A stretch of 64,000 bases of DNA, taken from NCBI GenBank assembly GCA_024398435.1, contig JAKSJD010000006.1:28276-92275 (forward strand), in the 5' to 3' direction. This document shows positions 1-64,000 of the stretch, piece by piece. Each line of letters opens with the position of its first letter. Position 1 is the first letter of the stretch. Both the position numbers and the translations under genes were made by a program. Origin of the DNA: Bacteroidaceae bacterium (lineage in GTDB: Bacteria; Bacteroidota; Bacteroidia; Bacteroidales; Bacteroidaceae). The notes under the pieces are model-generated. The model worked only from the letters and a program-made list of their open reading frames with translations. It made no database searches and had not been told where the DNA came from.

Positions 1-1
1 C

Positions 2-343
2 GAACCTGAGTGTACGTCATTCCTTGCTTCACTTCCTGCAAGCTATACTTCCCTGAAATGTATCGACGGTAAAATCGGTGAATATATTGTTATTCTTCGT
101 ACCGACCAAGATGGTAACTACTATCTTGGAGGAGAAGCCAATTGGGATGGTCACGACGTAACTGTCGACTTCAGTTTCCTACCTTCAGGAACTTATGAAG
201 CAGAACTGTTCTATGATGGTATAAATGCCGACCATGTTGCAACCGACTATGCTGTACGAAAACAAACCGTAACAGCAGCAACACGTCTCCCAATCCACAT
301 GGCTTCAGGCGGAGGCTTCATAATGAAGATACTGAAGAAGTAG
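2..343 (+). CDS. 3' end (113 codons) of a GH97-type glycoside hydrolase (SusB-like alpha-glucosidase/alpha-galactosidase); the 5' part lies outside the window
   Basis: Frame is open from base 2 to TAG at 341-343. Translation ...GKIGEYIVILRTDQDGNYYLGGEANWDGHDVTVDFSFLPSGTYEAELFYDGINADHVATDYAVRKQTV...MASGGGFIMKILKK matches my memory of the GH97 C-terminal domain. Absent from the ORF track because it has no start in the window. Confidence 0.6.
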   Translation, partial: EPECTSFLASLPASYTSLKCIDGKIGEYIVILRTDQDGNYYLGGEANWDGHDVTVDFSFLPSGTYEAELFYDGINADHVATDYAVRKQTVTAATRLPIHMASGGGFIMKILKK

Positions 344-372
344 AATCACGAATCACAAAAATCACATTTTTG
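344..372. repeat. Left arm of a 28/29-nt inverted repeat (AATCACGAATCACAAAAATCACATTTTTG), built of AAATCAC-like heptamers; partner at 3312-3340
   Basis: 351-372 is the exact reverse complement of 3312-3333 (22/22). The match extends to 344-372 versus 3312-3340 with one mismatch. The arm starts directly after the GH97 stop codon. Confidence 0.85.
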
Positions 373-412
373 TTTTTGTTCAAAAAAATTTCTTTTATTT
401 ATTAATTAATTA

Positions 413-562
413 TTGAAACTTTTTGAACTTAATATATATTTAAGATAAAAGACCTTTCATCAGGTCTGATAAAAAAAAATTTTCACTTCATTTTCATTTT
501 ACTCTTGAAAGTTTTTGAAAGAAATATATATTAAACAAAAAGACCTCTAAGTAGGTCGATAA
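413..562. repeat. Two copies of a ~58-60 nt unit spaced 92 bp apart (413-472 and 505-562), each ending in a small GACCT/AGGTC hairpin, inside a very AT-rich leader
   Basis: Copy 1 is TTGAAACTTTTTGAACTTAATATATATTTAAGATAAAAGACCTTTCATCAGGTCTGATAA. Copy 2 is TTGAAAGTTTTTGAAAGAAATATATATTAAACAAAAAGACCTCTAAGTAGGTCGATAA. Aligned by eye. Confidence 0.8.
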
Positions 563-584
563 TTAAATAAAATTATTATAAATT

Positions 585-1004
585 ATGAAAAAATTATTAA
601 ATGAACTCGCAGCGAATAAGTTCTTTGCTGCCAACGAATGTCTCGCAGCAGACATGATGAACTTGGCCACTCAGTACGAAGGTGGCAACACTTACTACTC
701 TCAATCACTTGACATTATCTATGCTGACGGCACTTGTATGCAGTATCGTATGTCGGTGACCAATCCTTACGTCAGCATTATGCGCGACGGCAAGTACGTC
801 ACATCGGAGTCGTACGTCACTCTCCCCGAGGCAGTCGCAGCCACACTCTTGGACGACGCTAAGATTACGTCTATCCACGCCCTTGAGTATAGTTACGTGC
901 CAGAGTTCTCTGAGTATTACGGCGAGTTGCCACTACACACGCAGTATAGTGAGTATCATATGGAGTTCAACGAAAATAATGAAGTTAAAAGCCATGAGGA
1001 CTAA
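585..1004 (+). CDS. Hypothetical 139-aa protein, no recognisable family; translationally coupled to the next gene
   Basis: ORF track entry. Its TAA stop (1002-1004) overlaps the ATG (1004-1006) of the downstream gene as TAATG. It shares the elevated GC content of that gene. Confidence 0.55.
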   Translation: MKKLLNELAANKFFAANECLAADMMNLATQYEGGNTYYSQSLDIIYADGTCMQYRMSVTNPYVSIMRDGKYVTSESYVTLPEAVAATLLDDAKITSIHALEYSYVPEFSEYYGELPLHTQYSEYHMEFNENNEVKSHED

Positions 1005-3232
1005 TGCATTTCGACATTTTCAAGACTATCAGTGGGAAGGGCGAGCGCTGCACGCGCGAACTCTTCTACACACTCATCGACAGCGACGCAGTCAAGAATA
1101 CTGCAGCAGCAATCGCCAAGGGCGACTTAACAAAGAAGCGCAACTTACCTGCCGTTACTTGGCAAGCGTGGTTCGTCGACGGCAAGCGCAAGAACGCTAA
1201 TGCACATCATTCGGCATTGTACATGTTCGACGAAGACCATATTCAAGGAGATGTACGCGAGTTCTACGCTAAGGCACTTGGAGGCAGAACAGAATCCGAA
1301 CTCGGTATCGTCGCTGTTCACGTTACGCCCTCTACCCACGGTCTTCGCATCGTGGCCAAGTGCAGGGAAGGCTTGGCAACTATCGCAGACAATCAGAAGT
1401 GGCTCGCCGAGCAGTTGGGCATATCCACCTACGACGACGTCTGCAAGGACTTCGCAAGATTGAGTTTCCTCGTCCCTCGCTCCTATTTCATATATATAGA
1501 TGAGTCCATCTTCAGCGACGAGCCAGAGGATGCAGTGTACTTAGAGACAAAAAGCCTCCAAGCCCCTTCTAAATCTGCCCGAGGGCAGACTGCGGAAAAT
1601 AGTTCTGCCCCTATAGGGGAAGCGGAGAAGGGGTCCTATCAGGGTATCTCAATTCGGGACATCGCGCGTCGTTGGCTGCAAGCCAACGGTGGCGAACCGA
1701 CAGAAGGCGACCGCAACTCCCAACTCTTCCGACTTGCATGCGAACTTCGTTATATCTGCGAATTCAACGGTGAGACTCTTCTTGCCAATCTCCCCCACTA
1801 TGGACTTGCGAAGAGCGAGATGCTCAACATCGTCAAGTCGGCTCTCCATCAGAAGCGCAACAAGTCGATACCTAAGTCTCTTGCACGCGTCATCAGCGAC
1901 ATGAAGCGAGAATTGAAGGGCAAGGACGAAGAAGCCTATCGACCTGCACAGGCTCTCGACCATCTATTGAATTCGCACGAGTGCATTGACAAGAAGTACC
2001 TTCCTCCTATCTTCCGCGAATATGCCGATATTATGCCTCGCGACTTCAAGACGGCTGCCGTCATGAGCCTTCTTCCAATGTTGGGAACTGTAGGCAGCAA
2101 GATTCGCGCCAAGTACTGGGACAACGCAGTACAGTCACCATCAATCCTTGTCGAAGTCGAAGCACCTCAGGCAAGTGGTAAGAGTCTGATTCGCCGAATG
2201 TGCGACGACGTGATGCAATGCATAGAACGCATGGACAACATTGCCCGAGAGCGAGAAGAAGAGTATCGCGACCAACTCCGCAAGGCGAAGAACGCAGAGA
2301 AGCAGCCAGAGCACGAATCGTTCTTAATTAGATTGGTTCCGCCCACAACAAGCGTCAGTATGCTTCTCCAACGAATCAAGGACGCCAAGGGAGTGCACAT
2401 CTTCTCCTTCACGGACGAGATGCAGATTGTCACAGATGCGATGAAGCGTGGCTCGTTCGGCGACCTCCGCGCCTTAATGCGCAATGCCTTCGACAATGCC
2501 AAATTCGGACAGGACTACAAAGGCGACAGCGCAACTCGCTGCAACGTGCCAATCTTCTATAACACTCTTCACTGCGGCACCCCTAAGGTGTACAGCACAT
2601 ACTACAACAACACAGAAGACGGCACCGTCACTCGCGTCATCTTCTGCAGTCTCCCCGACCAATTCGGCAAGGACATGCCAATAATGAAGGATATGACTGC
2701 CAAGCAGCGTCTCCGTGTGGACGAAGCCATCGCCCGACTCAACAGCGTAACCATGAATGATGATGAGATTCGAGAAGAAGAGACATGGCTCACCGACTTC
2801 GACTTCGTGAACCGTTGGGCGAAGAAGTGGTGCAAAGCGAAACAAAAACTCGCCGTAGAATTTGGCAATAGGGACATTGATACATTCATGCGAAGGTCAG
2901 CAGTGGTAGGTTTCAGAGCAGCAATGCTCGCATGGTTCTTGTGGGATAGCCACAACAAGGATACTCAGGACAAGACCATAGCCTTCGCCGAATGGGTAGC
3001 AGAGTATATGCTCTGGAGATTATGCAGCCGCTATAGCATAGAGCAGACGTCGAATGAAGTCCCTCACTACCGCGTTTGGAAGGAGTTGGACAGCGAATTC
3101 ACCACAGCAGACGTTGAGACAGTCTGCTCGGATTGGAGCATTAAAACTCCTGTACGCAACATCCTTTACCAATGGCGCACCAAGAACAAAATAGAAGAAA
3201 TCGCGAAGAACTCATACCGAAAGAAGCAGTAA
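1004..3232 (+). CDS. Primase-polymerase / PriCT / P-loop helicase-like protein (VirE-N / BT4734-like N-terminus plus DUF3987-like NTPase), 742 aa
   Basis: Acidic MFDEDH motif (aa 74-79, nt 1223-1240) and PSTHGLR (aa 109-115) resemble the AEP primase-polymerase DxD and sGxGxH motifs. GDRNSQLFRLACELRY (aa 235-250) resembles the PriCT motif. Walker A is APQASGKS (nt 2162-2185) and Walker B-like is HIFSFTDEM (nt 2396-2422). Assigned from memory of these families; no search was run. Confidence 0.65.
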   Translation: MHFDIFKTISGKGERCTRELFYTLIDSDAVKNTAAAIAKGDLTKKRNLPAVTWQAWFVDGKRKNANAHHSALYMFDEDHIQGDVREFYAKALGGRTESELGIVAVHVTPSTHGLRIVAKCREGLATIADNQKWLAEQLGISTYDDVCKDFARLSFLVPRSYFIYIDESIFSDEPEDAVYLETKSLQAPSKSARGQTAENSSAPIGEAEKGSYQGISIRDIARRWLQANGGEPTEGDRNSQLFRLACELRYICEFNGETLLANLPHYGLAKSEMLNIVKSALHQKRNKSIPKSLARVISDMKRELKGKDEEAYRPAQALDHLLNSHECIDKKYLPPIFREYADIMPRDFKTAAVMSLLPMLGTVGSKIRAKYWDNAVQSPSILVEVEAPQASGKSLIRRMCDDVMQCIERMDNIAREREEEYRDQLRKAKNAEKQPEHESFLIRLVPPTTSVSMLLQRIKDAKGVHIFSFTDEMQIVTDAMKRGSFGDLRALMRNAFDNAKFGQDYKGDSATRCNVPIFYNTLHCGTPKVYSTYYNNTEDGTVTRVIFCSLPDQFGKDMPIMKDMTAKQRLRVDEAIARLNSVTMNDDEIREEETWLTDFDFVNRWAKKWCKAKQKLAVEFGNRDIDTFMRRSAVVGFRAAMLAWFLWDSHNKDTQDKTIAFAEWVAEYMLWRLCSRYSIEQTSNEVPHYRVWKELDSEFTTADVETVCSDWSIKTPVRNILYQWRTKNKIEEIAKNSYRKKQ

Positions 3233-3239
3233 CAACATT

Positions 3240-3266
3240 GAATGGCGGCCAACTTGGTCGCCATTC
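3240..3266 (+). terminator. Hairpin terminator after the 742-aa gene
   Basis: GAATGGCG-GCCAACTTGGT-CGCCATTC gives an 8-bp perfect stem, followed by TTCTTTTAT. Confidence 0.6.
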
Positions 3267-3311
3267 TTCTTTTATACTCTTATCACTCTTGCACTCTTTA
3301 TCACTTTCATG

Positions 3312-3340
3312 CAAAAATGTGATTTTTGTGATTTGTGATT
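3312..3340. repeat. Right arm of the 28/29-nt inverted repeat (reverse complement reads AATCACAAATCACAAAAATCACATTTTTG)
   Basis: See the left arm at 344-372. The heptamer series continues to 3348 (GTGATTT-type repeats). Confidence 0.85.
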
Positions 3341-3372
3341 TTTGATTTATCCCCTTCTGACACACAAAAAAA

Positions 3373-3405
3373 GATGGCAACCACGAGAATGTGATTGCCA
3401 CCATC
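3373..3405 (-). terminator. Imperfect hairpin plus T-run terminator for ppdK
   Basis: On the minus strand, GATGGTGGCAATCAC-ATTCTC-GTGGTTGCCATC is followed by TTTTTTTT (complement of 3365-3372). The stem has a bulge. Confidence 0.5.
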
Positions 3406-3455
3406 ATATACATTATATTATTATACGCGTGTGCGCGTATATAATAGGCAAACAA

Positions 3456-6179
3456 TTATTCAGCCTCTACTGCTGCCTGCGCGGCTGCAAGACGTGCGAT
3501 AGGAACACGGAATGGAGAACAACTTGCATAGTTGAGACCAATCTTAGCGCAGAACTTAACAGAAGAAGGCTCACCACCATGCTCACCACAGATACCTGTG
3601 CGGAGTTCTGGACGGATTGCACGACCCTTTTCTACTGCCATCTTAATGAGTTGGCCAACACCCTTTTGGTCGAGTACCTGGAATGGGTCAACCTTAAGAA
3701 TCTTCTTCTCAAGATATACAGGGAGGAAGCTTGCGATGTCGTCGCGGCTGTAACCGAATGTCATCTGAGTAAGGTCGTTAGTACCGAATGAGAAGTACTG
3801 AGCTTCTGTAGCAATACGGTCGGCTGTGAGGGCTGCACGTGGAATCTCAATCATTGTACCGATTTCGAATTCAACTTCAATTCCGTATTCAGCAAATACC
3901 TGCTTAGCAACCTTCTGAATGATTTCCTTCTGCTGCTTGAGCTCATAGAGTGTACCGATAAGAGGTACCATGATTTCTGGCATTGGAGTCAATCCTTCCT
4001 GCTTGAGTTCGCATGCTGCACTGAGGATAGCGCGTGTCTGCATTGCTGTAATCTCTGGGAATGTGATACCAAGACGGCAACCACGGTGACCGAGCATTGG
4101 GTTGTTTTCAGCAAGAGAAGCAACTCGCTTCTGAATCTCCTTAATGTCAACGTTCATTTCCTTTGCCATAGTTTCCTGACCAGCCTGATCGTGTGGTACG
4201 AACTCGTGGAGAGGTGGGTCGAGCAAACGGATATTGACTGGACATCCATCCATAGCCTTGAGGATTCCCTTGAAGTCAGCCTTCTGATAAGGAAGCAACT
4301 TTTCGAGAGCCTTTTCACGTCCTTCTACTGTGTCAGAAAGAATCATTTCGCGCATTGCGATAATCTTCTTATCTTCGAAGAACATATGTTCTGTACGAGT
4401 AAGACCAATACCCTTAGCACCAAATTCGCGAGCAAGAGCTGCATCCTTTGGAGTATCAGCATTTGTACGTACCTGAAGCTTTGTATACTTGTCGCAAAGG
4501 TCCATCAACTGCTTGAAGTCGCCACTGAGTTCAGCTGCCTTTGTAGGAACTTCACCAGCATATACCTGACCAGTTGAACCATTAAGAGAGATGTAGTCAC
4601 CTTCCTTATATGTCACACCTTCGATTTCGACTGTACGAGCCTTATAGTCAACATTGATTGCACCAGCACCACTGACACAGCACTTACCCATACCACGGGC
4701 AACAACTGCTGCATGAGAAGTCATACCGCCACGAGCTGTGAGGATACCTTCTGCACTTGCCATACCTGCGAGGTCTTCTGGAGATGTTTCGATACGAACC
4801 ATAACAACCTTATGACCGTCGTTGTGCCACTGTTCTGCGTCGTCAGCAAAGAATACAATCTGACCACATGCTGCACCTGGAGAAGCAGGAAGACCCTGAG
4901 TGATAACCTTTGCACTCTTGAGAGCGAGCTTATCAAATACTGGGTGGAGCAATTCATCAAGCTTCTGAGGTTCACAACGCATGATAGCAGTCTTTTCGTC
5001 GATAAGACCTTCCTTGAGGAGATCCATAGCAATCTTAACCATTGCAGTACCTGTACGCTTACCATTACGAGTCTGGAGGAACCAGAGCTTGCCTTCCTGT
5101 ACAGTGAACTCCATATCCTGCATATCATGATAGTGGTTTTCGAGCTTAGTCTGAAGGTCGTCGAGCTGCTTGTAGATTTCTGGCATAGCCTCTTCCATTG
5201 AAGGATACTTGGCAACGCGCTCTTCTTCTGAAATACCAGCACGTTCTGCCCAACGCTGACTACCAATCTTAGTAATCTGCTGAGGAGTGCGGATACCTGC
5301 TACAACGTCTTCACCCTGTGCATTTACAAGATATTCACCATTGAAGAGGTTTTCACCATTACCAGCATCGCGGCTGAAGCAAACACCTGTTGCACTTGTG
5401 TCGCCCATGTTGCCGAATACCATTGCCATAACTGAAACTGCAGTTCCCCATTCGTCAGGAATTCCTTCCATCTTACGATAGAGAATAGCACGTTCGTTCA
5501 TCCAGCTGCGGAATACAGCACAGATAGCACCCCAAAGCTGTACGATAGGATCTTCAGGGAATTCGCTTCCTGTCTGTTCCTTGATAGCAGCCTTGAAGAG
5601 ACCGACGAGCTTCTGAAGTGATTCAACGCTGAGGTCCTTATCAAGAACAACGCCCTGTTCCTTCTTTACTGCTTCGATAATCTTCTCGAATGGGTCGATA
5701 TCGTCCTTGTTTACTGGCTTCATACCAAGAACAACGTCACCGTACATCTGTACGAAACGGCGATATGAGTCGTAAACGAAGTGAGGATTATTTGTCTTTG
5801 CTACCATGCCTTCTGCAACCTTATCGTTCAAACCGAGGTTGAGGATTGTATCCATCATACCTGGCATTGAAGCACGTGCACCTGAACGAACACTGACGAG
5901 AAGAGGATTTGTAGCATCACCGAATTTGCAATTCATCAAATTCTCAATGTGCTTTACTGCAGCTGTTACATCTTCATTGAGAAGTTCCATAATTTTTTCC
6001 TGACCTACTTCGTAATACTCATTACATGTGTCAGTTGTGATAGTGAAACCTGGAGGAACAGGAACTCCGATGAGGTTCATTTCTGCGAGGTTTGCACCTT
6101 TACCGCCAAGCAATTCTCTCATGTTGGCGTTACCTTCAGCTTGTCCGTTGCCGAAAGTGTAAACTCTTTTCTGATTCAT
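3456..6179 (-). CDS. ppdK: Pyruvate, phosphate dikinase
   Basis: 907 aa, full-length PPDK-like sequence: MNQKRVYTFGNG...GGKGANLAEM, phospho-His region GGMTSHAAVVARGMG, and a C-terminal PEP-utilising TIM barrel ending ...FSFGTNDLTQ...CGEHGG. Confidence 0.97.
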   Translation of the reverse strand: MNQKRVYTFGNGQAEGNANMRELLGGKGANLAEMNLIGVPVPPGFTITTDTCNEYYEVGQEKIMELLNEDVTAAVKHIENLMNCKFGDATNPLLVSVRSGARASMPGMMDTILNLGLNDKVAEGMVAKTNNPHFVYDSYRRFVQMYGDVVLGMKPVNKDDIDPFEKIIEAVKKEQGVVLDKDLSVESLQKLVGLFKAAIKEQTGSEFPEDPIVQLWGAICAVFRSWMNERAILYRKMEGIPDEWGTAVSVMAMVFGNMGDTSATGVCFSRDAGNGENLFNGEYLVNAQGEDVVAGIRTPQQITKIGSQRWAERAGISEEERVAKYPSMEEAMPEIYKQLDDLQTKLENHYHDMQDMEFTVQEGKLWFLQTRNGKRTGTAMVKIAMDLLKEGLIDEKTAIMRCEPQKLDELLHPVFDKLALKSAKVITQGLPASPGAACGQIVFFADDAEQWHNDGHKVVMVRIETSPEDLAGMASAEGILTARGGMTSHAAVVARGMGKCCVSGAGAINVDYKARTVEIEGVTYKEGDYISLNGSTGQVYAGEVPTKAAELSGDFKQLMDLCDKYTKLQVRTNADTPKDAALAREFGAKGIGLTRTEHMFFEDKKIIAMREMILSDTVEGREKALEKLLPYQKADFKGILKAMDGCPVNIRLLDPPLHEFVPHDQAGQETMAKEMNVDIKEIQKRVASLAENNPMLGHRGCRLGITFPEITAMQTRAILSAACELKQEGLTPMPEIMVPLIGTLYELKQQKEIIQKVAKQVFAEYGIEVEFEIGTMIEIPRAALTADRIATEAQYFSFGTNDLTQMTFGYSRDDIASFLPVYLEKKILKVDPFQVLDQKGVGQLIKMAVEKGRAIRPELRTGICGEHGGEPSSVKFCAKIGLNYASCSPFRVPIARLAAAQAAVEAE

Positions 6180-6259
6180 ACTAAATTTACTATTATATGT
6201 GTCTAAACTTTATCCTTTAAACATAGCATAAAAAGCTGTCTTTCTCACGAAACAGCTTG

Positions 6260-6267
6260 CAAAGGTA
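6260..6267 (-). promoter_or_regulatory. Bacteroidota -7 box (TACCTTTG on the minus strand) upstream of ppdK
   Basis: Matches the TAnnTTTG consensus, about 80 nt upstream of the ppdK ATG. Confidence 0.45.
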
Positions 6268-6429
6268 CAGCTTTCTAACTTAATAGACAAATTTTACGCA
6301 AGTTTTTTGCATAAATATCACAAAACAACCACATATTATATAAATATATAGTGGTCGGAGAGCAATAAAAGCATAAAACATAGAGATTTACGCTTCTTGT
6401 ATCAATTCAAAAATAGACAAGATTCCGAA

Positions 6430-7239
6430 TCAAAAAGAACAGGGAAGAGTAAGGAGTTGGTAGTACAATGTTCGGGCTATGCGAACGTGTCCAGCATCAT
6501 TTGGATGGAGTTGATCATTCGAAGGATTTCCAAAGAATTGATGGAATTCTGGCATTAATGGATAAAGCCCCGACAAGGCATTAATATCAACAACAGGAAC
6601 AGACCAAATATTTCCTGCTTCCTTAACGGCATCAACATACGAACTAAACCACTCACCAATCGCATTCTGATAAGCTTCCGACGGTTGAATATTTTGTTCG
6701 CCAAATGTAGCGAAAGCTCGATGAATCGGTGTCAGAATCACTATTTGCTTTGTAGGATATGTCTGTTTGAGGGTTTGAATTGCTATATTGATTCGTCCCT
6801 TATAAGTAGATTGGTCTGTATTTGGTTCACGCTTTACTCGTTTTACCATTGCTTTGGGACCATGAACGGCTGCAAGGACTTCCTCTTCTTTCTCATCAAA
6901 CCATTTACCGAGAGGCACCGCTGCATTGAAATCGTTTGTACCTATGAAGACAATTATTGCATCAACATCATCAGCATGTTCACGTTTAAGTTGTTGTGTT
7001 TGTCGTGGAATATCATTCCACTGCCTGCCACTGACAGCATAGACGAAAGGTGTTTGTCCGAGCCATTCAGCAAGGAGTTCCCAATAATGCTTGCTTGTAG
7101 TCTTTACGTTGGGATCGGTAATGGAGTCACCCAAATATGCAACTTTCTTCCCCTGCCATGGATGTATGAGTGTTGGCTCTTGAGAAAAGGCACAAACTGC
7201 AACCAACAAAGAGATAAATATTAATATCGTTCGCTTCAT
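6430..7239 (-). CDS. Secreted SGNH/GDSL-family hydrolase (esterase/lipase-like)
   Basis: Signal peptide MKRTILIFISLLVAVCAFSQ; block I is YLGDSITD; the C-terminal DQLHPNDAGH is the catalytic D-x-x-H block. Confidence 0.8.
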   Translation of the reverse strand: MKRTILIFISLLVAVCAFSQEPTLIHPWQGKKVAYLGDSITDPNVKTTSKHYWELLAEWLGQTPFVYAVSGRQWNDIPRQTQQLKREHADDVDAIIVFIGTNDFNAAVPLGKWFDEKEEEVLAAVHGPKAMVKRVKREPNTDQSTYKGRINIAIQTLKQTYPTKQIVILTPIHRAFATFGEQNIQPSEAYQNAIGEWFSSYVDAVKEAGNIWSVPVVDINALSGLYPLMPEFHQFFGNPSNDQLHPNDAGHVRIARTLYYQLLTLPCSF

Positions 7240-7274
7240 GATATATTCTGATTTTTAACAATTATATTCTTCAA

Positions 7275-7979
7275 TCATGCCCCACGTTTCATATCCTTGC
7301 AGCCCCAACTGATTATCAATATAACCAATGGAACAAAATAGATTATCCGACCAATCCACACATACATGATATTATTCGTAGGGAGTATATCGGCATAATC
7401 AATACATGCCATAAACTGACTTGCAACAATAAGATACACGAAATATGGAGCGGCAAACGAAATCAATGATGCATGGGCATCAATACAATCTTTCAAATTA
7501 TAGAAGCGACCTGATGCATAGCCATACACATTGCATACGACAATAACTGCCAGACACAATATCATCCAAAAACCACGAGTGAACGACGAATCGCTTATTG
7601 TACCGAATGGGCTCAGGAGCACAGCATTGCTTGGCAGCAACAACAGCAATATCACTATCAACAATATCAATGCCACAGCAAATGCTATTGAAAACGCCCT
7701 CCTTTGCTTCAATGATGATTTCTTGCCAAACCCATGGAACAAACCCGATTCAACAGCTACACTGACAGCAATCATCAGCAGCAATATCAATCCGATAGGC
7801 GATTTTGGAATGTTAGGTATGAAATTCGTAACTGCCCAACGAATACCATCGGCAGACAGGATATTGTTTAGGCCCCAACCATAGACACTGCCAATCCAAG
7901 ACACAAAGACAGTCAGAACAACCATTACAAACATAATGGCTATTCCGTATATCAAGTTTATTTTTGAGAGCCACTTCAT
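7275..7979 (-). CDS. Polytopic membrane protein, 234 aa, resembling a shortened AbgT-family transporter
   Basis: About six hydrophobic segments. NILSADGIRWAVTNFIPNIPKSPIGLILLLMIAVSVAVESGLF resembles the conserved N-terminal AbgT block (NLLSxEGLxW...NF.GFAPLG...G.AE.SGL) as I remember it. It is roughly half the usual family length. Confidence 0.45.
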   Translation of the reverse strand: MKWLSKINLIYGIAIMFVMVVLTVFVSWIGSVYGWGLNNILSADGIRWAVTNFIPNIPKSPIGLILLLMIAVSVAVESGLFHGFGKKSSLKQRRAFSIAFAVALILLIVILLLLLPSNAVLLSPFGTISDSSFTRGFWMILCLAVIVVCNVYGYASGRFYNLKDCIDAHASLISFAAPYFVYLIVASQFMACIDYADILPTNNIMYVWIGRIIYFVPLVILIISWGCKDMKRGA

Positions 7980-7990
7980 ACCTACAGCAA

Positions 7991-8722
7991 TTATTCTTCG
8001 TCGGGTTCGAGATTATCGAGGTCGATAATACGGAGTTCAAATGCTCGTGTGACAAGACGAGGTACATTCACTCTATCGCGTTCGCCTGAAGGGAACAGAC
8101 GGTTAATGAGTTCGGCCTGACGCTTTTCGAGCGACTTCGTACCGAAAGGCATTGAACGAAGGTTTGCAATCATGTCCTTCGTATATCCAAGAGCCAAATG
8201 GCGGAGGAATATCTCATCATATTCGTCGATATCATACTTCACGAAAGCTTCCTGACGACGATATTCGTTCAGAACGGAAGCCTTGAAACGCTTCACGATT
8301 TTCTTCAGTATTGGTTGGTTGAACACGTATTTCTTGCCACTCATCACACTTTGAATATCTCCTGACGTAAGCAATTCCCCACTCTTAAGTATGATTCCGT
8401 CGGCACCTGCATCAAGGGCATCCACCCATAGCTTCTCGTTAAGGATTTCGCCTGTAAATATAAGTACACGAGTTGGATATTTCTTCTCTCGCAACTTACG
8501 GCAGATTTCAACTCCGACTGTCGTTGAACCTCCAAGTCCCAAATCGAGCAATACGAGATCTGGAACTTCGTCTTCGATAAGTTCCCAGAAGTCGTCTTCC
8601 GTCTGTGCCGTACCTATTATCTTTGCCTGAGGTATTTCGTTGCGGAATATCTCTTCCGTTCCCTTAAGCTCAAGCATTACATCTTCAACGATGATTACAC
8701 TGAAATTTTCTTTTGTTGCCAT
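7991..8722 (-). CDS. Response regulator (receiver domain plus divergent LuxR/NarL-like C-terminal HTH)
   Basis: Receiver motifs VIIVEDV...DLVLLDLGL...LIFTG...ILKS. I prefer the ATG at 8722 (MATKENF..., 243 aa). The ORF-track start at 8752 is a TTG that would overlap the kinase stop by 4 nt. Confidence 0.8.
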   Translation of the reverse strand: MATKENFSVIIVEDVMLELKGTEEIFRNEIPQAKIIGTAQTEDDFWELIEDEVPDLVLLDLGLGGSTTVGVEICRKLREKKYPTRVLIFTGEILNEKLWVDALDAGADGIILKSGELLTSGDIQSVMSGKKYVFNQPILKKIVKRFKASVLNEYRRQEAFVKYDIDEYDEIFLRHLALGYTKDMIANLRSMPFGTKSLEKRQAELINRLFPSGERDRVNVPRLVTRAFELRIIDLDNLEPDEE

Positions 8723-8748
8723 TTTTATACTTTGATTATTGTTAATAT

Positions 8749-11700
8749 TCAACTTTTGTTATCGCCTGCCCACAGCATGAACTCTATTGTGAAGCAATCT
8801 GCCGATAGCAAGGCATTGATTCTACATCCTCTGTGTCCTCCGTACTCGTCATGTTCTCTTACGATTTGGCGAGCCACCATAAATTGGGCTCCAACGAGTT
8901 TGTCGTTGTCCTCATCATAAACGAGATTATCTGGATAGAACAGTTGCGACAATTCTTCATTACTGCGTTTCTGGCGCAAATCCATGAGTGAGAATTTCAC
9001 GAACTCGTCTTTATATTCAGCCAAGATTCTCACTTCTCCATCGTCTTCACACTCCATAAGAGCCGCCAAAAGCGAATCAAACAGATAATGGAGCATATCG
9101 ACGTCGCCGCTAACGGCCATATTATCGTCATTGCATTCTGTAAAGCATTCAACATCCGTATCATGCTTGCGATTGAGGCGTTTCATCGTCTTTTCAGCAT
9201 ACTTCAGCAATTCTTTCACATTCACCATCTTGCGTTTGAACATCACATTCTCCAACTGACGTGCCGCACATGAACTAAGAAGTGTGAAGACGTCTTTGTA
9301 GTAGATGGTCAGTTCGTTGAGGTCGCGAATCTTATCCACATTGATGCCGTTTTCGGTTTCTACGCCATCGGTCAGGATTTGCTTGATACGATTTGGATAA
9401 TACATTGTCTCGTGCTTGATTGTGGAGAGGCAATTGTCCAAAACCATATTCTGGATGTGTATGTTGTTTTCCTCCTTTTCTGCCCTAAACTTGATATCTT
9501 CCTTGAGATGCAAGCCTGTAAGTTGACTTTCAACCTTTGTGTCGGTATAGTAAATATATGTAGCCAATTGCTGGGCTATCATCTGCAATACCTTTTCATC
9601 GTTTGCAGAAACCGTATTGTGCAAGAGCATGGCAATGGCTCCAACCGTTTCTTGCTCTGTCGTTTCACTTTCGGCATTTACATTGGAAGCTACGAGCAGA
9701 TAGGTTTTGAGTTTGCCTTCATTCAATGAAAGGTTAGAGTTTTCGCCCACTGAACGGAATACGGCATCTTCCATGAACTCCTTCAACTGGCATTTCTTGG
9801 ATGTCTTTATATTGAGCTGTCCACTGTCGTTGGTCACTCCTACTGCAATTCCGTCGACATAAACGATATTGTTCACTTCGTTATAGACGAATTCTGCCAA
9901 ATCCCTCGGATGCTGTGCGAAGAGGCTCTTGTTGAATTCCATCAACTGACGCATGCTGAATGTAGGAAGGATATTGATGCGATAATAGAGTATCAGGAAG
10001 AGGATGAGTCCGATGACTGCCAAGACAATGAATATGGCAAGAACTGTCTGTCGGGTGATGTTTGCCTTGTTTGTGGCATTGCAGAATTGTTCTACCGTGT
10101 AGTCGTGAGAGGTGAGAATATACAGACGGGTATAGAACTCGTTGTTGTATTCGTAGACACTCCAAAGTCGCAATGCGAGAGCTGCCACGGAGGCTTCGTT
10201 TCGAAGCACGAGCAAGATGTTGTAGTCGATATCGACTCCTTGCTGCCACCAATCCAATTCCGTATATACCGAACCTACAAGACTGATTAATTGGTTGCCT
10301 TCAGGATATTCGAGAAGATAGCATTCATTCATGCACATTATTGCCGAGTCGGCATAGAGAAGGGCTTGATTGTAGAGTCCATCTACATTGGCATAGTAGG
10401 TCTTGTCGGTATAGTACTCGGCCAATTGCATCCATTGCTCGTGAGCTGGGTCGATTTCCTGAGCGTTCAATCCCAATGGAAGAAGGGTCAACAGGATGAG
10501 GAGCACTTTCTTCACGCCTTTTGGCAGACGGAAATAGAATCGGCTACCCTTGCCTATTTCGCTTTCTACGTTGAATGTGCAGACAGAGAATATCGCGTTT
10601 GTCTTCTTGTATTTGTCGATGATTCCCTTGCAGTTCATGAGGCCGAATCCGAAGCCCTTGTTGTGTTTGAGGTCGTCGTCGCTGGTGGCCTGACCGATTG
10701 TGTTGGAATCATAGACTTTCTCATTCACGATGGTGTTGATGTCATCCTGTGAAAGTCCGCGACCTGTATCTGATACGGATATCTCCACGTATTCGTCGGT
10801 GGCATTGGCATCCAGACTTACCTGTCCGCCATTTGGTGTGTATTTGCGTGCATTGTCGAGCAATGTGTTCATCATGAACAATGTCAGTGCCCTATCTGCT
10901 TTGACTACGCAATCCACATCTCCTATGTTGAGTTTGATGTTCTTTCCGGAGAATGTGTTTCGGTTCTTTGACAAAGTGTCGAAGAGTGGCTTGAGCTCGA
11001 AGTTCTCGATGTTGAGTTTTACCGAACCTTGACGCACCTTTATCCAGTGGGAAAGTATCTCGTTGTAGGAATTAATCTTGTCGAACAGTTCGTTGAGATA
11101 TTCGATTCGTTCCTTCTTTATATTGAGCGGTTCGTCAACATTGTTGAGTTTGTCGAGTTCGTTCAATGCCCTATCAAGGAACGGAGTGATACTGTAAACC
11201 ATCGACAAGCTTGTACATTTGTCGATATAGCTTTGCTTATTCTCCGAAATATGCTGTTCGTGGATGTACGTCTCGCTCTCGATTCGTTTCTCTTCCTCTG
11301 ACATCGACGAATAAATGGCTTCGTTTCCCTTCATCCAATCCTTGTACATCTGGTCGGCTCGTTTGAGGTCTTCGTTGTATTTATCCTTTGAGCGTCGCTT
11401 GAGGTGCTTGATAAACAGGAAGATGGCTGCCATAACGAGGATGGCAAATACTGCAATTGCGATTATCAGGATGTTTTGAGTTTTTTCCTCGCGTTGCAGA
11501 GTTTCGAGTCGCTGTTCCATCGCCTTGTCCTGACGTGTGGCTTCGAGAATGTCGAGATAGATGTTTCGGTTGTAGTCGGATTGTGGTTTCAGATTCATAC
11601 AACTATAGATGATACTGAGTTTCTCTCTTACTGTAGAAATCCAGTTCCACGAGCAGTTGGTTCGTCCCTGCTTCATCCATCGCATCTCGGTTGATATCGT

Positions 11701-12702
11701 ATCCGGATTGATATCGAATGGCATGAGGAATTCTTCATCGTCGGGATAGAGGCGCTTATGCTGCATATTGATGAATTCCAAAGCCTTTGTGGCTGTATCG
11801 AGCGCTGTTGTATATTCTTTGTTTATGACGTAATAGTCGGAAATTGTAAGGTAAGTCAGCGCTGTACTATAGAGCGAACCATAGTCGCGATACAATTGCA
11901 GGGCTTGTTGGGCAAGGCCGAGCAGCATTCCGTTGTCGCGCAACGAATCTGCTACTTGCTCGTGGAGAAGGGCGTTGGCAGCCATTCTCTGCAACGAACT
12001 TGCCTGCAAATACTTGAGTCCTGTCTTGGTCGACATAGTGAGAGCTCGTTCGTATTCGCCGGTGAGTGTACAGAATCGGGCAAACTGAGCCGTATCTCGG
12101 TCGAACCATTGCTTATTGCGTGATACAACCTGCAACTGTTCTCTTCCTTTCGATTCCTGGAGAATGTAGTTGTAATAGATGGAAAGAGAAAGGTAGTATT
12201 CGCTCTTGGCGTAGTTGAGGAGTATTTTCTGACGTTCGGTAAGCTTGGTTGCGTCCTCATCGATTCGCTTCAATCTTGCCTCAGCATCATTCTTATAGTC
12301 ATAGAGGTCCTTGTTCTGACCATTGTTTTGACACACCTTAATCATTCCGATATCCGCAATTGCCTTGAGGAGGTAATTGCCCGTCAGGTCGTAGGCTTTA
12401 AGATAAAGTTCGCTGGATTTGTCATAATCCATGCGCATATACTGGACGAATGCCTGATGGAGCATAGCTTCTGACTTTCCGTCAGCATAGTCTTCGGAAT
12501 TGTCGTAGGCTAAGTCGGCATAATATTTAGCACTGTCGAGCGCCACATAATACATGCGATACGACTTCATATTGAGTGAATCGACCAATTGGCACATTGC
12601 ATCGCGGCTTCCGTTCCCACATGAACTGAAGCCTATAAAGATGGCTGCGACGAGCATAACTGCTATCGACCACCTGACGTATGTACACAATTTACCAATC
12701 AT
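8749..12702 (-). CDS. Two-module membrane sensor histidine kinase, 1317 aa (DUF5112-like kinase module fused to a DUF5113-like H-box module)
   Basis: Lipoprotein-like N-terminus with a TPR-like periplasmic region (aa 26-410), then a TM segment (411-432). HATPase boxes: NARKYT (nt 10837-10854), DTGRGL, GFGFGL. Second signal-like hydrophobic stretch KKVLLILLTLLPLGLNAQ (aa 731-748), second periplasmic domain, TM segment (887-908). H-box-like TIKHETMYYPNRI (nt 9385-9423) and a C-terminal ATPase-like fold without Gly boxes. Confidence 0.8.
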   Translation of the reverse strand: MIGKLCTYVRWSIAVMLVAAIFIGFSSCGNGSRDAMCQLVDSLNMKSYRMYYVALDSAKYYADLAYDNSEDYADGKSEAMLHQAFVQYMRMDYDKSSELYLKAYDLTGNYLLKAIADIGMIKVCQNNGQNKDLYDYKNDAEARLKRIDEDATKLTERQKILLNYAKSEYYLSLSIYYNYILQESKGREQLQVVSRNKQWFDRDTAQFARFCTLTGEYERALTMSTKTGLKYLQASSLQRMAANALLHEQVADSLRDNGMLLGLAQQALQLYRDYGSLYSTALTYLTISDYYVINKEYTTALDTATKALEFINMQHKRLYPDDEEFLMPFDINPDTISTEMRWMKQGRTNCSWNWISTVREKLSIIYSCMNLKPQSDYNRNIYLDILEATRQDKAMEQRLETLQREEKTQNILIIAIAVFAILVMAAIFLFIKHLKRRSKDKYNEDLKRADQMYKDWMKGNEAIYSSMSEEEKRIESETYIHEQHISENKQSYIDKCTSLSMVYSITPFLDRALNELDKLNNVDEPLNIKKERIEYLNELFDKINSYNEILSHWIKVRQGSVKLNIENFELKPLFDTLSKNRNTFSGKNIKLNIGDVDCVVKADRALTLFMMNTLLDNARKYTPNGGQVSLDANATDEYVEISVSDTGRGLSQDDINTIVNEKVYDSNTIGQATSDDDLKHNKGFGFGLMNCKGIIDKYKKTNAIFSVCTFNVESEIGKGSRFYFRLPKGVKKVLLILLTLLPLGLNAQEIDPAHEQWMQLAEYYTDKTYYANVDGLYNQALLYADSAIMCMNECYLLEYPEGNQLISLVGSVYTELDWWQQGVDIDYNILLVLRNEASVAALALRLWSVYEYNNEFYTRLYILTSHDYTVEQFCNATNKANITRQTVLAIFIVLAVIGLILFLILYYRINILPTFSMRQLMEFNKSLFAQHPRDLAEFVYNEVNNIVYVDGIAVGVTNDSGQLNIKTSKKCQLKEFMEDAVFRSVGENSNLSLNEGKLKTYLLVASNVNAESETTEQETVGAIAMLLHNTVSANDEKVLQMIAQQLATYIYYTDTKVESQLTGLHLKEDIKFRAEKEENNIHIQNMVLDNCLSTIKHETMYYPNRIKQILTDGVETENGINVDKIRDLNELTIYYKDVFTLLSSCAARQLENVMFKRKMVNVKELLKYAEKTMKRLNRKHDTDVECFTECNDDNMAVSGDVDMLHYLFDSLLAALMECEDDGEVRILAEYKDEFVKFSLMDLRQKRSNEELSQLFYPDNLVYDEDNDKLVGAQFMVARQIVREHDEYGGHRGCRINALLSADCFTIEFMLWAGDNKS

Positions 12703-12890
12703 ACTGCAAAGATAATAAATTATGTTGAAAGACGTATGAATATTTAGGAATTATTTATGGTTTCGGGCGAAATTTGCTATATAATAATATATAATAAGGT
12801 GTATGTGGGCAGTTTTTCGTTTTCACGGATTTCCGTGGTATATTATTGACATTATTCATGCAAAAGCAAGCATTCAACGTATCAAAAATA

Positions 12891-12979
12891 GGAATTCAGC
12901 GCTTCAAAAGCAAGAACTCAGTACTTCAAAAACAGTAATTCCGCACTTCAAAGACAGGAATTCTGCGCTTCAAATTCAC
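12891..12979. repeat. Tandem array, 4 units of ~22 bp (core CTTCAAA at 12902, 12924, 12946, 12968); a possible degenerate fifth unit at 12866-12890
   Basis: Units are GGAATTCAGCGCTTCAAAAGCAA, GAACTCAGTACTTCAAAAACAGT, AATTCCGCACTTCAAAGACA and GGAATTCTGCGCTTCAAATTCAC. Core spacing is 22/22/22. Confidence 0.85.
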
Positions 12980-13030
12980 TTTTTCGACACATATTGCCCC
13001 ATTTCCCTTTGTAGTTAGAAACTTTTGTCG

Positions 13031-13038
13031 TATCTTTG
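13031..13038 (+). promoter_or_regulatory. -7 box TATCTTTG, candidate promoter of the HU-like gene (implies a ~175-nt leader)
   Basis: Exact TAnnTTTG match between two repeat blocks, 183 nt upstream of the ATG at 13221. Confidence 0.45.
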
Positions 13039-13050
13039 CAGAGAAAAGTT

Positions 13051-13135
13051 ACGGCATCGTCGAGGGCGTATACGACATCGACGAGGTCGTTAACGACACC
13101 GACGATGATTTGCTAGGCATCGACGATGGCGTAAG
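13051..13135. repeat. Tandem array, 4 units of 21-22 bp, GC-rich (core TCGNCGA at 13057, 13078, 13099, 13120), with palindromes at unit junctions
   Basis: Units are ACGGCATCGTCGAGGGCGTAT, ACGACATCGACGAGGTCGTTA, ACGACACCGACGATGATTTGCT and AGGCATCGACGATGGCGTAAG. GTCGTTAACGAC (13086-13097) is a perfect 12-bp palindrome; GGCGTATACGAC (13065-13076) is a 10/12 palindrome. Confidence 0.85.
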
Positions 13136-13220
13136 AATACAACAAGAAGAACAAACCAATTCCTCGAGGACTTTCACATTTAGTAATCATACAAACCAAT
13201 AAACTCATAAATAGGACATC

Positions 13221-13844
13221 ATGAAATACGTTAAACAAGAATTCACAGACCTAAACGCCAAAGGCACCCCACAGCACTATTTCAAGCCTGTACTCGAAAC
13301 TCATGTCGACTGGAACGAATTGATTTTCCGAATGCGCTACCACAACCAGGGACTTACCGAAGGCGAAATCGTTTCAGTCATGGAACAGCTTCAGAAGACC
13401 TTGAGCGAACTCTTGGCTGAAGGACATTCAGTGGAAGTGGGCGGAATCGGCAATTTCACCCCTACCCTCGGTCTAAAAGAAGGAAAGGAAATGGATTCGC
13501 TCGATGGCGACGAAACCAAAAGAAATGCCCAAAGCATCAAAATCGACGGAATCAACATCGTTGCCGACAAAAAGCTCGTGGAAAAGGTGGAACACATGAG
13601 TCACCTAGAATATGGAGGCACAATCCGCCTTCGCCAGCAAATCTACACGAAGGAAGAACGACTCGAGAAGGCTATCGAATTCATCCAAGCCAATGGAGCA
13701 ATGCGACTTTCCGACTATTGCAACCTCGTGAATGTCTCTCACACCCAGTCGTCGAAAGAATTGCGCGAATTCGCCAACAACCCCGAAACTGGCATTATCC
13801 GTCAAGGCCGAAAAGCCCTTCTCGTCTATAAACTCCGCCAATAG
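13221..13844 (+). CDS. Bacteroidales HU-like (HU_HIG-type) DNA-binding protein with a C-terminal extension
   Basis: 207 aa. ...LSELLAEGHSVEVGGIGNFTPTLG... matches the HU-fold arm region of the Bacteroides histone-like family as I remember it. Confidence 0.65.
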   Translation: MKYVKQEFTDLNAKGTPQHYFKPVLETHVDWNELIFRMRYHNQGLTEGEIVSVMEQLQKTLSELLAEGHSVEVGGIGNFTPTLGLKEGKEMDSLDGDETKRNAQSIKIDGINIVADKKLVEKVEHMSHLEYGGTIRLRQQIYTKEERLEKAIEFIQANGAMRLSDYCNLVNVSHTQSSKELREFANNPETGIIRQGRKALLVYKLRQ

Positions 13845-13913
13845 GCAAATCGGCAAAATCGGACAAACCATAATTTTTTCTCCAATTTATTTGGTCGGTA
13901 AGAATTAAATTAC

Positions 13914-13921
13914 TACCTTTG
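13914..13921 (+). promoter_or_regulatory. -7 box TACCTTTG upstream of the 298-aa secreted protein gene
   Basis: TAnnTTTG match 27 nt upstream of the ATG at 13948. Confidence 0.45.
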
Positions 13922-13947
13922 CCACCGAACTAAAACAATAAACCGAA

Positions 13948-14844
13948 ATGAAAAGATTATTCGCACTCGCTACAATACTATGCGTGAGCATCAGCATGAT
14001 GGCTCTCTCAACATCTAAAATCCGCACCCATGCGCGCTTCATCTCCGACCGCATGGCCTACGAACTCGACCTCAACTACATGCAATACGAAGATTGCTAT
14101 GAGGTAAACTACGACTTCATCTATGCCGTCGACCGAATCATCGACGACGTTGTTTGGGGTTACGAAGATGCCATCTACGAGTATTATCGTCTGCTCGACT
14201 ACAGAAACGAGGACCTTTCATTCATCCTCTCATACAGTCAGTACCGCAAATTCATTGCTACCGACTATTTCTACCGCCCTATCTACACGAACGGACGAAG
14301 TTGGGGATTCCGTATTTACACCGCCTACAGCAACACATCTTTTTATTATTATAATAGACCATCAATATATACAACCTACAGAGGCGGACACAGCAGAATC
14401 AACAACATAGGCGGATTCTATGCAAACCGATATCCAGGACAAGACCGCTATCGCGACAACATTGCCATCCACAACTCACAGTCATTCACAGCTTTCCGCC
14501 GTGGCGACTTCGGCAACAACATCGTACAACGCAATGCCAATCCTGTGTACAACAACTACAATAACAAGAATGCAAACAACCGCACACAAGACTCTCGCTA
14601 CAGAGACGACAGCGGAAACCGCAATTCTCCTCAAATCAACAACGTGACTACAGGCAGAAGAAACAGCACAAGCTCATTCTCCAATCAGAACAGCAACTCA
14701 AACGCTGGAAGAACTTCCGCTAACTCATCGAATATTCAGAGGACAAATCCACAGGCAAACGGCAACAACTCACAATCAACAAACAATAACAATCAACCCG
14801 CAAATACAAACTCTTCAAGAACTGCAACAAGCTTCAGAAGATAA
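13948..14844 (+). CDS. Secreted low-complexity protein: Tyr-rich N-terminal half, Asn/Ser/Gln-rich C-terminal half
   Basis: Signal peptide MKRLFALATILCVSISMMA. The C-terminal ~110 aa read NANPVYNNYNNKNANNRTQ...NGNNSQSTNNNNQPANTNSS. No family recognised. Confidence 0.6.
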   Translation: MKRLFALATILCVSISMMALSTSKIRTHARFISDRMAYELDLNYMQYEDCYEVNYDFIYAVDRIIDDVVWGYEDAIYEYYRLLDYRNEDLSFILSYSQYRKFIATDYFYRPIYTNGRSWGFRIYTAYSNTSFYYYNRPSIYTTYRGGHSRINNIGGFYANRYPGQDRYRDNIAIHNSQSFTAFRRGDFGNNIVQRNANPVYNNYNNKNANNRTQDSRYRDDSGNRNSPQINNVTTGRRNSTSSFSNQNSNSNAGRTSANSSNIQRTNPQANGNNSQSTNNNNQPANTNSSRTATSFRR

Positions 14845-14904
14845 TAAAACGCATAAAACTATAATATTTTTGCAAAAATGTTTGGCTATTAAATAAAAAA
14901 GTCC

Positions 14905-14912
14905 TACATTTG
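14905..14912 (+). promoter_or_regulatory. -7 box TACATTTG upstream of galE
   Basis: TAnnTTTG match 47 nt upstream of the ATG at 14959. Confidence 0.5.
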
Positions 14913-14958
14913 CACCCACACAAAATCATTTCGACTAAAACTAATAGATAAAACAAAG

Positions 14959-15993
14959 ATGAAAGAGACAGTTCTCGTAACAGGTGGAACAGGCTTCATT
15001 GGCTCACATACAACAGTTGAATTACAACAAGCTGGCTACAATGTCGTAATCGTAGACAATCTCTCAAACTCCAACTCAGACGTACTCGACGGAATCGAAA
15101 AGATTACCGGCATACGCCCTGCTTTCGAGAAAGTTGACTGCTGCGACTATGAAGCTCTCGACAACGTCTTTACTAAATACAGCGACATCAAAGGCATCAT
15201 CCACTTCGCTGCAAGCAAGGCAGTAGGCGAATCAGTGGAAAAGCCTCTCATGTACTATCGCAACAACCTCAACTCACTCATCAATCTGCTCGAACTCATG
15301 CCAAAGCACGGAGTCAAAGGCATAATCTTCTCTTCTTCATGTACCGTATACGGACAGCCAGACAAAGAGAACTTGCCAGTAACAGAATCAGCTCCGATCA
15401 AGAAGGCAGAAAGCCCATACGGCAACACAAAGCAGATTAACGAGGAAATCATTCAAGACTACGTAAAGAGCGGTGCACCAATCAAGAGCATCGTACTCAG
15501 ATACTTCAACCCAATTGGCTCACACCCAACAAGCCACATAGGCGAACTTCCAAACGGTGTACCAGCAAACCTCATCCCTTACCTCACACAGACAGCAGCA
15601 GGTATAAGAGAATGCCTCACCGTCTTTGGCGACGACTACAACACACCTGACGGCAGTTGCATCCGCGACTACATCTATGTTGTCGACCTCGCAAAGGCAC
15701 ACGTTGCTGCAATGGCACGCATCCTCGACGATAAGGCAGAAGAACCAGTTGAATTCTTCAACATTGGTACAGGTCATGGAGTCAGCGTGCTCGAACTCAT
15801 CAACTCATTCGAACGCGCTACAGGTGTTAAGCTCAACTACAAGATAGGAGCACGCCGAGGAGGCGACATCGAAGCAATCTGGGGAAACGTAGACAAAGCA
15901 AACAAGGTGCTTGGATGGAAAGCCGACACTCCACTCGACGACATCCTCCTCTCTGCATGGAATTGGCAAAAGCATCTTGGAGAAAAGAAATAG
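14959..15993 (+). CDS. galE: UDP-glucose 4-epimerase
   Basis: 344 aa. Rossmann motif VTGGTGFIGSH, SSSCTVYG, catalytic YGNTK, then ...LRYFNPIGSHP... Confidence 0.93.
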   Translation: MKETVLVTGGTGFIGSHTTVELQQAGYNVVIVDNLSNSNSDVLDGIEKITGIRPAFEKVDCCDYEALDNVFTKYSDIKGIIHFAASKAVGESVEKPLMYYRNNLNSLINLLELMPKHGVKGIIFSSSCTVYGQPDKENLPVTESAPIKKAESPYGNTKQINEEIIQDYVKSGAPIKSIVLRYFNPIGSHPTSHIGELPNGVPANLIPYLTQTAAGIRECLTVFGDDYNTPDGSCIRDYIYVVDLAKAHVAAMARILDDKAEEPVEFFNIGTGHGVSVLELINSFERATGVKLNYKIGARRGGDIEAIWGNVDKANKVLGWKADTPLDDILLSAWNWQKHLGEKK

Positions 15994-16150
15994 GCTTAAT
16001 AAATTAATATTATATTATTACGCTACATTCAGTAAACAGTTCGCCGAATACAAGTATGAGAATATAGGTAGAAGGCACATGCAGGAGACTTCCCACATGG
16101 TGTTTACAAAAAAGTAGTTTTGTCGTGTTTTATTTTGTGTTTGTGTTGTG

Positions 16151-16187
16151 GCTGCCTTTTTACGCGAAGTAAAGAGGCAGCTTTTTT
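16151..16187 (+). terminator. Strong rho-independent terminator
   Basis: GCTGCCTTTTTA-CGCGAAG-TAAAGAGGCAGC gives a 12-bp stem including one G-U pair, followed by TTTTTT. Confidence 0.7.
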
Positions 16188-16315
16188 AGCAAAAAATCAA
16201 CACCTATTATTAAATATATAATATTTTACGAAATCCAATTAAACCTTTTTTAACTTACATAATCATATTAGCGAACAATTTCTTCCGAAAAATTAAATAA
16301 ATTTAAACATATAAA

Positions 16316-19306
16316 ATGAAAAGATTATTTACAATCGTGTTGATGGCAGTATTGGCAAGCCTCACAATCACTGCACAGACAACAACAACTGCTGCCTCAA
16401 GAGCAACAACAAAGAAACTTACAAAAGCAAACGTAACCGGTTATGTAAAAGACTCTGAAACAGGAGAAGCGCTCGTGCGAGCTACTATCCAGATCATGTC
16501 AGAGGACACTACAAAGATGATCACAGGTGGTGTGACAAACACATTAGGTGGTTACACAATCAAAAACGTAGAAGAAGGTAACTATGTAGTCAAGATTTCT
16601 TATATCGGCTACCACGACTTCTTCCGCAAGATGACAGTAAAGAACGCAGAAACAATCCACAACGTCGGAACTGTACTGCTCACACCTAACAGCATCCTCA
16701 TCGAAGGAGCTGTCGTAACTGGTGCAATGCCACAGGTGGAAGTACACGAAGACACACTCATATTCAATGCCGATGCATTCAAGGTTCCTGAAGGTTCCGT
16801 ACTCGAAGACCTCGTAAAGAAGCTCCCAGGCGCAGAAGTTGACGAAGACGGTAACATCAAGATCAATGGTAAGAGCATCACACAGATTCTCGTCAATGGT
16901 AAGGAATTCTTCTCTAACGACCGAAACATGGCAATGAAGAACCTCCCAACAGAAATCATCGACAAGATTAAGACTTATGACAAGCAGTCAGACCAAGCTC
17001 GTCTTTCAGGTATCGACGATGGTAACGAACAAACCGTAATCGACCTTACTATCAAGAAAGGCATGAACAGAGGATGGTTCGGTAACATCAACGGCGGTGT
17101 AGGTACAAACGACCTCTACAACGGACGTATCAACCTCAACCGCTTCCAGGAAGAAGTCCAGGGATCAATCATAAGCAACCTCAGCAGCCAAGCACGAAAC
17201 GGTGGACGCGCAAAGAACTCACAGTTCGGTCTCAACCTCGTAAGCGGTAGCGAAGAAGAAGGCAACATCATCGGTGGTAACATCCGCTACACTGGCGGCA
17301 GCAACACAGGTGCTTCAAGATCTTCAAGCGAAAACTATGTAACAACAAAGACTACATATTCAAACCGCAGCAACACTAACCGCAGCACCAACGACGGTAT
17401 CAGCGGTGATATGCGAATTGAATGGCAGCTCGACTCAATGTCACGACTCCTCTTCCGTCCAAACTTCTCATATAGCGGTTCAACAAGCCGTAGCAGAGGT
17501 CTTAGTGCACAGTTCAACGAAAACCCTTACGACTTCGATGGAATCACAGACCCTCTCAACCAGTTGGAAGACATTGCAGCTAACTATAAGAACTATTTCG
17601 TAAACAAGAACGAAAGTGCAAGCAAGTCAAACAACACTAGCTACAACTTCGGAGGTAACCTCACATACAACCGTAGATTCTCAAACGGAGGACGAAACAG
17701 CGGACGTAACATCCAGGTCAACGCAAGCGGTTCATACAGCCACAGCGATGGCAAGAACTTCAACCTCTCTGACGCTATCTACTATCAGCGTGGCGACTCT
17801 GCCGACTACATCTACCGTTATCGTACATCTCCAAACAACAACACTAACCTCAGCGGTGGTTTCTCTTACAGCGAACCTCTCGGCAACAACGGTTGGTACT
17901 TGCAGTTCAGCTACAATCTCAGCTATAGCAAGAGAAAGAGCGATAGCAACACATACAACTTAGGTAAGATCCAGTCAATGCGCGACTCTATCGCAACCCA
18001 CTATCTCGGCTATCTCCCTGATATGTATAATGAATACCTCGATGACGACTTGAGTAACTACACTCTCGACAAGAACATCAACCAGAACATCAACCTCAAT
18101 GTTCGTTGGAACACTACATACATCGTATCTTCAGTAGGTATCCAGATGCAGCCTCAGCACCAGAAGATTGAGTACGACTATCAGAATATCGATACAATTG
18201 CTTCACGCAACTACTTCAGAATCTCACCTACTGCAAACATTCAGTACAGATTCAATCGTCAGCACACTATCCGATTCACTTATCGTGGTAACATGCGACA
18301 GCCATCAATCACCGACTTGTTCGATATCACAGATGACAGCAACCCTCTCAACATCCGTAAGGGTAATCCAAACTTGAAGCCATCATTCACAAACAACTAT
18401 AGCATTCAGTACAACAACTACCTGACTGCTACAATGCAGACAATCAATGGTAACTTCTCATTCAGCAATACAAGCAAGAATATCGGACAGAAGACTCAGT
18501 ACAACGAAGATACCGGTGGATCAATCTCTCAGCCAGTAAATATCGATGGCAACTGGGATGTAAGTGGAAATATCGGATTCAATACACCACTCTTCTCTAA
18601 CGAACGATTCATGATCAATACAAGCACTTCTGCTTCTTACAGCAACCAAGCTGCTTATATCTATCAGAACCATGAGACATTGAAGAATCAGGTTAACAAC
18701 CTCCGTCTCGGTGAAAACATCCGTATAAGCTACCGCTCAGACTATTGGGATATAGGTGCAAGAGGTCAAATCACTTACATGGATGTAGACAACAAGTTCG
18801 TTGAAGCAAGTAGCCGCAACACATTCGACTTCAGCTACGGTTTCTCTTCAACAGGTAACTTCGAAAACGGATTCGGTTACAGCACAGACATCAACATGAG
18901 CAGCCGTCGCGGTTATAGCTCTAAGTCAATGAACACAAACCAGCTCATTTGGAATGCTCAGGTTAGCTACCGCTTCCTCAAGAACCGTGCACTCACAGTA
19001 AGTTTGGCAGCATACGACATTCTCAACCAGAGAGACCAAGTTAGTCGTAGCATCAGTGCTACAGGACGTACTGACCAGGAAGTTAAGAACGTAAGCCAGT
19101 ATCTCATGCTCAACCTCACATACCGCTTCAACTTGTTCGGAAGCCGTTCTGGTCGTCAGAACCTCCGTCAGGAAAGAGCTGACCGTGAACAGATGCGTGC
19201 CAACATGCCAGCAGCAGGAGCAGGAATGCCAGCCGGTGGTGGTATGACAGGCGGTCCACGTGGTGGATTCGGTGGCGGTAACATGGGAGGCGGCGGACGC
19301 TTCTAA
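16316..19306 (+). CDS. Outer-membrane beta-barrel / TonB-dependent-receptor-like protein (CarboxypepD_reg-like N-domain, OMP_b-brl_3 type) with a Gly/Met-rich C-terminal tail
   Basis: Signal peptide. GYVKDSETGEALVRATIQI (carboxypeptidase-regulatory-like), plug-like LEDLVKKLPGAEVDEDGNIKINGKSITQILVNGKEFF, a long Asn/Ser/Tyr-rich barrel, and a tail ending ...GGPRGGFGGGNMGGGGRF. Confidence 0.8.
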   Translation: MKRLFTIVLMAVLASLTITAQTTTTAASRATTKKLTKANVTGYVKDSETGEALVRATIQIMSEDTTKMITGGVTNTLGGYTIKNVEEGNYVVKISYIGYHDFFRKMTVKNAETIHNVGTVLLTPNSILIEGAVVTGAMPQVEVHEDTLIFNADAFKVPEGSVLEDLVKKLPGAEVDEDGNIKINGKSITQILVNGKEFFSNDRNMAMKNLPTEIIDKIKTYDKQSDQARLSGIDDGNEQTVIDLTIKKGMNRGWFGNINGGVGTNDLYNGRINLNRFQEEVQGSIISNLSSQARNGGRAKNSQFGLNLVSGSEEEGNIIGGNIRYTGGSNTGASRSSSENYVTTKTTYSNRSNTNRSTNDGISGDMRIEWQLDSMSRLLFRPNFSYSGSTSRSRGLSAQFNENPYDFDGITDPLNQLEDIAANYKNYFVNKNESASKSNNTSYNFGGNLTYNRRFSNGGRNSGRNIQVNASGSYSHSDGKNFNLSDAIYYQRGDSADYIYRYRTSPNNNTNLSGGFSYSEPLGNNGWYLQFSYNLSYSKRKSDSNTYNLGKIQSMRDSIATHYLGYLPDMYNEYLDDDLSNYTLDKNINQNINLNVRWNTTYIVSSVGIQMQPQHQKIEYDYQNIDTIASRNYFRISPTANIQYRFNRQHTIRFTYRGNMRQPSITDLFDITDDSNPLNIRKGNPNLKPSFTNNYSIQYNNYLTATMQTINGNFSFSNTSKNIGQKTQYNEDTGGSISQPVNIDGNWDVSGNIGFNTPLFSNERFMINTSTSASYSNQAAYIYQNHETLKNQVNNLRLGENIRISYRSDYWDIGARGQITYMDVDNKFVEASSRNTFDFSYGFSSTGNFENGFGYSTDINMSSRRGYSSKSMNTNQLIWNAQVSYRFLKNRALTVSLAAYDILNQRDQVSRSISATGRTDQEVKNVSQYLMLNLTYRFNLFGSRSGRQNLRQERADREQMRANMPAAGAGMPAGGGMTGGPRGGFGGGNMGGGGRF

Positions 19307-19322
19307 TAATTGCTAGAAAAGT

Positions 19323-19353
19323 AAAAGGCTCACCTCAACGAGGCGAGCCTTTT
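19323..19353. terminator. Bidirectional hairpin terminator between the convergent OMP gene and dapA
   Basis: AAAAGGCTCACCTC-AAC-GAGGCGAGCCTTTT (one mismatch), with an A-run and a T-run on either side. Confidence 0.65.
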
Positions 19354-19433
19354 ACTTTTTATTAATAATATAATGTACTATACCAACTACATATTTTTGA
19401 AAAGATTACTAATCACTTCAATACTTACACCTA

Positions 19434-20327
19434 TCAATACTTTATATTAAGTTCTTTAACAATTGCACTAATCTCTCCAAATGTAGTAATACGAGCAGGA
19501 ACAAGAGGCAAACGAAGTTCGTTCTCTATTAAGCCCATACCATTAAGCATAGCTTTAACACCAGCAGGATTACCGTCAACGAAAAGCAACTTAAATAATT
19601 CCGTAAATTGATGATGAATTGTCAAAGCATTTTGATAGTCACCATTAAGAGCCAAACGAACCATACGTCCAAACTCTTGAGGCAAAGCATTGCCTATAAC
19701 ACTGATAACACCAACAGCACCAAGAGTAATGAGGGGGAAAGTAATACCATCATCACCTGATATAACATCAAAGTTGTTTGGCTTATTCTTGATTATATCA
19801 TCTATCTGAGTGAAATTACCACTTGCTTCCTTAATTGCCACTATATTCTCACAATCATTTGCAAGTCGAAGTGTTGTTTCGGCAGTCATATTCACCCCCA
19901 CTCTTCCTGGTACGTTATAAAGAACAACAGGAAGTTGTGTAGCATTTGCAATAGCTTTGAAATGCTGATACAATCCTTCTTGTGATGGCTTGTTATAATA
20001 TGGACATACACTGAGTATTCCGTCAATCCCTGAAAGATCTGCCGTCTTCAAAGTATTAACAACTTCATACGTATTGTTGCCGCCACAGCCCATCAAAATA
20101 GGAATCTTTCCTTGGACCTTTTCTACAACAAGATCCTTAACTCTCTGTCTTTCCTCTGCTGAAAGACATGGAGTCTCACCTGTAGTAGCAAGAATACAAA
20201 GAAAATCTATGCCATTAGACAACTGATAGTCTAACAATCTTCTAAGAGCAACATAATCAACTTCGCCCTCTTTTGTAAATGGAGTAATGAGTGCTATACC
20301 TAAGCCTCTAAAAATGTTTCGTTTCAT
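19434..20327 (-). CDS. dapA: 4-hydroxy-tetrahydrodipicolinate synthase
   Basis: 297 aa. GLGIALITPFTKEGEVDY..., ATTGE, YNVPGR are typical DapA blocks. Confidence 0.93.
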   Translation of the reverse strand: MKRNIFRGLGIALITPFTKEGEVDYVALRRLLDYQLSNGIDFLCILATTGETPCLSAEERQRVKDLVVEKVQGKIPILMGCGGNNTYEVVNTLKTADLSGIDGILSVCPYYNKPSQEGLYQHFKAIANATQLPVVLYNVPGRVGVNMTAETTLRLANDCENIVAIKEASGNFTQIDDIIKNKPNNFDVISGDDGITFPLITLGAVGVISVIGNALPQEFGRMVRLALNGDYQNALTIHHQFTELFKLLFVDGNPAGVKAMLNGMGLIENELRLPLVPARITTFGEISAIVKELNIKY

Positions 20328-20349
20328 CTTGTTTTTGTGAATTTGACTG

Positions 20350-20357
20350 CAAAGGTA
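20350..20357 (-). promoter_or_regulatory. -7 box (TACCTTTG on the minus strand) upstream of dapA
   Basis: TAnnTTTG match in the 35-nt gap between the ligA stop and the dapA start. Confidence 0.4.
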
Positions 20358-20362
20358 TGGAA

Positions 20363-22462
<2,100 letters not shown>

Positions 22463-22467
22463 CTAAA

Positions 22468-23298
22468 CTAATCCAACTCTCTTTGTCTGCAGAAATAACC
22501 CGCAAACAACTCATCAACATTTTCCAATGGAGCATCAAAAATGCCATAAACAGCACTACCACTGCCTGACATGGATGCATAAACAGCACCAATATCGTAT
22601 AGTTTATCCTTTATTGCTGCTATTTCCGGATACTTCATGAATACACTCGCTTCGAAATCATTAACAACGGCAGTCTTCCATTGTTCAATAGGTTTCGCCA
22701 ACAACTCAGGCAAAGATGTTTCAGGTATTGAAGGGATAACATGACTATACGCATCAGCTGTAGACACAAAGGTGTCAGGCTTTATAAGCAATAGAGTTTT
22801 TCCCTTGAGCGAAAGACTAATCTCTTGAAAGATATTGCCTATTCCCGTTGCCATTACAGGATGGTTCTTTATAAAGAAAGCACAATCGGCTCCTAACTGA
22901 ACCGCATACTGCTCCATTTGTTCATCAGAAAGGCCCAACTTACATTTCTCGTTGATTGCTTTTATAGTAAAAGCGGCATCAGAAGATCCCCCACCAAGTC
23001 CTGCACCTGTAGGAATATGCTTATAGACATTGAAACTCATTGCAGGCAAGTCAAAGTCATGCTTCAGCAACTTGTAAGCTTTAATAACAAGATTATCTTC
23101 TGGTGTGCCATCCAATGTTGTGCCAGACACTTTAAGTCTATAGCCACATTCCGGTACATCATTATCAATCACATTGATTTCAATGGCATCCTGCAAGTTA
23201 ATTGGATAGAATACAGTTTCGAGGTTATGGTATCCGTCAGGACGCTTGCTTACTACATTTAAGCCTATATTTATCTTTGCGTTAGGATATACTATCAT
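22468..23298 (-). CDS. ispE: 4-diphosphocytidyl-2-C-methyl-D-erythritol kinase
   Basis: 276 aa. [25 protein letters not shown] and the GHMP motif [14 protein letters not shown]. Confidence 0.9.
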
Positions 23299-23358
23299 AT
23301 TGATTCATTATTTGTTGCACTGCAAATTTACAAAAAAGTTTTGAATTAGAAACAAAAA

Positions 23359-23390
23359 GTGAGCACTTATTTTCAACAATAAATGCTCAC
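23359..23390 (-). terminator. Hairpin terminator downstream of dnaB
   Basis: Minus strand GTGAGCA...TGCTCAC (7-bp stem) followed by TTTTTGTTTC. Confidence 0.5.
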
Positions 23391-23521
23391 CGAAAAAAAA
23401 CAATTTGATAAAGTGAGAAAATGTATATTCTTTCATTCAAGTTCCTACATACATTCTTCTTTATGAATTCTCACATATAATCACATTTTTGAGTCACTCT
23501 ATCTTTATTGTTTTATGTACG

Positions 23522-25075
23522 TTAGAATGGTCTGTCATCATCTATCGACAACGAGTTGAATGCTTCATTGTCGTATGTCACGGATGTATTAATCTTTGAT
23601 GATTTGATTGTTCCGTCTTCTTCGCCTGGCAATGGAATTGAATTGTCTCTTAGGTTCATGAATCGGGCATAATCCGAAACGAATCTTAATCTGACGTCTC
23701 CCACCTGACCATTACGATGCTTTGCAATAATGATTTCTGCAATGCCCTTTGTATCGTTTCCGAAACTATCCTTATGTATCTTATAGTATTCAGGGCGGTG
23801 AATCATACAAACCATATCGGCATCTTGCTCTATCGCTCCCGACTCTCTCAAGTCGGCCAACTGAGGACGATGAGTGTCTTTCATTTCTTCTCCAGCGTTA
23901 TTGTTTGAATTGGCAATACGTGTTTCTATACCACGATTCAACTGAGAAAGAGCTATTATCGGTACATTCAGTTCCTTTGCGAGTCCCTTGAGATTTCGAG
24001 ATATTGTCGAAACTTCTTCCTGGCGACTGCCATAGCTCATTCCTGAAGCGTTCATAAGTTGCAAGTAGTCGATTATTATCAACTGAACTCCATGTTCACG
24101 AACCAATCGACGAGCCTTTGTTCTCAATTCAAATACCGACAATGATGGTGTATCATCAATATACAGAGGAGAATCGTACATCTCGCTAATCTTGCTGTGC
24201 AACTGTTCCCATTCGTATGGTGCAAGCTGACCGCTTCTGATCTTGTCGCCAGTAATATTGCAGACATTGACGATAAGACGGTTGACAAGCTGAACATTTG
24301 ACATTTCGAGCGAGAACATCGCAACAGGAATCTTGTTGGTGATAGCTATGTTTCTTGCCATTGAGAGCACGAAAGCCGTCTTTCCCATTGCAGGTCGAGC
24401 TGCAATAATGATTAAGTCGGACTTCTGCCAACCATTTGTCATCTTGTCCAAATCTTCAAATCCAGAACTGATTCCCGACAATCCCGTTGTGTTGGCACTT
24501 GCCTTTGAAAGGAGTTCCATTGCCTCCTTGATGACAGGATTTATCTGGGTGAAGTCCTTTTTGATATTTGTCTTTGAAAGCTCGAACAATTGTCCCTCAG
24601 CTTGTTGCATCAATTCGGAAATATCCTGACCTTCATCAAATGCACCAGTTTGTATCTTGCTTGAATATGTAATCAGTTCTCTTGCGAGGGCCTTCTGTGC
24701 GATCACCTTTGCATGATATTCAATATGTGCAGATGACAAAACCTTCTGGCTGAGTTCGGCAATATAGAATGCACCACCGGCATCTTCAAGATTCTTATTC
24801 TTACGTAACTGTTCTACGACAGTCAAGACATCTATAGGCTGATTCTCAGCATATAAAGTCTGAATGGCATCGAAGATTACTTTGTGTTTATTATCGTAAA
24901 ATGATTTTGGTTTCAGAATATCTGCGACCTGTCCGAAAGCATCTTGTTCAATCAAACAAGCACCAACAACTGCCTTTTCGAAGTCAGTTGCCTGAGGTTG
25001 CTGGCGACCTAAATCAGCCACAACAATAATTTCCTCTTTTTGCTTTTTCTTTGTTGAACGTTTTGCTTCAGCCAT
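23522..25075 (-). CDS. dnaB: Replicative DNA helicase
   Basis: DnaB N-domain followed by the RecA-like core (AARPAMGKTAF Walker A, LIIIDYLQLM). I prefer the ATG at 25075 (MAEAKRS..., 517 aa) because a -7 box lies at 25100-25107, inside the longer ORF-track version. Confidence 0.95.
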   Translation of the reverse strand: MAEAKRSTKKKQKEEIIVVADLGRQQPQATDFEKAVVGACLIEQDAFGQVADILKPKSFYDNKHKVIFDAIQTLYAENQPIDVLTVVEQLRKNKNLEDAGGAFYIAELSQKVLSSAHIEYHAKVIAQKALARELITYSSKIQTGAFDEGQDISELMQQAEGQLFELSKTNIKKDFTQINPVIKEAMELLSKASANTTGLSGISSGFEDLDKMTNGWQKSDLIIIAARPAMGKTAFVLSMARNIAITNKIPVAMFSLEMSNVQLVNRLIVNVCNITGDKIRSGQLAPYEWEQLHSKISEMYDSPLYIDDTPSLSVFELRTKARRLVREHGVQLIIIDYLQLMNASGMSYGSRQEEVSTISRNLKGLAKELNVPIIALSQLNRGIETRIANSNNNAGEEMKDTHRPQLADLRESGAIEQDADMVCMIHRPEYYKIHKDSFGNDTKGIAEIIIAKHRNGQVGDVRLRFVSDYARFMNLRDNSIPLPGEEDGTIKSSKINTSVTYDNEAFNSLSIDDDRPF

Positions 25076-25099
25076 AAACACATTTTCTCTTTCGCTTTG

Positions 25100-25107
25100 C
25101 AAAGGTA
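25100..25107 (-). promoter_or_regulatory. -7 box (TACCTTTG on the minus strand) upstream of dnaB
   Basis: TAnnTTTG match 24 nt upstream of the preferred ATG. Confidence 0.45.
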
Positions 25108-25203
25108 ATAGATTTTGATGAGGTGGGTATAAGTTTCACAATAAACATATAAACAGGTATGTTCACAACTCTGTTGAAAACGTTAATAACTCGGCAAAGA
25201 AAA

Positions 25204-25230
25204 GCCCCTAACTCGTTATGAGTCAGGGGC
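25204..25230 (-). terminator. Hairpin terminator downstream of purT
   Basis: Minus strand GCCCCTGACTC-ATAAC-GAGTTAGGGGC (one mismatch) followed by TTTTCTTTG. Confidence 0.6.
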
Positions 25231-25316
25231 AAACTTATCAACAGAAATTATTTTAATAAGTAATTGGCTTGTAATTAAATCTATCTAAAAACAAGCATTT
25301 CTGAGAGCAACTCTTA

Positions 25317-26480
25317 TTATTTCACCTCAACCTTTGCAGCCAAAGCCTTACACTTATCGCGGATTTCGTCGAGTGGAGTTCCGAGTTTGTCGTAACATAC
25401 TACAACACCCATGCGTCGGCCAACGTGAGCTACTGGCTTGCCGAAGATGCGGAGGTAAGTGCGAGGAGCTTCGCAAACTGATTCCATGCCTACATAGTCA
25501 GGGCATTCTGTTTCAACACCAGAGAGGATAACGGCACTTGCACCAGCCTTTTCCTGTGTGATTTCAGGAATTGGAAGACCGAGGACGGCACGGCAGTGGA
25601 GTTCGAATTCAGTAAGATTCTGTGTTCCTGCAAGTGTAACCATACCTGTATCGTGTGGACGAGGAGAAAGTTCTGAGAAGTAAACGCCGTCCTTGTTTGA
25701 GATGAAGAACTCAACGCCCCAGATACCAGCACCCGTAAGAGCGGCCGTTACCTTTGCAGCCATATCCTGAGCTGCCTGAAGGTGTTCGTCGGTCATTGGC
25801 ATTGGCTGGAAGCTTTCGCGATAGTCGCCACCCTTCTGAACATGTCCGATTGGCTTGCAGAAGAGAGTCTTTCCGTTCTTCTGAGTAACAGTGAGGAGAG
25901 TGATTTCATAATCGAAGTTGATGAATTGTTCAACGATTACTTCCTTGATGTCACCTCTTGCACCTGCAACTGCATCGTCCCATGCTTTCTGAAGTTCTGC
26001 AGGAGAATCTACTTTGCTCTGTCCATGGCCTGATGAAGACATGAGAGGCTTAACGATGAATGGATAGCCAATCTCGTCGGCTGCCTGCTGGAACTCTTCA
26101 AATGTCTTTGCATACTTGTAGTTAGCAGTCTTGAGTCCGAGTTCGGTGTGTGCAAGTTCACGGATTGCCTTACGGTTCATTGTGAAGTTGACGGCACGTG
26201 CAGAAGGAGTTACCTGAATGCCTTTTTGCTCGCATTCATAAAGTTTTTCTGTACGGATAGCCTCGATTTCAGGCACGATGATGTCTGGCTTGTGTTTTTC
26301 AACGGCTGCCATGAGGGCATCGCCATCAAGCATTGAGAACACTTCACACTCGTCTGCTACTTGCATAGCTGGTGCCTTTGCATACTTGTCACATGCTACA
26401 ACGTACATACCTTTGCGCTTACATGCGATCACAAACTCTTTTCCTAGCTCTCCTGAGCCTAAAAGCATTATTTTTTTCAT
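25317..26480 (-). CDS. purT: Formate-dependent phosphoribosylglycinamide formyltransferase
   Basis: ATP-grasp enzyme. The start [15 protein letters not shown] at 26480 gives 387 aa. The ORF-track N-terminal extension (to 26621) would overlap the upstream gene and has no homology-like sequence. Confidence 0.92.
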
Positions 26481-26512
26481 GTGTAAATTGATTATATGAT
26501 AATTGTTATTTT

Positions 26513-28033
26513 TTATTGATGTTGTTCTCTCAGCAAGTCGTTTACAGTCTTTACTGGATTGAAAGTTCCGAGCGGAACATCTGCAAAGATTGTGTTCCAA
26601 TCGCTCATTGCACCATTCCAAAGTCCTGGAAGTTCGAGTGCCTTGAGGTCTTTTCCGTTCTTGCTCTTTGATGAGATAAAGCCAGTGTTGTGGTCGACAT
26701 ATTGTCTGAGGTCGAACTTTTCGCCCTTATAATTCTTGACTGCACATACGAGATCCACTGGATTGAAGTGGGTTCCACCCTTGAACATTGCCACATATTC
26801 GGCATTGGCTGTATCGATTTGCGAACTTTCAAGTATTTGGAGTGAGATTGTTCCGTCTTGATTGTAGGCGAGGAACGGACCTCCACCTGGTTCTCCAACA
26901 TTCTTCACCATACCGCAAACACGCATTGGTCGGTTGAGTTTATTGTAGAGATAAGCCGAAAGTTGCTCGTCGTTCATATTGGCTTGTTCTGGATTCTTGC
27001 AGCAAAGTTCGCTTTCGAGGAACTGAGCAATCTCTTCCAGTTGGGCATGAGAGCAATTTCCGCCATCGAGAAGGCGAAGATATTCGAATGCTTTCTTTTG
27101 TTTGCTTACGAGAATGCCCGCAATGAGTTTCTTGAACTGAACAGTTTCTGGCTTCATCTTATCAGGCACCACATTATCTATATTTTTAATAAAGATAACA
27201 TCGGCATCGAGTTCGTTCAAGTTTTCTATCAATGCACCATGGCCACCTGGACGGAAGAGGATTGTGCCGTCTTCGTTGCGGAATGGTTCATTATCAATGG
27301 TTGCAGCCACTGTGTCAGTGCTTGATTTCTGTTCAGAGAAGCTGATTTCGTATTTTACGCCAAACTTACTTTCGTATTCGCCTTTCTTTTGCTCCACCAA
27401 ATCCTCGAACAATTCGCGATGTTCAGGACTTACCGTAAAGTGTACATTCACCTTTCCATCCTTGCCTGCAGCATAGAGTGCTCCTTCGACGAGATGTTCC
27501 TCGAGTGGTGTACGAATGCTGTCGTCGTAGGCATGGAACTGAAGAAGTCCCTTTGGAAGCTTGCCGTAGTTGAGGCCCATCTCTCCTAAAAGGACGTCGA
27601 CCACTGCCTTATATTCGCCTTGTTCGATAAGGTCGTCAACCTCTTCGCCTTGGTTTACAACGCAAGCGTCATTGAGAGCATCGAAGAAAGCGAAGTTGTG
27701 GATATTTTCGAAGAACTTCTTGATGAAGTCAGTGTCTGGCGTATCTGATTCGCCATCAAGGAATTCAAAGAGATTCTTAAACATTCTTGAAGCGGCACCA
27801 GATGCAGGAACGAACTTCAACACTTTGTGTGAACCTTCCAAATACTCTGTCCAAGCCTGCTGATACTCTGTTTGCTGAGCATTGTCGGTCATGGTAATGC
27901 CATTTTCAGGCGATGCTGCACCAGCAAGTTTCAGGAAAGGAAAGCCTGTGCGGAACTGCTCCAATTGCTGTTGGAGTTGCTGTTCGGATATACTTTTGGC
28001 AGCAAGGAACTCTTTATCTTTTTGTGTAAGCAT
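26513..28033 (-). CDS. DUF4301-family protein (nucleotidyltransferase-like fold, function unknown)
   Basis: 506 aa. The N-terminus [36 protein letters not shown]... is the pattern I associate with DUF4301. [11 protein letters not shown] resembles a sugar-nucleotide pyrophosphorylase P-loop. Confidence 0.7.
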
Positions 28034-28068
28034 ACTAATAAGTGAATTGGTTTGTAAGAATTACGATA

Positions 28069-28076
28069 CAAAGATA
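28069..28076 (-). promoter_or_regulatory. -7 box (TATCTTTG on the minus strand) upstream of the DUF4301 gene
   Basis: TAnnTTTG match 35 nt upstream of the ATG at 28033. Confidence 0.45.
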
Positions 28077-28266
28077 AGTCATTTTTTTCAAACACAAAAG
28101 CATTTACGAAAGTTTTTTCGACTTGTACCTTATATTATTACATATATGCGAGAGATTGTTCGTTAATTCGCGTGTTTCGCAAACTCGACTTTGCAATTTA
28201 GTGCTTATTTGTCGGCCAAGCGGGAACCCAACTATGAGATTGTTTCAATGACAATCAGTTCCATTT

Positions 28267-28274
28267 TATCTTTG
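28267..28274 (+). promoter_or_regulatory. Orphan -7 box TATCTTTG, 488 nt upstream of relA, directly in front of the repeat blocks
   Basis: Exact TAnnTTTG match with the same flank (TATCTTTGCA) as the box at 13031. No ORF follows it. Confidence 0.35.
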
Positions 28275-28300
28275 CATTTCAATGCCACAAAACAAAACCA

Positions 28301-28410
28301 AAAACTCATAAAAACGAAACTCAAAACTCACAAAGACGAAACTCAGAACTCATAAAAACGAAACCTCAAACTCACAAAAACAAACCATAAAACTTGCACG
28401 AACTAAAGTT
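28301..28410. repeat. Tandem array, 5 units of 21-23 bp, almost pure C+A (core ACTCA at 28304, 28326, 28348, 28370)
   Basis: Units are AAAACTCATAAAAACGAAACTC, AAAACTCACAAAGACGAAACTC, AGAACTCATAAAAACGAAACCTC, AAACTCACAAAAACAAACCAT and AAAACTTGCACGAACTAAAGTT. Confidence 0.85.
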
Positions 28411-28434
28411 AATTTTCCCAGCTTCAAATTCAGA

Positions 28435-28521
28435 GTCATAAGTTATGACTTGCAAGTCGTAAGCTTATGTCGTTCAAGTCATAATGTTATGTCTTTGAAG
28501 TCATAACTTATGACTCTAAAA
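28435..28521. repeat. Tandem array, 4 units of 21-22 bp, each with the dyad GTCATAA-N-TTATGAC; homologous to 39131-39217
   Basis: Units are GTCATAAGTTATGACTTGCAA, GTCGTAAGCTTATGTCGTTCAA, GTCATAATGTTATGTCTTTGAA and GTCATAACTTATGACTCTAAAA. 28502-28528 is identical to 39198-39224. Confidence 0.9.
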
Positions 28522-28727
28522 ATATTCTTAGAAAAATCGGTAAATATTCGATGATGAAACATGCTTTTATACGGGGTGGTTGGAAAAATAAATATCGTCC
28601 CGTGAAATGACCAAATACCAATCACAAGATTTCATATTCTGTTTATAAAACAGGAACCTCCGATAAAGGTCGAAAAAATTTCTTTCTTAATATTTCCGAA
28701 AAACTTGCTCATGTAAAAAATTTTTAC

Positions 28728-28735
28728 TATATTTG
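28728..28735 (+). promoter_or_regulatory. -7 box TATATTTG, proximal promoter of relA
   Basis: TAnnTTTG match 27 nt upstream of the ATG at 28762. Confidence 0.5.
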
Positions 28736-28761
28736 CAGTCAAATAGCCAAAAAGAAATAGA

Positions 28762-30993
28762 ATGACCGACCAATACATACAGCAAATACGCGATATTCTG
28801 CAACGAATCGAAGCCTTGACTGCCGATATTATCAGCCAAGACGACCAGCAGAAAATCAGCAACATACTATCCGAAATCATTGATTCGGAATATGACACGA
28901 ATGCTGTATGGGGTGGAAAAGACAGCATTTACACCTCTTTCGGCCTCGACCCCCTACTCTTCGACCTTCAGACGGCACTCATCAGCATTGAGGAAATCGG
29001 TGCAAGCCGAGCAATCATCCTGAGCATCCTTCTTCATGAATTCGTCAAAATCGACCGCCTTTCGCTCGACAAAGTAAAGGCAGATTTCGGCGAAGACGTT
29101 GCCCACATAATCAAAGGACTTCTGAAAGTAAACGAGCTCTATGCAAAGAGCCCATCAGTCGAAACCGAGAATTTCCGCGACCTGATGCTTTCGTTTGCCG
29201 AAGACATGAGAGTGATTTTCATCATCATAGCCGACAGAGTGAATCTCATGCGCCAAATCAAGGACAAGGGCACCGACGAAGCCAGACGCAAAGTGGCCCA
29301 CGAAGCCAACTACCTTTATGCGCCTCTTGCCCACAAACTCGGACTCTACCTGATCAAATCCGAATTGGAAGATCTCTCCCTGAAATATCTCGAGACAGAG
29401 ACTTTCTATATGATCAAGGAGAAACTCAATGCCACAAAACGTGCCCGCGACGAATACATAAAGACTTTCATCTCGCCAATCGAGGAAAAACTCTCTGCTG
29501 CCGGACTTCGCTTCCACATGAAAGGCCGAACAAAGAGCATACACTCCATTTGGCAGAAAATGCAAAAGCAGAAATGCCAGTTCGAAGGCATCTACGACCT
29601 CTTTGCCATCCGCATCATCCTCGATTCGGCTCCTGACAGGGAAAAACAGGATTGCTGGCAAGCCTACAGCATCGTGACCGACATGTATCGCCCTAATCCA
29701 AAACGACTCAGGGATTGGCTCAGCGTACCAAAAAGCAATGGCTATGAAAGTCTTCACACCACTGTAATGGGTCCTGAGGGCAAATGGGTGGAAATCCAAA
29801 TCCGTACGGAACGAATGGACGACATTGCCGAACACGGACTTGCTGCCCATTGGCGCTACAAGGGAGTTAAAGACAGTGGAGCCAAACTCGAAGACTGGCT
29901 CAAGGACATCCGAAGTGCATTGGAATCGCAAAGTTCAAGCGATGAGCAACTCGTCGACCAATTCAAGGTGGATCTCTACAGCGATGAAGTGTTCGTATTC
30001 ACACCAAAAGGCGACCTCTTCAAACTGCCAAAAGGTTCGACAATACTTGATTTCGCATTCCAAATCCACACAAACGTGGGCAGCCACTGCAGCGGAGGAA
30101 AGGTCAATGGCAAGAACATGCCAATGCGAACAAAACTGCAAACAGGCGACCAGGTTGAGATTCTCACCAATCCAAACCAGCAACCAAAGCAGGATTGGCT
30201 CAACTTTGCAATCACATCCAAGGCAAAGAACAAGATTCGCCAAAGCATTCACGAGCAGGAACTTCGTACTGCCACATATGCAAAGGAAACCATCGAGCGA
30301 AAGTTCAAGAACAGAAAACTCGAATACGAAGAGCCAATCTTGATGAAGACGGTCAAGCGACTCGGTTTCAAGCATGTGATGGAGTTCTACAAAGCATTAT
30401 CCGAAGAGGTACTCGACATCAACAAAGTCATCGACACCTACATCGAGGAACAAAAGCGCGAAAACAACGAACTGCCAACCGTTGAAACGCAAAGTGCCGA
30501 AAACTTCAAGCTTGATGCCGTAACAAAGACCAGCGAAACAACCAACAAGGACGTTCTCCTCATTGGTAATAATATAAAAGGTGTGGTATATAACCTCGCA
30601 AAATGCTGCAACCCAATCTATGGAGATGATATCATAGGTTTCGTCACAGTGAGCCGAGGAATCACAATCCACAGAAAAAACTGCCCTAATTGCCGACGCC
30701 TTATCGAACAAATGAGCTACCGCCAAATCGAAGTCAATTGGGCAGAACAGGCAAGCGGACAATTCCCTATCACGCTTCACATCATTGGAAACGACGATAT
30801 CGGAATCGTCAACAACATTACGAGCATCATCCTGAAAGAGAAGAACATACTCCTCCGAAGCATCGACATCAAGTCGTCGGAAGACGGACTCTTCGCAGGA
30901 AACCTCACAATAATGATCGACGACAACAATCGCCTGAGCCAATTAATCAAGAAAATACAAGCCATCAAAGGCGTAAAAAATGTCAGCAGATAA
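28762..30993 (+). CDS. relA: RelA/SpoT-homologue (p)ppGpp synthetase; the hydrolase HD motif looks degenerate
   Basis: 743 aa. Synthetase blocks RTKSIHSIWQKM, YDLFAIRIIL, GYESLHTTV, EIQIRTERMDDIAEHG, followed by TGS and ACT-like C-terminal domains. The expected LHD(V)xED reads LLHEFVKID. Confidence 0.92.
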   Translation: MTDQYIQQIRDILQRIEALTADIISQDDQQKISNILSEIIDSEYDTNAVWGGKDSIYTSFGLDPLLFDLQTALISIEEIGASRAIILSILLHEFVKIDRLSLDKVKADFGEDVAHIIKGLLKVNELYAKSPSVETENFRDLMLSFAEDMRVIFIIIADRVNLMRQIKDKGTDEARRKVAHEANYLYAPLAHKLGLYLIKSELEDLSLKYLETETFYMIKEKLNATKRARDEYIKTFISPIEEKLSAAGLRFHMKGRTKSIHSIWQKMQKQKCQFEGIYDLFAIRIILDSAPDREKQDCWQAYSIVTDMYRPNPKRLRDWLSVPKSNGYESLHTTVMGPEGKWVEIQIRTERMDDIAEHGLAAHWRYKGVKDSGAKLEDWLKDIRSALESQSSSDEQLVDQFKVDLYSDEVFVFTPKGDLFKLPKGSTILDFAFQIHTNVGSHCSGGKVNGKNMPMRTKLQTGDQVEILTNPNQQPKQDWLNFAITSKAKNKIRQSIHEQELRTATYAKETIERKFKNRKLEYEEPILMKTVKRLGFKHVMEFYKALSEEVLDINKVIDTYIEEQKRENNELPTVETQSAENFKLDAVTKTSETTNKDVLLIGNNIKGVVYNLAKCCNPIYGDDIIGFVTVSRGITIHRKNCPNCRRLIEQMSYRQIEVNWAEQASGQFPITLHIIGNDDIGIVNNITSIILKEKNILLRSIDIKSSEDGLFAGNLTIMIDDNNRLSQLIKKIQAIKGVKNVSR

Positions 30994-31002
30994 AGCGACG
31001 AT

Positions 31003-31476
31003 ATGAAGACAATTCTCATACAAGTAGGCAAGACAACAAGCAAAGACTTCCAAGTGATTATCGACGATTATACAAGTCGAGTGAAGCACTATTGCCAATT
31101 TGACATTGTCACCATACCAGAACTAAAGAACACAAAAGCCCTCTCACAAGAGCAACAAAAGCATCAGGAAGGCGAACTGATACTCAAGCAATTACAGGAC
31201 AGCGACTATGTAGTGGTGCTCGACGAACACGGAAAAGAACTCCGAAGCATCGAACTTGCCAGTTGGATAGAGAAAAAGCAACAAACCGTCAGTCGCAACC
31301 TCATATTCATCATCGGAGGTCCTTACGGCTTCTCACCCGAAGTCTATCAAAGAGCCAACGAAAAACTCTCACTATCGAAGATGACATTCTCCCACCAAAT
31401 GATTCGCATGATATTCATCGAACAGCTCTACAGAGCATACACAATCATCCGAGGCGAGCAATATCATCACGAATAA
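31003..31476 (+). CDS. rlmH: 23S rRNA (pseudouridine1915-N3)-methyltransferase
   Basis: 157 aa SPOUT protein: MKTILIQVGKT...IFIIGGPYGFS...SLSKMTFSHQM. Confidence 0.92.
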   Translation: MKTILIQVGKTTSKDFQVIIDDYTSRVKHYCQFDIVTIPELKNTKALSQEQQKHQEGELILKQLQDSDYVVVLDEHGKELRSIELASWIEKKQQTVSRNLIFIIGGPYGFSPEVYQRANEKLSLSKMTFSHQMIRMIFIEQLYRAYTIIRGEQYHHE

Positions 31477-31675
31477 CGAATAACAAAAATCACGAACCAA
31501 AAAGAGAAAAATCATATATTATATATAATAAATGTATAAATAAATCGAAAAAAACTGCTCAAACATTTGGGCATTTCATAATATTTGCATAACTTTGGCA
31601 CCGAATTAAGTGCTAATTGCAATCCAAAACGAGAATTTGAAATTAAATTATTACTAACAAATTAATTATTTCTTT

Positions 31676-34180
31676 ATGAGAAAAACGATTACTTCAATCA
31701 TGACAATGGTGGCAATGTTATTTGCAACCAGTGCGATGGCTCAGTTCAAAGGATCGGTCACTCAGTATCCTACTACCGATTACAGCATGGATGCCATCTC
31801 ATTCTCTCTCAACGAAGTAGCCACAGCTCTTGGAACCGACACTGCAACACTCATCAGTGCGTATGCAGAATTCGCAGAACTTCCACAGGAAGATTTCTAT
31901 GTAGCTCCTGGTACTTCAACATTCTATGTAACTCTTTCCACTGACGAAGAGTCTACACGTTACACCCAAGGCGGCAACGGTAACTACTGGTTGACCTCTG
32001 AAGGTAAGGCCACTGTATGGGGTTCAACAGAAGAAGACCTCGTTGCAGCATGGTATTACGAACTCGACATGGACCCAGAGGAAGAACTTCTTTATTTCTG
32101 GGCAGGTCAGATGCCAGACGCTTGCAAAGCTGAAGATGTTTGCCATGCTCTCGTTACTTTCCACTACGGAGAAGCAACAGCTACATTCGACCTCACTCTT
32201 AATATTGAGGCAAAGCCAACTATTGATGTTGAACCATGTACAACATTCTCTAAGCTCCAAATCGTTGGCCGTGCAAGCACAAGCTTAAGCCAATATCCTC
32301 GTGCTAACTGGGCATATGATCCTATCTCATTCGATGTAGCAGGAATCGCTGAAGCTCTCGGCATGAGCACAGATAATTTGTCCATGTTCTTCGAAGACAT
32401 GCTTTATGCTAAGACTTACGATGCTGACTATGACATCATTACAGACTCTTTGACACACAGTTTCACTGCAACTCCTAACCCTGGTTTCTGGTACATTAAG
32501 ACTTATGATGAAAATACAGGTGATGAAGGCGATGAAGTTGTTCAAGGACCTTACGGTGGTGAAGATGTATTCTGGGTATCATCAATTGCATTCGATGCTG
32601 AAGCAGGAACTATCACAGCTGAAGTTGGTCAGTATCCTAACGGACTTGCTGTAAACCAGAGCCGCTATGGTTACTTCTATGTTATCTATGGTGACAAGGC
32701 ATACGAACTCAAGGTTGAGCTCACTATCATCCCTGAACCTGCAAAGCCTTACAAGGATATGGAAAAGGTGGGTGAATCGAACTACCACTTCATCCTTGAA
32801 CATGAATTCAATGGTTATCAAATTGCAACAATTGACATCAACCTCGATTCTATCGCAGAACTTCTTGGTTCAGACCCTGCAGACATTAAGCTTCAGTTCT
32901 TGAAGGACGAAGAAAACTTCTCGTCTTCTTCTACTGCAAACCAAGGTGGTTGCTATATGAATGAAGACGGATTTGTATGTGCTTGGGGCGAATCAGGAAG
33001 AACATTCATAGAACCTTTAGTACAAGGCGACTTCTCTCAATTGTCATTCGGTTCATATTCTCCAGGTTGGGGCACAGTTCTTAAGGACAGCGTAACATAC
33101 ACAGGAAGTGCATTCCTCGTTGGCAACAACAAGTACTATCAGATTACTTGTTCATTCTGGCGTCAAGGCGAAAATGTTGACCCTCAGAGCTACACAGTAG
33201 AAACTTGTGCTACAGTTGCAACTCAGGTTTACACATATCAGATTGTTCCAAATGGAAGTGATTACCAAGACAGCCACATGGTTAATGAACCACTCGACCT
33301 CAATATCGACTTTATTAAAGCACAACTCGGAGGTACTGAGACATTGTATGGAGAAGTATTTGACTCAGTTGGTAATGTAACTTATTCAAGAGCATATTCT
33401 TGCGACCCTAAGCCAGGCTTCTGGATGATTCCTTCTGCTGATAATGTTGAACACAAGTCAATGGTCGGTACATGGGGTACTAACACTTACGGTATGTCTT
33501 ATGCAAATGGTATCATGCAGTTCTTCCAGTTCCCTGGTCAGCGTGCTGTAGGCGACTACTATACAGACAACTTCTATCTTGTTAACCTCCAGAATGGTAA
33601 GAAGATCAAGTATATCATTACAGTTAACTTCGTTGAAGAATATACAGAAATGTCTGAAGTAGTAGGTTCTGAAACTCTTACACTCGGTGCTCGCGATGGT
33701 GAAAGTGAATTCGGTATTTACACTGAAGTTGACCTCGCTCCAATGTATGAAGCACTCGGTTGCTCTGCAGAAGAATTCGCAGAAGCTGGTAAGTGGCTCG
33801 CCATGAACAAAGACGGACAGTTCGCTGAAGACAACTACGACGAACAGGAAGGCTTCTTCTTCGCTGCTGATGGTAAGACTATCGACGACGGAACAGAAGT
33901 TGTTCACTGTGGTTTTGCTCCAGATGAAGAGAAGTTCTATTCTTGGATCATCGACGACCAGAATCTTGTTAATGCTTACAACATGACTATCTATGCTGAA
34001 TACAACTCACAGTGGTATGCTTACTACATCACAGTTGGTACTCCTGAAGTTGTTGGCATCAATGCAGTCAAGAACAATGTAAGCAAGTCAGGCAAGGTAT
34101 TCGACCTTACTGGACGTGAAGTAAAGAACCCATCAAAGGGCATTTACATCCAGAATGGCAAGAAGGTTCTCTTCAAGTAA
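31676..34180 (+). CDS. Secreted 834-aa protein made of five ~150-aa repeat modules (DUF4859-like) plus a T9SS C-terminal sorting tail
   Basis: Signal peptide. Each module starts with a recurring block: DAISFSLNEVATALGTDTATL, DPISFDVAGIAEALGMSTDNL, ATIDINLDSIAELLGSDPADI, PLDLNIDFIKAQLGGTETL, TEVDLAPMYEALGCSAEEF. The tail reads ...SGKVFDLTGREVKNPSKGIYIQNGKKVLFK. Confidence 0.8.
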   Translation: MRKTITSIMTMVAMLFATSAMAQFKGSVTQYPTTDYSMDAISFSLNEVATALGTDTATLISAYAEFAELPQEDFYVAPGTSTFYVTLSTDEESTRYTQGGNGNYWLTSEGKATVWGSTEEDLVAAWYYELDMDPEEELLYFWAGQMPDACKAEDVCHALVTFHYGEATATFDLTLNIEAKPTIDVEPCTTFSKLQIVGRASTSLSQYPRANWAYDPISFDVAGIAEALGMSTDNLSMFFEDMLYAKTYDADYDIITDSLTHSFTATPNPGFWYIKTYDENTGDEGDEVVQGPYGGEDVFWVSSIAFDAEAGTITAEVGQYPNGLAVNQSRYGYFYVIYGDKAYELKVELTIIPEPAKPYKDMEKVGESNYHFILEHEFNGYQIATIDINLDSIAELLGSDPADIKLQFLKDEENFSSSSTANQGGCYMNEDGFVCAWGESGRTFIEPLVQGDFSQLSFGSYSPGWGTVLKDSVTYTGSAFLVGNNKYYQITCSFWRQGENVDPQSYTVETCATVATQVYTYQIVPNGSDYQDSHMVNEPLDLNIDFIKAQLGGTETLYGEVFDSVGNVTYSRAYSCDPKPGFWMIPSADNVEHKSMVGTWGTNTYGMSYANGIMQFFQFPGQRAVGDYYTDNFYLVNLQNGKKIKYIITVNFVEEYTEMSEVVGSETLTLGARDGESEFGIYTEVDLAPMYEALGCSAEEFAEAGKWLAMNKDGQFAEDNYDEQEGFFFAADGKTIDDGTEVVHCGFAPDEEKFYSWIIDDQNLVNAYNMTIYAEYNSQWYAYYITVGTPEVVGINAVKNNVSKSGKVFDLTGREVKNPSKGIYIQNGKKVLFK

Positions 34181-34207
34181 GTCAGAAACTTCTATAATAT
34201 ATATAAT

Positions 34208-34235
34208 AAGGTGTGCCTTTCAGAAGGTACACCTT
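34208..34235 (+). terminator. Hairpin terminator after the 834-aa gene
   Basis: AAGGTGTGCC-TTTCAGAA-GGTACACCTT followed by ATTTTTATT. Confidence 0.65.
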
Positions 34236-34319
34236 ATTTTTATTACGAATATTTGGTCAATAAAAGTTTTTTGCGTATATTTGCATAAAATTATCAAACA
34301 AAAAGAATCGCAAGCTGAT

Positions 34320-35795
34320 ATGAACCGCAAACTAACCTACACAATCCTCACATTGGTATTGGCTAACATTGTCAATACTTCATTATATGCACAGGTAAAC
34401 TATTGCCCAAACGATGATTGCACAAAGTGCCGACTTCTTCGTGAGGTTGACTATCAGTTCAATGCAATTCGTAATGACATCACTCTCCCTCAAACCCTCG
34501 ACGGAAAGACAATTCATTGGCAGATTGAGAACAGGGAAGGCGGAGACACTCCATACATGGCTTTTGACGGCCAAACCATTCATATCAAGTCGTTACCAAA
34601 GGGAGAATACCAACCAGCAGGCACATTGTATGCTGAAGTTGGAGGCGAAAAGGTTAAGTTCAATCTCACTTTAGCTCCAGATGATGAAATGTTTGGTTAT
34701 CTCTATTGCCACATGGCTGGAAATGGAGAGAACACCAATTATGCGATAGGAACAAAAGCTGACCGAGGCGAGATTTTCTACCCTATCATCAACAATCAAC
34801 CTATCTTCAATCCCGAAGATGTTGCAAAAATCGAAGGTGGAGTTCGCGATGCTTTTATCATCAGAGGTAAGGACAACAACTATTTGATGGTGAACACAGA
34901 CATGTGTAACCGCAAAAGCCGAGTTTGGTTCAATTATGGAATCGACCTACTCAAATCCAACGACCTCATACATTGGACATCAGTTTCGTTCGATTTCCGC
35001 AAAGGCAATGAAGTGTTCTCCGACCCTCAAAGCAAGGATTATATAAAAGATTACAAGAAGATTAACAGAGTTTGGGCTCCACAAATCATTTGGGATGAAG
35101 ACTATAATGATGGCGAAGGCGGCTACCTTATCTACTATTCTATCCTCAGCACAAATGAGGGCGACACTTATGATAAGATTTATTATTCGTATGCCAATCG
35201 AGATTTCACAACATTGACAAAGCCTCAACTCATGCACGATCATGGAATATCCGTAATCGACTGCCATATAGATTGGAATGATTGCGACCGCCGATATCAT
35301 GTATTCTATAAGAAAGAAGGAGCAGCAGGTGTTGACAGAGGCATATACGAAGCGGTGTTCGACAAACTTCCCGTATCGGAATGGCGAAATGTGCTTCATA
35401 TCACGAATGAAGGCAAAGAGCAAGTTGAGGGTGGAAGTGCTTTCCGTCTCATCAACGAAAACACATGGAAAGTCACTTACATAAAGTATTCCGGCCAAAG
35501 AGTTTATCGCGTATGCAATGCTAATGCAACAGAAGAGAATGTCGATCGTGGTGTAGTGATTGGAACGAACGTAAATCCTCAGCATGGTTCGTTCATGCAA
35601 ATCACGAAAGACGAATATGACCTTTTGCAAGCATGGTCGGATTTAAAGCTTAAAGTTCAAGAACTTGAAGCCAACCCAAAGGCTGCAAAGAGCAAGAAAC
35701 TAAAGGTTGCAAAAGAGGCATTGGAGAAGACTTTCGCAACCAATTCAGTTCCTCTGTTGTTGAAGCTATATAAGGATACGATTAAAACATTATAA
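34320..35795 (+). CDS. Secreted five-bladed-propeller glycoside hydrolase, GH43-like
   Basis: I prefer the ATG at 34320 (MNRKLTYTILTLVLANIVNTSLYAQ, signal peptide; 491 aa). Blocks GGVRDAFIIRG, RVWAPQIIWD and EGGSAF resemble the GH43 catalytic Asp/Asp/Glu contexts. Subfamily not assignable by eye. Confidence 0.65.
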   Translation: MNRKLTYTILTLVLANIVNTSLYAQVNYCPNDDCTKCRLLREVDYQFNAIRNDITLPQTLDGKTIHWQIENREGGDTPYMAFDGQTIHIKSLPKGEYQPAGTLYAEVGGEKVKFNLTLAPDDEMFGYLYCHMAGNGENTNYAIGTKADRGEIFYPIINNQPIFNPEDVAKIEGGVRDAFIIRGKDNNYLMVNTDMCNRKSRVWFNYGIDLLKSNDLIHWTSVSFDFRKGNEVFSDPQSKDYIKDYKKINRVWAPQIIWDEDYNDGEGGYLIYYSILSTNEGDTYDKIYYSYANRDFTTLTKPQLMHDHGISVIDCHIDWNDCDRRYHVFYKKEGAAGVDRGIYEAVFDKLPVSEWRNVLHITNEGKEQVEGGSAFRLINENTWKVTYIKYSGQRVYRVCNANATEENVDRGVVIGTNVNPQHGSFMQITKDEYDLLQAWSDLKLKVQELEANPKAAKSKKLKVAKEALEKTFATNSVPLLLKLYKDTIKTL

Positions 35796-35864
35796 GAAAT
35801 GACCTCAAACATTATAAGAAATGAGGCCAAACATTATAAGAAAATAATACAAACTAATTTATAC
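35778..35864. repeat. Tandem array, 3 good units plus 1 degenerate unit of 22 bp (ACATTATAAGAA at 35787, 35809, 35831); the first unit contains the stop codon of the upstream gene
   Basis: Units are ACGATTAAAACATTATAAGAA, ATGACCTCAAACATTATAAGAA, ATGAGGCCAAACATTATAAGAA and AATAATACAAACTAATTTATAC. Confidence 0.85.
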
Positions 35865-35870
35865 ACAAAG

Positions 35871-38800
35871 ATGAAGAAATCACTATTCGCGGCAATACTT
35901 CTGACCGCATCACTTTCAACAAGTGCTCAAACTGAATCCAAATGGAATGAACCAGGCAACGGAAACCCATTCATTCCTGGTTATTTTGCCGACCCTACGA
36001 TCCGTAAGTTCGGTGACACTTTCTACATTTACGCTACAACCGATGGCACCGGAAACGGTTATGGTCCGGCTCAGGTATGGATGTCGAAGGACTTTGTCAA
36101 TTGGCGAAATGTCGTTATGAATTGGCCAACTACCGAAGTTGTTTGGGCTCCTGATGTTATTCCAACAAAAGACGGGAAGTACAGATACTATTATTGCGAG
36201 CCATGTATGGTTCATGTTGGCGAAAGCGACTCACCGGTTGGTCCTTGGAAGAATATGCTTGGTGAGGCAGATGCTGTATTGATGCCCGACAGATATTGCC
36301 ATCCAAAAGCCATAACACTCGACCCTCAGGTATTTACCGACGATGACGGAAGCCAATATATGTTTGTAGGAACATGGGGATTTTATGATGATGCTGGTTG
36401 CGGATGGGCAAAACTTGCACCTGATGGAAAATCGTTTACAGACAAAGGGCTCATATCCAGTCGTGAGATAAGGGATTTCTTCGAAGGTCCATTCGTATTC
36501 AAGAAAGATGGAGTTTATTATTTCACATATTCATGTGGAAGTTGCCACGACGACACTTATCGTGTGGATTATGCAATAAGTACTGAAAGCCCTATAGGTC
36601 CTTACACATACAAAGGCAACATCTTGAAGACAAATGCAGACGGAACCGTTCATGGTCCTGGCCACCATTCGATATTGATTGATGGCAACGACTATTATAT
36701 TGTCTATCATCGTCACAACAATCCTCATTCCGTTCATGGCTTCAATCGCCAGCTCTGTATTGATAAGATTGAGTTTGATACAGATGGAAACATTAAGCCA
36801 ATCAAGCCAACTCATGCCGGACTTCTTCCTTCTTCTTTAGCAAAGAAAGCAAAGAAATATGCCATAGAGAATCTTGCATACAAGGCAAAGGTCACTGCTT
36901 CGTCAGTTCTTTGCGATGATTTCAAGGCCGAATATGCAGTTGACGACAACAACGGAACCCTTTGGCGACCAAAGAACAATCAAGGCGAATCGTGGATAAG
37001 TATTGACCTTGGAGAAGTGAAGAAATTCAATCAGGTTTGGCTTCAGTTTGAATACCCTACCTTCTTCTACCAATATAAGGTGGAAACATCCGTTGACGGA
37101 ACTACTTGGACAATGTATGCTGACCGAACAGACAATACAAATGCCGGTTCACCAATGATAGAACAAGGCGAAGTAAAGGCTCGTTTTGTTAAGGTTACTA
37201 TTACTGACACACAGAAGAACGGCCATTTCGGAGCTCTTTGGAACGTAAAGGTATACAATGCAACAAAGAAGAACGACCCTGCAAAACTTTTGCCTTCTGT
37301 TGAAGGAATGGATTACGATGCAGTAAACAAAGGCTATCCAAACCTCCACAAGAAAGACGTGAATCCTTCGGAAAGAAGCAACAAAGATGTTGTTGTTGAC
37401 ATAAACGCCGATGATTATGCCCAAGGTAAGGCTATCACACTCAAGAGCATAAAGAACAGAGCAGGTGGAGAATTCAGCGGAAACGAAGAAACTCTGGTTG
37501 AAATCATCAAGGGGAAGTATGCTTTCTATTTCAATGGCAAGCAAACACTCGAAAGCAGTTTCCAGTGTCCAAAAGATTTCACATACAATGCAGCATTCAC
37601 TGTTTCTGCTTGGATATACAATCCTACGATTGAACCAATCGAATGTATTGCGAGCATAACCCCTAACAGTGGCGACCTCACAAGTTTCCAATTCAACCAA
37701 GGAAAAGACAGAACAACAGGTCTTGTCGACCATGCCGGCTCGTTCGAAAGCTATGGAAACCCACAGGCAATACAGAAAGGCGAGGGCCAATGGCAGCATT
37801 GGACAATCACATACGATGGATGGTTCGAACGGTTCTACCTAAATGGCGAACTCGTTCACGAGCAGAACAACTTCATAATGCTTCGTCCAAATGGTCCGAT
37901 TACTATTGGTGGCGAGCCATACGGAGGCAACAACTTCACTGGTTATCTTCATTCGTTGAAACTCTACAACAGAGGTCTTTCAGTTGAAGAAGTTGTGGCC
38001 GACTACAAGCAAAAGAGTGACACACAGGACAAGATTGTATTTGATACTGACAATATTGCCATCAAGTCGGAAGTGGTTTCCCCTACTCTTATCCGTCTTT
38101 CAGTTACTGACAAGGAAGGAAATATGCTACATTCAGGTCAACTCAGTTTTGCCTATGGAGCTACAAGTGATGCGAAGGCAACCAAAGCAGAAATGAGCAA
38201 GGCCTCGAACAGCTCGTCCATGCTTGTAAGTATTGACGGAAAGAAGGACCAAACATGCTTTGTTACGGTTTCGGATGATAATGGATTCAATCAGACATTC
38301 AAGGAAAAACTGACTGTCAATGCCAATGACTTCACTTTGTTCACAGATGATTTCAAGAAATTCACTGAATGGGACGGAAAGTACCAAACAAATGACAAGG
38401 TAAGCTACAAAGCAGAAAACGGAATACTGACTCTCACATCTGCCGATACATATTTCGAAGCTGATGCCACTCGAAACGGTGCGATGATTTACAAGAATGT
38501 AGAAGGTGATTTCATTGTTGAAGTGAAAGTTGCAGATTTGATGGGAAGCCAACGTCACAACACTCCTGCCTACAACGAAGGAGGACTTATGATTATCCTG
38601 CCAACGAGCGAAACCCAACAGCAGATTGTTCAGTTGGGAGTGTTCCCAAGCTACAATTGCGGCAACATGCTTACAACCGTTAATCGTCGGAATCGCCCAC
38701 AATATCCAAATCAGCAAGCATGGAATTACGACCCATACATGCAGCTCCAGAGAGTCGGCAACACAATCTATGCCCGCACTTCTCCTGATGGAAAGGTTTG

Positions 38801-38939
38801 GACAGAAATGCCTGGAAGTCCGGTTGATGCCCGTCAGTTCGAAGGAAAGACATTGCGTGTAGGTTTGTTCCAAACCACTTATACCGACAACAGTGCTTGG
38901 GTTAGTTTCTCCGACTTCAAGCTTTGGAAGAAGAAGTAA
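35871..38939 (+). CDS. Multidomain glycoside hydrolase: GH43 catalytic domain, F5/8 type C (CBM32-like), LamG-like jelly roll, and a C-terminal concanavalin-like (DUF1349-like) domain
   Basis: I prefer the ATG at 35871 (MKKSLFAAILLTASLSTSAQ; 1022 aa). NPFIPGYFADPTIRKFGDTFYIYATTD is the GH43 start. ...YAVDDNNGTLWRPKNNQGESWISIDLGEVKKFNQVWLQFE... is discoidin-like. ...FTVSAWIYNP...FTGYLHSLKLYNRGLS is LamG-like. Confidence 0.85.
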   Translation: MKKSLFAAILLTASLSTSAQTESKWNEPGNGNPFIPGYFADPTIRKFGDTFYIYATTDGTGNGYGPAQVWMSKDFVNWRNVVMNWPTTEVVWAPDVIPTKDGKYRYYYCEPCMVHVGESDSPVGPWKNMLGEADAVLMPDRYCHPKAITLDPQVFTDDDGSQYMFVGTWGFYDDAGCGWAKLAPDGKSFTDKGLISSREIRDFFEGPFVFKKDGVYYFTYSCGSCHDDTYRVDYAISTESPIGPYTYKGNILKTNADGTVHGPGHHSILIDGNDYYIVYHRHNNPHSVHGFNRQLCIDKIEFDTDGNIKPIKPTHAGLLPSSLAKKAKKYAIENLAYKAKVTASSVLCDDFKAEYAVDDNNGTLWRPKNNQGESWISIDLGEVKKFNQVWLQFEYPTFFYQYKVETSVDGTTWTMYADRTDNTNAGSPMIEQGEVKARFVKVTITDTQKNGHFGALWNVKVYNATKKNDPAKLLPSVEGMDYDAVNKGYPNLHKKDVNPSERSNKDVVVDINADDYAQGKAITLKSIKNRAGGEFSGNEETLVEIIKGKYAFYFNGKQTLESSFQCPKDFTYNAAFTVSAWIYNPTIEPIECIASITPNSGDLTSFQFNQGKDRTTGLVDHAGSFESYGNPQAIQKGEGQWQHWTITYDGWFERFYLNGELVHEQNNFIMLRPNGPITIGGEPYGGNNFTGYLHSLKLYNRGLSVEEVVADYKQKSDTQDKIVFDTDNIAIKSEVVSPTLIRLSVTDKEGNMLHSGQLSFAYGATSDAKATKAEMSKASNSSSMLVSIDGKKDQTCFVTVSDDNGFNQTFKEKLTVNANDFTLFTDDFKKFTEWDGKYQTNDKVSYKAENGILTLTSADTYFEADATRNGAMIYKNVEGDFIVEVKVADLMGSQRHNTPAYNEGGLMIILPTSETQQQIVQLGVFPSYNCGNMLTTVNRRNRPQYPNQQAWNYDPYMQLQRVGNTIYARTSPDGKVWTEMPGSPVDARQFEGKTLRVGLFQTTYTDNSAWVSFSDFKLWKKK

Positions 38940-38981
38940 TCGACCTTCCGGATTGATTTTTATTACATCTTGCCCACAAAG

Positions 38982-39013
38982 CCCCTATACGAATGACAAA
39001 GTTCGCATAGGGG
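38982..39013 (+). terminator. Hairpin terminator after the multidomain GH43 gene
   Basis: CCCCTATACGAA-TGACAAAG-TTCGCATAGGGG (one mismatch) followed by TTTTCTCTTTC. Confidence 0.65.
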
Positions 39014-39032
39014 TTTTCTCTTTCTTCTGTAG

Positions 39033-39122
39033 TCATTCGTCTATTTTCTTTGAAACCTTTTTCTATTCCCATTGAATCATTTGTCTATTTCAGTTAAAAC
39101 ATTTATTAATTTCCATTGTAAT
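39033..39122. repeat. Tandem block, 2 x 44 bp (readable as 4 x 22)
   Basis: TCATTCGTCTATTTTCTTTGAAAC+CTTTTTCTATTCCCATTGAA is followed by TCATTTGTCTATTTCAGTTAAAAC+ATTTATTAATTTCCATTGTAAT. Confidence 0.65.
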
Positions 39123-39130
39123 ATTTTGTA

Positions 39131-39217
39131 GTCATAACTTATGACTTTGTAGTCGCAACATTATGTCTTTCAAGTCATAAGGTTATGACTTGAAAGACAT
39201 AACTTATGACTCTAAAA
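39131..39217. repeat. Tandem array, 4 units of 21-22 bp with the GTCATAA-N-TTATGAC dyad; second copy of the element at 28435-28521
   Basis: Units are GTCATAACTTATGACTTTGTA, GTCGCAACATTATGTCTTTCAA, GTCATAAGGTTATGACTTGAAA and GACATAACTTATGACTCTAAAA. The unit-start spacing (21/22/22) is the same as at the 28-kb copy. Confidence 0.9.
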
Positions 39218-39262
39218 ATATTCTAGGAGAAAGATGTTTTGAAAATGGATGTTTTGGATTAT

Positions 39263-39317
39263 GTTTCCATATTGTTCCGATATTGTTCCCATGTTGTTTT
39301 TATGCTGTTTCCATGCT
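39263..39317. repeat. Five exact-period 11-bp tandem repeats (GTTYCNATRYT)
   Basis: GTTTCCATATT, GTTCCGATATT, GTTCCCATGTT, GTTTTTATGCT, GTTTCCATGCT. They are preceded by a 2 x 15-16 nt repeat: GATGTTTTGAAAATG / GATGTTTTGGATTATG (39233-39263). Confidence 0.85.
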
Positions 39318-39382
39318 TTTGGGCGAATACACATTATATAATATTACGCGTACGCGAGAAACTGGAAGAATGGCAAAAAGAA

Positions 39383-39413
39383 AGACGGTCCACTCGGAAT
39401 GAGCGAACCGTCT
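39383..39413 (-). terminator. Hairpin terminator downstream of the skp/ompH gene
   Basis: Minus strand AGACGGTTCGCTCATTCCGAGTGGACCGTCT followed by TTCTTTTTG. Confidence 0.6.
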
Positions 39414-39457
39414 AAACGATATTGTCGACTTAAATCCTTATGCTAAAGTCTATCGGA

Positions 39458-40099
39458 TTACTTATCTTTTTCTTCCTTGTCCTTCTTCTCAGCCTTAGCT
39501 GCCTTGTTGTAGCGCTTGTTGAGTACAGAAACAACTTCTTCTGTTACATCATATTGAGGAGCAGCATAAAGCACGTTGTCAATTCCTGATGACTTGCAAA
39601 GAATGAAGTCGTAGCCCTTTTCTTCTGCATAGCTTTGAACAAAGTTCTTGATTGTATCAGTCAAAGCCTGGAATTCCTTACTATATTCTTCTTCGAGAGA
39701 AGTAGAAAGGCGAGCCTGAAGAGCCTCTATATCTTGCTGAAGCTTCTGAAGACGAGCCTGCTCGCTCTCATACTGCTGCTGAGTGATTGAGTTTGACTGA
39801 ACCTTACGCTGGAACTCCTGAACCTGATTTGCAAAGTTCTTTCCCTTCTCGTTGATAGTATTCTCTGCATTTGCCTTCTTCTTTGTGAACACTTCTTCGA
39901 GGTCCTTACATTTCTGATACTGATTTGTAAGAGTGTCGATAAGGACATAAGCAATCTTAAGGTCTTTCTGAACTGACTCTTCAGCAACTTCTGATTCGTT
40001 TGCTTCAGCTTTTGTTTCCTTTGAATCGCATGAAGTAGCTACTGCTACTGCTGCCAACATGAAAAGTCCGCTAAGGACTGAATAAATAGTCTTCTTCAT
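39458..40099 (-). CDS. OmpH/Skp-family periplasmic chaperone (lipoprotein-type signal)
   Basis: 213 aa. Signal peptide with ...VATSCDS, a long Lys/Glu/Gln-rich coiled coil, and a ...GYDFIL... block typical of OmpH. Confidence 0.75.
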   Translation of the reverse strand: MKKTIYSVLSGLFMLAAVAVATSCDSKETKAEANESEVAEESVQKDLKIAYVLIDTLTNQYQKCKDLEEVFTKKKANAENTINEKGKNFANQVQEFQRKVQSNSITQQQYESEQARLQKLQQDIEALQARLSTSLEEEYSKEFQALTDTIKNFVQSYAEEKGYDFILCKSSGIDNVLYAAPQYDVTEEVVSVLNKRYNKAAKAEKKDKEEKDK

Positions 40100-40149
40100 T
40101 GTTTATTGTTTAAATGTATTTACTTTTCTTCTTTCTTCAAAAATTCTTA

Positions 40150-40359
40150 TCACTCCTTCTCCTTTATTGCTTTCGGGTTGTCCATTCGAGCCATTCGGTC
40201 CTGACTCTGAACACATGTGACTCCCCTATCTCGCATAGCCTTATTCCTCGAAACATGAGTCTGCGGAAATCTGCCGTTCTTCTTAAAAATGATTCTTATA
40301 CATAAAAAAAACACGCATATCGCAAGAATTATCGCGCTAATGAGGAAGAGTTTCAACAT
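40150..40359 (-). CDS. Small (69 aa) single-pass membrane protein, function unknown
   Basis: N-terminal TM segment LFLISAIILAICVFFLCI, then a basic tail containing ...HVSRNKAMRDRGVTCVQSQDR... A -7 box (40378-40385, minus strand) lies 18 nt upstream. Confidence 0.5.
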   Translation of the reverse strand: MLKLFLISAIILAICVFFLCIRIIFKKNGRFPQTHVSRNKAMRDRGVTCVQSQDRMARMDNPKAIKEKE

Positions 40360-40514
40360 TATTTACTAAATTTGCTGCAAAGATACGAATTATTCTTTAT
40401 TCATAATAAATTATTAATGATTATTTAACAAAAAAGAGCCTTACGCTATCTACTTATAGCCAATGGCACGAAAAAATAAGGAAAATACATAATTAAAAAA
40501 TATAAAATAAGACT

Positions 40515-41963
40515 ATGGAACTGAAACCAAAAGCTGTGTTCGACTATTTCGGACAAATCAACAAGGTGCCTCGTCCTTCCAAACACGAGGAAAAAATGAT
40601 TGCCTTCTTGCAGGAATTTGCAAAGAACAACAATTTGGAATGCAAGACAGATGAAGCAGGAAACGTTCTCATCAGCAAAGCTGCAACTCCAGGAATGGAA
40701 GACCGTGCCATTATCTGCCTTCAGGCCCACATGGACATGGTATGCGAAAAGAACAGTGACAGAGTAATTGACTTCACAACAGATCCTATCGAAAGCTATG
40801 TAGATGGAGAATGGATGAGAGCCAAAGGCACTACCCTTGGAGCTGATGACGGTATTGGAATAGCTATTGCAATGGCTGCTCTTACTGATCCAGAACTAAA
40901 GCACGGACCTATCGAATGCCTGTTCACAAGAGATGAGGAAACTGGTCTTACAGGTGCTGAAGCCATCCAACCAGGATTCATGACAGCAAAATATTTGCTC
41001 AATCTTGACAGTGAAGACGAAGGCGAAATCTTCATCGGATGTGCCGGAGGCGTAAATTCCGACATTGAATTCGAATATTTTGCACAGGAAATCGAAGAAG
41101 ACTATGTAGCTCTCAAAGTTACTGTTGACAAGTTGACCGGTGGACATTCAGGCGACGACATCAACAAAAACAGAGCCAATGCCAATAAGGTACTCGCCCG
41201 TTTCCTTCATAACGAATTCAACAAGTTCGACCTCCACCTCGTCAGCATTGATGGCGGAAACCTCCACAATGCAATTCCTCGCCATGCAGAAGCAATAATA
41301 GCAGTACCAGAAAGCGCCAAACACGAGGTAAGAAGCGACTTCAACATCTTTGCAGCAGAGATTCAAGACGAATATCACGTTACTGAACCAAACGTGGAAT
41401 TCACAATGGAATCAGTGGAAAAACCAGAAACTGCAATCGACGACATTACTGCCTACAACCTCATCGAATCTTTGCATGCAGCACAGAATGGCGTATTCGA
41501 ATGGAGTCAGGACATTCCTAACTTCGTCGAAACATCAAGCAACCTTGCAAGTGTAAAGATGCCTGAAGACGGAAAGATTAAGATTGTCATCAGTCAGAGA
41601 AGTTCCACAAAGAGCCAGCTCGACTGCATTTGCAGTGTACTAGCAGCTACTTTCACCATTGCCGGAGCTGATGTTCTCATCAATGACGGTTATCCAGGAT
41701 GGAAACCAAACCCAGACTCTACAATTCTGAAACTTGCTGTAGAAAAGTACAAGACTTTGTTTGGCAAGGAACCAAAGGTAAGAGCCATTCATGCCGGACT
41801 TGAATGCGGCCTCTTCTCGGAAAAGTACCCAAGCATGGATATGATAAGCTTTGGTCCTACTCTTCGCGGAGTTCACTCTCCTGACGAATGTCTTCTCATC
41901 CCAACCGTTGAAATGGTTTGGAAGCATCTCGTTGCAATTCTAGAAGACGCTCCTAAGCGGTAA
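40515..41963 (+). CDS. pepD: Aminoacyl-histidine dipeptidase (M20 family, Xaa-His dipeptidase)
   Basis: 482 aa. FDYFGQINKVPRPSKHEEK..., LQAHMDMV, GADDGIGIA and FTRDEETGLTGA are typical PepD blocks. Confidence 0.9.
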   Translation: MELKPKAVFDYFGQINKVPRPSKHEEKMIAFLQEFAKNNNLECKTDEAGNVLISKAATPGMEDRAIICLQAHMDMVCEKNSDRVIDFTTDPIESYVDGEWMRAKGTTLGADDGIGIAIAMAALTDPELKHGPIECLFTRDEETGLTGAEAIQPGFMTAKYLLNLDSEDEGEIFIGCAGGVNSDIEFEYFAQEIEEDYVALKVTVDKLTGGHSGDDINKNRANANKVLARFLHNEFNKFDLHLVSIDGGNLHNAIPRHAEAIIAVPESAKHEVRSDFNIFAAEIQDEYHVTEPNVEFTMESVEKPETAIDDITAYNLIESLHAAQNGVFEWSQDIPNFVETSSNLASVKMPEDGKIKIVISQRSSTKSQLDCICSVLAATFTIAGADVLINDGYPGWKPNPDSTILKLAVEKYKTLFGKEPKVRAIHAGLECGLFSEKYPSMDMISFGPTLRGVHSPDECLLIPTVEMVWKHLVAILEDAPKR

Positions 41964-42023
41964 GACTCATAGCCCCCTCTCCTTCCGTCATCAATCAAGG
42001 AGAGAGGGCTTAACTCTTAATAG

Positions 42024-43046
42024 ATGAAGCATTTACTATCTATATTGCTGCTATTCACTTGTTGCAATATTTACGGACAAGTAGAACTGAAAAAGCAGAA
42101 GAACATCTCCCGCATGGGCATTCCATATGGCAATTACAGTGGAATAACTCATGTGGAAGGCGACTTATATGCTATTGTCAGTGATAAGGACGAAGCCGAC
42201 GGCTTCCACTTCCTGAATATAGACATCAACCTTGAGACAGGCAAGATAAAGAATGTGGCAATAAGCGAACCAGCCAAGTTCAAAGAGAATCTTGAACGAG
42301 TAAGACAATCAAGGCAAAATCAAAGAGACACAGAAGGAATCTGCTACAGAAAGGATTCGAACTCATTCTTCATTTCAGGCGAGGCCGACCAACAGATTCT
42401 CGAATACTCATTCGAAGGGCTTCCAACTGGTAAAAGCCTATCGATTCCAGTCGAATTTTCAGTTGACAACATCAACACGAACAGAGGATTTGAGGCTTTG
42501 ACCTACAATGGAAACACACATCTATTCTGGACAACAACAGAATTACCTTTGAAACTAAATTCAGACAATACAATAAAGCTCCAGAGTTTCTCCGATGATT
42601 TGCAGCCTCAACGCCAATTCTATTACAAGATAGAATATCCTTTGCTTAATAAAAAGGCATCGAACTTTGTCTATGGAGTGCCTGATTTACTGGCACTTGA
42701 CGATGGGCGGCTTATTGTGGTGGAAAGAGAAGTTGTAGTCACTTATAAGTATCTCGGAAGCTATTGTATAGTAAAGTTGTACATTGTCAACCCTAATGAA
42801 AACATACACGAATCGACTATTCTCCAAAAGACATTATTAGCTGAATTCAAGACAAAATTGGCAATAGGCAAAATGAACTTCGCCAACTATGAAGGAATCT
42901 GCATAGGACCAAAACTAAATGACGGAAGACAAACCATCATACTTATCAATGATTCCCAAAACGGGGAAGGCAACAAACTCTATCGAGCAAAGGATTATCT
43001 CAAAGTAATCGTTTTGGATAAAATCGTCACAAAAGATGATGAATGA
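42024..43046 (+). CDS. Secreted esterase-like-activity-of-phytase family protein (beta-propeller)
   Basis: 340 aa with a signal peptide. The blocks TEGICY, NRGFEALTY and NYEGICIGP are those I associate with Pfam Phytase-like (PF13449). Confidence 0.6.
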   Translation: MKHLLSILLLFTCCNIYGQVELKKQKNISRMGIPYGNYSGITHVEGDLYAIVSDKDEADGFHFLNIDINLETGKIKNVAISEPAKFKENLERVRQSRQNQRDTEGICYRKDSNSFFISGEADQQILEYSFEGLPTGKSLSIPVEFSVDNINTNRGFEALTYNGNTHLFWTTTELPLKLNSDNTIKLQSFSDDLQPQRQFYYKIEYPLLNKKASNFVYGVPDLLALDDGRLIVVEREVVVTYKYLGSYCIVKLYIVNPNENIHESTILQKTLLAEFKTKLAIGKMNFANYEGICIGPKLNDGRQTIILINDSQNGEGNKLYRAKDYLKVIVLDKIVTKDDE

Positions 43047-43143
43047 AACTTGATTAAGGAATATTTGCCCACTTCCCTATTGTATATATAAAAAATAATG
43101 TGTATCTTTGCAAGCAAAATATAAACCGCAAGAAAACAACAAT

Positions 43144-44676
43144 ATGAAGTTAGTCAAAACATTATTAGCTTCGGCCATTATGGTATGTGGCATTTCATCC
43201 GCTATGGCCCAAAATCCAATCATTTGTGACAGGTATACTCCCGACCCAGCACCTTATGTTCATGGAGATACCCTTTATCTCTTCGTCGACCACGATGAGC
43301 AGGAAGATATCGGCTATTTCAATATGAAAGACTGGTTGCTATATAGTACAGTGGACATGGTAAACTGGACTTATAGGGGAACACCTGTAACCACCAAAAC
43401 ATTCAAGTGGGCAAAACAAGGCAACGATGCATGGGCAAGCCAGTGTATCGAACGCAATGGCAAATGGTATTGGTATGTAACTGCCACTGTTGCCAATGGT
43501 GGATATCCAGGAATCGGTGTTGCTGTAGCCAATAAACCAGAAGGACCATACCGTGACCCAATAGGCAAACCAGTCGCACAAGGCTGGGGATTCATCGATC
43601 CATCAGTATTCATCGATGATGATGGTCAGGCATATCTCTTCTGGGGCAACAATGGTTTGTGGTATGCAAAATTGAGTAGGACTATGACTTCCATATCTGG
43701 CGGACAGATTGAAGTTAAGAGTAATGACGAATCAGCATTCGGTCCTTCCACAAAATTTGATGACAACGGAAACAAGAAGACCAACTTCGAAGAAGCATCT
43801 TGGATTTATAAGATTGGTGATACTTATTATCTTGAATATGCAGCAGGTGGAGTACCAGAACATATGGCCTACTCTACTGCCAAGAACATAAAAGGTCCTT
43901 GGACTTATCAAGGCAAGATTATGGGTACAGCCGATGGTAGTTTCACGATTCACGGTGGAAGTGTCAACTTCAAGGGACACAATTATATGTTCTACCACAA
44001 CGGAAAACTTCCTGGCGGAGGCGGTTTCCGTCGTTCCACTTGTATTGAAGAGTTCACTCGCAAAGAAGACGGAAGCATTCCTTTCATCAATTTCACAACA
44101 AAGGGTGTAAACCCTATTCAAACTCTCAATCCATACGAACTCCAGGAAGCAGAAACAATCAACCAAAGCAGTGGAATCCTTTGCGAAGGCGACGGAACGA
44201 CAAATTATGTTACCAACATCGACAATTCGGGCGACTACATCAAAGTACGCAACATCGACTTTGGCGAGCTCGGTGCGTCCAAGATTAAGGTTCGCGTTGC
44301 TTCCGGAGCTTCAAGAAACGTTAAAATGCTCGTACGCCTCACTTCAAAAAGCGGAAAGATTCTCGGTACGATAACTATTGCCCCTACTGGTGGAGAATTT
44401 GAATGGACAGATCTCGAAGTTGACCTTTCCGCAAAAGTCACTGGAGTTCACGACATTGTATTCGCTTTCTCTGGCGTAAGTTCTATTGCAAGTTTCAATT
44501 TTGACAATTGGCAATTCACGGAATATGCAGATGCTATTGAAAGCATTAAGGCTGATGAGATGCTGAAAAGTGCCGTTTTCGACCTTGAGGGGACAAAAAT
44601 TGCCAATAGTTTGGACGAAGTTACAGGACACAAGAGAATCGTTATCTCTAACGGCAAAAAATACTTTATAAAATAA
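43144..44676 (+). CDS. GH43 arabinofuranosidase/xylosidase-type enzyme with a CBM6-like domain and a T9SS-like C-terminal tail
   Basis: I prefer the ATG at 43144 (MKLVKTLLASAIMVCGISSAMAQ; 510 aa). NPIICDRYTPDPAPYVHGDTLYLFVDHD is the GH43 start. NPYELQEAETINQSSG...YIKVRNIDFG is CBM6-like. The tail reads ...VFDLEGTKIANSLDEVTGHKRIVISNGKKYFIK. Confidence 0.85.
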   Translation: MKLVKTLLASAIMVCGISSAMAQNPIICDRYTPDPAPYVHGDTLYLFVDHDEQEDIGYFNMKDWLLYSTVDMVNWTYRGTPVTTKTFKWAKQGNDAWASQCIERNGKWYWYVTATVANGGYPGIGVAVANKPEGPYRDPIGKPVAQGWGFIDPSVFIDDDGQAYLFWGNNGLWYAKLSRTMTSISGGQIEVKSNDESAFGPSTKFDDNGNKKTNFEEASWIYKIGDTYYLEYAAGGVPEHMAYSTAKNIKGPWTYQGKIMGTADGSFTIHGGSVNFKGHNYMFYHNGKLPGGGGFRRSTCIEEFTRKEDGSIPFINFTTKGVNPIQTLNPYELQEAETINQSSGILCEGDGTTNYVTNIDNSGDYIKVRNIDFGELGASKIKVRVASGASRNVKMLVRLTSKSGKILGTITIAPTGGEFEWTDLEVDLSAKVTGVHDIVFAFSGVSSIASFNFDNWQFTEYADAIESIKADEMLKSAVFDLEGTKIANSLDEVTGHKRIVISNGKKYFIK

Positions 44677-44760
44677 TGATAAATGTTTGGTCATTTCAAA
44701 TATTTGATGTATATTTGCAACGAAATTAAAATGAGTATTAACAACAATAAAATAACCGAC

Positions 44761-46353
44761 ATGAAAACCTTCAAATTCATCGTGGCAAGCATGATAGCTC
44801 TCTGCTCTTTTGCTATGCCTGCTAATGCACAGACAACAACGTGCATCAACCCTCTAACCTACACTGACATCCCTGATAATGATGTCATCAGAGTAGACGA
44901 CGACTACTACATGGTCAGCACAACAATGTTCTTCTGCCCAGGTGCTCCTATCATGCACTCAAAGGACCTTGTACACTGGAGAATCGTGAACTATGTGTAC
45001 GACTATCTCGCAGATGATGACATCTATAATCTTAGAAACGGAAAGAACGCATACGGTAAAGGTCAATGGGCCACCACAATACGCTATGTTGACGGAACAT
45101 ATTACGTTCTCTTCATCGCTAACGACCAACACAAAACCTATGTTTACCGCACAAACGACATCATGAACGGCAAATGGGAAAGAAACGAAATCGCAGGAGC
45201 TTTCTTCCACGATGCTTCCCTTCTCTTCGACAACGACGGAAAAGTCTATGTAGTTTATGGCAATGGCGAACTCCACATCACAGAATTACTTCCTGACCTT
45301 ACAGGCATAAAGGAAGGCGGTATTAACCAAGTGCTTATTGCCACTCCTCGCCAGGGCTTCGGACTTCGTGCAGAAGGTGCTCACTTCTATCATATTGGCG
45401 AATACTACTATGTAATCGATATCGACTGGCCAAGCGGCAAGCCTCGTACAGAACGTTGCTGGAGAAGCAAGAACCTCCTTGGTCCATACGAAGACAAAGT
45501 AATCCTTCAGGGTGCATTTGATGGTCGTGGCGATGGTGTTGCACAAGGTGCAATCTTCGACACACAAAATGGCGACTGGTATGCAGTTATGTTCCAGGAC
45601 CATGGTGCTGTAGGTCGTGTCCCTACCCTTCAGCCAATGAAGTGGGTAGACGGTTGGCCAATCCTTGGCGACAATACAGTTCCTGTTAAGCAGTTTGAGG
45701 TAAATCTTCCTGAAAGCGGAGAAAACTGGACTTGGGACAATGACGAATTCGACTATACTGCTAATGACGAACTCGCACTTGTTTGGCAGTGGAACCACAA
45801 GCCAATCAACGACAAGTGGTCGGTTACAGAGCGAAAGGGATGGATGCGTCTGCACTCAAATCCTGCAACAAACATCTTCGATGCCCGCAACACATTGACT
45901 CAGCGCACAGTTGGCCCTCGTTGTTACAGCGAAGTCAAGATGGATGCATCAAAGATGAAGCCAGGCGATAAGGCAGGTCTTTGTGCTTTCCAAGCCAACA
46001 ACTGCACAATTGGAGTTGAAGTAGACAATAATGGAAAGAAGTTCATCGTAGCAACTTCAGGTACAAGAAGAGAATCAAAGGATGTTTTGCGCATTCCTCT
46101 CAAGGGCAAGAAAATATGGCTCAAGATGAAATACGTGTTCACTCCTCAGGCCGACGACACTTGTGGACCAGACAAGGCATTCATGAGCTACTCACTTGAC
46201 GGCAAGAAGTGGATTGACATCAACGACCAACTTGGCATGAGATTCACTCTCGACCTCTTCGTAGGTTATCGTTCTGCCCTCTATTGCTACAACACTAACG
46301 GAAGCGAAGGTGGTTTTGCCGACTTCGACTACTTCCACCAGTGGACATACTAA
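44761..46353 (+). CDS. GH43 beta-xylosidase/arabinofuranosidase-type enzyme with a C-terminal beta-sandwich domain
   Basis: I prefer the ATG at 44761 (MKTFKFIVASMIALCSFAMPANAQ; 530 aa). NPLTYTDIPDNDVIRVDDDYYMVSTTMFFCPGAPIMHSKDLVHW and EGAHFYHIGEYYYV are typical GH43 blocks. Confidence 0.85.
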   Translation: MKTFKFIVASMIALCSFAMPANAQTTTCINPLTYTDIPDNDVIRVDDDYYMVSTTMFFCPGAPIMHSKDLVHWRIVNYVYDYLADDDIYNLRNGKNAYGKGQWATTIRYVDGTYYVLFIANDQHKTYVYRTNDIMNGKWERNEIAGAFFHDASLLFDNDGKVYVVYGNGELHITELLPDLTGIKEGGINQVLIATPRQGFGLRAEGAHFYHIGEYYYVIDIDWPSGKPRTERCWRSKNLLGPYEDKVILQGAFDGRGDGVAQGAIFDTQNGDWYAVMFQDHGAVGRVPTLQPMKWVDGWPILGDNTVPVKQFEVNLPESGENWTWDNDEFDYTANDELALVWQWNHKPINDKWSVTERKGWMRLHSNPATNIFDARNTLTQRTVGPRCYSEVKMDASKMKPGDKAGLCAFQANNCTIGVEVDNNGKKFIVATSGTRRESKDVLRIPLKGKKIWLKMKYVFTPQADDTCGPDKAFMSYSLDGKKWIDINDQLGMRFTLDLFVGYRSALYCYNTNGSEGGFADFDYFHQWTY

Positions 46354-46370
46354 TTCATAGCAAACCAAAC

Positions 46371-46409
46371 GAATGGCAGCTGTCTTTCCATACAAAGGCA
46401 GCTGCATTC
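46371..46409. terminator. Strong hairpin after the GH43 gene (no clean T-run)
   Basis: GAATG(G)CAGCTG...CAGCTGCATTC gives an 11-bp stem with one bulge. Confidence 0.4.
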
Positions 46410-46440
46410 GAAATAAAGAGCATTGCTCGTCTGCAAAAAA

Positions 46441-46531
46441 GAACGCGGTTCGCAGGGTAAAACATCGCGGTTCGAAGACCGATTTCTCGCGGTTCGTGAC
46501 CCAATGTTTCGCAATGTTTTTCACATATATT
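46441..46531. repeat. Tandem array, 4 units of 22 bp (CGCGGTTCG at 46444, 46466, 46488; CGCAATGTT at 46510); its reverse complement shares words with the array at 56637-56702
   Basis: Units are GAACGCGGTTCGCAGGGTAAAACA, TCGCGGTTCGAAGACCGATTTC and TCGCGGTTCGTGACCCAATGTT, then a degenerate unit starting TCGCAATG. The reverse complement contains CACGAACCGCGAGAAAT. Confidence 0.85.
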
Positions 46532-46577
46532 CCTTAATATTATAAGGATTAACAAAAAGCAATAATTAGATAAAAAT

Positions 46578-48857
46578 ATGAAGTTAAGATTTTCAATCGT
46601 ATTCGCAGCCTTATTTGTAATAGTAGGCTTGGCAAAAGCAGCAAAAATTGAAGTGAATCAAAATGCTGGAGAAGTTACTATAACACAGGACAACATGAAG
46701 ATTCACCTTATCCCACTCAACGACAATGCCATTCGAGTAAAAGCCGGATGGGATAAGGGAATGCAGTTGGACGATAGGATTCTTTATCCTGAAACACTTG
46801 CAAAGCCAAAGTTCAGCGTGAATGAAACTGATGAGGAATTCATAATCTCGGCAAAGAACATCAAGGCCAAATACCACAAGAAGAGTTGCGCTCTCACTTT
46901 CTGCGATGGAAAAGGCAAAGTTCTTCTTCAGGAAAAGTACAATGGACGTCGACTGAAGAACGTCACTGTAGCCGGAGTCGGCACAACTGATGTTTCCCAA
47001 ACATTCATTTCACCTGCTGACGAATACCTTTACGGAACAGGACAATTCCAAGATGGATATCTTAACATCAAGGGACTCACACGTCGACTCACACAAGTCA
47101 ACACACAGATTTCCGTACCTTTCATCATGTCGAGCAAAGGTTATGGATTGCTTTGGAACAACTATGGCCTCACAGATTTCAATCCTTCAACCAACACAAT
47201 CCAACTCAAGGCATTTGAAGGAGAAAGCCACGAATATGAGGTTGATGCCACAAGTACAACCGGAAACCGAAGAGAAAGACGCGTTTCAAACGCATTCACA
47301 GAAACAATCACCGTTGATGCAGATGCCGACTATTCTTTCCTTCTCGATGTAGGTCAGAAGATGAGTCGCAAACTCTATCTCAAGATCGACAATGACGTTG
47401 TCGTAGACCTCAACAACACTTGGCTTCCACCAACAGCTTCTGCTATCAAGCATCTTGGTGCCGGTCAGCACACAATCTATGTTGAAGGTGTTCGAGGAGA
47501 TAAGCCAACAGTATCATGGAAGAAGGTTGTGAACGAAACAACACTTCATTCTCCAGTGGCTACAGGAGTGGATTATACCGTATTTGCAGGCAATGCCGAC
47601 CAAGTTGTCGCATCTTATCGTCACGTAACAGGCGAATCACCTCTCATGCCTGACTATATGCTCGGATACGTTCATTGCCGTGAACGCTTCAACACACAAG
47701 ACGAAATCATCGAAAACGCAAAGATGTTCAAGGACAAGAACATACCTATCAGCGTAATCGTTCAAGACTGGCAATGGTGGGGAAAGTATGGTTGGAATGC
47801 AATGCAGTTTGATGAAGGCCGCTATCCAGACCCAGCTAAACTCGTCAAGGATCTTCACGACATGGACATTCGATTCATGATTTCTGTATGGTCGAAAATT
47901 GACGTAAACTGTGAAGTCGGCAAGCAAATGGGTGCTAACGGATACTATATTGCAGGAACTGACTGGATTGACTTCTTCAACCCAGATGCAGCAAAGATGT
48001 ATTGGACCAATTTCCGTAGCCGCATGGTTGAGCCTTACCACATCGATGCTTGGTGGCTTGATGCTACAGAACCAGAAAATGACGACTTGGTAGGCCGAAA
48101 GATTGGAAAGGAACAGATTCCTGGCGAATTCTACAGAAATGTATATCCAATGAAGGTTGTCAACACTGTATACAACGGACTCAAGGAAACCAATCCTGAC
48201 GAAGTCCCTGTAATTCTCACACGAAGCGGATTTGCCGGATTGCAGAGATACAATGCTGTCACTTGGAGTGGAGACGTAGGCAACGACATGGATTGCCTTC
48301 GCCGACAGATTGCAGGTGGTTTGAACTATGCAGCATCTGGACTTCCTTGGTGGACATACGATGCTGGTGGATTCTTCCGTCCAGGAAACCAATACAGCGA
48401 CAAAGCTTATCAAGAGAGAATGCTCAGATGGATTGAGTGCAGTGTATTCCTTCCTATCATGCGAGTTCACGGCTACATGTCGAACACAGAACCTTGGAGA
48501 TACCCAGCTGAAACAGAAGAAATATTCGTTAAGTGCATTAAGCAAAGATACGAACTTCTTCCATACATAAAGGAATGTGCAAAGAAAGTAAGCGAAGAAG
48601 GCTATACAATCATGCGTCCACTCGTATTCGACTTTGCCAACGATACTGAAGCACTGAAGCAAAACACAGAATACATGTTCGGTCCTAAGTATCTCGTATG
48701 CCCTATTACAGAAGAGAATGTGACCACATGGAAAGTGTATCTGCCAAAGAATGCTAAGGGATGGAAAGACTACAACACAGGAAAGCAATATTCGGGAGGT
48801 CAGTATGTTGACATGAGTGTCACACTTGACAAGATTCCGGTATTTGAACGCATGTAG
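46578..48857 (+). CDS. GH31 alpha-glycosidase (alpha-xylosidase/alpha-glucosidase type)
   Basis: 759 aa with a signal peptide. The blocks ...ISVWSKIDVN... and DAWWLDATEPE and the overall length fit Bacteroidota GH31 enzymes. Specificity not assignable by eye. Confidence 0.8.
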   Translation: MKLRFSIVFAALFVIVGLAKAAKIEVNQNAGEVTITQDNMKIHLIPLNDNAIRVKAGWDKGMQLDDRILYPETLAKPKFSVNETDEEFIISAKNIKAKYHKKSCALTFCDGKGKVLLQEKYNGRRLKNVTVAGVGTTDVSQTFISPADEYLYGTGQFQDGYLNIKGLTRRLTQVNTQISVPFIMSSKGYGLLWNNYGLTDFNPSTNTIQLKAFEGESHEYEVDATSTTGNRRERRVSNAFTETITVDADADYSFLLDVGQKMSRKLYLKIDNDVVVDLNNTWLPPTASAIKHLGAGQHTIYVEGVRGDKPTVSWKKVVNETTLHSPVATGVDYTVFAGNADQVVASYRHVTGESPLMPDYMLGYVHCRERFNTQDEIIENAKMFKDKNIPISVIVQDWQWWGKYGWNAMQFDEGRYPDPAKLVKDLHDMDIRFMISVWSKIDVNCEVGKQMGANGYYIAGTDWIDFFNPDAAKMYWTNFRSRMVEPYHIDAWWLDATEPENDDLVGRKIGKEQIPGEFYRNVYPMKVVNTVYNGLKETNPDEVPVILTRSGFAGLQRYNAVTWSGDVGNDMDCLRRQIAGGLNYAASGLPWWTYDAGGFFRPGNQYSDKAYQERMLRWIECSVFLPIMRVHGYMSNTEPWRYPAETEEIFVKCIKQRYELLPYIKECAKKVSEEGYTIMRPLVFDFANDTEALKQNTEYMFGPKYLVCPITEENVTTWKVYLPKNAKGWKDYNTGKQYSGGQYVDMSVTLDKIPVFERM

Positions 48858-48980
48858 TCAAACCTAAATGAATTGTTAAAATCGTAACTTCAAATGTTAA
48901 AAACAATTCCAATTGCAACAAATATTAAGACAAAATAGTTAAACTATATAAATATATTTGGCTGTGTCGGAGGAAAATGT

Positions 48981-48988
48981 TAAATTTG
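48981..48988 (+). promoter_or_regulatory. -7 box TAAATTTG upstream of the 163-aa gene
   Basis: TAnnTTTG match 24 nt upstream of the ATG at 49012. Confidence 0.45.
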
Positions 48989-49011
48989 CAGTCGATTAAA
49001 AGTAACTGACA

Positions 49012-49503
49012 ATGAAAAGAATTATTTTAACACTCGTATTTGCTGTTGTTGCAATGACAGCAGTAAACGCACAAAGCCTCTATAAGAGGGTTCATGATAA
49101 TGCAACAGCAGTTGTAAACAATGCAGCTTCAAACGAGCAGCAGATACAAATCAATCAGTTCAAGATTACTGTTCTGAACTATATGATGACTCAATCTAAG
49201 AAGCGTAACCTCAATAAGGACGACTATTTCTTTGATTCACAAGCTGTGAACCTTGCTACATTTGTAACTGATTTCGAAACAAACATTATCAAGGCTCGTC
49301 AGATTTCAACAGAAAAGCGTCTTGCTGTAATTGAATGCTATCGCAATGCATCTCTACAGAATCCATTGTTCAACGATACAGACAAGGATGCAACTTATTG
49401 CTATGTCAATGACAAGCAGACTTACACTCCATTCTCTCTCGATACAGACTGGGAAAAGGCTTACGATCAAGCTACAAAGAACATCAAGGCCATCTTGAAG
49501 TAA
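49012..49503 (+). CDS. Secreted hypothetical protein, 163 aa
   Basis: Signal peptide MKRIILTLVFAVVAMTAVNAQ, its own promoter box and terminator. No family recognised. Confidence 0.6.
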   Translation: MKRIILTLVFAVVAMTAVNAQSLYKRVHDNATAVVNNAASNEQQIQINQFKITVLNYMMTQSKKRNLNKDDYFFDSQAVNLATFVTDFETNIIKARQISTEKRLAVIECYRNASLQNPLFNDTDKDATYCYVNDKQTYTPFSLDTDWEKAYDQATKNIKAILK

Positions 49504-49563
49504 GTAAGTCGGCAAATCCATCATACAGCATTCGTGAAACCAATCACAATGTTGCAGGAATTT

Positions 49564-49591
49564 GGGAAGGCAAACAACCTTCCCATTTTTT
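49564..49591 (+). terminator. Rho-independent terminator
   Basis: GGGAAGG-CAAACAA-CCTTCCC followed by ATTTTTT. Confidence 0.7.
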
Positions 49592-49866
49592 ATTGATGTT
49601 TTAGTCATACGATGCCCATCGTATATGAGACGAATCTATAGAAGAACAGAACGACAGCTAGAAAAAACATATTTCAAGGCTATAGCTCGCAACATCAAGA
49701 GGATAAATACTACACTCTTATTTCATTGTATATCCAACGGAAAGAAAAACGTATCATATGCATAATAATGCATAACAATGAGAGCAAACACCCACTTTAC
49801 CATTGCATAAAAGCCGAATATTACCGATTTTTAATGAATATAGTTAGCCAATTGAATAGAAATCAC

Positions 49867-49874
49867 TATCTTTG
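49867..49874 (+). promoter_or_regulatory. -7 box TATCTTTG only 9 nt upstream of the hisH ATG
   Basis: Exact TAnnTTTG match. The spacing implies a very short leader or none. Confidence 0.4.
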
Positions 49875-49883
49875 TGGCCTATT

Positions 49884-50474
49884 ATGTATGTAGCAATAGT
49901 AAAATATAACGCAGGCAACATTTGTTCCGTAAAGAACGCACTCACAAGATGCGGCATTGAGCCAGTCCTAACCGACGACCCCGAATTGCTGATGAAAGCC
50001 GACAAAGTAATCTTCCCTGGACAGGGAGAAGCCCGCAGCACCATGAATTATCTCAAAGAGCATCGTCTCGATGAAGTAATCAAGTCACTCACACAACCTG
50101 TACTCGGAATCTGCATCGGCATGCAACTTTTGTGCCGCCACAGCGAGGAACAAGACACGGATTGCCTTGGAATATTCGACACAGATGTGTTGCGTTTCCG
50201 TCCAAACACAAGCGAAGAGAAAGTCCCACAAATGGGATGGAACACGATTAATAACACGACATCGGAGTTGTTCAAAGGTTTCACAAAGCCAGAGTTCGTA
50301 TATTTCGTACATAGTTTCTATGTGCCAGAATGCGGACACACAATAGCAACTACCGACTATACCCTATCCTACAGTTCGGCCCTTCATAAGGACAACTTCT
50401 ACGCCACTCAATTCCACCCAGAAAAGAGCGGTCCTGTGGGAGAAAGGATAATTAAAAACTTTCTTGAACTATGA
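49884..50474 (+). CDS. hisH: Imidazole glycerol phosphate synthase, glutamine amidotransferase subunit
   Basis: MYVAIVKYNAGNICSV..., catalytic GICIGMQ, and FHPEKS. ATG at 49884 (196 aa); the ORF-track start is a TTG four codons upstream. Confidence 0.9.
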   Translation: MYVAIVKYNAGNICSVKNALTRCGIEPVLTDDPELLMKADKVIFPGQGEARSTMNYLKEHRLDEVIKSLTQPVLGICIGMQLLCRHSEEQDTDCLGIFDTDVLRFRPNTSEEKVPQMGWNTINNTTSELFKGFTKPEFVYFVHSFYVPECGHTIATTDYTLSYSSALHKDNFYATQFHPEKSGPVGERIIKNFLEL

Positions 50475-51190
50475 TAGAAATCATACCAGCAATCGACCTA
50501 ATCGACGGCAAATGCGTCCGACTAACAAAGGGCGATTACAACGAAAAGAAGGTTTATAGCGATAAGCCTCTCGAGATGGCAAAGATGTTTGAGGACAAAG
50601 GCATCCACCGACTTCATCTCGTCGACCTTGACGGAGCCCGTTCAAAACATGTTGTTAATCTCCAAACAATTGAAGAAATCGCGAGCCACACTTCACTCTG
50701 CATCGACTTCGGAGGCGGCATCAAAAGCGATGACGATATTCGAAAAGTGTTTGATGCAGGAGCAGCAATGGTTACGATAGGCAGTGTAGCCGTCACTTCC
50801 CCCGACTTGTTCATCAACTGGACAAAGCAATATGGAGCAAATAAGATTATTGTTGGAGCCGATGTGAAAAACGGAAGAATCAGCATAAACGGTTGGATGG
50901 AAGACGGAAACATTGAACTTGTACCGTTCGTAGAGCAATTCCTTCAATATGGAGTAACTAATGTTTTATGTACAGACATTTCAAAAGACGGAACACTCAA
51001 CGGACCTGCAATCGACCTCTACAAGCATGTGATGAACTCACTTCCACAAATCAACTTGATTGCCAGTGGAGGTGTCGGATGCGAAAGAGATATTGAACTG
51101 CTCAACAAAGCAGGAGTTAAACAAGTAGTAGTTGGCAAAGCCATCTACGAAGGAAAAATAGATTTGGACAGATGCTTGCAAAACGTATAA
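50471..51190 (+). CDS. hisA: 1-(5-phosphoribosyl)-5-[(5-phosphoribosylamino)methylideneamino]imidazole-4-carboxamide isomerase
   Basis: 239 aa. [18 protein letters not shown]... and ...GGGIKS... Overlaps hisH by 4 nt. Confidence 0.92.
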
Positions 51191-51927
51191 TCCCTTGTCT
51201 TGACATAAAAGACGGACAAACCGTAAAAGGTATAAACTTCGTCAACCTTCATCATGCAGGAGATCCAATCGAACTTGGCAAAGCCTACAGCGAACAAGGA
51301 GCCGACGAACTCGTATATCTTGACATTACGGCAAGTCACGAAGGCAGAAAGACATTTACTGAACTTGTTGGACGCATAGCAAAGGAAATCAACATTCCTT
51401 TCACTGTTGGAGGCGGAATTAACGAACTCAGCGATGTCGACCGTCTTCTCAATGCCGGAGCCGACAAGATAAGCATAAACTCAGCAGCTATTCGCCGACC
51501 AGAACTTATAGATGAAATCGCCAACCATTTCGGCAGTCAGGTATGTGTGGTCGCAATAGATGCAAAGCAAACAGAAAGAGGTTGGAAGTGTTACCTCAAC
51601 GGTGGACGACTCGAAACCGAAAGAGATCTGTTTGCATGGGCAAAGGAAGCAAACGAAAGAGGAGCAGGAGAAATTCTCTTCACCAGCATGGATCATGATG
51701 GTGTAAAGCAAGGATTTGCAAACGAAGCCCTTCATCAGCTATCAACAATGCTGACAATTCCAGTGATTGCTTCTGGAGGAGCTGGCAATATGGAGCACTT
51801 CCGAGATGCATTCACTCAAGGGCATGCAGATGCAGCACTTGCAGCAAGTGTATTCCACTTCGGAGAAATAAAAATATCAGAACTTAAAGAATATCTTAAA
51901 CAACAAAACATAACAATACGACTATGA
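51172..51927 (+). CDS. hisF: Imidazole glycerol phosphate synthase, cyclase subunit
   Basis: 251 aa. [20 protein letters not shown] and ...FTVGGGI... Overlaps hisA by 19 nt. Confidence 0.95.
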
Positions 51928-52535
51928 CAATTGATTTCGAAAAGATGAATGGCCTCGTGCCAGCTATCATACAAGACGACAAGACATTGAAAGTGCTTAT
52001 GCTCGGATTCATGAATGAAGAAGCATACAAGCAAACAGTCGAAACAGGTAAGGTAACATTCTGGAGCCGCACAAAAAACCGCCTTTGGACAAAGGGCGAA
52101 ACAAGTGGTAACTTTCTCAATGTAGTATCAATCCTCAACGACTGCGACAATGACACATTGCTCATCAAGGCAAATCCAGTTGGCCCTGTTTGCCACACAG
52201 GAGCAGATACTTGCTGGAATGAAGAGAACGAGAACCCAATCATGTTCCTTACAGAATTGCAGAAGTTCATTGAAAAGCGCTATCAGGAACAGCCAGAAGG
52301 CTCATACACAACAAGCCTTTTCAAGGAAGGTCTCAGCAGAATGACCCAGAAAGTGGGCGAAGAAGCTGTCGAACTTGTCATCGAATCAATGAAAGGCGAT
52401 AATGACCGTCTCATATATGAAGCATCAGATATGATTTATCACCTCATCGTATTGCTCACTTCAAAGGGATTGAGCATCGAAGATATTGCTTCAGAACTTA
52501 TCACACGTCACGATCCAAACTGGCATAAACATTAA
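51924..52535 (+). CDS. hisI: Bifunctional phosphoribosyl-AMP cyclohydrolase / phosphoribosyl-ATP pyrophosphatase
   Basis: 203 aa. GLVPAIIQD...[18 protein letters not shown] (HisI part) followed by a MazG-like HisE part. Overlaps hisF by 4 nt. Confidence 0.92.
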
Positions 52536-52544
52536 ATCAACAAT

Positions 52545-53396
52545 ATGCTGATAGAATATAAAAATGTAGATGTTTATCAGGAAACGCAAGAAGTACTGTC
52601 AAACGTATCCTTCACAATTGATGAGGGAGAAATGGTGTATATCATTGGTAAAGTAGGTTCCGGAAAGAGTTCGCTACTTAAAACCATGTATGCAGAACTG
52701 CCAATACATACTGGAGAGGCGAAGGTCATGAATTACGATCTTTGCAATCTCAAGACAAAGCATCTTCCTGACCTTCGCAAGCAACTTGGTATCATTTTCC
52801 AAGACTTCAAGCTCCTCACCGACAGAACCGTTGAGTCGAATCTCCGTTTCGTATTGAAAGCTACAGGTTGGAAGAATAAAGTAGAAATCGCCGACCGCAT
52901 CAATCAAGTTCTCACACTCGTTGGTATGGAAACTAAAGGCTACAAACTTCCAAGCGAACTTTCTGGGGGAGAACAGCAACGTATTGCAATTGCAAGAGCC
53001 ATCCTCAATCATCCAAAACTTATTCTTGCAGATGAGCCAACAGGAAACCTCGACTTCGAAACCGGTAAACTCATCACTGAACTTCTCAGCAAGGTTGTTA
53101 AAGAACAAGGTGTGACAGTTGTAATGATTACCCACAACCTCAACCTTCTCGAACTTTTCCCTGGAAGAGTATTCAAATGCAAGGACAAGGCATTCACTGA
53201 AGTATCAAAAGAAGATACGAAGGAAGCGGAAAAAGAAATAGAAGAAGCAGAGAAAGAAGAGGAAGACAAACCCGAGATAGATATCGAATCTTCAGAAAAT
53301 ACAACTGCTGAAAATGCTGATGCTGAAGAAAACAACGATATGGAAATTATCGAAGATTTAGTAGAAGTAAGCAAAGAAGATAACAACGACAAATAA
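52545..53396 (+). CDS. FtsE-like ABC transporter ATP-binding protein with a ~60-aa acidic C-terminal tail
   Basis: Walker A GKVGSGKSS, signature LSGGEQQR, Walker B LILADEPTGNLD, then KEDTKEAEKEIEEAEKEEEDKPEIDIESSEN... Confidence 0.8.
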   Translation: MLIEYKNVDVYQETQEVLSNVSFTIDEGEMVYIIGKVGSGKSSLLKTMYAELPIHTGEAKVMNYDLCNLKTKHLPDLRKQLGIIFQDFKLLTDRTVESNLRFVLKATGWKNKVEIADRINQVLTLVGMETKGYKLPSELSGGEQQRIAIARAILNHPKLILADEPTGNLDFETGKLITELLSKVVKEQGVTVVMITHNLNLLELFPGRVFKCKDKAFTEVSKEDTKEAEKEIEEAEKEEEDKPEIDIESSENTTAENADAEENNDMEIIEDLVEVSKEDNNDK

Positions 53397-53415
53397 CTCA
53401 AACCAACAAAATAAG

Positions 53416-54735
53416 ATGAAAGTAATGAAATTTGGCGGTACTTCTGTTGGTACCCCACAAAGAATGAAAGAAGTAGTGAAACTGATATCTGATGCAGATC
53501 AGAAGATTGTTGTATTGTCTGCAATGTCAGGAACCACAAACCAACTTTACGAAATTTCAGATTATCTCTACAAGAAGAATCCAGTAGGAGCAAACGAAAA
53601 CATCAATATTCTTGAAGAGAAATACTACAAACATGTTGACGAACTCTACACAACGGAAGAATATAAAGAAAAGACACGTCAGTTCCTTAAGCAGGAATTC
53701 GATTATATCCGTTCGTTCACAAAAGGAATATTCACGATGTTTGAAGAGAAGATTATCGTTGGCCAGGGTGAAATCCTCAGTACCAATATGGTTACGAACT
53801 ATCTTCTTGAACAAGGATACAATGCTGCCCTACTCCCAGCTCTCGACTTTATGCGAACAGACAAGAACAGCGAACCTGATCTTGAATATATTCGCGAGAA
53901 GCTGAAGATAACACTTGCAGAAATGCCGAACAAGGATATTTATATCACTCAAGGCTTTATTTGTCGCAATGCATATGGAGAAGTAGACAACCTTCAAAGA
54001 GGAGGAAGCGACTATTCTGCATCACTCATTGGTGCAGCCATTGAAGCTTCGGAGATTCAGATATGGACAGATATTGACGGAATGCACAATAATGACCCTC
54101 GTTATGTTGAAAACACATCACCTGTTCAAACTCTCAGTTTCGAGGAAGCATCAGAGTTGGCATATTTCGGAGCGAAAATACTTCACCCAACATGTGTGCA
54201 ACCAGCTAAGTTTGCCGGCATTCCAGTAAAACTTCTCAACACAATGGATCCAACGGCTCCTGGTACTGTAATCAGCAATAAAACTCAAAGAGGAAGCATT
54301 AAAGCCGTTGCTGCAAAGGACAACATTACAGCTATAAATATCACTTCAAGCCGAATGCTGCTTGCCTATGGTTTCCTTCGCAAAGTGTTTGAAATCTTCG
54401 AAACCTACAAGACAAGTATTGATATGGTCACAACGAGTGAGGTCGGAGTTTCTGTATCAATTGACAATACCAGCAACCTCAGCCAGATCTTGAACGAACT
54501 CAAGAAACTCGGCACTGTAAGTGTTGATGTCGACATGTGTATCATTTGTGTTGTTGGCGACCTCGACTGGCACAATATTGGTTTCGAGTCGTTGGCAACA
54601 GAAACGATGAAGGATGTTCCGGTACGAATGATCAGTTACGGAGGAAGCAATCACAATATTTCTTTCCTCGTGGCTGCTGCTGATAAGAAGAAAGCCCTTC
54701 AGTCACTTAGCAATCACTTATTCAAAAATAATTAA
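53416..54735 (+). CDS. lysC: Aspartate kinase
   Basis: 439 aa. MKVMKFGGTSVG..., VVLSAMSGTTN, C-terminal ACT domains. Confidence 0.9.
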   Translation: MKVMKFGGTSVGTPQRMKEVVKLISDADQKIVVLSAMSGTTNQLYEISDYLYKKNPVGANENINILEEKYYKHVDELYTTEEYKEKTRQFLKQEFDYIRSFTKGIFTMFEEKIIVGQGEILSTNMVTNYLLEQGYNAALLPALDFMRTDKNSEPDLEYIREKLKITLAEMPNKDIYITQGFICRNAYGEVDNLQRGGSDYSASLIGAAIEASEIQIWTDIDGMHNNDPRYVENTSPVQTLSFEEASELAYFGAKILHPTCVQPAKFAGIPVKLLNTMDPTAPGTVISNKTQRGSIKAVAAKDNITAINITSSRMLLAYGFLRKVFEIFETYKTSIDMVTTSEVGVSVSIDNTSNLSQILNELKKLGTVSVDVDMCIICVVGDLDWHNIGFESLATETMKDVPVRMISYGGSNHNISFLVAAADKKKALQSLSNHLFKNN

Positions 54736-54737
54736 GG

Positions 54738-55913
54738 ATGACGACAAACAACACATACCCAACACGACAAGCACTTCAGCAATTCGACACTCCTTATTAT
54801 TATTATGACACAGAACTTCTGCGTCAGACTTTGGCTGCAATAAAAGCAGAAACAGCAAGCCACAACAACTATTTCGTTCATTATGCGGTCAAGGCAAATG
54901 CCAATCCAAAGCTTTTGAAGATTATCAAGGAAGCCGGTTTTGGTATTGATTGCGTTAGCGGAGGCGAGATTCAAGCCGCTCTTGATGCTGGTTTTCCAGC
55001 TGAAAGCATTATGTTTGCGGGGGTTGGAAAAGCTGATTGGGAAATCGAATTAGGATTGGATGCCGGCATTTGCTGCTTCAACATTGAGAGCGTTCCTGAA
55101 ATGGAAATAATCAATGAAATTGCTGTTCGCAAAGGAAAGACAGCAAATGTTTGCCTCAGAATCAATCCAAACGTTGAAGCTCACACTCATGCAAACATCA
55201 TGACAGGGCTTTCCGAAAACAAGTTCGGAATTGCAATGACTGATATGATTGATGTGATTAAGCGAATTGAGCAATTGGAACAAATCCATTTCCTCGGACT
55301 TCATTTCCACATTGGAAGTCAAATCTTGAAGATGGATGATTTCCTTCGCCTTTGCGACAGAATCAACGAATTGCAGGATTATCTCGAAGAAAATGGTTAC
55401 AAGGCAGAAATAATCGATGTTGGTGGAGGACTTGGAGTGGATTATGATGCTCCAGAAGAGAACCCGATTCCAGCTTTCAATGCCTATTTTGACGTTTATC
55501 GAAAGAATCTCAAACTGAGAGAAGGTCAGCAACTCCATTTCGAACTTGGTCGAGCTGTAGTGGCTCAATGTGGAAGTCTTATCACTAAAGTTCTTTTCGT
55601 AAAGGAAAACGGAAACAAGAAATTCGTTATAGTTGATGCCGGAATGACAGAACTTATCCGCCCTGCCCTTTATGGTGCTCATCACAAAATCGTGAATCTC
55701 ACAAGCACTGAAACAGCAGAAACCTATGATGTTGTAGGTCCCATCTGCGAATCGAGTGATGTTTTCGACAAGGACATTCCACTTGCAAAGACAAAGAGAG
55801 GCGATTTGATTGCTATAAAAACTGCCGGTGCATATGGAGAGACAATGGCTTCATGCTATAATTGCAGAAAACTGCCTAACGGATACACTACAGAAGACAT
55901 TATGTCAGTATAA
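54738..55913 (+). CDS. lysA: Diaminopimelate decarboxylase
   Basis: 391 aa PLP fold-III decarboxylase. YAVKAN, ...HFHIGSQ..., DVGGGLGV, GPICESSD. Confidence 0.92.
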   Translation: MTTNNTYPTRQALQQFDTPYYYYDTELLRQTLAAIKAETASHNNYFVHYAVKANANPKLLKIIKEAGFGIDCVSGGEIQAALDAGFPAESIMFAGVGKADWEIELGLDAGICCFNIESVPEMEIINEIAVRKGKTANVCLRINPNVEAHTHANIMTGLSENKFGIAMTDMIDVIKRIEQLEQIHFLGLHFHIGSQILKMDDFLRLCDRINELQDYLEENGYKAEIIDVGGGLGVDYDAPEENPIPAFNAYFDVYRKNLKLREGQQLHFELGRAVVAQCGSLITKVLFVKENGNKKFVIVDAGMTELIRPALYGAHHKIVNLTSTETAETYDVVGPICESSDVFDKDIPLAKTKRGDLIAIKTAGAYGETMASCYNCRKLPNGYTTEDIMSV

Positions 55914-55967
55914 ATACTGTTGGCACATAGTTTGCTGATAATTTTGATGTAAACAATTAAAACATTC

Positions 55968-56543
55968 ATGATGAAAGATAAAGAAAACGAAGAAATCGAA
56001 GAGGAAGTAAAGCAAGAAACTCCTAACACAGAGGAAGATGTAGAAACTGCAGAAACAGAAGTGGCAGAGGAAACTGAAGAGGAAACCATTGAGCAGCAAT
56101 TGGAAAAAGCCAACGAAAAGATTGCTGAAATGGATGACAAGTACCTCCGTCTTATGGCAGAATTCGACAATTACCGTCGTCGCGTCATTAAGGAAAAGGC
56201 AGAACTCATCCTCAATGGTGGAGAGAAAGTGTTGAAGGACTTGCTTCCGGTGATTGATGATTTGGAGAGAGCTCAACAAGATATTGCTACTTCTACTGAT
56301 ATGGAAGGCGTAAAAACTGGCGTCGACCTTATCATCAAGAAGTTTGTCGACTATCTCAAAGCTCAGGGTGTTGAGGAAATTGAGACGAAGGATCAGGCAT
56401 TCGATGACAACCTTCACGAAGCAATCGCAATGATTCCAAGCCCAACGGAAGAACTAAAAGGCAAGATTATCGATTGCACAAAGAAGGGCTACACAATGAA
56501 TGGCAAGGTAATTCGTCATGCTCAGGTAGCTGTCGGAGGCTAA
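55968..56543 (+). CDS. grpE: Nucleotide exchange factor GrpE
   Basis: 191 aa. Acidic N-terminus, YLRLMAEFDNYRRR, and the C-terminal ...GYTMNGKVIRHAQVAV. Confidence 0.92.
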   Translation: MMKDKENEEIEEEVKQETPNTEEDVETAETEVAEETEEETIEQQLEKANEKIAEMDDKYLRLMAEFDNYRRRVIKEKAELILNGGEKVLKDLLPVIDDLERAQQDIATSTDMEGVKTGVDLIIKKFVDYLKAQGVEEIETKDQAFDDNLHEAIAMIPSPTEELKGKIIDCTKKGYTMNGKVIRHAQVAVGG

Positions 56544-56636
56544 TACATATATAATATAATAATATGTGTATTGTGGCCGAAAAACGAAGACAATATCGGC
56601 ATAAAAAATATGCTATATAGAGTCGTCAAAAAAGAT

Positions 56637-56702
56637 CGCAAGAAATGACCTCGAGTTTCGCGAGAAATTGCCTCGAGTTTCGCGAGAAATGACCTCACGA
56701 AC
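56637..56702. repeat. Tandem array, 3 units of 22 bp (CGCAAGAAAT / CGCGAGAAAT at 56637, 56659, 56681), each with the small dyad CTCGAG-TTT-CGCGAG
   Basis: Units are CGCAAGAAATGACCTCGAGTTT, CGCGAGAAATTGCCTCGAGTTT and CGCGAGAAATGACCTCACGAAC. Confidence 0.85.
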
Positions 56703-56832
56703 CGCTATCTTTTTTCATAAAAGCTAAGTACCTGATTTTCAGCCACACATAAGGCTGCCAAAACAGTCAACAATATTACATCAGGATTTGATATTCGCAT
56801 CAGCAAACAAAATAGAAGTATCATCACAATAA

Positions 56833-57996
56833 ATGGCAAATAAAGACTACTATGCAGTGCTTGGCGTCGACAAGAACGCCAGTGCCGAAGAAATAAAGAA
56901 AGCTTACAAGCAGATGGCAATCAAGTACCACCCAGACAGAAATCCGGGTGACAAGGCTGCCGAAGCTAAATTCAAGGAAGCAGCAGAAGCCTATGATGTT
57001 CTCCGCGATCCGGAAAAACGTCAACGCTACGACCAGTTCGGAGCCGACGGAGTAAACGGAATGGGAGGCTTCGGAGGTGGAGGCGGAATGAACATGGACG
57101 ATATTTTCTCTATGTTCGGCGACATCTTTGGCGATAGTGGTTTCGGTGGTTTCAGTGGATTTGGCGGTTTCGGAGGAAACACTCAAGGCAGAAAGCCAGT
57201 ACAGAAAGGAGCCGACCAACGCTTGAAAGTAGAACTCACTCTTCAGGAAATCGTCAATGGCACCACAAAGAAATTCCGTCTAAAGAAATACGTTCATTGC
57301 AACCATTGCCACGGAAGCGGTTCGGAAGACGGCAAAACATCAACTTGTCCAACATGTAACGGAACGGGAATGGTATTCCGTACCCAACGTTCTGTTTTCG
57401 GAATGATGCGTACACAAAGCGTTTGCCCTGATTGCCACGGAGAAGGACACATTATCAAGAACAAGTGTCACGTCTGCAATGGCGAAGGAATTGTGATGGG
57501 AGAAGAAATCGTTGAAGTAAACTTCCCAGCCGGACTTACCGACGGAATGGTGCTCAATGTTCAAGGCAAAGGCAGTGCAGGACGACACAATGGAGTGAAC
57601 GGAGACTTGCAAATCATCATAAAGGAAAAGCCAAGCGACACACTCGTCAGAGATGGAAATGATTTGGTATACAATCTCGTATTGTCAATTCCTACAGCAA
57701 TTCTCGGCGGAAGCGTCGAAGTTCCGACTGTAGACGGAAAGGCTAAAATCAATATTGTCCCAGGAACCCAACCAGGAACAGTTCTTCGCCTCAAAGGCAA
57801 AGGCATTCCAGAAGTTCAGGGATACAATAAGGGCCAACGCGGAGATGAGGTTATCAACATAAGCATTTATGTACCAGAAACACTTTCAAGAGAAGAGAAG
57901 GATGCGGTAGCCAAAATGGCCCAAAGCAGCAACTTCACTCCAACGGAAAGCATAAAGGAAAAGATATTCCGAAAATTCCGCTCATATTTCGACTAA
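56833..57996 (+). CDS. dnaJ: Molecular chaperone DnaJ
   Basis: 387 aa. J-domain DYYAVLGV...[11 protein letters not shown] region, four CxxCxGxG zinc motifs. Confidence 0.96.
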
Positions 57997-58030
57997 CAAA
58001 CTGACAACAATCTCACTACCAAGCAAAAGA

Positions 58031-59272
58031 ATGAAAGAATTCAGTCAGTATATAGAATATTTGTATTCTCAAGTTCCTCTATTCCAAAACGTAGGTCAAG
58101 GTGCCTACAAAGAGGGACTTGAGAACACGCATATATTAGACGACCACTTTGGTCATCCACACGAGCAATTCAAGACAATCCACATTGCCGGCACCAACGG
58201 AAAAGGCTCTTGTTCACACACAATTGCATCTGTTCTTCAAGAAGCCGGTTATAAAGTCGGACTCTACACATCTCCACATCTAATCAGTTTCAGAGAGAGA
58301 ATCAGAGTAAATGGCGAAATGATTCCAGAGCAATATGTGATGGACTTTATCGACAATGAGAAAAACTTTTTCGAACCCCTCTACCCTTCTTTCTTTGAAC
58401 TGACTACAGCTCTGGCTTTCAAGTACTTTGCTGAAATGAAAGTTGATGTTGCCGTTGTAGAAGTAGGACTTGGAGGACGACTTGACTGCACAAACATCAT
58501 CAATCCCGACTTAAGCATAATCACCAACATAAGTTTCGACCACATGAGTTTGTTGGGAAACACTCTGGGACAAATTGCTTCCGAGAAGGCAGGAATCATG
58601 AAAGAAGGAATTCCTGTAGTGATTGGCGAAACATGCGAAGAAACAAAAAACGTATTCCTCGACCATTCAAAAGAAGTAGGTTCCCCGATTTTCTTTGCAG
58701 AAGAATTCGAGCCACAAAGACAATACGAATTTGAATTGAAAGGCTTGTACCAAGAGAAGAATCTCAGAACAATATTGTGCGCCATTTCCCATCTTATAGA
58801 GCATAACTACAATATAAGCGAAGAGAACATCAAGAATGGTCTTCATAAAGTGTGTGAAAACACTGGATTGATGGGACGTTGGCAAACCATACAAACAAAT
58901 CCAACAGTCGTATGTGATACTGGACACAATGTCGGAGGAATTCAATATGTAGTAAAACAATTGGCACAACAGCACTACTCCACACTTCGAATAGTCATTG
59001 GAATGGTTAATGACAAGGACATCAACGGAGTTTTAGCAATGTTGCCAAAAGAAGCCACATACTATTTCTGTCAAGCAAGTGTAAAGCGCGCACGACCAGC
59101 CGACGAAATAACGCTTTTAGGCAAAGAGAATCATCTGGAAGGGAAATCATATCCGACAGTGGAAAAAGCCTACAATGCAGCATTGAAAGACGCAAGCGAA
59201 AACGACTTCATCTTCGTGGGCGGAAGCAGCTACATTGTTGCAGATTTGCTCACTTACCTGTCAAAATCATAA
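58031..59272 (+). CDS. folC: Bifunctional folylpolyglutamate synthase / dihydrofolate synthase
   Basis: 413 aa Mur-ligase family. IHIAGTNGKGS and ...VEVGLGGRLD... Confidence 0.88.
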   Translation: MKEFSQYIEYLYSQVPLFQNVGQGAYKEGLENTHILDDHFGHPHEQFKTIHIAGTNGKGSCSHTIASVLQEAGYKVGLYTSPHLISFRERIRVNGEMIPEQYVMDFIDNEKNFFEPLYPSFFELTTALAFKYFAEMKVDVAVVEVGLGGRLDCTNIINPDLSIITNISFDHMSLLGNTLGQIASEKAGIMKEGIPVVIGETCEETKNVFLDHSKEVGSPIFFAEEFEPQRQYEFELKGLYQEKNLRTILCAISHLIEHNYNISEENIKNGLHKVCENTGLMGRWQTIQTNPTVVCDTGHNVGGIQYVVKQLAQQHYSTLRIVIGMVNDKDINGVLAMLPKEATYYFCQASVKRARPADEITLLGKENHLEGKSYPTVEKAYNAALKDASENDFIFVGGSSYIVADLLTYLSKS

Positions 59273-59321
59273 AAATTATCAAAAACAATATAAATAATTT
59301 GCATATTAAAAAGATAATCTT

Positions 59322-59329
59322 TATATTTG
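59322..59329 (+). promoter_or_regulatory. -7 box TATATTTG upstream of galM
   Basis: TAnnTTTG match 42 nt upstream of the ATG at 59371. Confidence 0.45.
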
Positions 59330-59370
59330 CATACCAATAAAATAATTACCAACAATAAACCGAATAACAT

Positions 59371-60459
59371 ATGTGCGACAAATGTAACAACAGCCTTTCA
59401 GGCTTGAAACCTGAAGATTTCCAAAAGGAAGTGCAAGGCAAGCAAACTAATCTTTATTTCCTTCGCAACAAGAAAGGATTCGAAGTAGCAGTAACAAACT
59501 ATGGTGGTGCTCTCGTTGCAATCATGGTACCTGACCGCAATGGCAAAGTTGCCAACGTCATTCAGGGACATGACAACATTGACGATGTTGTGGTAACTCC
59601 AGAACCATACCTCAGCACACTCATTGGCCGTTATGGTAACAGAATATGCAAGGGTAAATTCACTCTCGATGGAAAGGAATACACTCTCGCAATCAACAAT
59701 GGAGAAAATGCACTTCATGGCGGTCCTACAGGATTCCATGCAAGAGTTTGGGATGCTGAGCAACTTGATGCACAATCATTGAAACTTCAATATACAGCAG
59801 AAGATATGGAAGAAGGTTTCCCTGGAAAGTTCACTGCAACAGTAGTTTACACATTTACTGATGACAACGAATTAGTAATTGACTATAAGGGAACAACTGA
59901 CAAGAAAACTATTGTCAACCTTACCAACCATGGATACTTTGCACTTGCAGGACTTGCCAACCCTACTCCAACAATAGATGACCTCATTTGCGAAATCAAT
60001 GCCGACCATTATATTCCAATCGATGAAACTTCCATTCCACTCGGACCAATCGCACCAGTAGAAGGAACTCCATTCGATTTCCGCAAACCAAAGCCAGTAG
60101 GACAAGACATTGATGCCGACGACATTCAGATTAAGAACGGTGCAGGCTACGACCATTGCTTTGTTCTCAACAAGAAAGAATTTGGAGAACTCAGCTTTGC
60201 AGCAAAGATAACAGAACCAAACTCTGGACGTACAATGGAAGTATGGACAACTGAACCAGGCGTTCAATGCTACACTAACAACTGGGGAGAAGGACATCGT
60301 GGAACACACGGAGCCACTTATCCTCGTAGAAGTGCAATCTGTTTCGAAGCTCAACACTTCCCAGACAGCCCTAACCGTCCATTCTACCCTTCTGTAGTCC
60401 TCAATCCAGGAGAAGAATACACACAGAAGACTATCTATAAATTCGGAACTACAAATTAA
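59371..60459 (+). CDS. galM: Aldose 1-epimerase (cytoplasmic form, no signal peptide)
   Basis: 362 aa. ...IGRYGNRI..., NNGENALHGG, TNHGYF, ...CFEAQHFPDSPN... Confidence 0.88.
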   Translation: MCDKCNNSLSGLKPEDFQKEVQGKQTNLYFLRNKKGFEVAVTNYGGALVAIMVPDRNGKVANVIQGHDNIDDVVVTPEPYLSTLIGRYGNRICKGKFTLDGKEYTLAINNGENALHGGPTGFHARVWDAEQLDAQSLKLQYTAEDMEEGFPGKFTATVVYTFTDDNELVIDYKGTTDKKTIVNLTNHGYFALAGLANPTPTIDDLICEINADHYIPIDETSIPLGPIAPVEGTPFDFRKPKPVGQDIDADDIQIKNGAGYDHCFVLNKKEFGELSFAAKITEPNSGRTMEVWTTEPGVQCYTNNWGEGHRGTHGATYPRRSAICFEAQHFPDSPNRPFYPSVVLNPGEEYTQKTIYKFGTTN

Positions 60460-60480
60460 TCAATAAAAACATCAACAAAT

Positions 60481-61644
60481 ATGAAACTAACAATTGATGA
60501 TGTAAGAAGTCGTTTTATCAAACACTTCGACGGAACAACAGGAACAATTTATGCTGCACCTGGACGTATTAACTTAATCGGTGAACACACTGACTACAAT
60601 GGAGGATTCGTATTTCCAGGTGCCGTTCAGCAAGGTATGATTGCAGAGATAAAGCCAAATGGAACTCGAACTATTCGCGCTTACTCTATCGACCTTAAAG
60701 ACTATTATGAATTCTCACTCGATGATGAGAAAGGTCCAAGAGCCACACATTTCCGCTACATTTTCGGTGTAGCACGTGAAATGATGAAACTGGGAGTTCC
60801 AGTAGAAGGATTCGACACTGCATTTGCAGGTGATGTCCCTCTCGGTTCTGGAATGTCTTCAAGTGCTGCTCTTGAAAGTTGCTATGCATATGCTCTCAAC
60901 GACTTATTCGGAGAAGGAAAAATCGACAGCATGACACTTGCAAAGGTTGGTCAGTCTACAGAACACAATTATATCGGTGTTAAGTGTGGCATTATGGACC
61001 AATTCGCTTCTGTTCATGGAAAGAAAGGCAACCTTATGCGTCTTGACTGCCGTTCAGGCGAATTCCAATATTTCCCTTGGAATCCAAGAGGTTACAAGTT
61101 AGTACTTATCAATTCATGCGTAAAACATGAACTCGTTGGAAGTCCATACAACGACAGACGCCAAAGTTGCGAAAACGTGGTAAATGCAATCAAAACATTC
61201 AAGCCAGAAGTTGAAACACTTCGCGACTGCACATGGGAAGATCTTGAAAAGGTTAAGGACGAAGTAGGCGAAGTAGATTATCGCAGAGCTAAATTCGTTC
61301 TTGGAGAAGTTGACAGAGTATTAGCTGTATGTGACGCTCTCGAAGTTGGCGACTACGAAACTGTAGGAGAAAAGATGTATGAGACTCACGACGGACTTAG
61401 CAAAGACTATGAAGTAAGTTGTGAAGAAATCGATTTCCTCACTGATGTTGCTCGTGATTGCGGAGTTACCGGTTCACGTATAATGGGTGGCGGATTTGGT
61501 GGATGTACAATCAATCTTGTAGCATCAGAACTCTACCCTACTTTCATCGAACAAGTTAAGCAACAATACTTGGCAAAATTCGGTAAGAACTGTAAGGTAA
61601 TCGATGTCGTGATTGGCGATGGTGCTCGTAAACTGTCAGAATAA
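60481..61644 (+). CDS. galK: Galactokinase
   Basis: 387 aa. APGRINLIGEHTDYNGG and the GHMP motif PLGSGMSSSAALE. Confidence 0.95.
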   Translation: MKLTIDDVRSRFIKHFDGTTGTIYAAPGRINLIGEHTDYNGGFVFPGAVQQGMIAEIKPNGTRTIRAYSIDLKDYYEFSLDDEKGPRATHFRYIFGVAREMMKLGVPVEGFDTAFAGDVPLGSGMSSSAALESCYAYALNDLFGEGKIDSMTLAKVGQSTEHNYIGVKCGIMDQFASVHGKKGNLMRLDCRSGEFQYFPWNPRGYKLVLINSCVKHELVGSPYNDRRQSCENVVNAIKTFKPEVETLRDCTWEDLEKVKDEVGEVDYRRAKFVLGEVDRVLAVCDALEVGDYETVGEKMYETHDGLSKDYEVSCEEIDFLTDVARDCGVTGSRIMGGGFGGCTINLVASELYPTFIEQVKQQYLAKFGKNCKVIDVVIGDGARKLSE

Positions 61645-61678
61645 TCATCATAGGACATTCTCAATTATGTATAAAGCC

Positions 61679-61713
61679 AAAGACCTCTTAATGATTTTCA
61701 TTGGGAGGTCTTT
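61679..61713 (+). terminator. Hairpin terminator after galK
   Basis: AAAGACCTC...GAGGTCTTT (9-bp stem). The T-run is short. Confidence 0.5.
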
Positions 61714-61846
61714 GCAATCAAAACACATTCATTATCAAAACTCTTAAATATCATAAAAAACATTAAAAAGTGGGTAAAAACACATAAAAGTGTATATGCT
61801 ACACCATTTTTTTATAAAAAAAATTGTAACAATCATAAATATTTAT

Positions 61847-61854
61847 TAAGTTTG
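61847..61854 (+). promoter_or_regulatory. -7 box TAAGTTTG upstream of the second mutarotase gene
   Basis: TAnnTTTG match 54 nt upstream of the ATG at 61908. Confidence 0.45.
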
Positions 61855-61907
61855 CAATCAAAAGAAACAAATCAATTCATTTATTAACAATAAAAATTAC
61901 CTAAATT

Positions 61908-63116
61908 ATGAAGAATTTAAAATCAATTCTCATCGGTTCAGCTGCAACAGTAGCAATTCTTTGTAGCTGCCAGCAAGCTCCAAAAGAAGCTGAAGCTTTA
62001 AAGTCAGGTCTCAACCCAGAAGACTTCAACGTAACTTATGCAGGTGCAGAGTATGACGACTCTCTTGGCTACACAGCAGCAGAGGGAGAAGGCAAGCAGG
62101 TTGCTCTCTACACTCTTAAGAACGCTAATGGCATGGAAGTTTCTATCACTAACTTTGGTGGACGTATCGTAAGCATCATGGTTCCTGATAAGGATGGTAA
62201 CTTCCAGGATGTAGTTCTTGGTTTCGATAAGGCAGAAGATTACTTCCCATTCAACAACACATCAGACTTCGGTGCAGCAATCGGCCGCTATGCTAACCGT
62301 ATCAACCAAGGTCAAATCACTGTTGATGACGAAACTATCCAACTTCCTCAGAACAACTTCGGTCACTGTCTCCACGGAGGTCCACTCGGATGGCAGTATC
62401 AGGTTTATGAAGTAGAAGAAGCAACAGAAACAGACCTTACCCTTTTGATGCACAGTCCTGACGGTGACGGCAATTTCCCAGGAAATGTTGAAGCTTCAGT
62501 TACATACAGCCTTACTGAAAACAACGAAATTGTTATCAGCTACTATGCTACAACAGACAAGAAGACAGTCATCAATATGACTAACCACTCATACTTCAAC
62601 CTCAATGGAGACCCTAACGAACCTATCACTAACCACTTGCTCACTATCAATGCCGACAACTTCACTCCAGTTGACGATACTTACATGACAACAGGTGAAA
62701 TTGCTCCTGTTGCTGGTACTCCAATGGATTTCCGCAAGGCTAAGGAAGTTGGTGCTGAAATTGACAACTTCGACTATGTTCAGTTGAAGAACGGTAATGG
62801 TTACGACCACAACTGGGTTCTCAATACTCAAAATGACATTACAATCCCTGCAGTTAAGGTAGAAAGCCCTAAGACTGGAATCGTTCTCGAAGTCTTCACT
62901 GACGAGCCAGGTATTCAGGTTTACTCAGGTAACTTCCTCGATGGAACTGTTACAGGTAAGAAGGGCATCGTTTACCAGCAGCGTACAGGTCTTTGCCTCG
63001 AAACTCAGAAGTATCCAGACTCTCCAAACAAGGATTGGGCTGAATCAAATGCATGGCTTAACCCAGGCGAAGAATATTCAAGCTATTGCTGTTTCAAGTT
63101 CTCTGTAGCTAAATAA
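61908..63116 (+). CDS. Aldose 1-epimerase paralogue with a lipoprotein signal (exported form)
   Basis: 402 aa. Lipobox-like ...VAILCSCQQ, then the epimerase blocks IGRYANRI, HCLHGG, TNHSYFNL, CLETQKYPDSPN. Confidence 0.85.
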   Translation: MKNLKSILIGSAATVAILCSCQQAPKEAEALKSGLNPEDFNVTYAGAEYDDSLGYTAAEGEGKQVALYTLKNANGMEVSITNFGGRIVSIMVPDKDGNFQDVVLGFDKAEDYFPFNNTSDFGAAIGRYANRINQGQITVDDETIQLPQNNFGHCLHGGPLGWQYQVYEVEEATETDLTLLMHSPDGDGNFPGNVEASVTYSLTENNEIVISYYATTDKKTVINMTNHSYFNLNGDPNEPITNHLLTINADNFTPVDDTYMTTGEIAPVAGTPMDFRKAKEVGAEIDNFDYVQLKNGNGYDHNWVLNTQNDITIPAVKVESPKTGIVLEVFTDEPGIQVYSGNFLDGTVTGKKGIVYQQRTGLCLETQKYPDSPNKDWAESNAWLNPGEEYSSYCCFKFSVAK

Positions 63117-63161
63117 GTAAATATTAATTAACTTAATAATAATCAATTCAAAAAAAGCAAA

Positions 63162-64000
63162 ATGAACATTTTAGATGCTTTAAAAAACAACGGTTTTGAA
63201 ACTATTGATTATATCGTAGTTCTCATTTACGTTGTACTTCTCGTGGGACTCGGATTGTTCCTCTCACGAGGCAAGAAAGGTCAGGAAAAGTCTTCAAACG
63301 ACTACTTCCTTGCAGGTAACACTTTGACTTGGTGGGCTGTAGGTGCATCACTTATCGCTGCCAACATTTCAGCAGAGCAGTTCATCGGTATGTCTGGTTC
63401 TGCTTATGTATCAGGTATTGCAATGGCAGCATACGAACTTGAAGCTGCACTTGCTCTTATCATCGTAGGTAAGTTCCTTCTTCCTTTGATGATTAAGAAG
63501 AACGTATTCACTATTCCTCAGTTCCTTTCAGAACGTTACAATTGGGGTGTAGGTCTTGCATTCTCAATCTTCTGGTTGTTCCTCTATGTATTTATCAACC
63601 TTACTTCAGTTGCATGGCTCGGAGCTCTTGCTATCAAGCAGATTCTTGGTTTGCCAACTGTTGACGGTGCCATCCTTGGTATGCCAGTTGATATGACATT
63701 GATGGTAATCATCCTTGCTTTGTTCGTAATCGCAGGTGTTTACTCTATCTATGGTGGTCTTGCTTCAGTTGCATGGACTGACGTTATGCAGGTTACATTC
63801 CTCGTTGGTGGTGGTCTTATTACAGCTTACTTCGCTCTCGACTTCATCGCTGGCGAATTGAATATCAGCGGTGGTGCTCTTGGCGCTCTCAGCAAGATTT
63901 ACAGTGAACTTGGCGAGATTGAAGCCGATAAGCACTTCAACCTCGTTGTAAGCCGCAACCCTGAAATTGCAGAAATCACAAAGGACCCTTACTTCGACAT
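63162..64000 (+). CDS. Sodium:solute symporter family transporter (SGLT-like, probably a sugar symporter); the 3' end lies outside the window
   Basis: The ATG at 63162 opens a frame that runs to the window edge: MNILDALKNNGFETIDYIVVLIYVVLLVGLGLFLSRGKK...DYFLAGNTLTWWAVGASLIAANISAEQFIGMSGSAY... This is the SSS-family signature region. Not in the ORF track because no stop lies in the window. Confidence 0.8.
   Translation, partial: MNILDALKNNGFETIDYIVVLIYVVLLVGLGLFLSRGKKGQEKSSNDYFLAGNTLTWWAVGASLIAANISAEQFIGMSGSAYVSGIAMAAYELEAALALIIVGKFLLPLMIKKNVFTIPQFLSERYNWGVGLAFSIFWLFLYVFINLTSVAWLGALAIKQILGLPTVDGAILGMPVDMTLMVIILALFVIAGVYSIYGGLASVAWTDVMQVTFLVGGGLITAYFALDFIAGELNISGGALGALSKIYSELGEIEADKHFNLVVSRNPEIAEITKDPYFD

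Follow-up and report, generated by a model that had tools for sequence, protein, structure and literature searches.

The inverted repeat that lies between the GH97 and ppdK genes in the window (the whole stretch of 64,000 nucleotides that was analysed, from a Bacteroidaceae bacterium) consists of the two remaining members of an original set of four arrays, each built from a 7-nt word (AATCAC + N). By analogy with the SaPI PriRep-ori and with P4 alpha and its ori/crr, we consider it fairly probable that the arms are iterons of a chromosomal Rep-ori module that has no integrase, and which is here missing its origin core. The features of the region are collected in Table 1.

Table 1. Features in and around the GH97-ppdK slot. 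Positions are nucleotides of the window, except where aa denotes residues of the primase-helicase.
Feature	Position	Strand	Evidence and remarks
GH97 glycoside hydrolase gene, 3' end	2..343	+	Pfam GH97_C, E = 8e-25; conserved chromosomal flank
Left array	344..372	+	AATCACG AATCACA AAAATCAC ATTTTTG, three AATCAC units; inverted-repeat pair I1
A+T-rich leader	373..584	+	17.5% G+C; 92-nt tandem duplication; repeat families D1, D3; promoter/hairpin scan
ORF139, 139 aa	585..1004	+	no family assigned; confident AF2 model
Primase-helicase, 742 aa	1004..3232	+	Pfam PF08800 (BT4734-like_N), PF13148 (DUF3987)
BT4734-type AEP primase domain	about aa 1-170		PF08800 BT4734-like_N
Disordered linker, then helical region	linker aa 183-207		
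G+C-rich dispersed repeat	1600..1637	+	in frame within the disordered linker
MCM-like AAA+ ATPase/DUF3987	Walker A aa 387-394		PF13148
C-terminal winged helix	aa 689-740 (nt 3068-3223)		H-b-H-H-b-b in AF2 model
Operon intrinsic terminator (ORF139/primase-helicase)	3240..3266	+	12-bp stem, then T-rich tail
Second word family (ACTCTTATCACTCTTGCACTCTTTATCACTTT)	3270..3310	not assigned	matches C27:34767, C23:235884, C23:241446
Right array (array4)	3312..3340	-	three AATCAC units on minus strand; inverted-repeat pair I1, alignment A3
ppdK intrinsic terminator	3373..3402	-	12-bp stem, then T7
ppdK (pyruvate phosphate dikinase)	3456..6179	-	Pfam PPDK_N, PEP-utilizers, PEP-utilizers_C; conserved chromosomal flank

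The matches given for the arms in the preliminary description hold on recomputation: positions 351-372 are the reverse complement of 3312-3333 at 22 of 22 nucleotides, and 344-372 match 3312-3340 at 28 of 29. The runs of AAATCAC-type heptamers described there are also present, each arm being three AATCAC units with spacings of 7 and 9 nt. The 29-mer was found twice when up to three mismatches were allowed, and not at all in 100 dinucleotide-preserving shuffles. Both arms are rich in A+T, and 2.9 kb separates them. The left array abuts the GH97 stop codon, while the right array is 80 nt past the stop codon of the primase-helicase gene, in a context that is identical in loci L085 and L086. No target-site duplication is seen in the flanks (GAAGTAG before the left arm and TTTGATT after the right). 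In the genome the true arm word occurs at four places only, namely the two arms and solo copies on contigs C5 and C3, and within the genus it is present in 2 of 27 species. The caution that the arms are part of a word family was apt; the related words quoted at 23481 and 31465 both exist, although they are weak. The second word family (3270..3310) is akin to the outer arms that bracket a primase cassette on contig C12 (AAGAGTTATAAGAGTGCAAAAGTTATAAAAGT). A scan of metagenomes with the 22-mer gave a single match (L077), in a eukaryote-type Helitron_like_N/DUF6570 gene, which was taken as a chance low-complexity match, and an Rfam search of positions 1-4000 gave no match.

Between the arms are the A+T-rich leader, the 139-aa ORF and the 742-aa ORF that had been described. 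In each of the two copies of the leader duplication, a GACCT hairpin (450-467 and 542-557) comes after a promoter-like site (413-440 and 505-532), and the leader is 96-98% identical to that of L085. The ORF139 stop codon overlaps the primase-helicase start codon (TAATG). ORF139 gave no match in Pfam, PHROGs or NCBIfam, has only three homologues besides itself among 5.8 billion proteins, and its AF2 model (pLDDT 86) gave no match below E = 0.01 in a fold search of the PDB. PHROGs and NCBIfam assign no family to the primase-helicase. The operon terminator is conserved in L085 and in L088, which carries a homologue of the primase-helicase, and the ppdK protein is identical in the sister strain L033. 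No integrase, att sites, repressor, or packaging or interference genes were found in the slot and its neighbours (GH97, DUF6055, ppdK, SGNH lipase and a two-component system), and the domain search of the slot and the neighbouring genes seen found no transposase, integrase or recombinase.

The spot counts of G+C made earlier (34/60, 24/60 and 30/60) were exact on recount, and a full percentile analysis of G+C and GC3 agrees that the DNA between the arms is compositionally odd, with 52% G+C in windows 1001-3000 against 44.4% for the genome. The claim that the ORFs are visibly G+C-rich is true of the 742-aa gene, which is at the 96th percentile of 1316 ORFs, but not of ORF139, at the 53rd; for GC3 the two are at the 96th and 87th percentiles, respectively. 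The cassette is far more diverged than its surroundings, with dS of 0.5-1.0 between the arms and 0.08 in the flanks. The dN/dS of the cassette genes is about 0.2 (0.25 for ORF139 against its L085 allele), implying that they are under purifying selection.

In support of the preliminary interpretation, the DNA between the arms is accessory and strain-variable: three strains of one species have three different contents in the slot. The module is at the same chromosomal site in all three strains, the orientation of both cassettes is the same throughout, and there is no recombinase gene nearby. Identity of the GH97 flank is 97.7% to L085 and 95.8% to L033, and extends to base 372. The slot of L085 is the fullest, and contains in order the GH97 stop codon, array1, a HU-HIG gene on the opposite strand, array2, an A+T-only core of ~40 nt, array3, tandem promoters, ORF139, the primase-helicase, a terminator, array4 and the ppdK terminator. 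Its four arrays are at 4487-4517, 5275-5303, 5347-5369 and 8318-8346, and the core is at about 5310-5346.

At the left junction of the window (alignment A2) the context of array1 is followed by that of array3. Judged by this alignment, the left array of the window is an array1/array3 recombinant, in which the GH97-proximal part comes from array1 and the leader-side part from array3. As shown by comparison of the alleles, the window corresponds to a deletion between the direct repeats array1 and array3, by which the HU-HIG gene, array2 and the A+T core were lost, and the recombinant array1/3 and array4 were left to bracket ORF139 and the primase-helicase in inverted orientation. The right junction of L033 (alignment A3) has the context and spacing of array2, followed by the context of array4, and the same comparison shows L033 as a deletion of the reciprocal type (array2 × array4), with only HU-HIG left between the arms. 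Flank homology with L033 ends at base 372 and is picked up again by BLAST at 3297; this position was rejected as the homology boundary, because alignment A3 puts the junction inside the right array, and 3297-3311 is a chance likeness. A 7-nt AAAAAAT target duplication, or retained palindrome centre, in L033 was also dropped once L085 revealed the array2 × array4 junction. It is conceivable that L085 does not represent the ancestral state but is itself a recombinant. Elsewhere in the genus the two flanking genes, GH97 and ppdK, do not adjoin each other, and so no empty site can be defined, while look-ups of the exact GH97, CysS, lipase, HU-HIG and ORF139 proteins gave no additional strains that span the slot.

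The primase-helicase has the domains of a SaPI/PICI-type initiator. The AF2 model (pLDDT 85.8) predicts an MCM-like AAA+ helicase that ends in a winged helix, and Foldseek matches it to MCM2-7, archaeal MCM and the SCCmec Cch protein (5dgk), with E = 8e-6 to 5e-4; searches of the PDB by sequence and by profile gave no match. A primase (PF08800) is fused to it, with AEP motifs conserved in 48 homologues, across which D76/D78 (DxD), T108/S110 (TPSTHG block), D144 and G392-K393 (Walker A) are invariant. The dispersed repeat at 1600..1637 has matches of 95-97% at C30:82849 and C3:69445, and is the worst-aligning stretch against the L085 allele (48% identity, 16 gaps). The genome contig collection was searched with the 742-aa protein for related loci and none was found. 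Among 72,556 plasmid records there is no member of the primase-helicase family, and among 50,697 phage records there are two weak matches only.

The AATCAC arrays are probably binding sites for the C-terminal DNA-reading tail of this protein. On the Rep-ori reading, the winged helix of the AEP-primase/MCM-like helicase would read the AATCAC words as iterons, the array2/core/array3 unit would be an origin-like loading site, and the arrays further out would play an auxiliary part, as in the SaPI Rep-ori and P4 alpha ori/crr. Within the window there are no iterons flanking an A+T-rich centre beside the rep gene, its two arrays being 2.9 kb apart. The array/core/array layout is found in L085, in L090 (A+T-only core), in L088 (A+T-rich) and at the contig C12 paralogue, so that the window appears to hold a derivative that has lost its core. 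Such a copy would probably be replication-dead even with an intact protein.

The same layout, with other words, is found elsewhere. Mirrored arrays bracket five of the six primase/VapE-type genes in the genome, compared with 2.2% of all genes (P = 2e-8). Each bracketed locus has a private word, and the word shifts with the C-terminal domain. L088 (a 71% homologue) has AATGAC/AATCAC arrays around a core with few G and C, together with a distal array. L090 (a 58% homologue) has GTGTCCAAA arrays, its core lying between 36-nt arms and its distal arm being 40 nt long at 97%. The contig C12 paralogue has a 47-nt arm (100%) that begins at the stop codon and a Y'-(TA)n-Y unit upstream, and at G022:C31 a 34-nt arm is found 6 nt past the stop codon. 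Three VapE+DUF3874 paralogues have ~96% nucleotide identity over their first ~1,000 nt and 88-90% protein identity overall, and what sets them apart is the C-terminal ~55 aa and the arm word; at the VapE loci the homology between paralogues runs past the left arm. Among homologues in the genus, the arrays coincide with the stop codon or follow it closely, and their words vary with the putative recognition helix. This covariation of word and C-terminal domain is the evidence here for the proposed cognate binding of iterons by the predicted Rep. The HU-HIG gene is divergent to the primase-helicase operon around the origin-like unit in L085, L088 and L090, and in G022 it is next to the primase-helicase gene and reads in the same direction.

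Several observations stand against the Rep-ori reading. The defining iteron/A+T-core/iteron unit is missing from the window itself, the arms of the sister strain persist without the primase-helicase of the slot, which is their presumed reader, and at the paralogue on contig C1 (61% identical) there is a direct array of 12-mers upstream but no mirrored pair. Many intergenic regions of the genome, those around housekeeping genes included, contain heptamer arrays built of other words, and therefore arrays as such are not specific to primase cassettes.

Among the closest known systems are the SaPIs, whose Reps of MCM-like fold bind iterons by a C-terminal winged-helix domain, and whose iterons flank an A+T-rich centre beside the rep gene, those on one side being oriented opposite to those on the other (PMC9371898). 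In the pri-rep-ori of SaPI/PICI elements, and especially in the fused PriRep of SaPI5 (Staphylococcus aureus), a primase is likewise fused to an MCM-like AAA+ self-loading helicase. The module described here differs in having no integrase, att sites, repressor, packaging genes or known helper phage, and in the family of its primase, BT4734-type AEP. In addition, the origin-like unit is upstream of the operon, between it and the divergent HU-HIG gene, and further distal arrays bracket both cassettes, while the window copy lacks the A+T core and one array. The P4 alpha protein combines primase, helicase and C-terminal origin-binding domain in one polypeptide, and P4 has octamer iterons both at its origin and in a distal cis-acting region (crr), kilobases apart and partly inverted. 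It thus shares a multi-domain initiator and two-place iterons with the module here, but the types of primase and helicase differ, those of P4 alpha being DnaG/Toprim-type and SF3-like, respectively, and P4 itself is a complete satellite that encodes an integrase, integrates and is packaged. SCCmec Cch/Cch2 (PDB 5dgk) is an MCM-like helicase on a chromosomally integrated element, and matches our model structurally, with a TM-score (0.23-0.31) that is low because the query is multi-domain. SCCmec moves by Ccr serine recombinases at defined att sites, and we know of no iteron arrays bracketing its Cch gene.

The arrays could be autoregulation operators instead of origin sites. More generally, they may be operators or insulators, to which the winged helix or HU-HIG binds, regulating or silencing the divergent HU-HIG and primase operons without replication. 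The arrays do adjoin the promoters and terminators of both operons, heptamer arrays occur beside promoter boxes throughout the genome, and the absence of the family from plasmids and its near absence from phages are unexpected for a working replicon. We nevertheless regard this as rather unlikely, since inverted arrays and an A+T-only core beside a helicase with a C-terminal winged helix match known Rep-ori modules, the AEP and Walker motifs are kept under purifying selection, which argues for enzymatic use, and the distal array past the operon terminator has no obvious operator role.

One reading in the preliminary description was that the arms, as terminal inverted repeats, delimit a small mobile element, which would here be non-autonomous and depend on a transposase acting in trans from another locus. 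An inverted 28/29 pair that encloses accessory DNA of odd G+C would fit this, as would the solo arm copies on C5 and C3, the lack in the sister strain of one VapE cassette together with its arms, and the gene-less units that are seen for some other words, in which inverted arms surround an A+T core in several identical copies (for example CTGCAACG, whose four loci have arms of 100% identity). MITEs likewise have inverted arms around short non-coding cores and near-identical gene-less copies. The suggestion does not hold up against the fuller allele, in which two of the four arrays are internal, nor against the recombinant nature of the left arm, and it is unlikely for further reasons: the junctions have no target-site duplication, the slot and its neighbours no transposase or integrase, and the module is at one site in all three strains. 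The same ends do not recur on many copies, there being four AATCAC arm copies of which two are solo. Lastly, the arm words are specific to their locus and track the C-terminal domain of the enclosed protein, as expected of a cognate DNA-binding site and not of ends read by a shared transposase.

It is very unlikely that the arms are sites for a site-specific recombinase, making the slot a cassette-exchange or invertible locus. The breakpoints in both deletion variants do fall inside arrays, but no recombinase gene is seen in the slot or neighbouring genes, the cassettes have not changed orientation among the strains, and both events are simple deletions between direct repeats of 20-30 nt, which are explicable by ordinary short-homology recombination or replication slippage. 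The second reading in the preliminary description, that the arms are halves of an ancestral bidirectional terminator hairpin, with the cassette inserted in its loop, is highly improbable: the genes on either side of the arms do converge, no other obvious terminator is seen for GH97 ahead of the left arm, and the sister-strain left arm is followed by CAAAAAAT, which initially resembled a retained palindrome centre with a 7-nt duplication, but the four-array allele accounts for both two-arm states with no hairpin, the adjacent array2/array3 pair faces the opposite way around the A+T core, equivalent architecture with unrelated words surrounds other primase/VapE genes, and in place of a contiguous G+C-rich stem-loop with a T tract in the arms, the operon and ppdK each have a G+C-rich terminator of their own.

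Returning to the Rep-ori reading, we suggest tentatively, as a possibility well short of likely, that Prevotella chromosomes carry an undescribed class of integrase-less replication-initiator cassettes with private iteron arrays. Each would comprise a fusion of AEP primase and MCM-like helicase (or a VapE-type NTPase), in many cases beside a HU-HIG gene that points the other way, and array word and C-terminal winged helix would together form an exchangeable specificity module. The arrays would serve both as loading sites and as recombination substrates, and recombination between them would produce gain and loss of cassettes as well as the gene-less miniature copies. Such cassettes may amplify adjacent DNA in situ (for example the defence genes beside other copies) rather than move as plasmids or phages.

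The inverted repeat is a relic of recombination between putative iteron arrays, and not a pair of mobile-element ends, and the comparison of three strains indicates that short arrays of putative binding sites are hot spots for the gain and loss of whole genes. HU-HIG, a member of a Bacteroidetes family reported to lack conserved operonic linkages almost entirely (PMC5499826), here has a recurrent partner in the primase-helicase operon. The location of the primase-helicase family is unusual, in that predicted replication initiators are found in chromosomes and virtually not in plasmids or phages. If these initiators do fire, they would offer a novel means by which chromosomal segments are amplified or maintained; should they be inactive, some other reason for their conservation is needed.

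The inverted repeat previously described around the cassette is confirmed: positions 351-372 are the exact reverse complement of 3312-3333 (22/22), and the two arms, 344-372 and 3312-3340, match at 28 of 29 positions, with three AATCAC units in each. In 100 dinucleotide-preserving shuffles, the 29-mer arm gave no matches with up to three mismatches. The spot counts of G+C in the preliminary description were correct on recount, and the 742-aa primase-helicase gene lies at the 96th percentile for both G+C and GC3 among the 1316 ORFs of the assembly (2.3 Mb, 44.4% G+C). The arm word occurs four times in the genome, as the two arms and as solo copies on contigs C5 and C3, and it is rare in the genus, being found in 2 of 27 species. 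At the C5 locus (C5:15250-15440, equivalent to L010:2750-2940), about 1.1 kb separates the solo arm from the next gene; this DNA has no ORF longer than about 90 aa and includes a structured-looking stretch.

Features of the cassette and of related loci in the same genome
Feature	Location	Description
Leader	373-584	17.5% G+C
ORF139	585-1004	139-aa ORF
Primase-helicase	1004-3232	742-aa ORF; start overlaps ORF139 stop (TAATG)
Linker repeat	1600-1637	G+C-rich dispersed repeat, in frame; 95-97% matches at C30:82849 and C3:69445
VapE-like + DUF3874 gene	C12:99392-101243	arm word CCTTCAG
VapE-like + DUF3874 gene	C12:175376-177386	arm word AACCTGTCAC
VapE-like + DUF3874 gene	C23:235599-237612	arm word CCTTCACA
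Unit upstream of HU-HIG paralogue	C1:232095-232281	arm word AAACTTTAG
Unit upstream of HU-HIG paralogue	C2:83117-83314	arm words AAAGTCTTG/AAAGTTTAG
Gene-less multi-copy unit	C3:21316-21841; C12:149650-149958; C12:211417-211747; C32:59656-59991	26-nt perfect inverted arms CTGCAACGCTGCAACGCGCAACGCTT; core 230-260 nt, almost pure (TA)n-like
Divergent promoter modules, about 105 nt	e.g. C23:52353-52457, 88268-88356, 90891-90994; C29:122778-122868	(ATGCAGG)n and (AATTCTC)n heptamer arrays between two TAnnTTTG boxes

Only three strains cover the slot between GH97 and ppdK: that of the window, a sister strain (L033) located by an exact-protein look-up of ppdK, and a third strain (L085) located through the homologue most similar to the primase-helicase (85% identity). 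In the third strain, whose GH97 is 97.7% identical to that of the window, both cargos and four arrays are present. The GH97 stop codon is followed by array1 (AATCACGAATCACAATAATCACATTTTTGCA), and then, on the opposite strand, by a terminator, an HU-HIG gene and its promoter. Next come array2 (CAAAAATGTGATTTGTGATTTGTGATTT), a core of about 40 nt made up only of A and T, and array3 (ACAATCACAAAAATCACATTTTG). The leader, ORF139, the primase-helicase and the terminator follow as in the window, and after them come array4 and the ppdK terminator.

Alignment of the left junction of the window shows that its left arm has the context of array1 on the GH97 side and of array3 on the leader side. The window is therefore the remainder after a deletion between the direct repeats array1 and array3, which, compared with L085, took out HU-HIG, array2 and the A+T core. 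In the sister strain the flanks are 96-98% identical to those of the window. Its left arm is the same at 29/29 positions, its right arm is a variant whose units are spaced differently, and its cargo measures 746 bp and has a single HU-HIG gene, encoded on the other strand. Homology of its left flank to the window ends at 372. The BLAST match restarts at 3297, which is 15 nt short of the right arm, and this position was rejected as a true homology boundary because the alignment of the right-array junction shows a chance likeness there. In the same alignment, the right arm of the sister strain has the context and spacing of array2 joined to the context of array4, and the sister slot is thus the remainder after a deletion between array2 and array4. 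It still has arms, without the primase-helicase.

By these alignments, the inverted repeat of the window is a hybrid of array1 and array3 facing array4. Two mechanisms had been proposed for it, namely that the arms are the terminal inverted repeats of a small mobile element, or that they are the halves of a terminator hairpin whose loop received the cassette. Neither is borne out, given the four arrays of L085 and the hybrid left arm.

In both of two independent samples from the four-array strain (L085:8494-9273 and L086:2560-3179), homology to ppdK stops roughly 30 nt inside the 3′ end of its coding sequence; the 780 nt or more that follow are A+T-rich and match nothing in the window. Possible explanations are an insertion or rearrangement in ppdK and an assembly artefact common to both samples. 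At the ppdK 3′ ends of 15 species of the genus (L014-L028), the contig stops within 1 kb downstream in about 8 of the 15 assemblies, which suggests repeated sequence there in many species.

The DNA between the arms had been regarded as accessory, rightly, as the three strains carry three contents. Compared with L085, ORF139 and codons 1-500 of the primase-helicase have a dS of 0.5-1.0, against 0.08 in GH97; identity is near the flank level in the leader, in the final 240 codons and in the arms. The diverged centre with its conserved ends indicates that the centre of the cassette was replaced by a diverged allele in one lineage. The exchange kept the DNA-reading end of the putative reader together with its sites. 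Both genes are under purifying selection, since dN/dS against the L085 allele is 0.25 for ORF139 and 0.19 for the primase-helicase. No member of the primase-helicase family turned up in a search of 72,556 plasmids, and the 50,697 phage records searched yielded two weak hits. The slot and its surroundings lack genes for an integrase, a relaxase or packaging.

Domain matches of the 742-aa protein are to DUF3987 and to BT4734-like_N, an AEP primase family. Its AEP motifs for metal and nucleotide (D76 and D78; T108 and S110 in the TPSTHG block; D144) do not vary across 48 aligned homologues, and neither does a Walker A motif (G392-K393). The AlphaFold model (pLDDT 85.8) consists of an N-terminal α/β domain, a disordered linker (aa 183-207), a helical region, a P-loop core and a C-terminal winged helix (aa 689-740) with the order helix-strand-helix-helix-strand-strand. 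Foldseek matches this model to eukaryotic and archaeal MCM subunits and to the SCCmec helicase Cch (5dgk), with E values from 8e-6 to 5e-4. The linker contains the dispersed repeat listed in the table, which is the most variable stretch between alleles. ORF139 has no family match, and only three homologues besides itself were found among 5.8 billion proteins; its model is confident, yet matches no solved fold.

The array layout recurs at other loci. A locus with a 71% homologue (L088) has the order HU-HIG, array, A+T-rich core broken by a few G and C, inverted array, 137-aa ORF, primase-helicase and distal array; it uses the words AATGAC/AATCAC and has an altered putative recognition helix. 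The order is the same at the locus of a 58% homologue (L090), with arrays of GTGTCCAAA: arms of 36 nt surround the A+T core, a 40-nt distal arm (97%) follows the operon, and the operon also holds DUF3127 and DUF5675 genes. In the genome of the window itself, the third paralogue, on C12, has a 47-nt, 100% identical arm beginning at its stop codon; the upstream partner arm adjoins a unit in which perfect inverted CTGCAACG arrays of 26 nt surround a (TA)n-rich core of 230 nt. The C1 paralogue has a direct 12-mer array only. Inverted pairs of at least 22 nt bracket 5 of 6 primase/VapE genes, compared with 2.2% of all genes (hypergeometric P = 2e-8). Intergenic regions of this genome commonly have heptamer and octamer arrays, built from many different words, and some inverted pairs are repeated promoter modules around housekeeping genes.

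The promoter modules of about 105 nt, which lie near ordinary housekeeping genes, yield long apparent inverted repeats. The gene-less unit is adjoined by an array of roughly 20-nt TTCTCGCGGTTCGG units, and one of its copies lies directly against the C12 primase cassette. In another species of the genus (L062, G022:C56:47000-60000), a BT4734-type primase-helicase followed directly by HU-HIG lies about 5 kb downstream of ppdK, with an inverted array pair upstream (11786-11977) and one arm copy within the primase gene (8159-8191).

The word of the arrays varies together with the C-terminal domain of the protein. Nucleotide identity among the three VapE+DUF3874 paralogues is about 96% over approximately the first 1,000 nt of the gene, and protein identity overall is 88-90%. 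The paralogues diverge in the last 55 or so residues, which form the DUF3874 domain, and in the words that make up the bracketing 46-69-nt mirrored arms. In about 20 homologues from the genus, arrays lie at or just past the stop codon and their words shift with the predicted recognition helix: ...VQQML... is found with GTCATTA, ...VHQML... with GACTGTCA, and TLRSW with GTTGCAG. Two of the three VapE+DUF3874 genes adjoin genes that are Dnd-like or restriction-modification-like by N-terminal sequence only, and the second cassette is absent from the sister strain, arms included. Upstream of two HU-HIG paralogues on C1 and C2 are homologous units with inverted arms around an A+T palindrome. Their words differ and the arms within each copy still match, so the arms change together while the interior is conserved.

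The P4 α system comprises an ori plus a distal crr, and the module is similar to it. On this likeness, and because of the match to staphylococcal SaPI Reps, the winged helix of the primase-helicase is expected to bind the arrays; the array/core/array unit would be an origin-like loading site, and the distal arrays may be auxiliary sites. SaPI Reps are MCM-like self-loading helicases, sometimes fused to the primase; their iterons, of five or six nucleotides, lie in opposite orientation on both sides of an A+T-rich centre and are read by the C-terminal winged helix (PMC9371898). This genome contains no complete AATCAC core, and the copy in the window is without one. The feature fits best as a chromosomal variant of the Rep-ori (iteron) replication module, without an integrase and with HU-HIG as a partner, that has here been cut down by array-mediated deletion. 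If this model is right, the window copy would be a remnant without an origin, and only sites elsewhere would be left for its protein to act on.

Follow-up and report, generated by a model that had tools for sequence, protein, structure and literature searches.

Intergenic tandem arrays with a common unit length of 22 bp in a Prevotella-family chromosome

Why do intergenic tandem arrays of mostly unrelated sequence share one unit length? The question is raised by the genome of a rumen/gut bacterium of the Prevotella family, which carries many short non-coding arrays of 22-bp units placed head-to-tail. The window analysed here, a stretch of 64,000 nucleotides, has the gene content of an ordinary chromosome, with PPDK, LigA, DnaB, RelA, the his operon, GrpE/DnaJ and glycoside hydrolases. 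It contains no rep gene or origin context and no transposase close to the arrays, and it gave no plasmid or phage match. On balance, we favour the reading that the arrays are fast-evolving non-coding minisatellites (VNTRs) whose units, throughout the clade, tend to be about 22 bp long.

Arrays of the window

Tandem Repeats Finder was run on the window and supplied array coordinates, periods and copy numbers, while a scan of lags 5 to 60 in 66-nt windows, with a threshold of 68% match, returned matches only at lags 21, 22 and 44. The window bears nine intergenic arrays with period 22 (one of them period 21) and one 11-bp array, listed below with the strand where one was assigned.

A1, 12861-12974: Tandem Repeats Finder, period 22, 5.2 units of CAAAAACAGGAATTCAGCGCTT; VNTR.
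A2, 13050-13133, plus strand: period 21, four units, with the palindromes CATCGnCGATG and GTCGTWWACGAC alternating (Tandem Repeats Finder 13050-13105; four cores by eye, to 13133).
Additional -7 box of Bacteroidetes type, TATCTTTG, 28267-28274, plus strand: just upstream of A3 and A4.
A3, 28289-28394: Tandem Repeats Finder, period 22, 4.8 units of AAAACGAAACTCAAAACTCACA; VNTR.
A4, 28429-28530: four GTCATAAnTTATGAC-type units, period 21/22/22, and the tail TCTAAAAATATTCT; copy 1 of a dispersed element (Tandem Repeats Finder 28429-28512, period 22, 3.9 copies).
A5, 35785-35854: Tandem Repeats Finder, period 22, 3.2 units of AAACATTATAAGAAA plus a variable 7-mer; VNTR.
A6, 39034-39126: Tandem Repeats Finder, period 22, 4.2 units of CATTTGTCTATTTCCATTGAAA; absent from the list of the preliminary description.
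A7, 39125-39226: copy 2 of the GTCATAAnTTATGAC x4 element, sharing the tail of A4, in a convergent gap (Tandem Repeats Finder 39125-39211, period 22, 4.0 copies).
11-bp array, 39262-39315: Tandem Repeats Finder, 4.9 copies of TGTTTCCATGT, in the gap of A6 and A7.
A8, 46444-46512, minus strand: an exact CGCGGTTCG core (CGAACCGCG on the minus strand), present three times at 22-bp intervals (Tandem Repeats Finder 46465-46512, 2.2 copies; four cores by eye from 46444).
A9, 56636-56706, plus strand: period 22, 2.8 units of TCGCGAGAAATGACCTCGAGTT and the tail CACGAACCGC, in the grpE-dnaJ gap (Tandem Repeats Finder 56636-56696, 2.8 copies).

The coordinates and core spacings given in the preliminary description all hold when checked against the sequence, and comparison of the units agrees with it that the blocks are mostly unrelated. 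Its figure of about four units does not stand as a fixed number, since copies range from 2 to 5 in the window and depend on the strain. The dyad that it placed in each unit is present in A2, A4 and A7 and weakly so in A1, A8 and A9; A3, A5 and A6 lack it.

Strains of the same species (RelA about 100% identical) gave a divided answer on copy number. A1, A3 and A5 vary, and their size differences are exact multiples of 22 bp. A1 has 5, 6, 7 or 8 units, corresponding to gaps of 518, 540, 562 or 584 bp, and the ORF predicted there by gene callers does not hold its frame among strains. A3, which is C/A-rich, unstructured and built as 7+7+8, has one unit more in strains L163 and L164 (5.8 versus 4.8). 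A5 separates two GH43 genes and has 2, 3 or 5 units, with its conserved positions clustered (p = 0.005). Constant copy number was found in A4 (all strains compared), in A6 and A7 (two other strains), in A8 (same gap length and cores in strain L165) and in A9 (100% identity in three strains), and this counts against the VNTR reading. A6 lies in a convergent gap, directly past a terminator-like hairpin.

Period and placement across Prevotellaceae

The comparative set comprised 2.5 Mb of sequence drawn from some 125 related Prevotellaceae genomes, almost entirely metagenome-assembled, with an intergenic part of 356 kb. The period spectrum, proposed earlier as a check, shows a sharp peak at 22 bp in this intergenic DNA: 43 tandem repeats have period 22, 13 have period 21 and 10 have period 23, against 2-3 at 19-20 and 2-4 at 24-26, whereas coding arrays peak at multiples of 3 instead. 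The peak is present alike in arrays of two, three and at least four copies, and outside the called arrays, too, exact 8-mers in direct repeat have a clade-wide peak of spacing at 22. A smaller peak, likewise clade-wide, lies at periods 10-11. With 11 bp to a helical turn, 22 and 11 bp amount to two turns and one.

Convergent gaps hold 0.33 arrays per kb, co-directional ones 0.20 and divergent ones 0.13, and the 22-bp peak is equally sharp in all three. In 24 co-directional arrays neither strand nor composition was biased with respect to transcription. The arrays have 46% G+C versus 35% for the surrounding gaps, a difference that counts against the minisatellite reading; no motif common to them was found, and in most of them mismatches are scattered over whole units. 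Dyads are enriched but not universal: of 32 units from the clade, 14 reach 7 or more symmetric pairs out of 11, where chance would give 13%.

The arrays are lineage-specific. The array-bearing gaps of the window had no homologues in other species. The DUF4301-relA gap, which holds A3, is 728 bp long in the window, whereas most relatives have only 100-200 bp there; expanded versions of it occur in L012, L082, L009 and L030 as well, with a different 22/23-bp array in each and additional non-repeat DNA besides the arrays. Orthologous 6-unit arrays in L015 and L090 share substitutions unit-wide, as in concerted evolution.

If the arrays are minisatellites, each would be born locally in a tolerated intergenic gap, resized in whole-unit steps, probably by replication slippage or unequal sister-strand exchange, and homogenised internally. 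A strong tendency to units of about 22 bp, and a minor one to 11 bp, would be common to Prevotellaceae and probably to Bacteroidales more widely; unrelated arrays would reach one period because of it. The excess of dyads would be expected if units able to form hairpins were more prone to slippage. Selection would mainly set where arrays survive, most in 3'-3' gaps and fewest between divergent promoters. A mutational process with a 22-nt register, mentioned as an alternative in the preliminary description, fits the bulk of the data. We know of no ruler in simple slippage, and the sharp 22-bp mode is described here rather than explained. The compensatory changes of A2 and the conserved core of A8 with its free spacers are beyond what neutral junk predicts, and these two look like a constrained minority: the HU-HIG leader may retain A2 at its 5' end as a long hairpin, while A8 and the related array upstream of araD resemble a 9-bp site repeated in phase. 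Dispersal or a common function is needed besides local birth for A4/A7 and for the CGAACCGCG / CGCGAGAAAT words, two unit families which occur at separate loci of this species.

Hairpins, dispersed copies and phased sites

The arrays could instead be transcribed as parts of 5' leaders, operon spacers and 3' UTRs and form strings of hairpins, or a single long one, with roles in mRNA stability, processing or termination. For A2, A4 and A7 the predicted folds are much more stable than those of shuffled sequences (z = -6 to -10). The whole of A2 folds into one long hairpin of 86 nt (-40.5 kcal/mol, z = -6.2). It apparently lies at the start of the HU-HIG leader, beginning a few nucleotides past the transcription start predicted from a -7 box at 13031. 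Two strain haplotypes of A2 differ by symmetric core swaps in which 9 base pairs are changed on both sides; 97.7% of cells are still paired, versus about 0 in slid controls. One of these double-sided changes, pair 26-70, is compatible only with the long hairpin, and a G-U pair is kept on the sense strand. The core switch and the HU-like gene lie in one divergent haplotype block, which is linkage and not binding. The folds of A4 (-43.7 kcal/mol, z = -10.5) and A7 (-35 to -38 kcal/mol, z = -8.6 to -9.6) are also long hairpins or strongly negative, respectively, and arrays in L021 have CUUCGG-type hairpins on the sense strand, directly past stop codons. However, A1, A3 (0 kcal/mol), A5, A6, A8 and A9 have no significant structure, the co-directional arrays lack strand bias, A4 and A7 offer no informative covariation or compensatory change, and an Rfam search gave no match. 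Changes that preserve a palindrome could also arise in DNA, through cruciform- or hairpin-templated repair. The hairpin-in-leader alternative of the preliminary description thus agrees with A2 only, and as a general account it is unlikely.

A second possibility is that the arrays are small mobile or dispersed elements containing a minisatellite, of the BrickBuilt or MITE/REP model, which spread and diverged while keeping an inherited 22-bp period. A4 and A7 are 86% identical over 95 nt (28434-28528 versus 39130-39224), including their non-repeat tail, and the metagenome contig L002 begins within A4. The core ACACATGCGG is arrayed at two loci of L021, and one hairpin pair occurs at two loci of L085 and inverted in L003; the extra non-repeat DNA of the expanded gaps points the same way. 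The sharing of short words among loci, described earlier, is real: GAAATGACC occurs 5 times versus 0.68 expected, GTCATAAnTTATGAC 4 times versus 0.27, and CGCGAGAAA exactly 4 times, each in an array-bearing gap. The CGAACCGCG / CGCGAGAAATGACCTCAC words are found, single or arrayed, in at least five gaps of this species, AAGAAATGACCTC is common to A5 and A9, and the A9 tail resembles the ends of A8 and of the array at L167:13987. Words outside the arrays are as follows.

GAAATGACC word, 28604-28612, plus strand: single copy, common to A5 and A9.
CGCGAGAAA word, 39353-39361, plus strand: single copy, common to A8 and A9.
Two GGCAGCTG words exactly 22 bp apart, 46384-46413: read from the sequence; a proto-array or a decayed array.

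Against mobility, terminal inverted repeats, target duplications and a conserved leader or tail were not found, nor were the BrickBuilt unit consensus and terminal repeat; most arrays are unique in sequence and none has a transposase nearby, in an examined portion of this genome of only about 74 kb. We regard general mobility as improbable.

Still less probable is that the units are sites for a dimeric or tandem-binding protein, set on one DNA face two turns apart as operators or iteron-like arrays. The best case is A8, which lies 65 nt upstream of a GH31 gene. Its three perfect 9-mers are separated by unrelated 13-nt spacers, a degenerate fourth unit accompanies them, and its conserved columns are contiguous (p = 0.0004). 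The core is also arrayed upstream of araD (L167:13987-14038, a same-species contig 10 kb to the right of the window), with only 2 matches elsewhere in 2.5 Mb. Upstream of relA, which has its own -7 box at 28728, a GAAAAATG-N14-GAAAAATG pair is kept across Xylanibacter-group loci; the additional box at 28267-28274 may serve as a further promoter. The enrichment in dyads would also suit binding. For the hybrid two-component (HTCS, AraC-type) regulators of Bacteroides, the predicted operators are direct repeats with a spacing of about 21 bp, on one DNA face, upstream of glycan-utilisation genes (Ravcheev et al. 2013, PMC3878776), and A8 and L167:13987 match this geometry and context. These operators consist, however, of two conserved sites with a free spacer, kept across species, whereas most arrays here repeat whole units in 3-8 copies, are species-specific and copy-variable, and often lie in 3'-3' gaps.

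A1 is the best-placed operator candidate because it lies upstream of a two-component operon, the histidine-kinase operon and the HU-HIG gene diverging from it. One of its units has a TAnnTTTG box on the minus strand at 12883. Yet A1 is hypervariable, and the adjacent response regulator, 76-86% identical across the family, faces an unrelated 22/23-bp repeat at the orthologous operon of another species. Array density is highest in convergent 3'-3' gaps, where there are no promoters, which argues against an operator role; the likeness of most arrays beyond their cores, their different sequence at each locus and in each species, and their strain-dependent copy number do likewise. The iteron or operator arrays of the preliminary description therefore fail as a general explanation, and an operator-like geometry is plausible for A8 only. 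Plasmid-type iterons such as those of the R6K gamma origin, also direct tandem units of about 22 bp, were rejected: they are one sequence, Rep-bound beside a rep gene in an origin, whereas the arrays here occupy at least nine chromosomal loci with many sequences and no rep gene or origin features.

Relation to known repeat families

The closest known case is BrickBuilt of Porphyromonas gingivalis, whose genome carries intergenic 23-nt BrickBuilt and 22-nt tandem repeats of strain-variable copy number (PMC4596501); tandem direct repeats of 22, 23 and 41 nt from the W83 genome report are cited in the same study (Klein et al. 2015, PMC4596501). Like the arrays here, BrickBuilt occurs in Bacteroidales, is always intergenic, consists of imperfect 22-23 nt units placed head-to-tail without spacers, varies in copy number among strains at conserved loci and is associated with broken assemblies. 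It differs in that a single sequence family (AGAYCATARTATCCTCTCRTRTG) occupies 19 loci and has leader and tail modules, IS5-like terminal repeats and up to 23 units. The present arrays have 2-8 units, mostly unrelated in sequence from array to array, lack the consensus, and showed no leader, tail or terminal repeats; they are not members. REP/BIME and BOX-type elements are likewise intergenic and modular, with palindromic units single or clustered, but in REP families hundreds of copies follow one genome-wide consensus and alternate in orientation, while the arrays here have no consensus and run strictly head-to-tail at a fixed 22 bp.

To our knowledge, one modal unit length common to many unrelated arrays across a bacterial family has not been reported, and a literature search for such a case found none. 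Apart from that mode, the arrays resemble the bacterial VNTRs or minisatellites used in MLVA typing, which have units of 10-100 bp, whole-unit changes among strains and concerted evolution.

Tandem arrays of the window and their variation between strains

In the window, Tandem Repeats Finder detected nine arrays (A1 to A9), of which A2 has period 21 and the others period 22. They lie at or beside the places where the preliminary description had seen blocks of 21-22-bp units, and direct reading of the sequence confirmed every core-to-core spacing of that description. Same-species strains were taken as contigs with RelA about 100% identical. The arrays and their copy numbers in these strains are as follows.

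Tandem arrays of the window
12861-12974: A1, period 22; 5, 6, 7 or 8 units in same-species strains (gap of 518, 540, 562 or 584 bp)
13050-13133: A2, period 21; 5' of the HU-like gene HU-HIG
28289-28394: A3, period 22; 4.8 or 5.8 units in same-species strains
28429-28530: A4, period 22; copy number constant (2-3 strains compared)
35785-35854: A5, period 22; 2, 3 or 5 units in same-species strains
39034-39126: A6, period 22, newly found by Tandem Repeats Finder; copy number constant (2-3 strains compared)
39125-39226: A7, period 22; copy number constant (2-3 strains compared)
39262-39315: 11-bp array, found by Tandem Repeats Finder
46444-46512, minus strand: A8, period 22; copy number constant (2-3 strains compared)
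56636-56706: A9, period 22; copy number constant (2-3 strains compared)

The period is not a pattern picked by eye, since an independent self-match scan of the window (66-nt windows, at least 68% self-match, lags 5-60) gave matches at lags 21, 22 and 44 only. The copy number of about four proposed earlier is not fixed, A1 having 5-8 and A5 2, 3 or 5 units across strains. The exchange of short words between loci was borne out, with counts beyond chance: GAAATGACC occurs 5 times (0.68 expected), GTCATAAnTTATGAC 4 times (0.27 expected) and CGCGAGAAA exactly 4 times, always in an array-bearing gap, and 28434-28528 shares 86% identity with 39130-39224 over 95 nt.

Without exception, the arrays are intergenic, in an ordinary chromosomal region that encodes PPDK, NAD-ligase, DnaB, PurT, RelA/SpoT, a SPOUT methyltransferase, several GH43 and GH31 proteins, the his operon, GrpE, DnaJ, a histidine kinase with its response regulator, and the HU-HIG protein. 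No replication initiator or transposase adjoins any array in the window. An Rfam scan of the whole window gave no match at or above the gathering threshold, a tRNA scan of the window gave no match, and searches of plasmid and phage records revealed no similarity. A Bacteroidetes-type -7 box (TAnnTTTG) is located shortly 5' of A2 (13031) and of A3/A4 (28267), relA having a separate box at 28728; the gaps of A5, A6, A7, A8 and A9 contain none. Exact-protein look-ups with HU-HIG, GrpE and a DUF3987 protein matched only the window's own genome.

In most relatives, the DUF4301 gene and relA are separated by 100-200 bp, and repeats of 7-8 bp fill this gap between a pair of divergent -7 boxes. The gap is expanded in the window (728 bp) and in the relatives' loci L012 (558 bp), L082 (696 bp), L009 and L030 (both >300 bp), and each expanded gap holds a 22/23-bp array, with a different sequence every time. 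No homologues of the window's array-bearing gaps were found in other species. In strain L172, A1 is strongly diverged between near-identical flanks. In two species about 77% identical regionally (L015 and L090), an orthologous array of six units separates relA from the following gene, and the substitutions common to its units are a signature of concerted evolution. The head-to-tail units of 10-100 bp and the whole-unit polymorphism between strains (A1, A3 and A5) are those of a VNTR, or minisatellite.

A hypothetical ORF of 59-93 aa is called over A1 in public gene calls (window 12803-13018, plus strand; in strains, L168:2639-2920, L169:2705-2920, L170:2741-2920 and L172:2495-2758). Its length and frame vary with array copy number between strains, and A1 is non-coding because the 22-bp steps break the frame of the overlying ORF, which is almost certainly spurious.

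Period spectrum across the clade and possible origin of the 22-bp unit

Period spectra were obtained from about 160 relA-centred loci (2.46 Mb) of species-representative genomes and metagenomes, almost wholly metagenome-assembled genomes, with gene models from our own ORF calls. The nearest relatives outside the species have a RelA identity of only 81-86%, with none between 86% and about 100% in the collections searched. This check, which the preliminary description had proposed, gave a sharp intergenic mode at 22 bp in the relatives: 356 kb of intergenic DNA contained 43 arrays of period 22, against 13 of period 21 and 10 of period 23, with 2-3 arrays each at periods 19-20 and 2-4 each at 24-26. 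The same 356 kb showed a second sharp peak at 7 bp (170 arrays), and a minor peak was present at periods 10-11. Arrays within genes, unlike the intergenic ones, have periods that peak at multiples of three. The 22-bp peak was seen in 2-copy, 3-copy and at least 4-copy arrays alike, in simple 8-mer direct repeats that lie outside any called array, and in every gap class, including convergent 3'-3' gaps (11 arrays of period 22, one of 21 and two of 23). Array density was as follows.

Arrays of 21-23 bp per 100 kb of intergenic DNA
Window: about 110
Relatives with RelA identity of at least 60%: 27-28
Prevotella/Xylanibacter group, RelA identity 54-60%: 11
More distant Bacteroidales, RelA identity below 54%: 8

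With orthologous pairs set aside, the unit sequences are mostly unrelated across the clade, and no k-mer is common to them at a significant level. A universal motif, including CACGAAC, was rejected after correction for multiple testing. On average the 22-mers contain no 7- or 11-nt sub-period, A3 alone being built as 7+7+8. The dyad earlier ascribed to each unit proved common and not universal: at least 7 of 11 pairs are symmetric in 14 of 32 units, against 13% by chance. The arrays have a G+C content of 46% (other gaps, 35%), and neither their strand nor their composition is biased with respect to the direction of transcription; they are densest in convergent gaps, followed by co-directional and then divergent ones.

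The weight of this evidence favours fast-evolving minisatellites whose common trait is unit length, because the unit sequence is arbitrary while whole units are alike within an array, because concerted evolution, lineage specificity and a turnover of units between strains are observed, and because density follows the order of gap classes above without strand bias. From what is established for tandem repeats, resizing would proceed through slippage or unequal exchange. The peak is equally sharp in promoter-free gaps, which argues against selection for promoter phasing and favours a bias in the birth or retention of duplications, in line with the mutational 22-nt register that had been listed only as an alternative. 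A phase-neutral spacer, in which only whole-turn insertions between promoter elements are tolerated, is disfavoured by the equally sharp convergent-gap peak.

Two turns at 11 bp per turn describes the 22-bp period and gives no mechanism. A sequence-independent, geometry-dependent process of the Bacteroidales that creates or preferentially keeps 11- and 22-bp tandem duplications is conceivable, if rather unlikely; candidates for such a ruler would be a nucleoid protein whose footprint is 22 bp, or a step of replication, repair or recombination with that footprint. Given such a process, any intergenic sequence could be converted to a 22-bp array, the arrays would be the trace of a lineage-specific molecular ruler, and they would provide raw material for new binding sites in phase, on the pattern of A8, and for long hairpins of the A2 kind.

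One modal unit length over unrelated minisatellites family-wide points to an unrecognised bias in making or keeping duplications, which is directly measurable. The arrays are also natural VNTR strain markers for uncultured rumen and gut Prevotellaceae, and they disrupt assemblies and draw spurious gene calls, such as those of 59-93 aa over A1. Moreover, they enlarge the compact promoter regions or 5' leaders of relA, grpE-dnaJ, the two-component operon and glycoside hydrolases, and copy-number change may therefore tune expression.

Among the intergenic repeats of these Prevotellaceae, tandem heptamers are the most frequent (median 4.6 copies, many unrelated sequences), and heptamer repeats have been reported for other bacteria (PMC4679880, PMC4692102). 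They often occupy the inter-promoter space of divergent genes or come after stop codons. Heptamer repeats are general in the loci L003-L162, for example as TAATTGA repeats at L003:9870-9915, and in the window they occur at 28293-28352, 3325-3348 and 31469-31484. The window's species has few heptamer arrays and many 22-mer arrays. A second array-rich genome, the human-gut MAG HGM04614 (L021), carries five 22-bp arrays in 22 kb (725-784, 3686-3867, 7955-8076, 15414-15517 and 17927-18114). Two of them have CUUCGG-type hairpins immediately 3' of stop codons, and two others have the core ACACATGCGG in common, in opposite orientations.

Operator-like and hairpin-forming arrays

Operator arrays and strings of RNA hairpins had both been proposed for these repeats; the former is plausible at A8 only and the latter supported at A2 only, and neither serves as a general account. 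In A8, the CGCGGTTCG core is repeated three times without mismatch, and the 13-nt spacers are unrelated to one another (p = 0.0004); the geometry of these phased direct repeats is like that of Bacteroides HTCS operators, in which direct repeats lie about 21 bp apart (PMC3878776). The CGCGGTTCG core is also arrayed 5' of araD, in a same-species contig that reaches 10 kb past the window, and is almost absent elsewhere (2 matches in 2.5 Mb). The combination of conserved sites and non-conserved spacers, the HTCS/AraC-type pattern, has a p of 0.0004 at A8, is marginal at A5 and is absent from the remaining tested arrays of at least three units. From this analysis, an operator reading is plausible at A8 alone.

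A role for A1 as operator for the neighbouring response regulator was rejected, since the array is hypervariable (5-8 units) and the orthologous operon of another species has an unrelated repeat. The two-component pair concerned (8749-12702 and 7991-8722, both on the minus strand) is widely conserved. Its kinase has 1317 aa with DUF5112/DUF5113 sensor modules and about 590 C-terminal residues without a match in the Pfam scan, and its response regulator, with a C-terminal DUF5932, has an identity of 76-86% in hundreds of Prevotellaceae contigs. About 56 nt 5' of relA, a direct repeat with 22-bp spacing and a variable spacer, GAAAAATG-N14-GAAAAATG, is conserved across Xylanibacter/Prevotella species (L050, e.g. 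L050:9894, L054, L060, L061, L117 and L121), and it looks like a putative genuine regulator binding site.

With regard to folding, A1, A3 and A5 form an unstructured hypervariable class that folds no better than shuffled sequence (A3, 0 kcal/mol), while A2, A4 and A7 have palindromic units and each form one long hairpin (z of -6 to -10). A2 has two haplotypes in the species, the second being found in strains L168 and L172. In the latter, CATCGnCGATG is changed to CATAAnTTATG in all four units, and GTATAC and GTTAAC are exchanged with the intervening sequence retained. A long-hairpin model leaves 97.7% of cells paired, with changes on both sides in 9 of 32 pairs, a signal that falls to about zero when partners are slid by 1-3 columns. 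A local-dyad model performs about equally (both sides changed in 10 of 29 pairs), and a compensatory pair at columns 26-70 is compatible with the long hairpin only. A G-U pair is retained on the sense strand.

On these grounds A2 is a structure under constraint, and most simply a predicted 5'-terminal hairpin of the HU-HIG mRNA. A process at the DNA level, for example palindrome-templated repair, may instead account for the changes. A4 and A7 gave no informative covariation. A2 illustrates how an array can turn into a selected structure.

The two haplotypes differ in a block with sharp bounds (13055-13260), in which the A2 cores are switched and the rest of the leader is unalignable, the DNA on either side being nearly identical between strains. 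The block extends into the first 13 HU-HIG codons, with four changes (residues 9-13, TDLNA to ADFHG). Whether HU-HIG changes in step with the A2 cores is not informed by these strains, as the protein has four N-terminal differences alone, all within this one recombination block. The joint change appears as linkage and is no evidence of binding to the array.

Comparison with described repeats and dispersal of unit families

BrickBuilt, an intergenic 23-nt minisatellite of Porphyromonas gingivalis whose copy number varies between strains and for which long stem-loops are predicted (PMC4596501), is the closest described case; P. gingivalis W83 has 22-, 23- and 41-nt tandem repeats (PMC4596501). 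The arrays resemble it in being intergenic and strain-variable in copy number at conserved loci. By sequence they are not members: the BrickBuilt unit AGAYCATARTATCCTCTCRTRTG has no match in the window at up to 3 mismatches, and its IS5-like terminal repeat GAGACCTTTGCA has 6 (up to 2 mismatches) versus 6.6 by chance, none beside an array. The present arrays carry the minisatellite phenomenon over to the Prevotellaceae. Our literature search found no described 22-bp repeat class for Prevotella/Bacteroidales beyond BrickBuilt, and no description of many unrelated sequences with one modal period family-wide.

REP/BIME elements are a many-copy consensus palindrome, often alternating, whereas here there is no consensus and all units are direct (about 74 kb of the genome). 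CRISPR repeats are separated by unique spacers of like length, while the present units abut at period 22 without spacers. The likening to plasmid iterons failed its defining tests. Plasmid and chromid iterons sit in an origin next to a Rep gene and are copies of one sequence for one protein, whereas the nine arrays lie among housekeeping and glycan-utilisation genes, without a rep gene, origin or plasmid match, and have mostly unrelated units with no shared k-mer. Period-21/42 arrays inside genes are protein repeats, and the present arrays are non-coding. An assembly artefact (22 = k+1, k = 21) was rejected because the copies are imperfect and in contig interiors, independent assemblies reproduce them with SNP and whole-unit differences, and repeats of this kind are also present in finished P. 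gingivalis genomes.

In this species, two families of units are each found at more than one locus. One is A4/A7, with a common tail; the other consists of the words CGAACCGCG and CGCGAGAAATGACCTCAC, which are arrayed in A8, A9 and at L167:13987 and have single occurrences at 28604, at 39353 and, in strain L168, in a second HU-HIG gene's leader. Unit families likewise recur in L021, L085 and L003. Neither terminal repeats, target duplications or a conserved leader or tail around the arrays nor conserved flanks between the array-bearing gaps of the window were found.

The paired-hairpin element CCCCTAGGGG-N11-CCCCTTAAGGG, with 22-bp spacing, is present twice in L085 (92-144 and 12793-12966) and is inverted at the orthologous site of a related genome (L003:12912-12979). 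A 29-nt inverted repeat, 97% identical (window 344-372 and 3312-3340), brackets two genes at 585-3232, one of which encodes a DUF3987/BT4734-like primase-type protein. At this position beside PPDK, strain L168 has the second HU-HIG gene and a GH97 gene instead, and the bracketed segment of the window looks like a strain-specific insertion.
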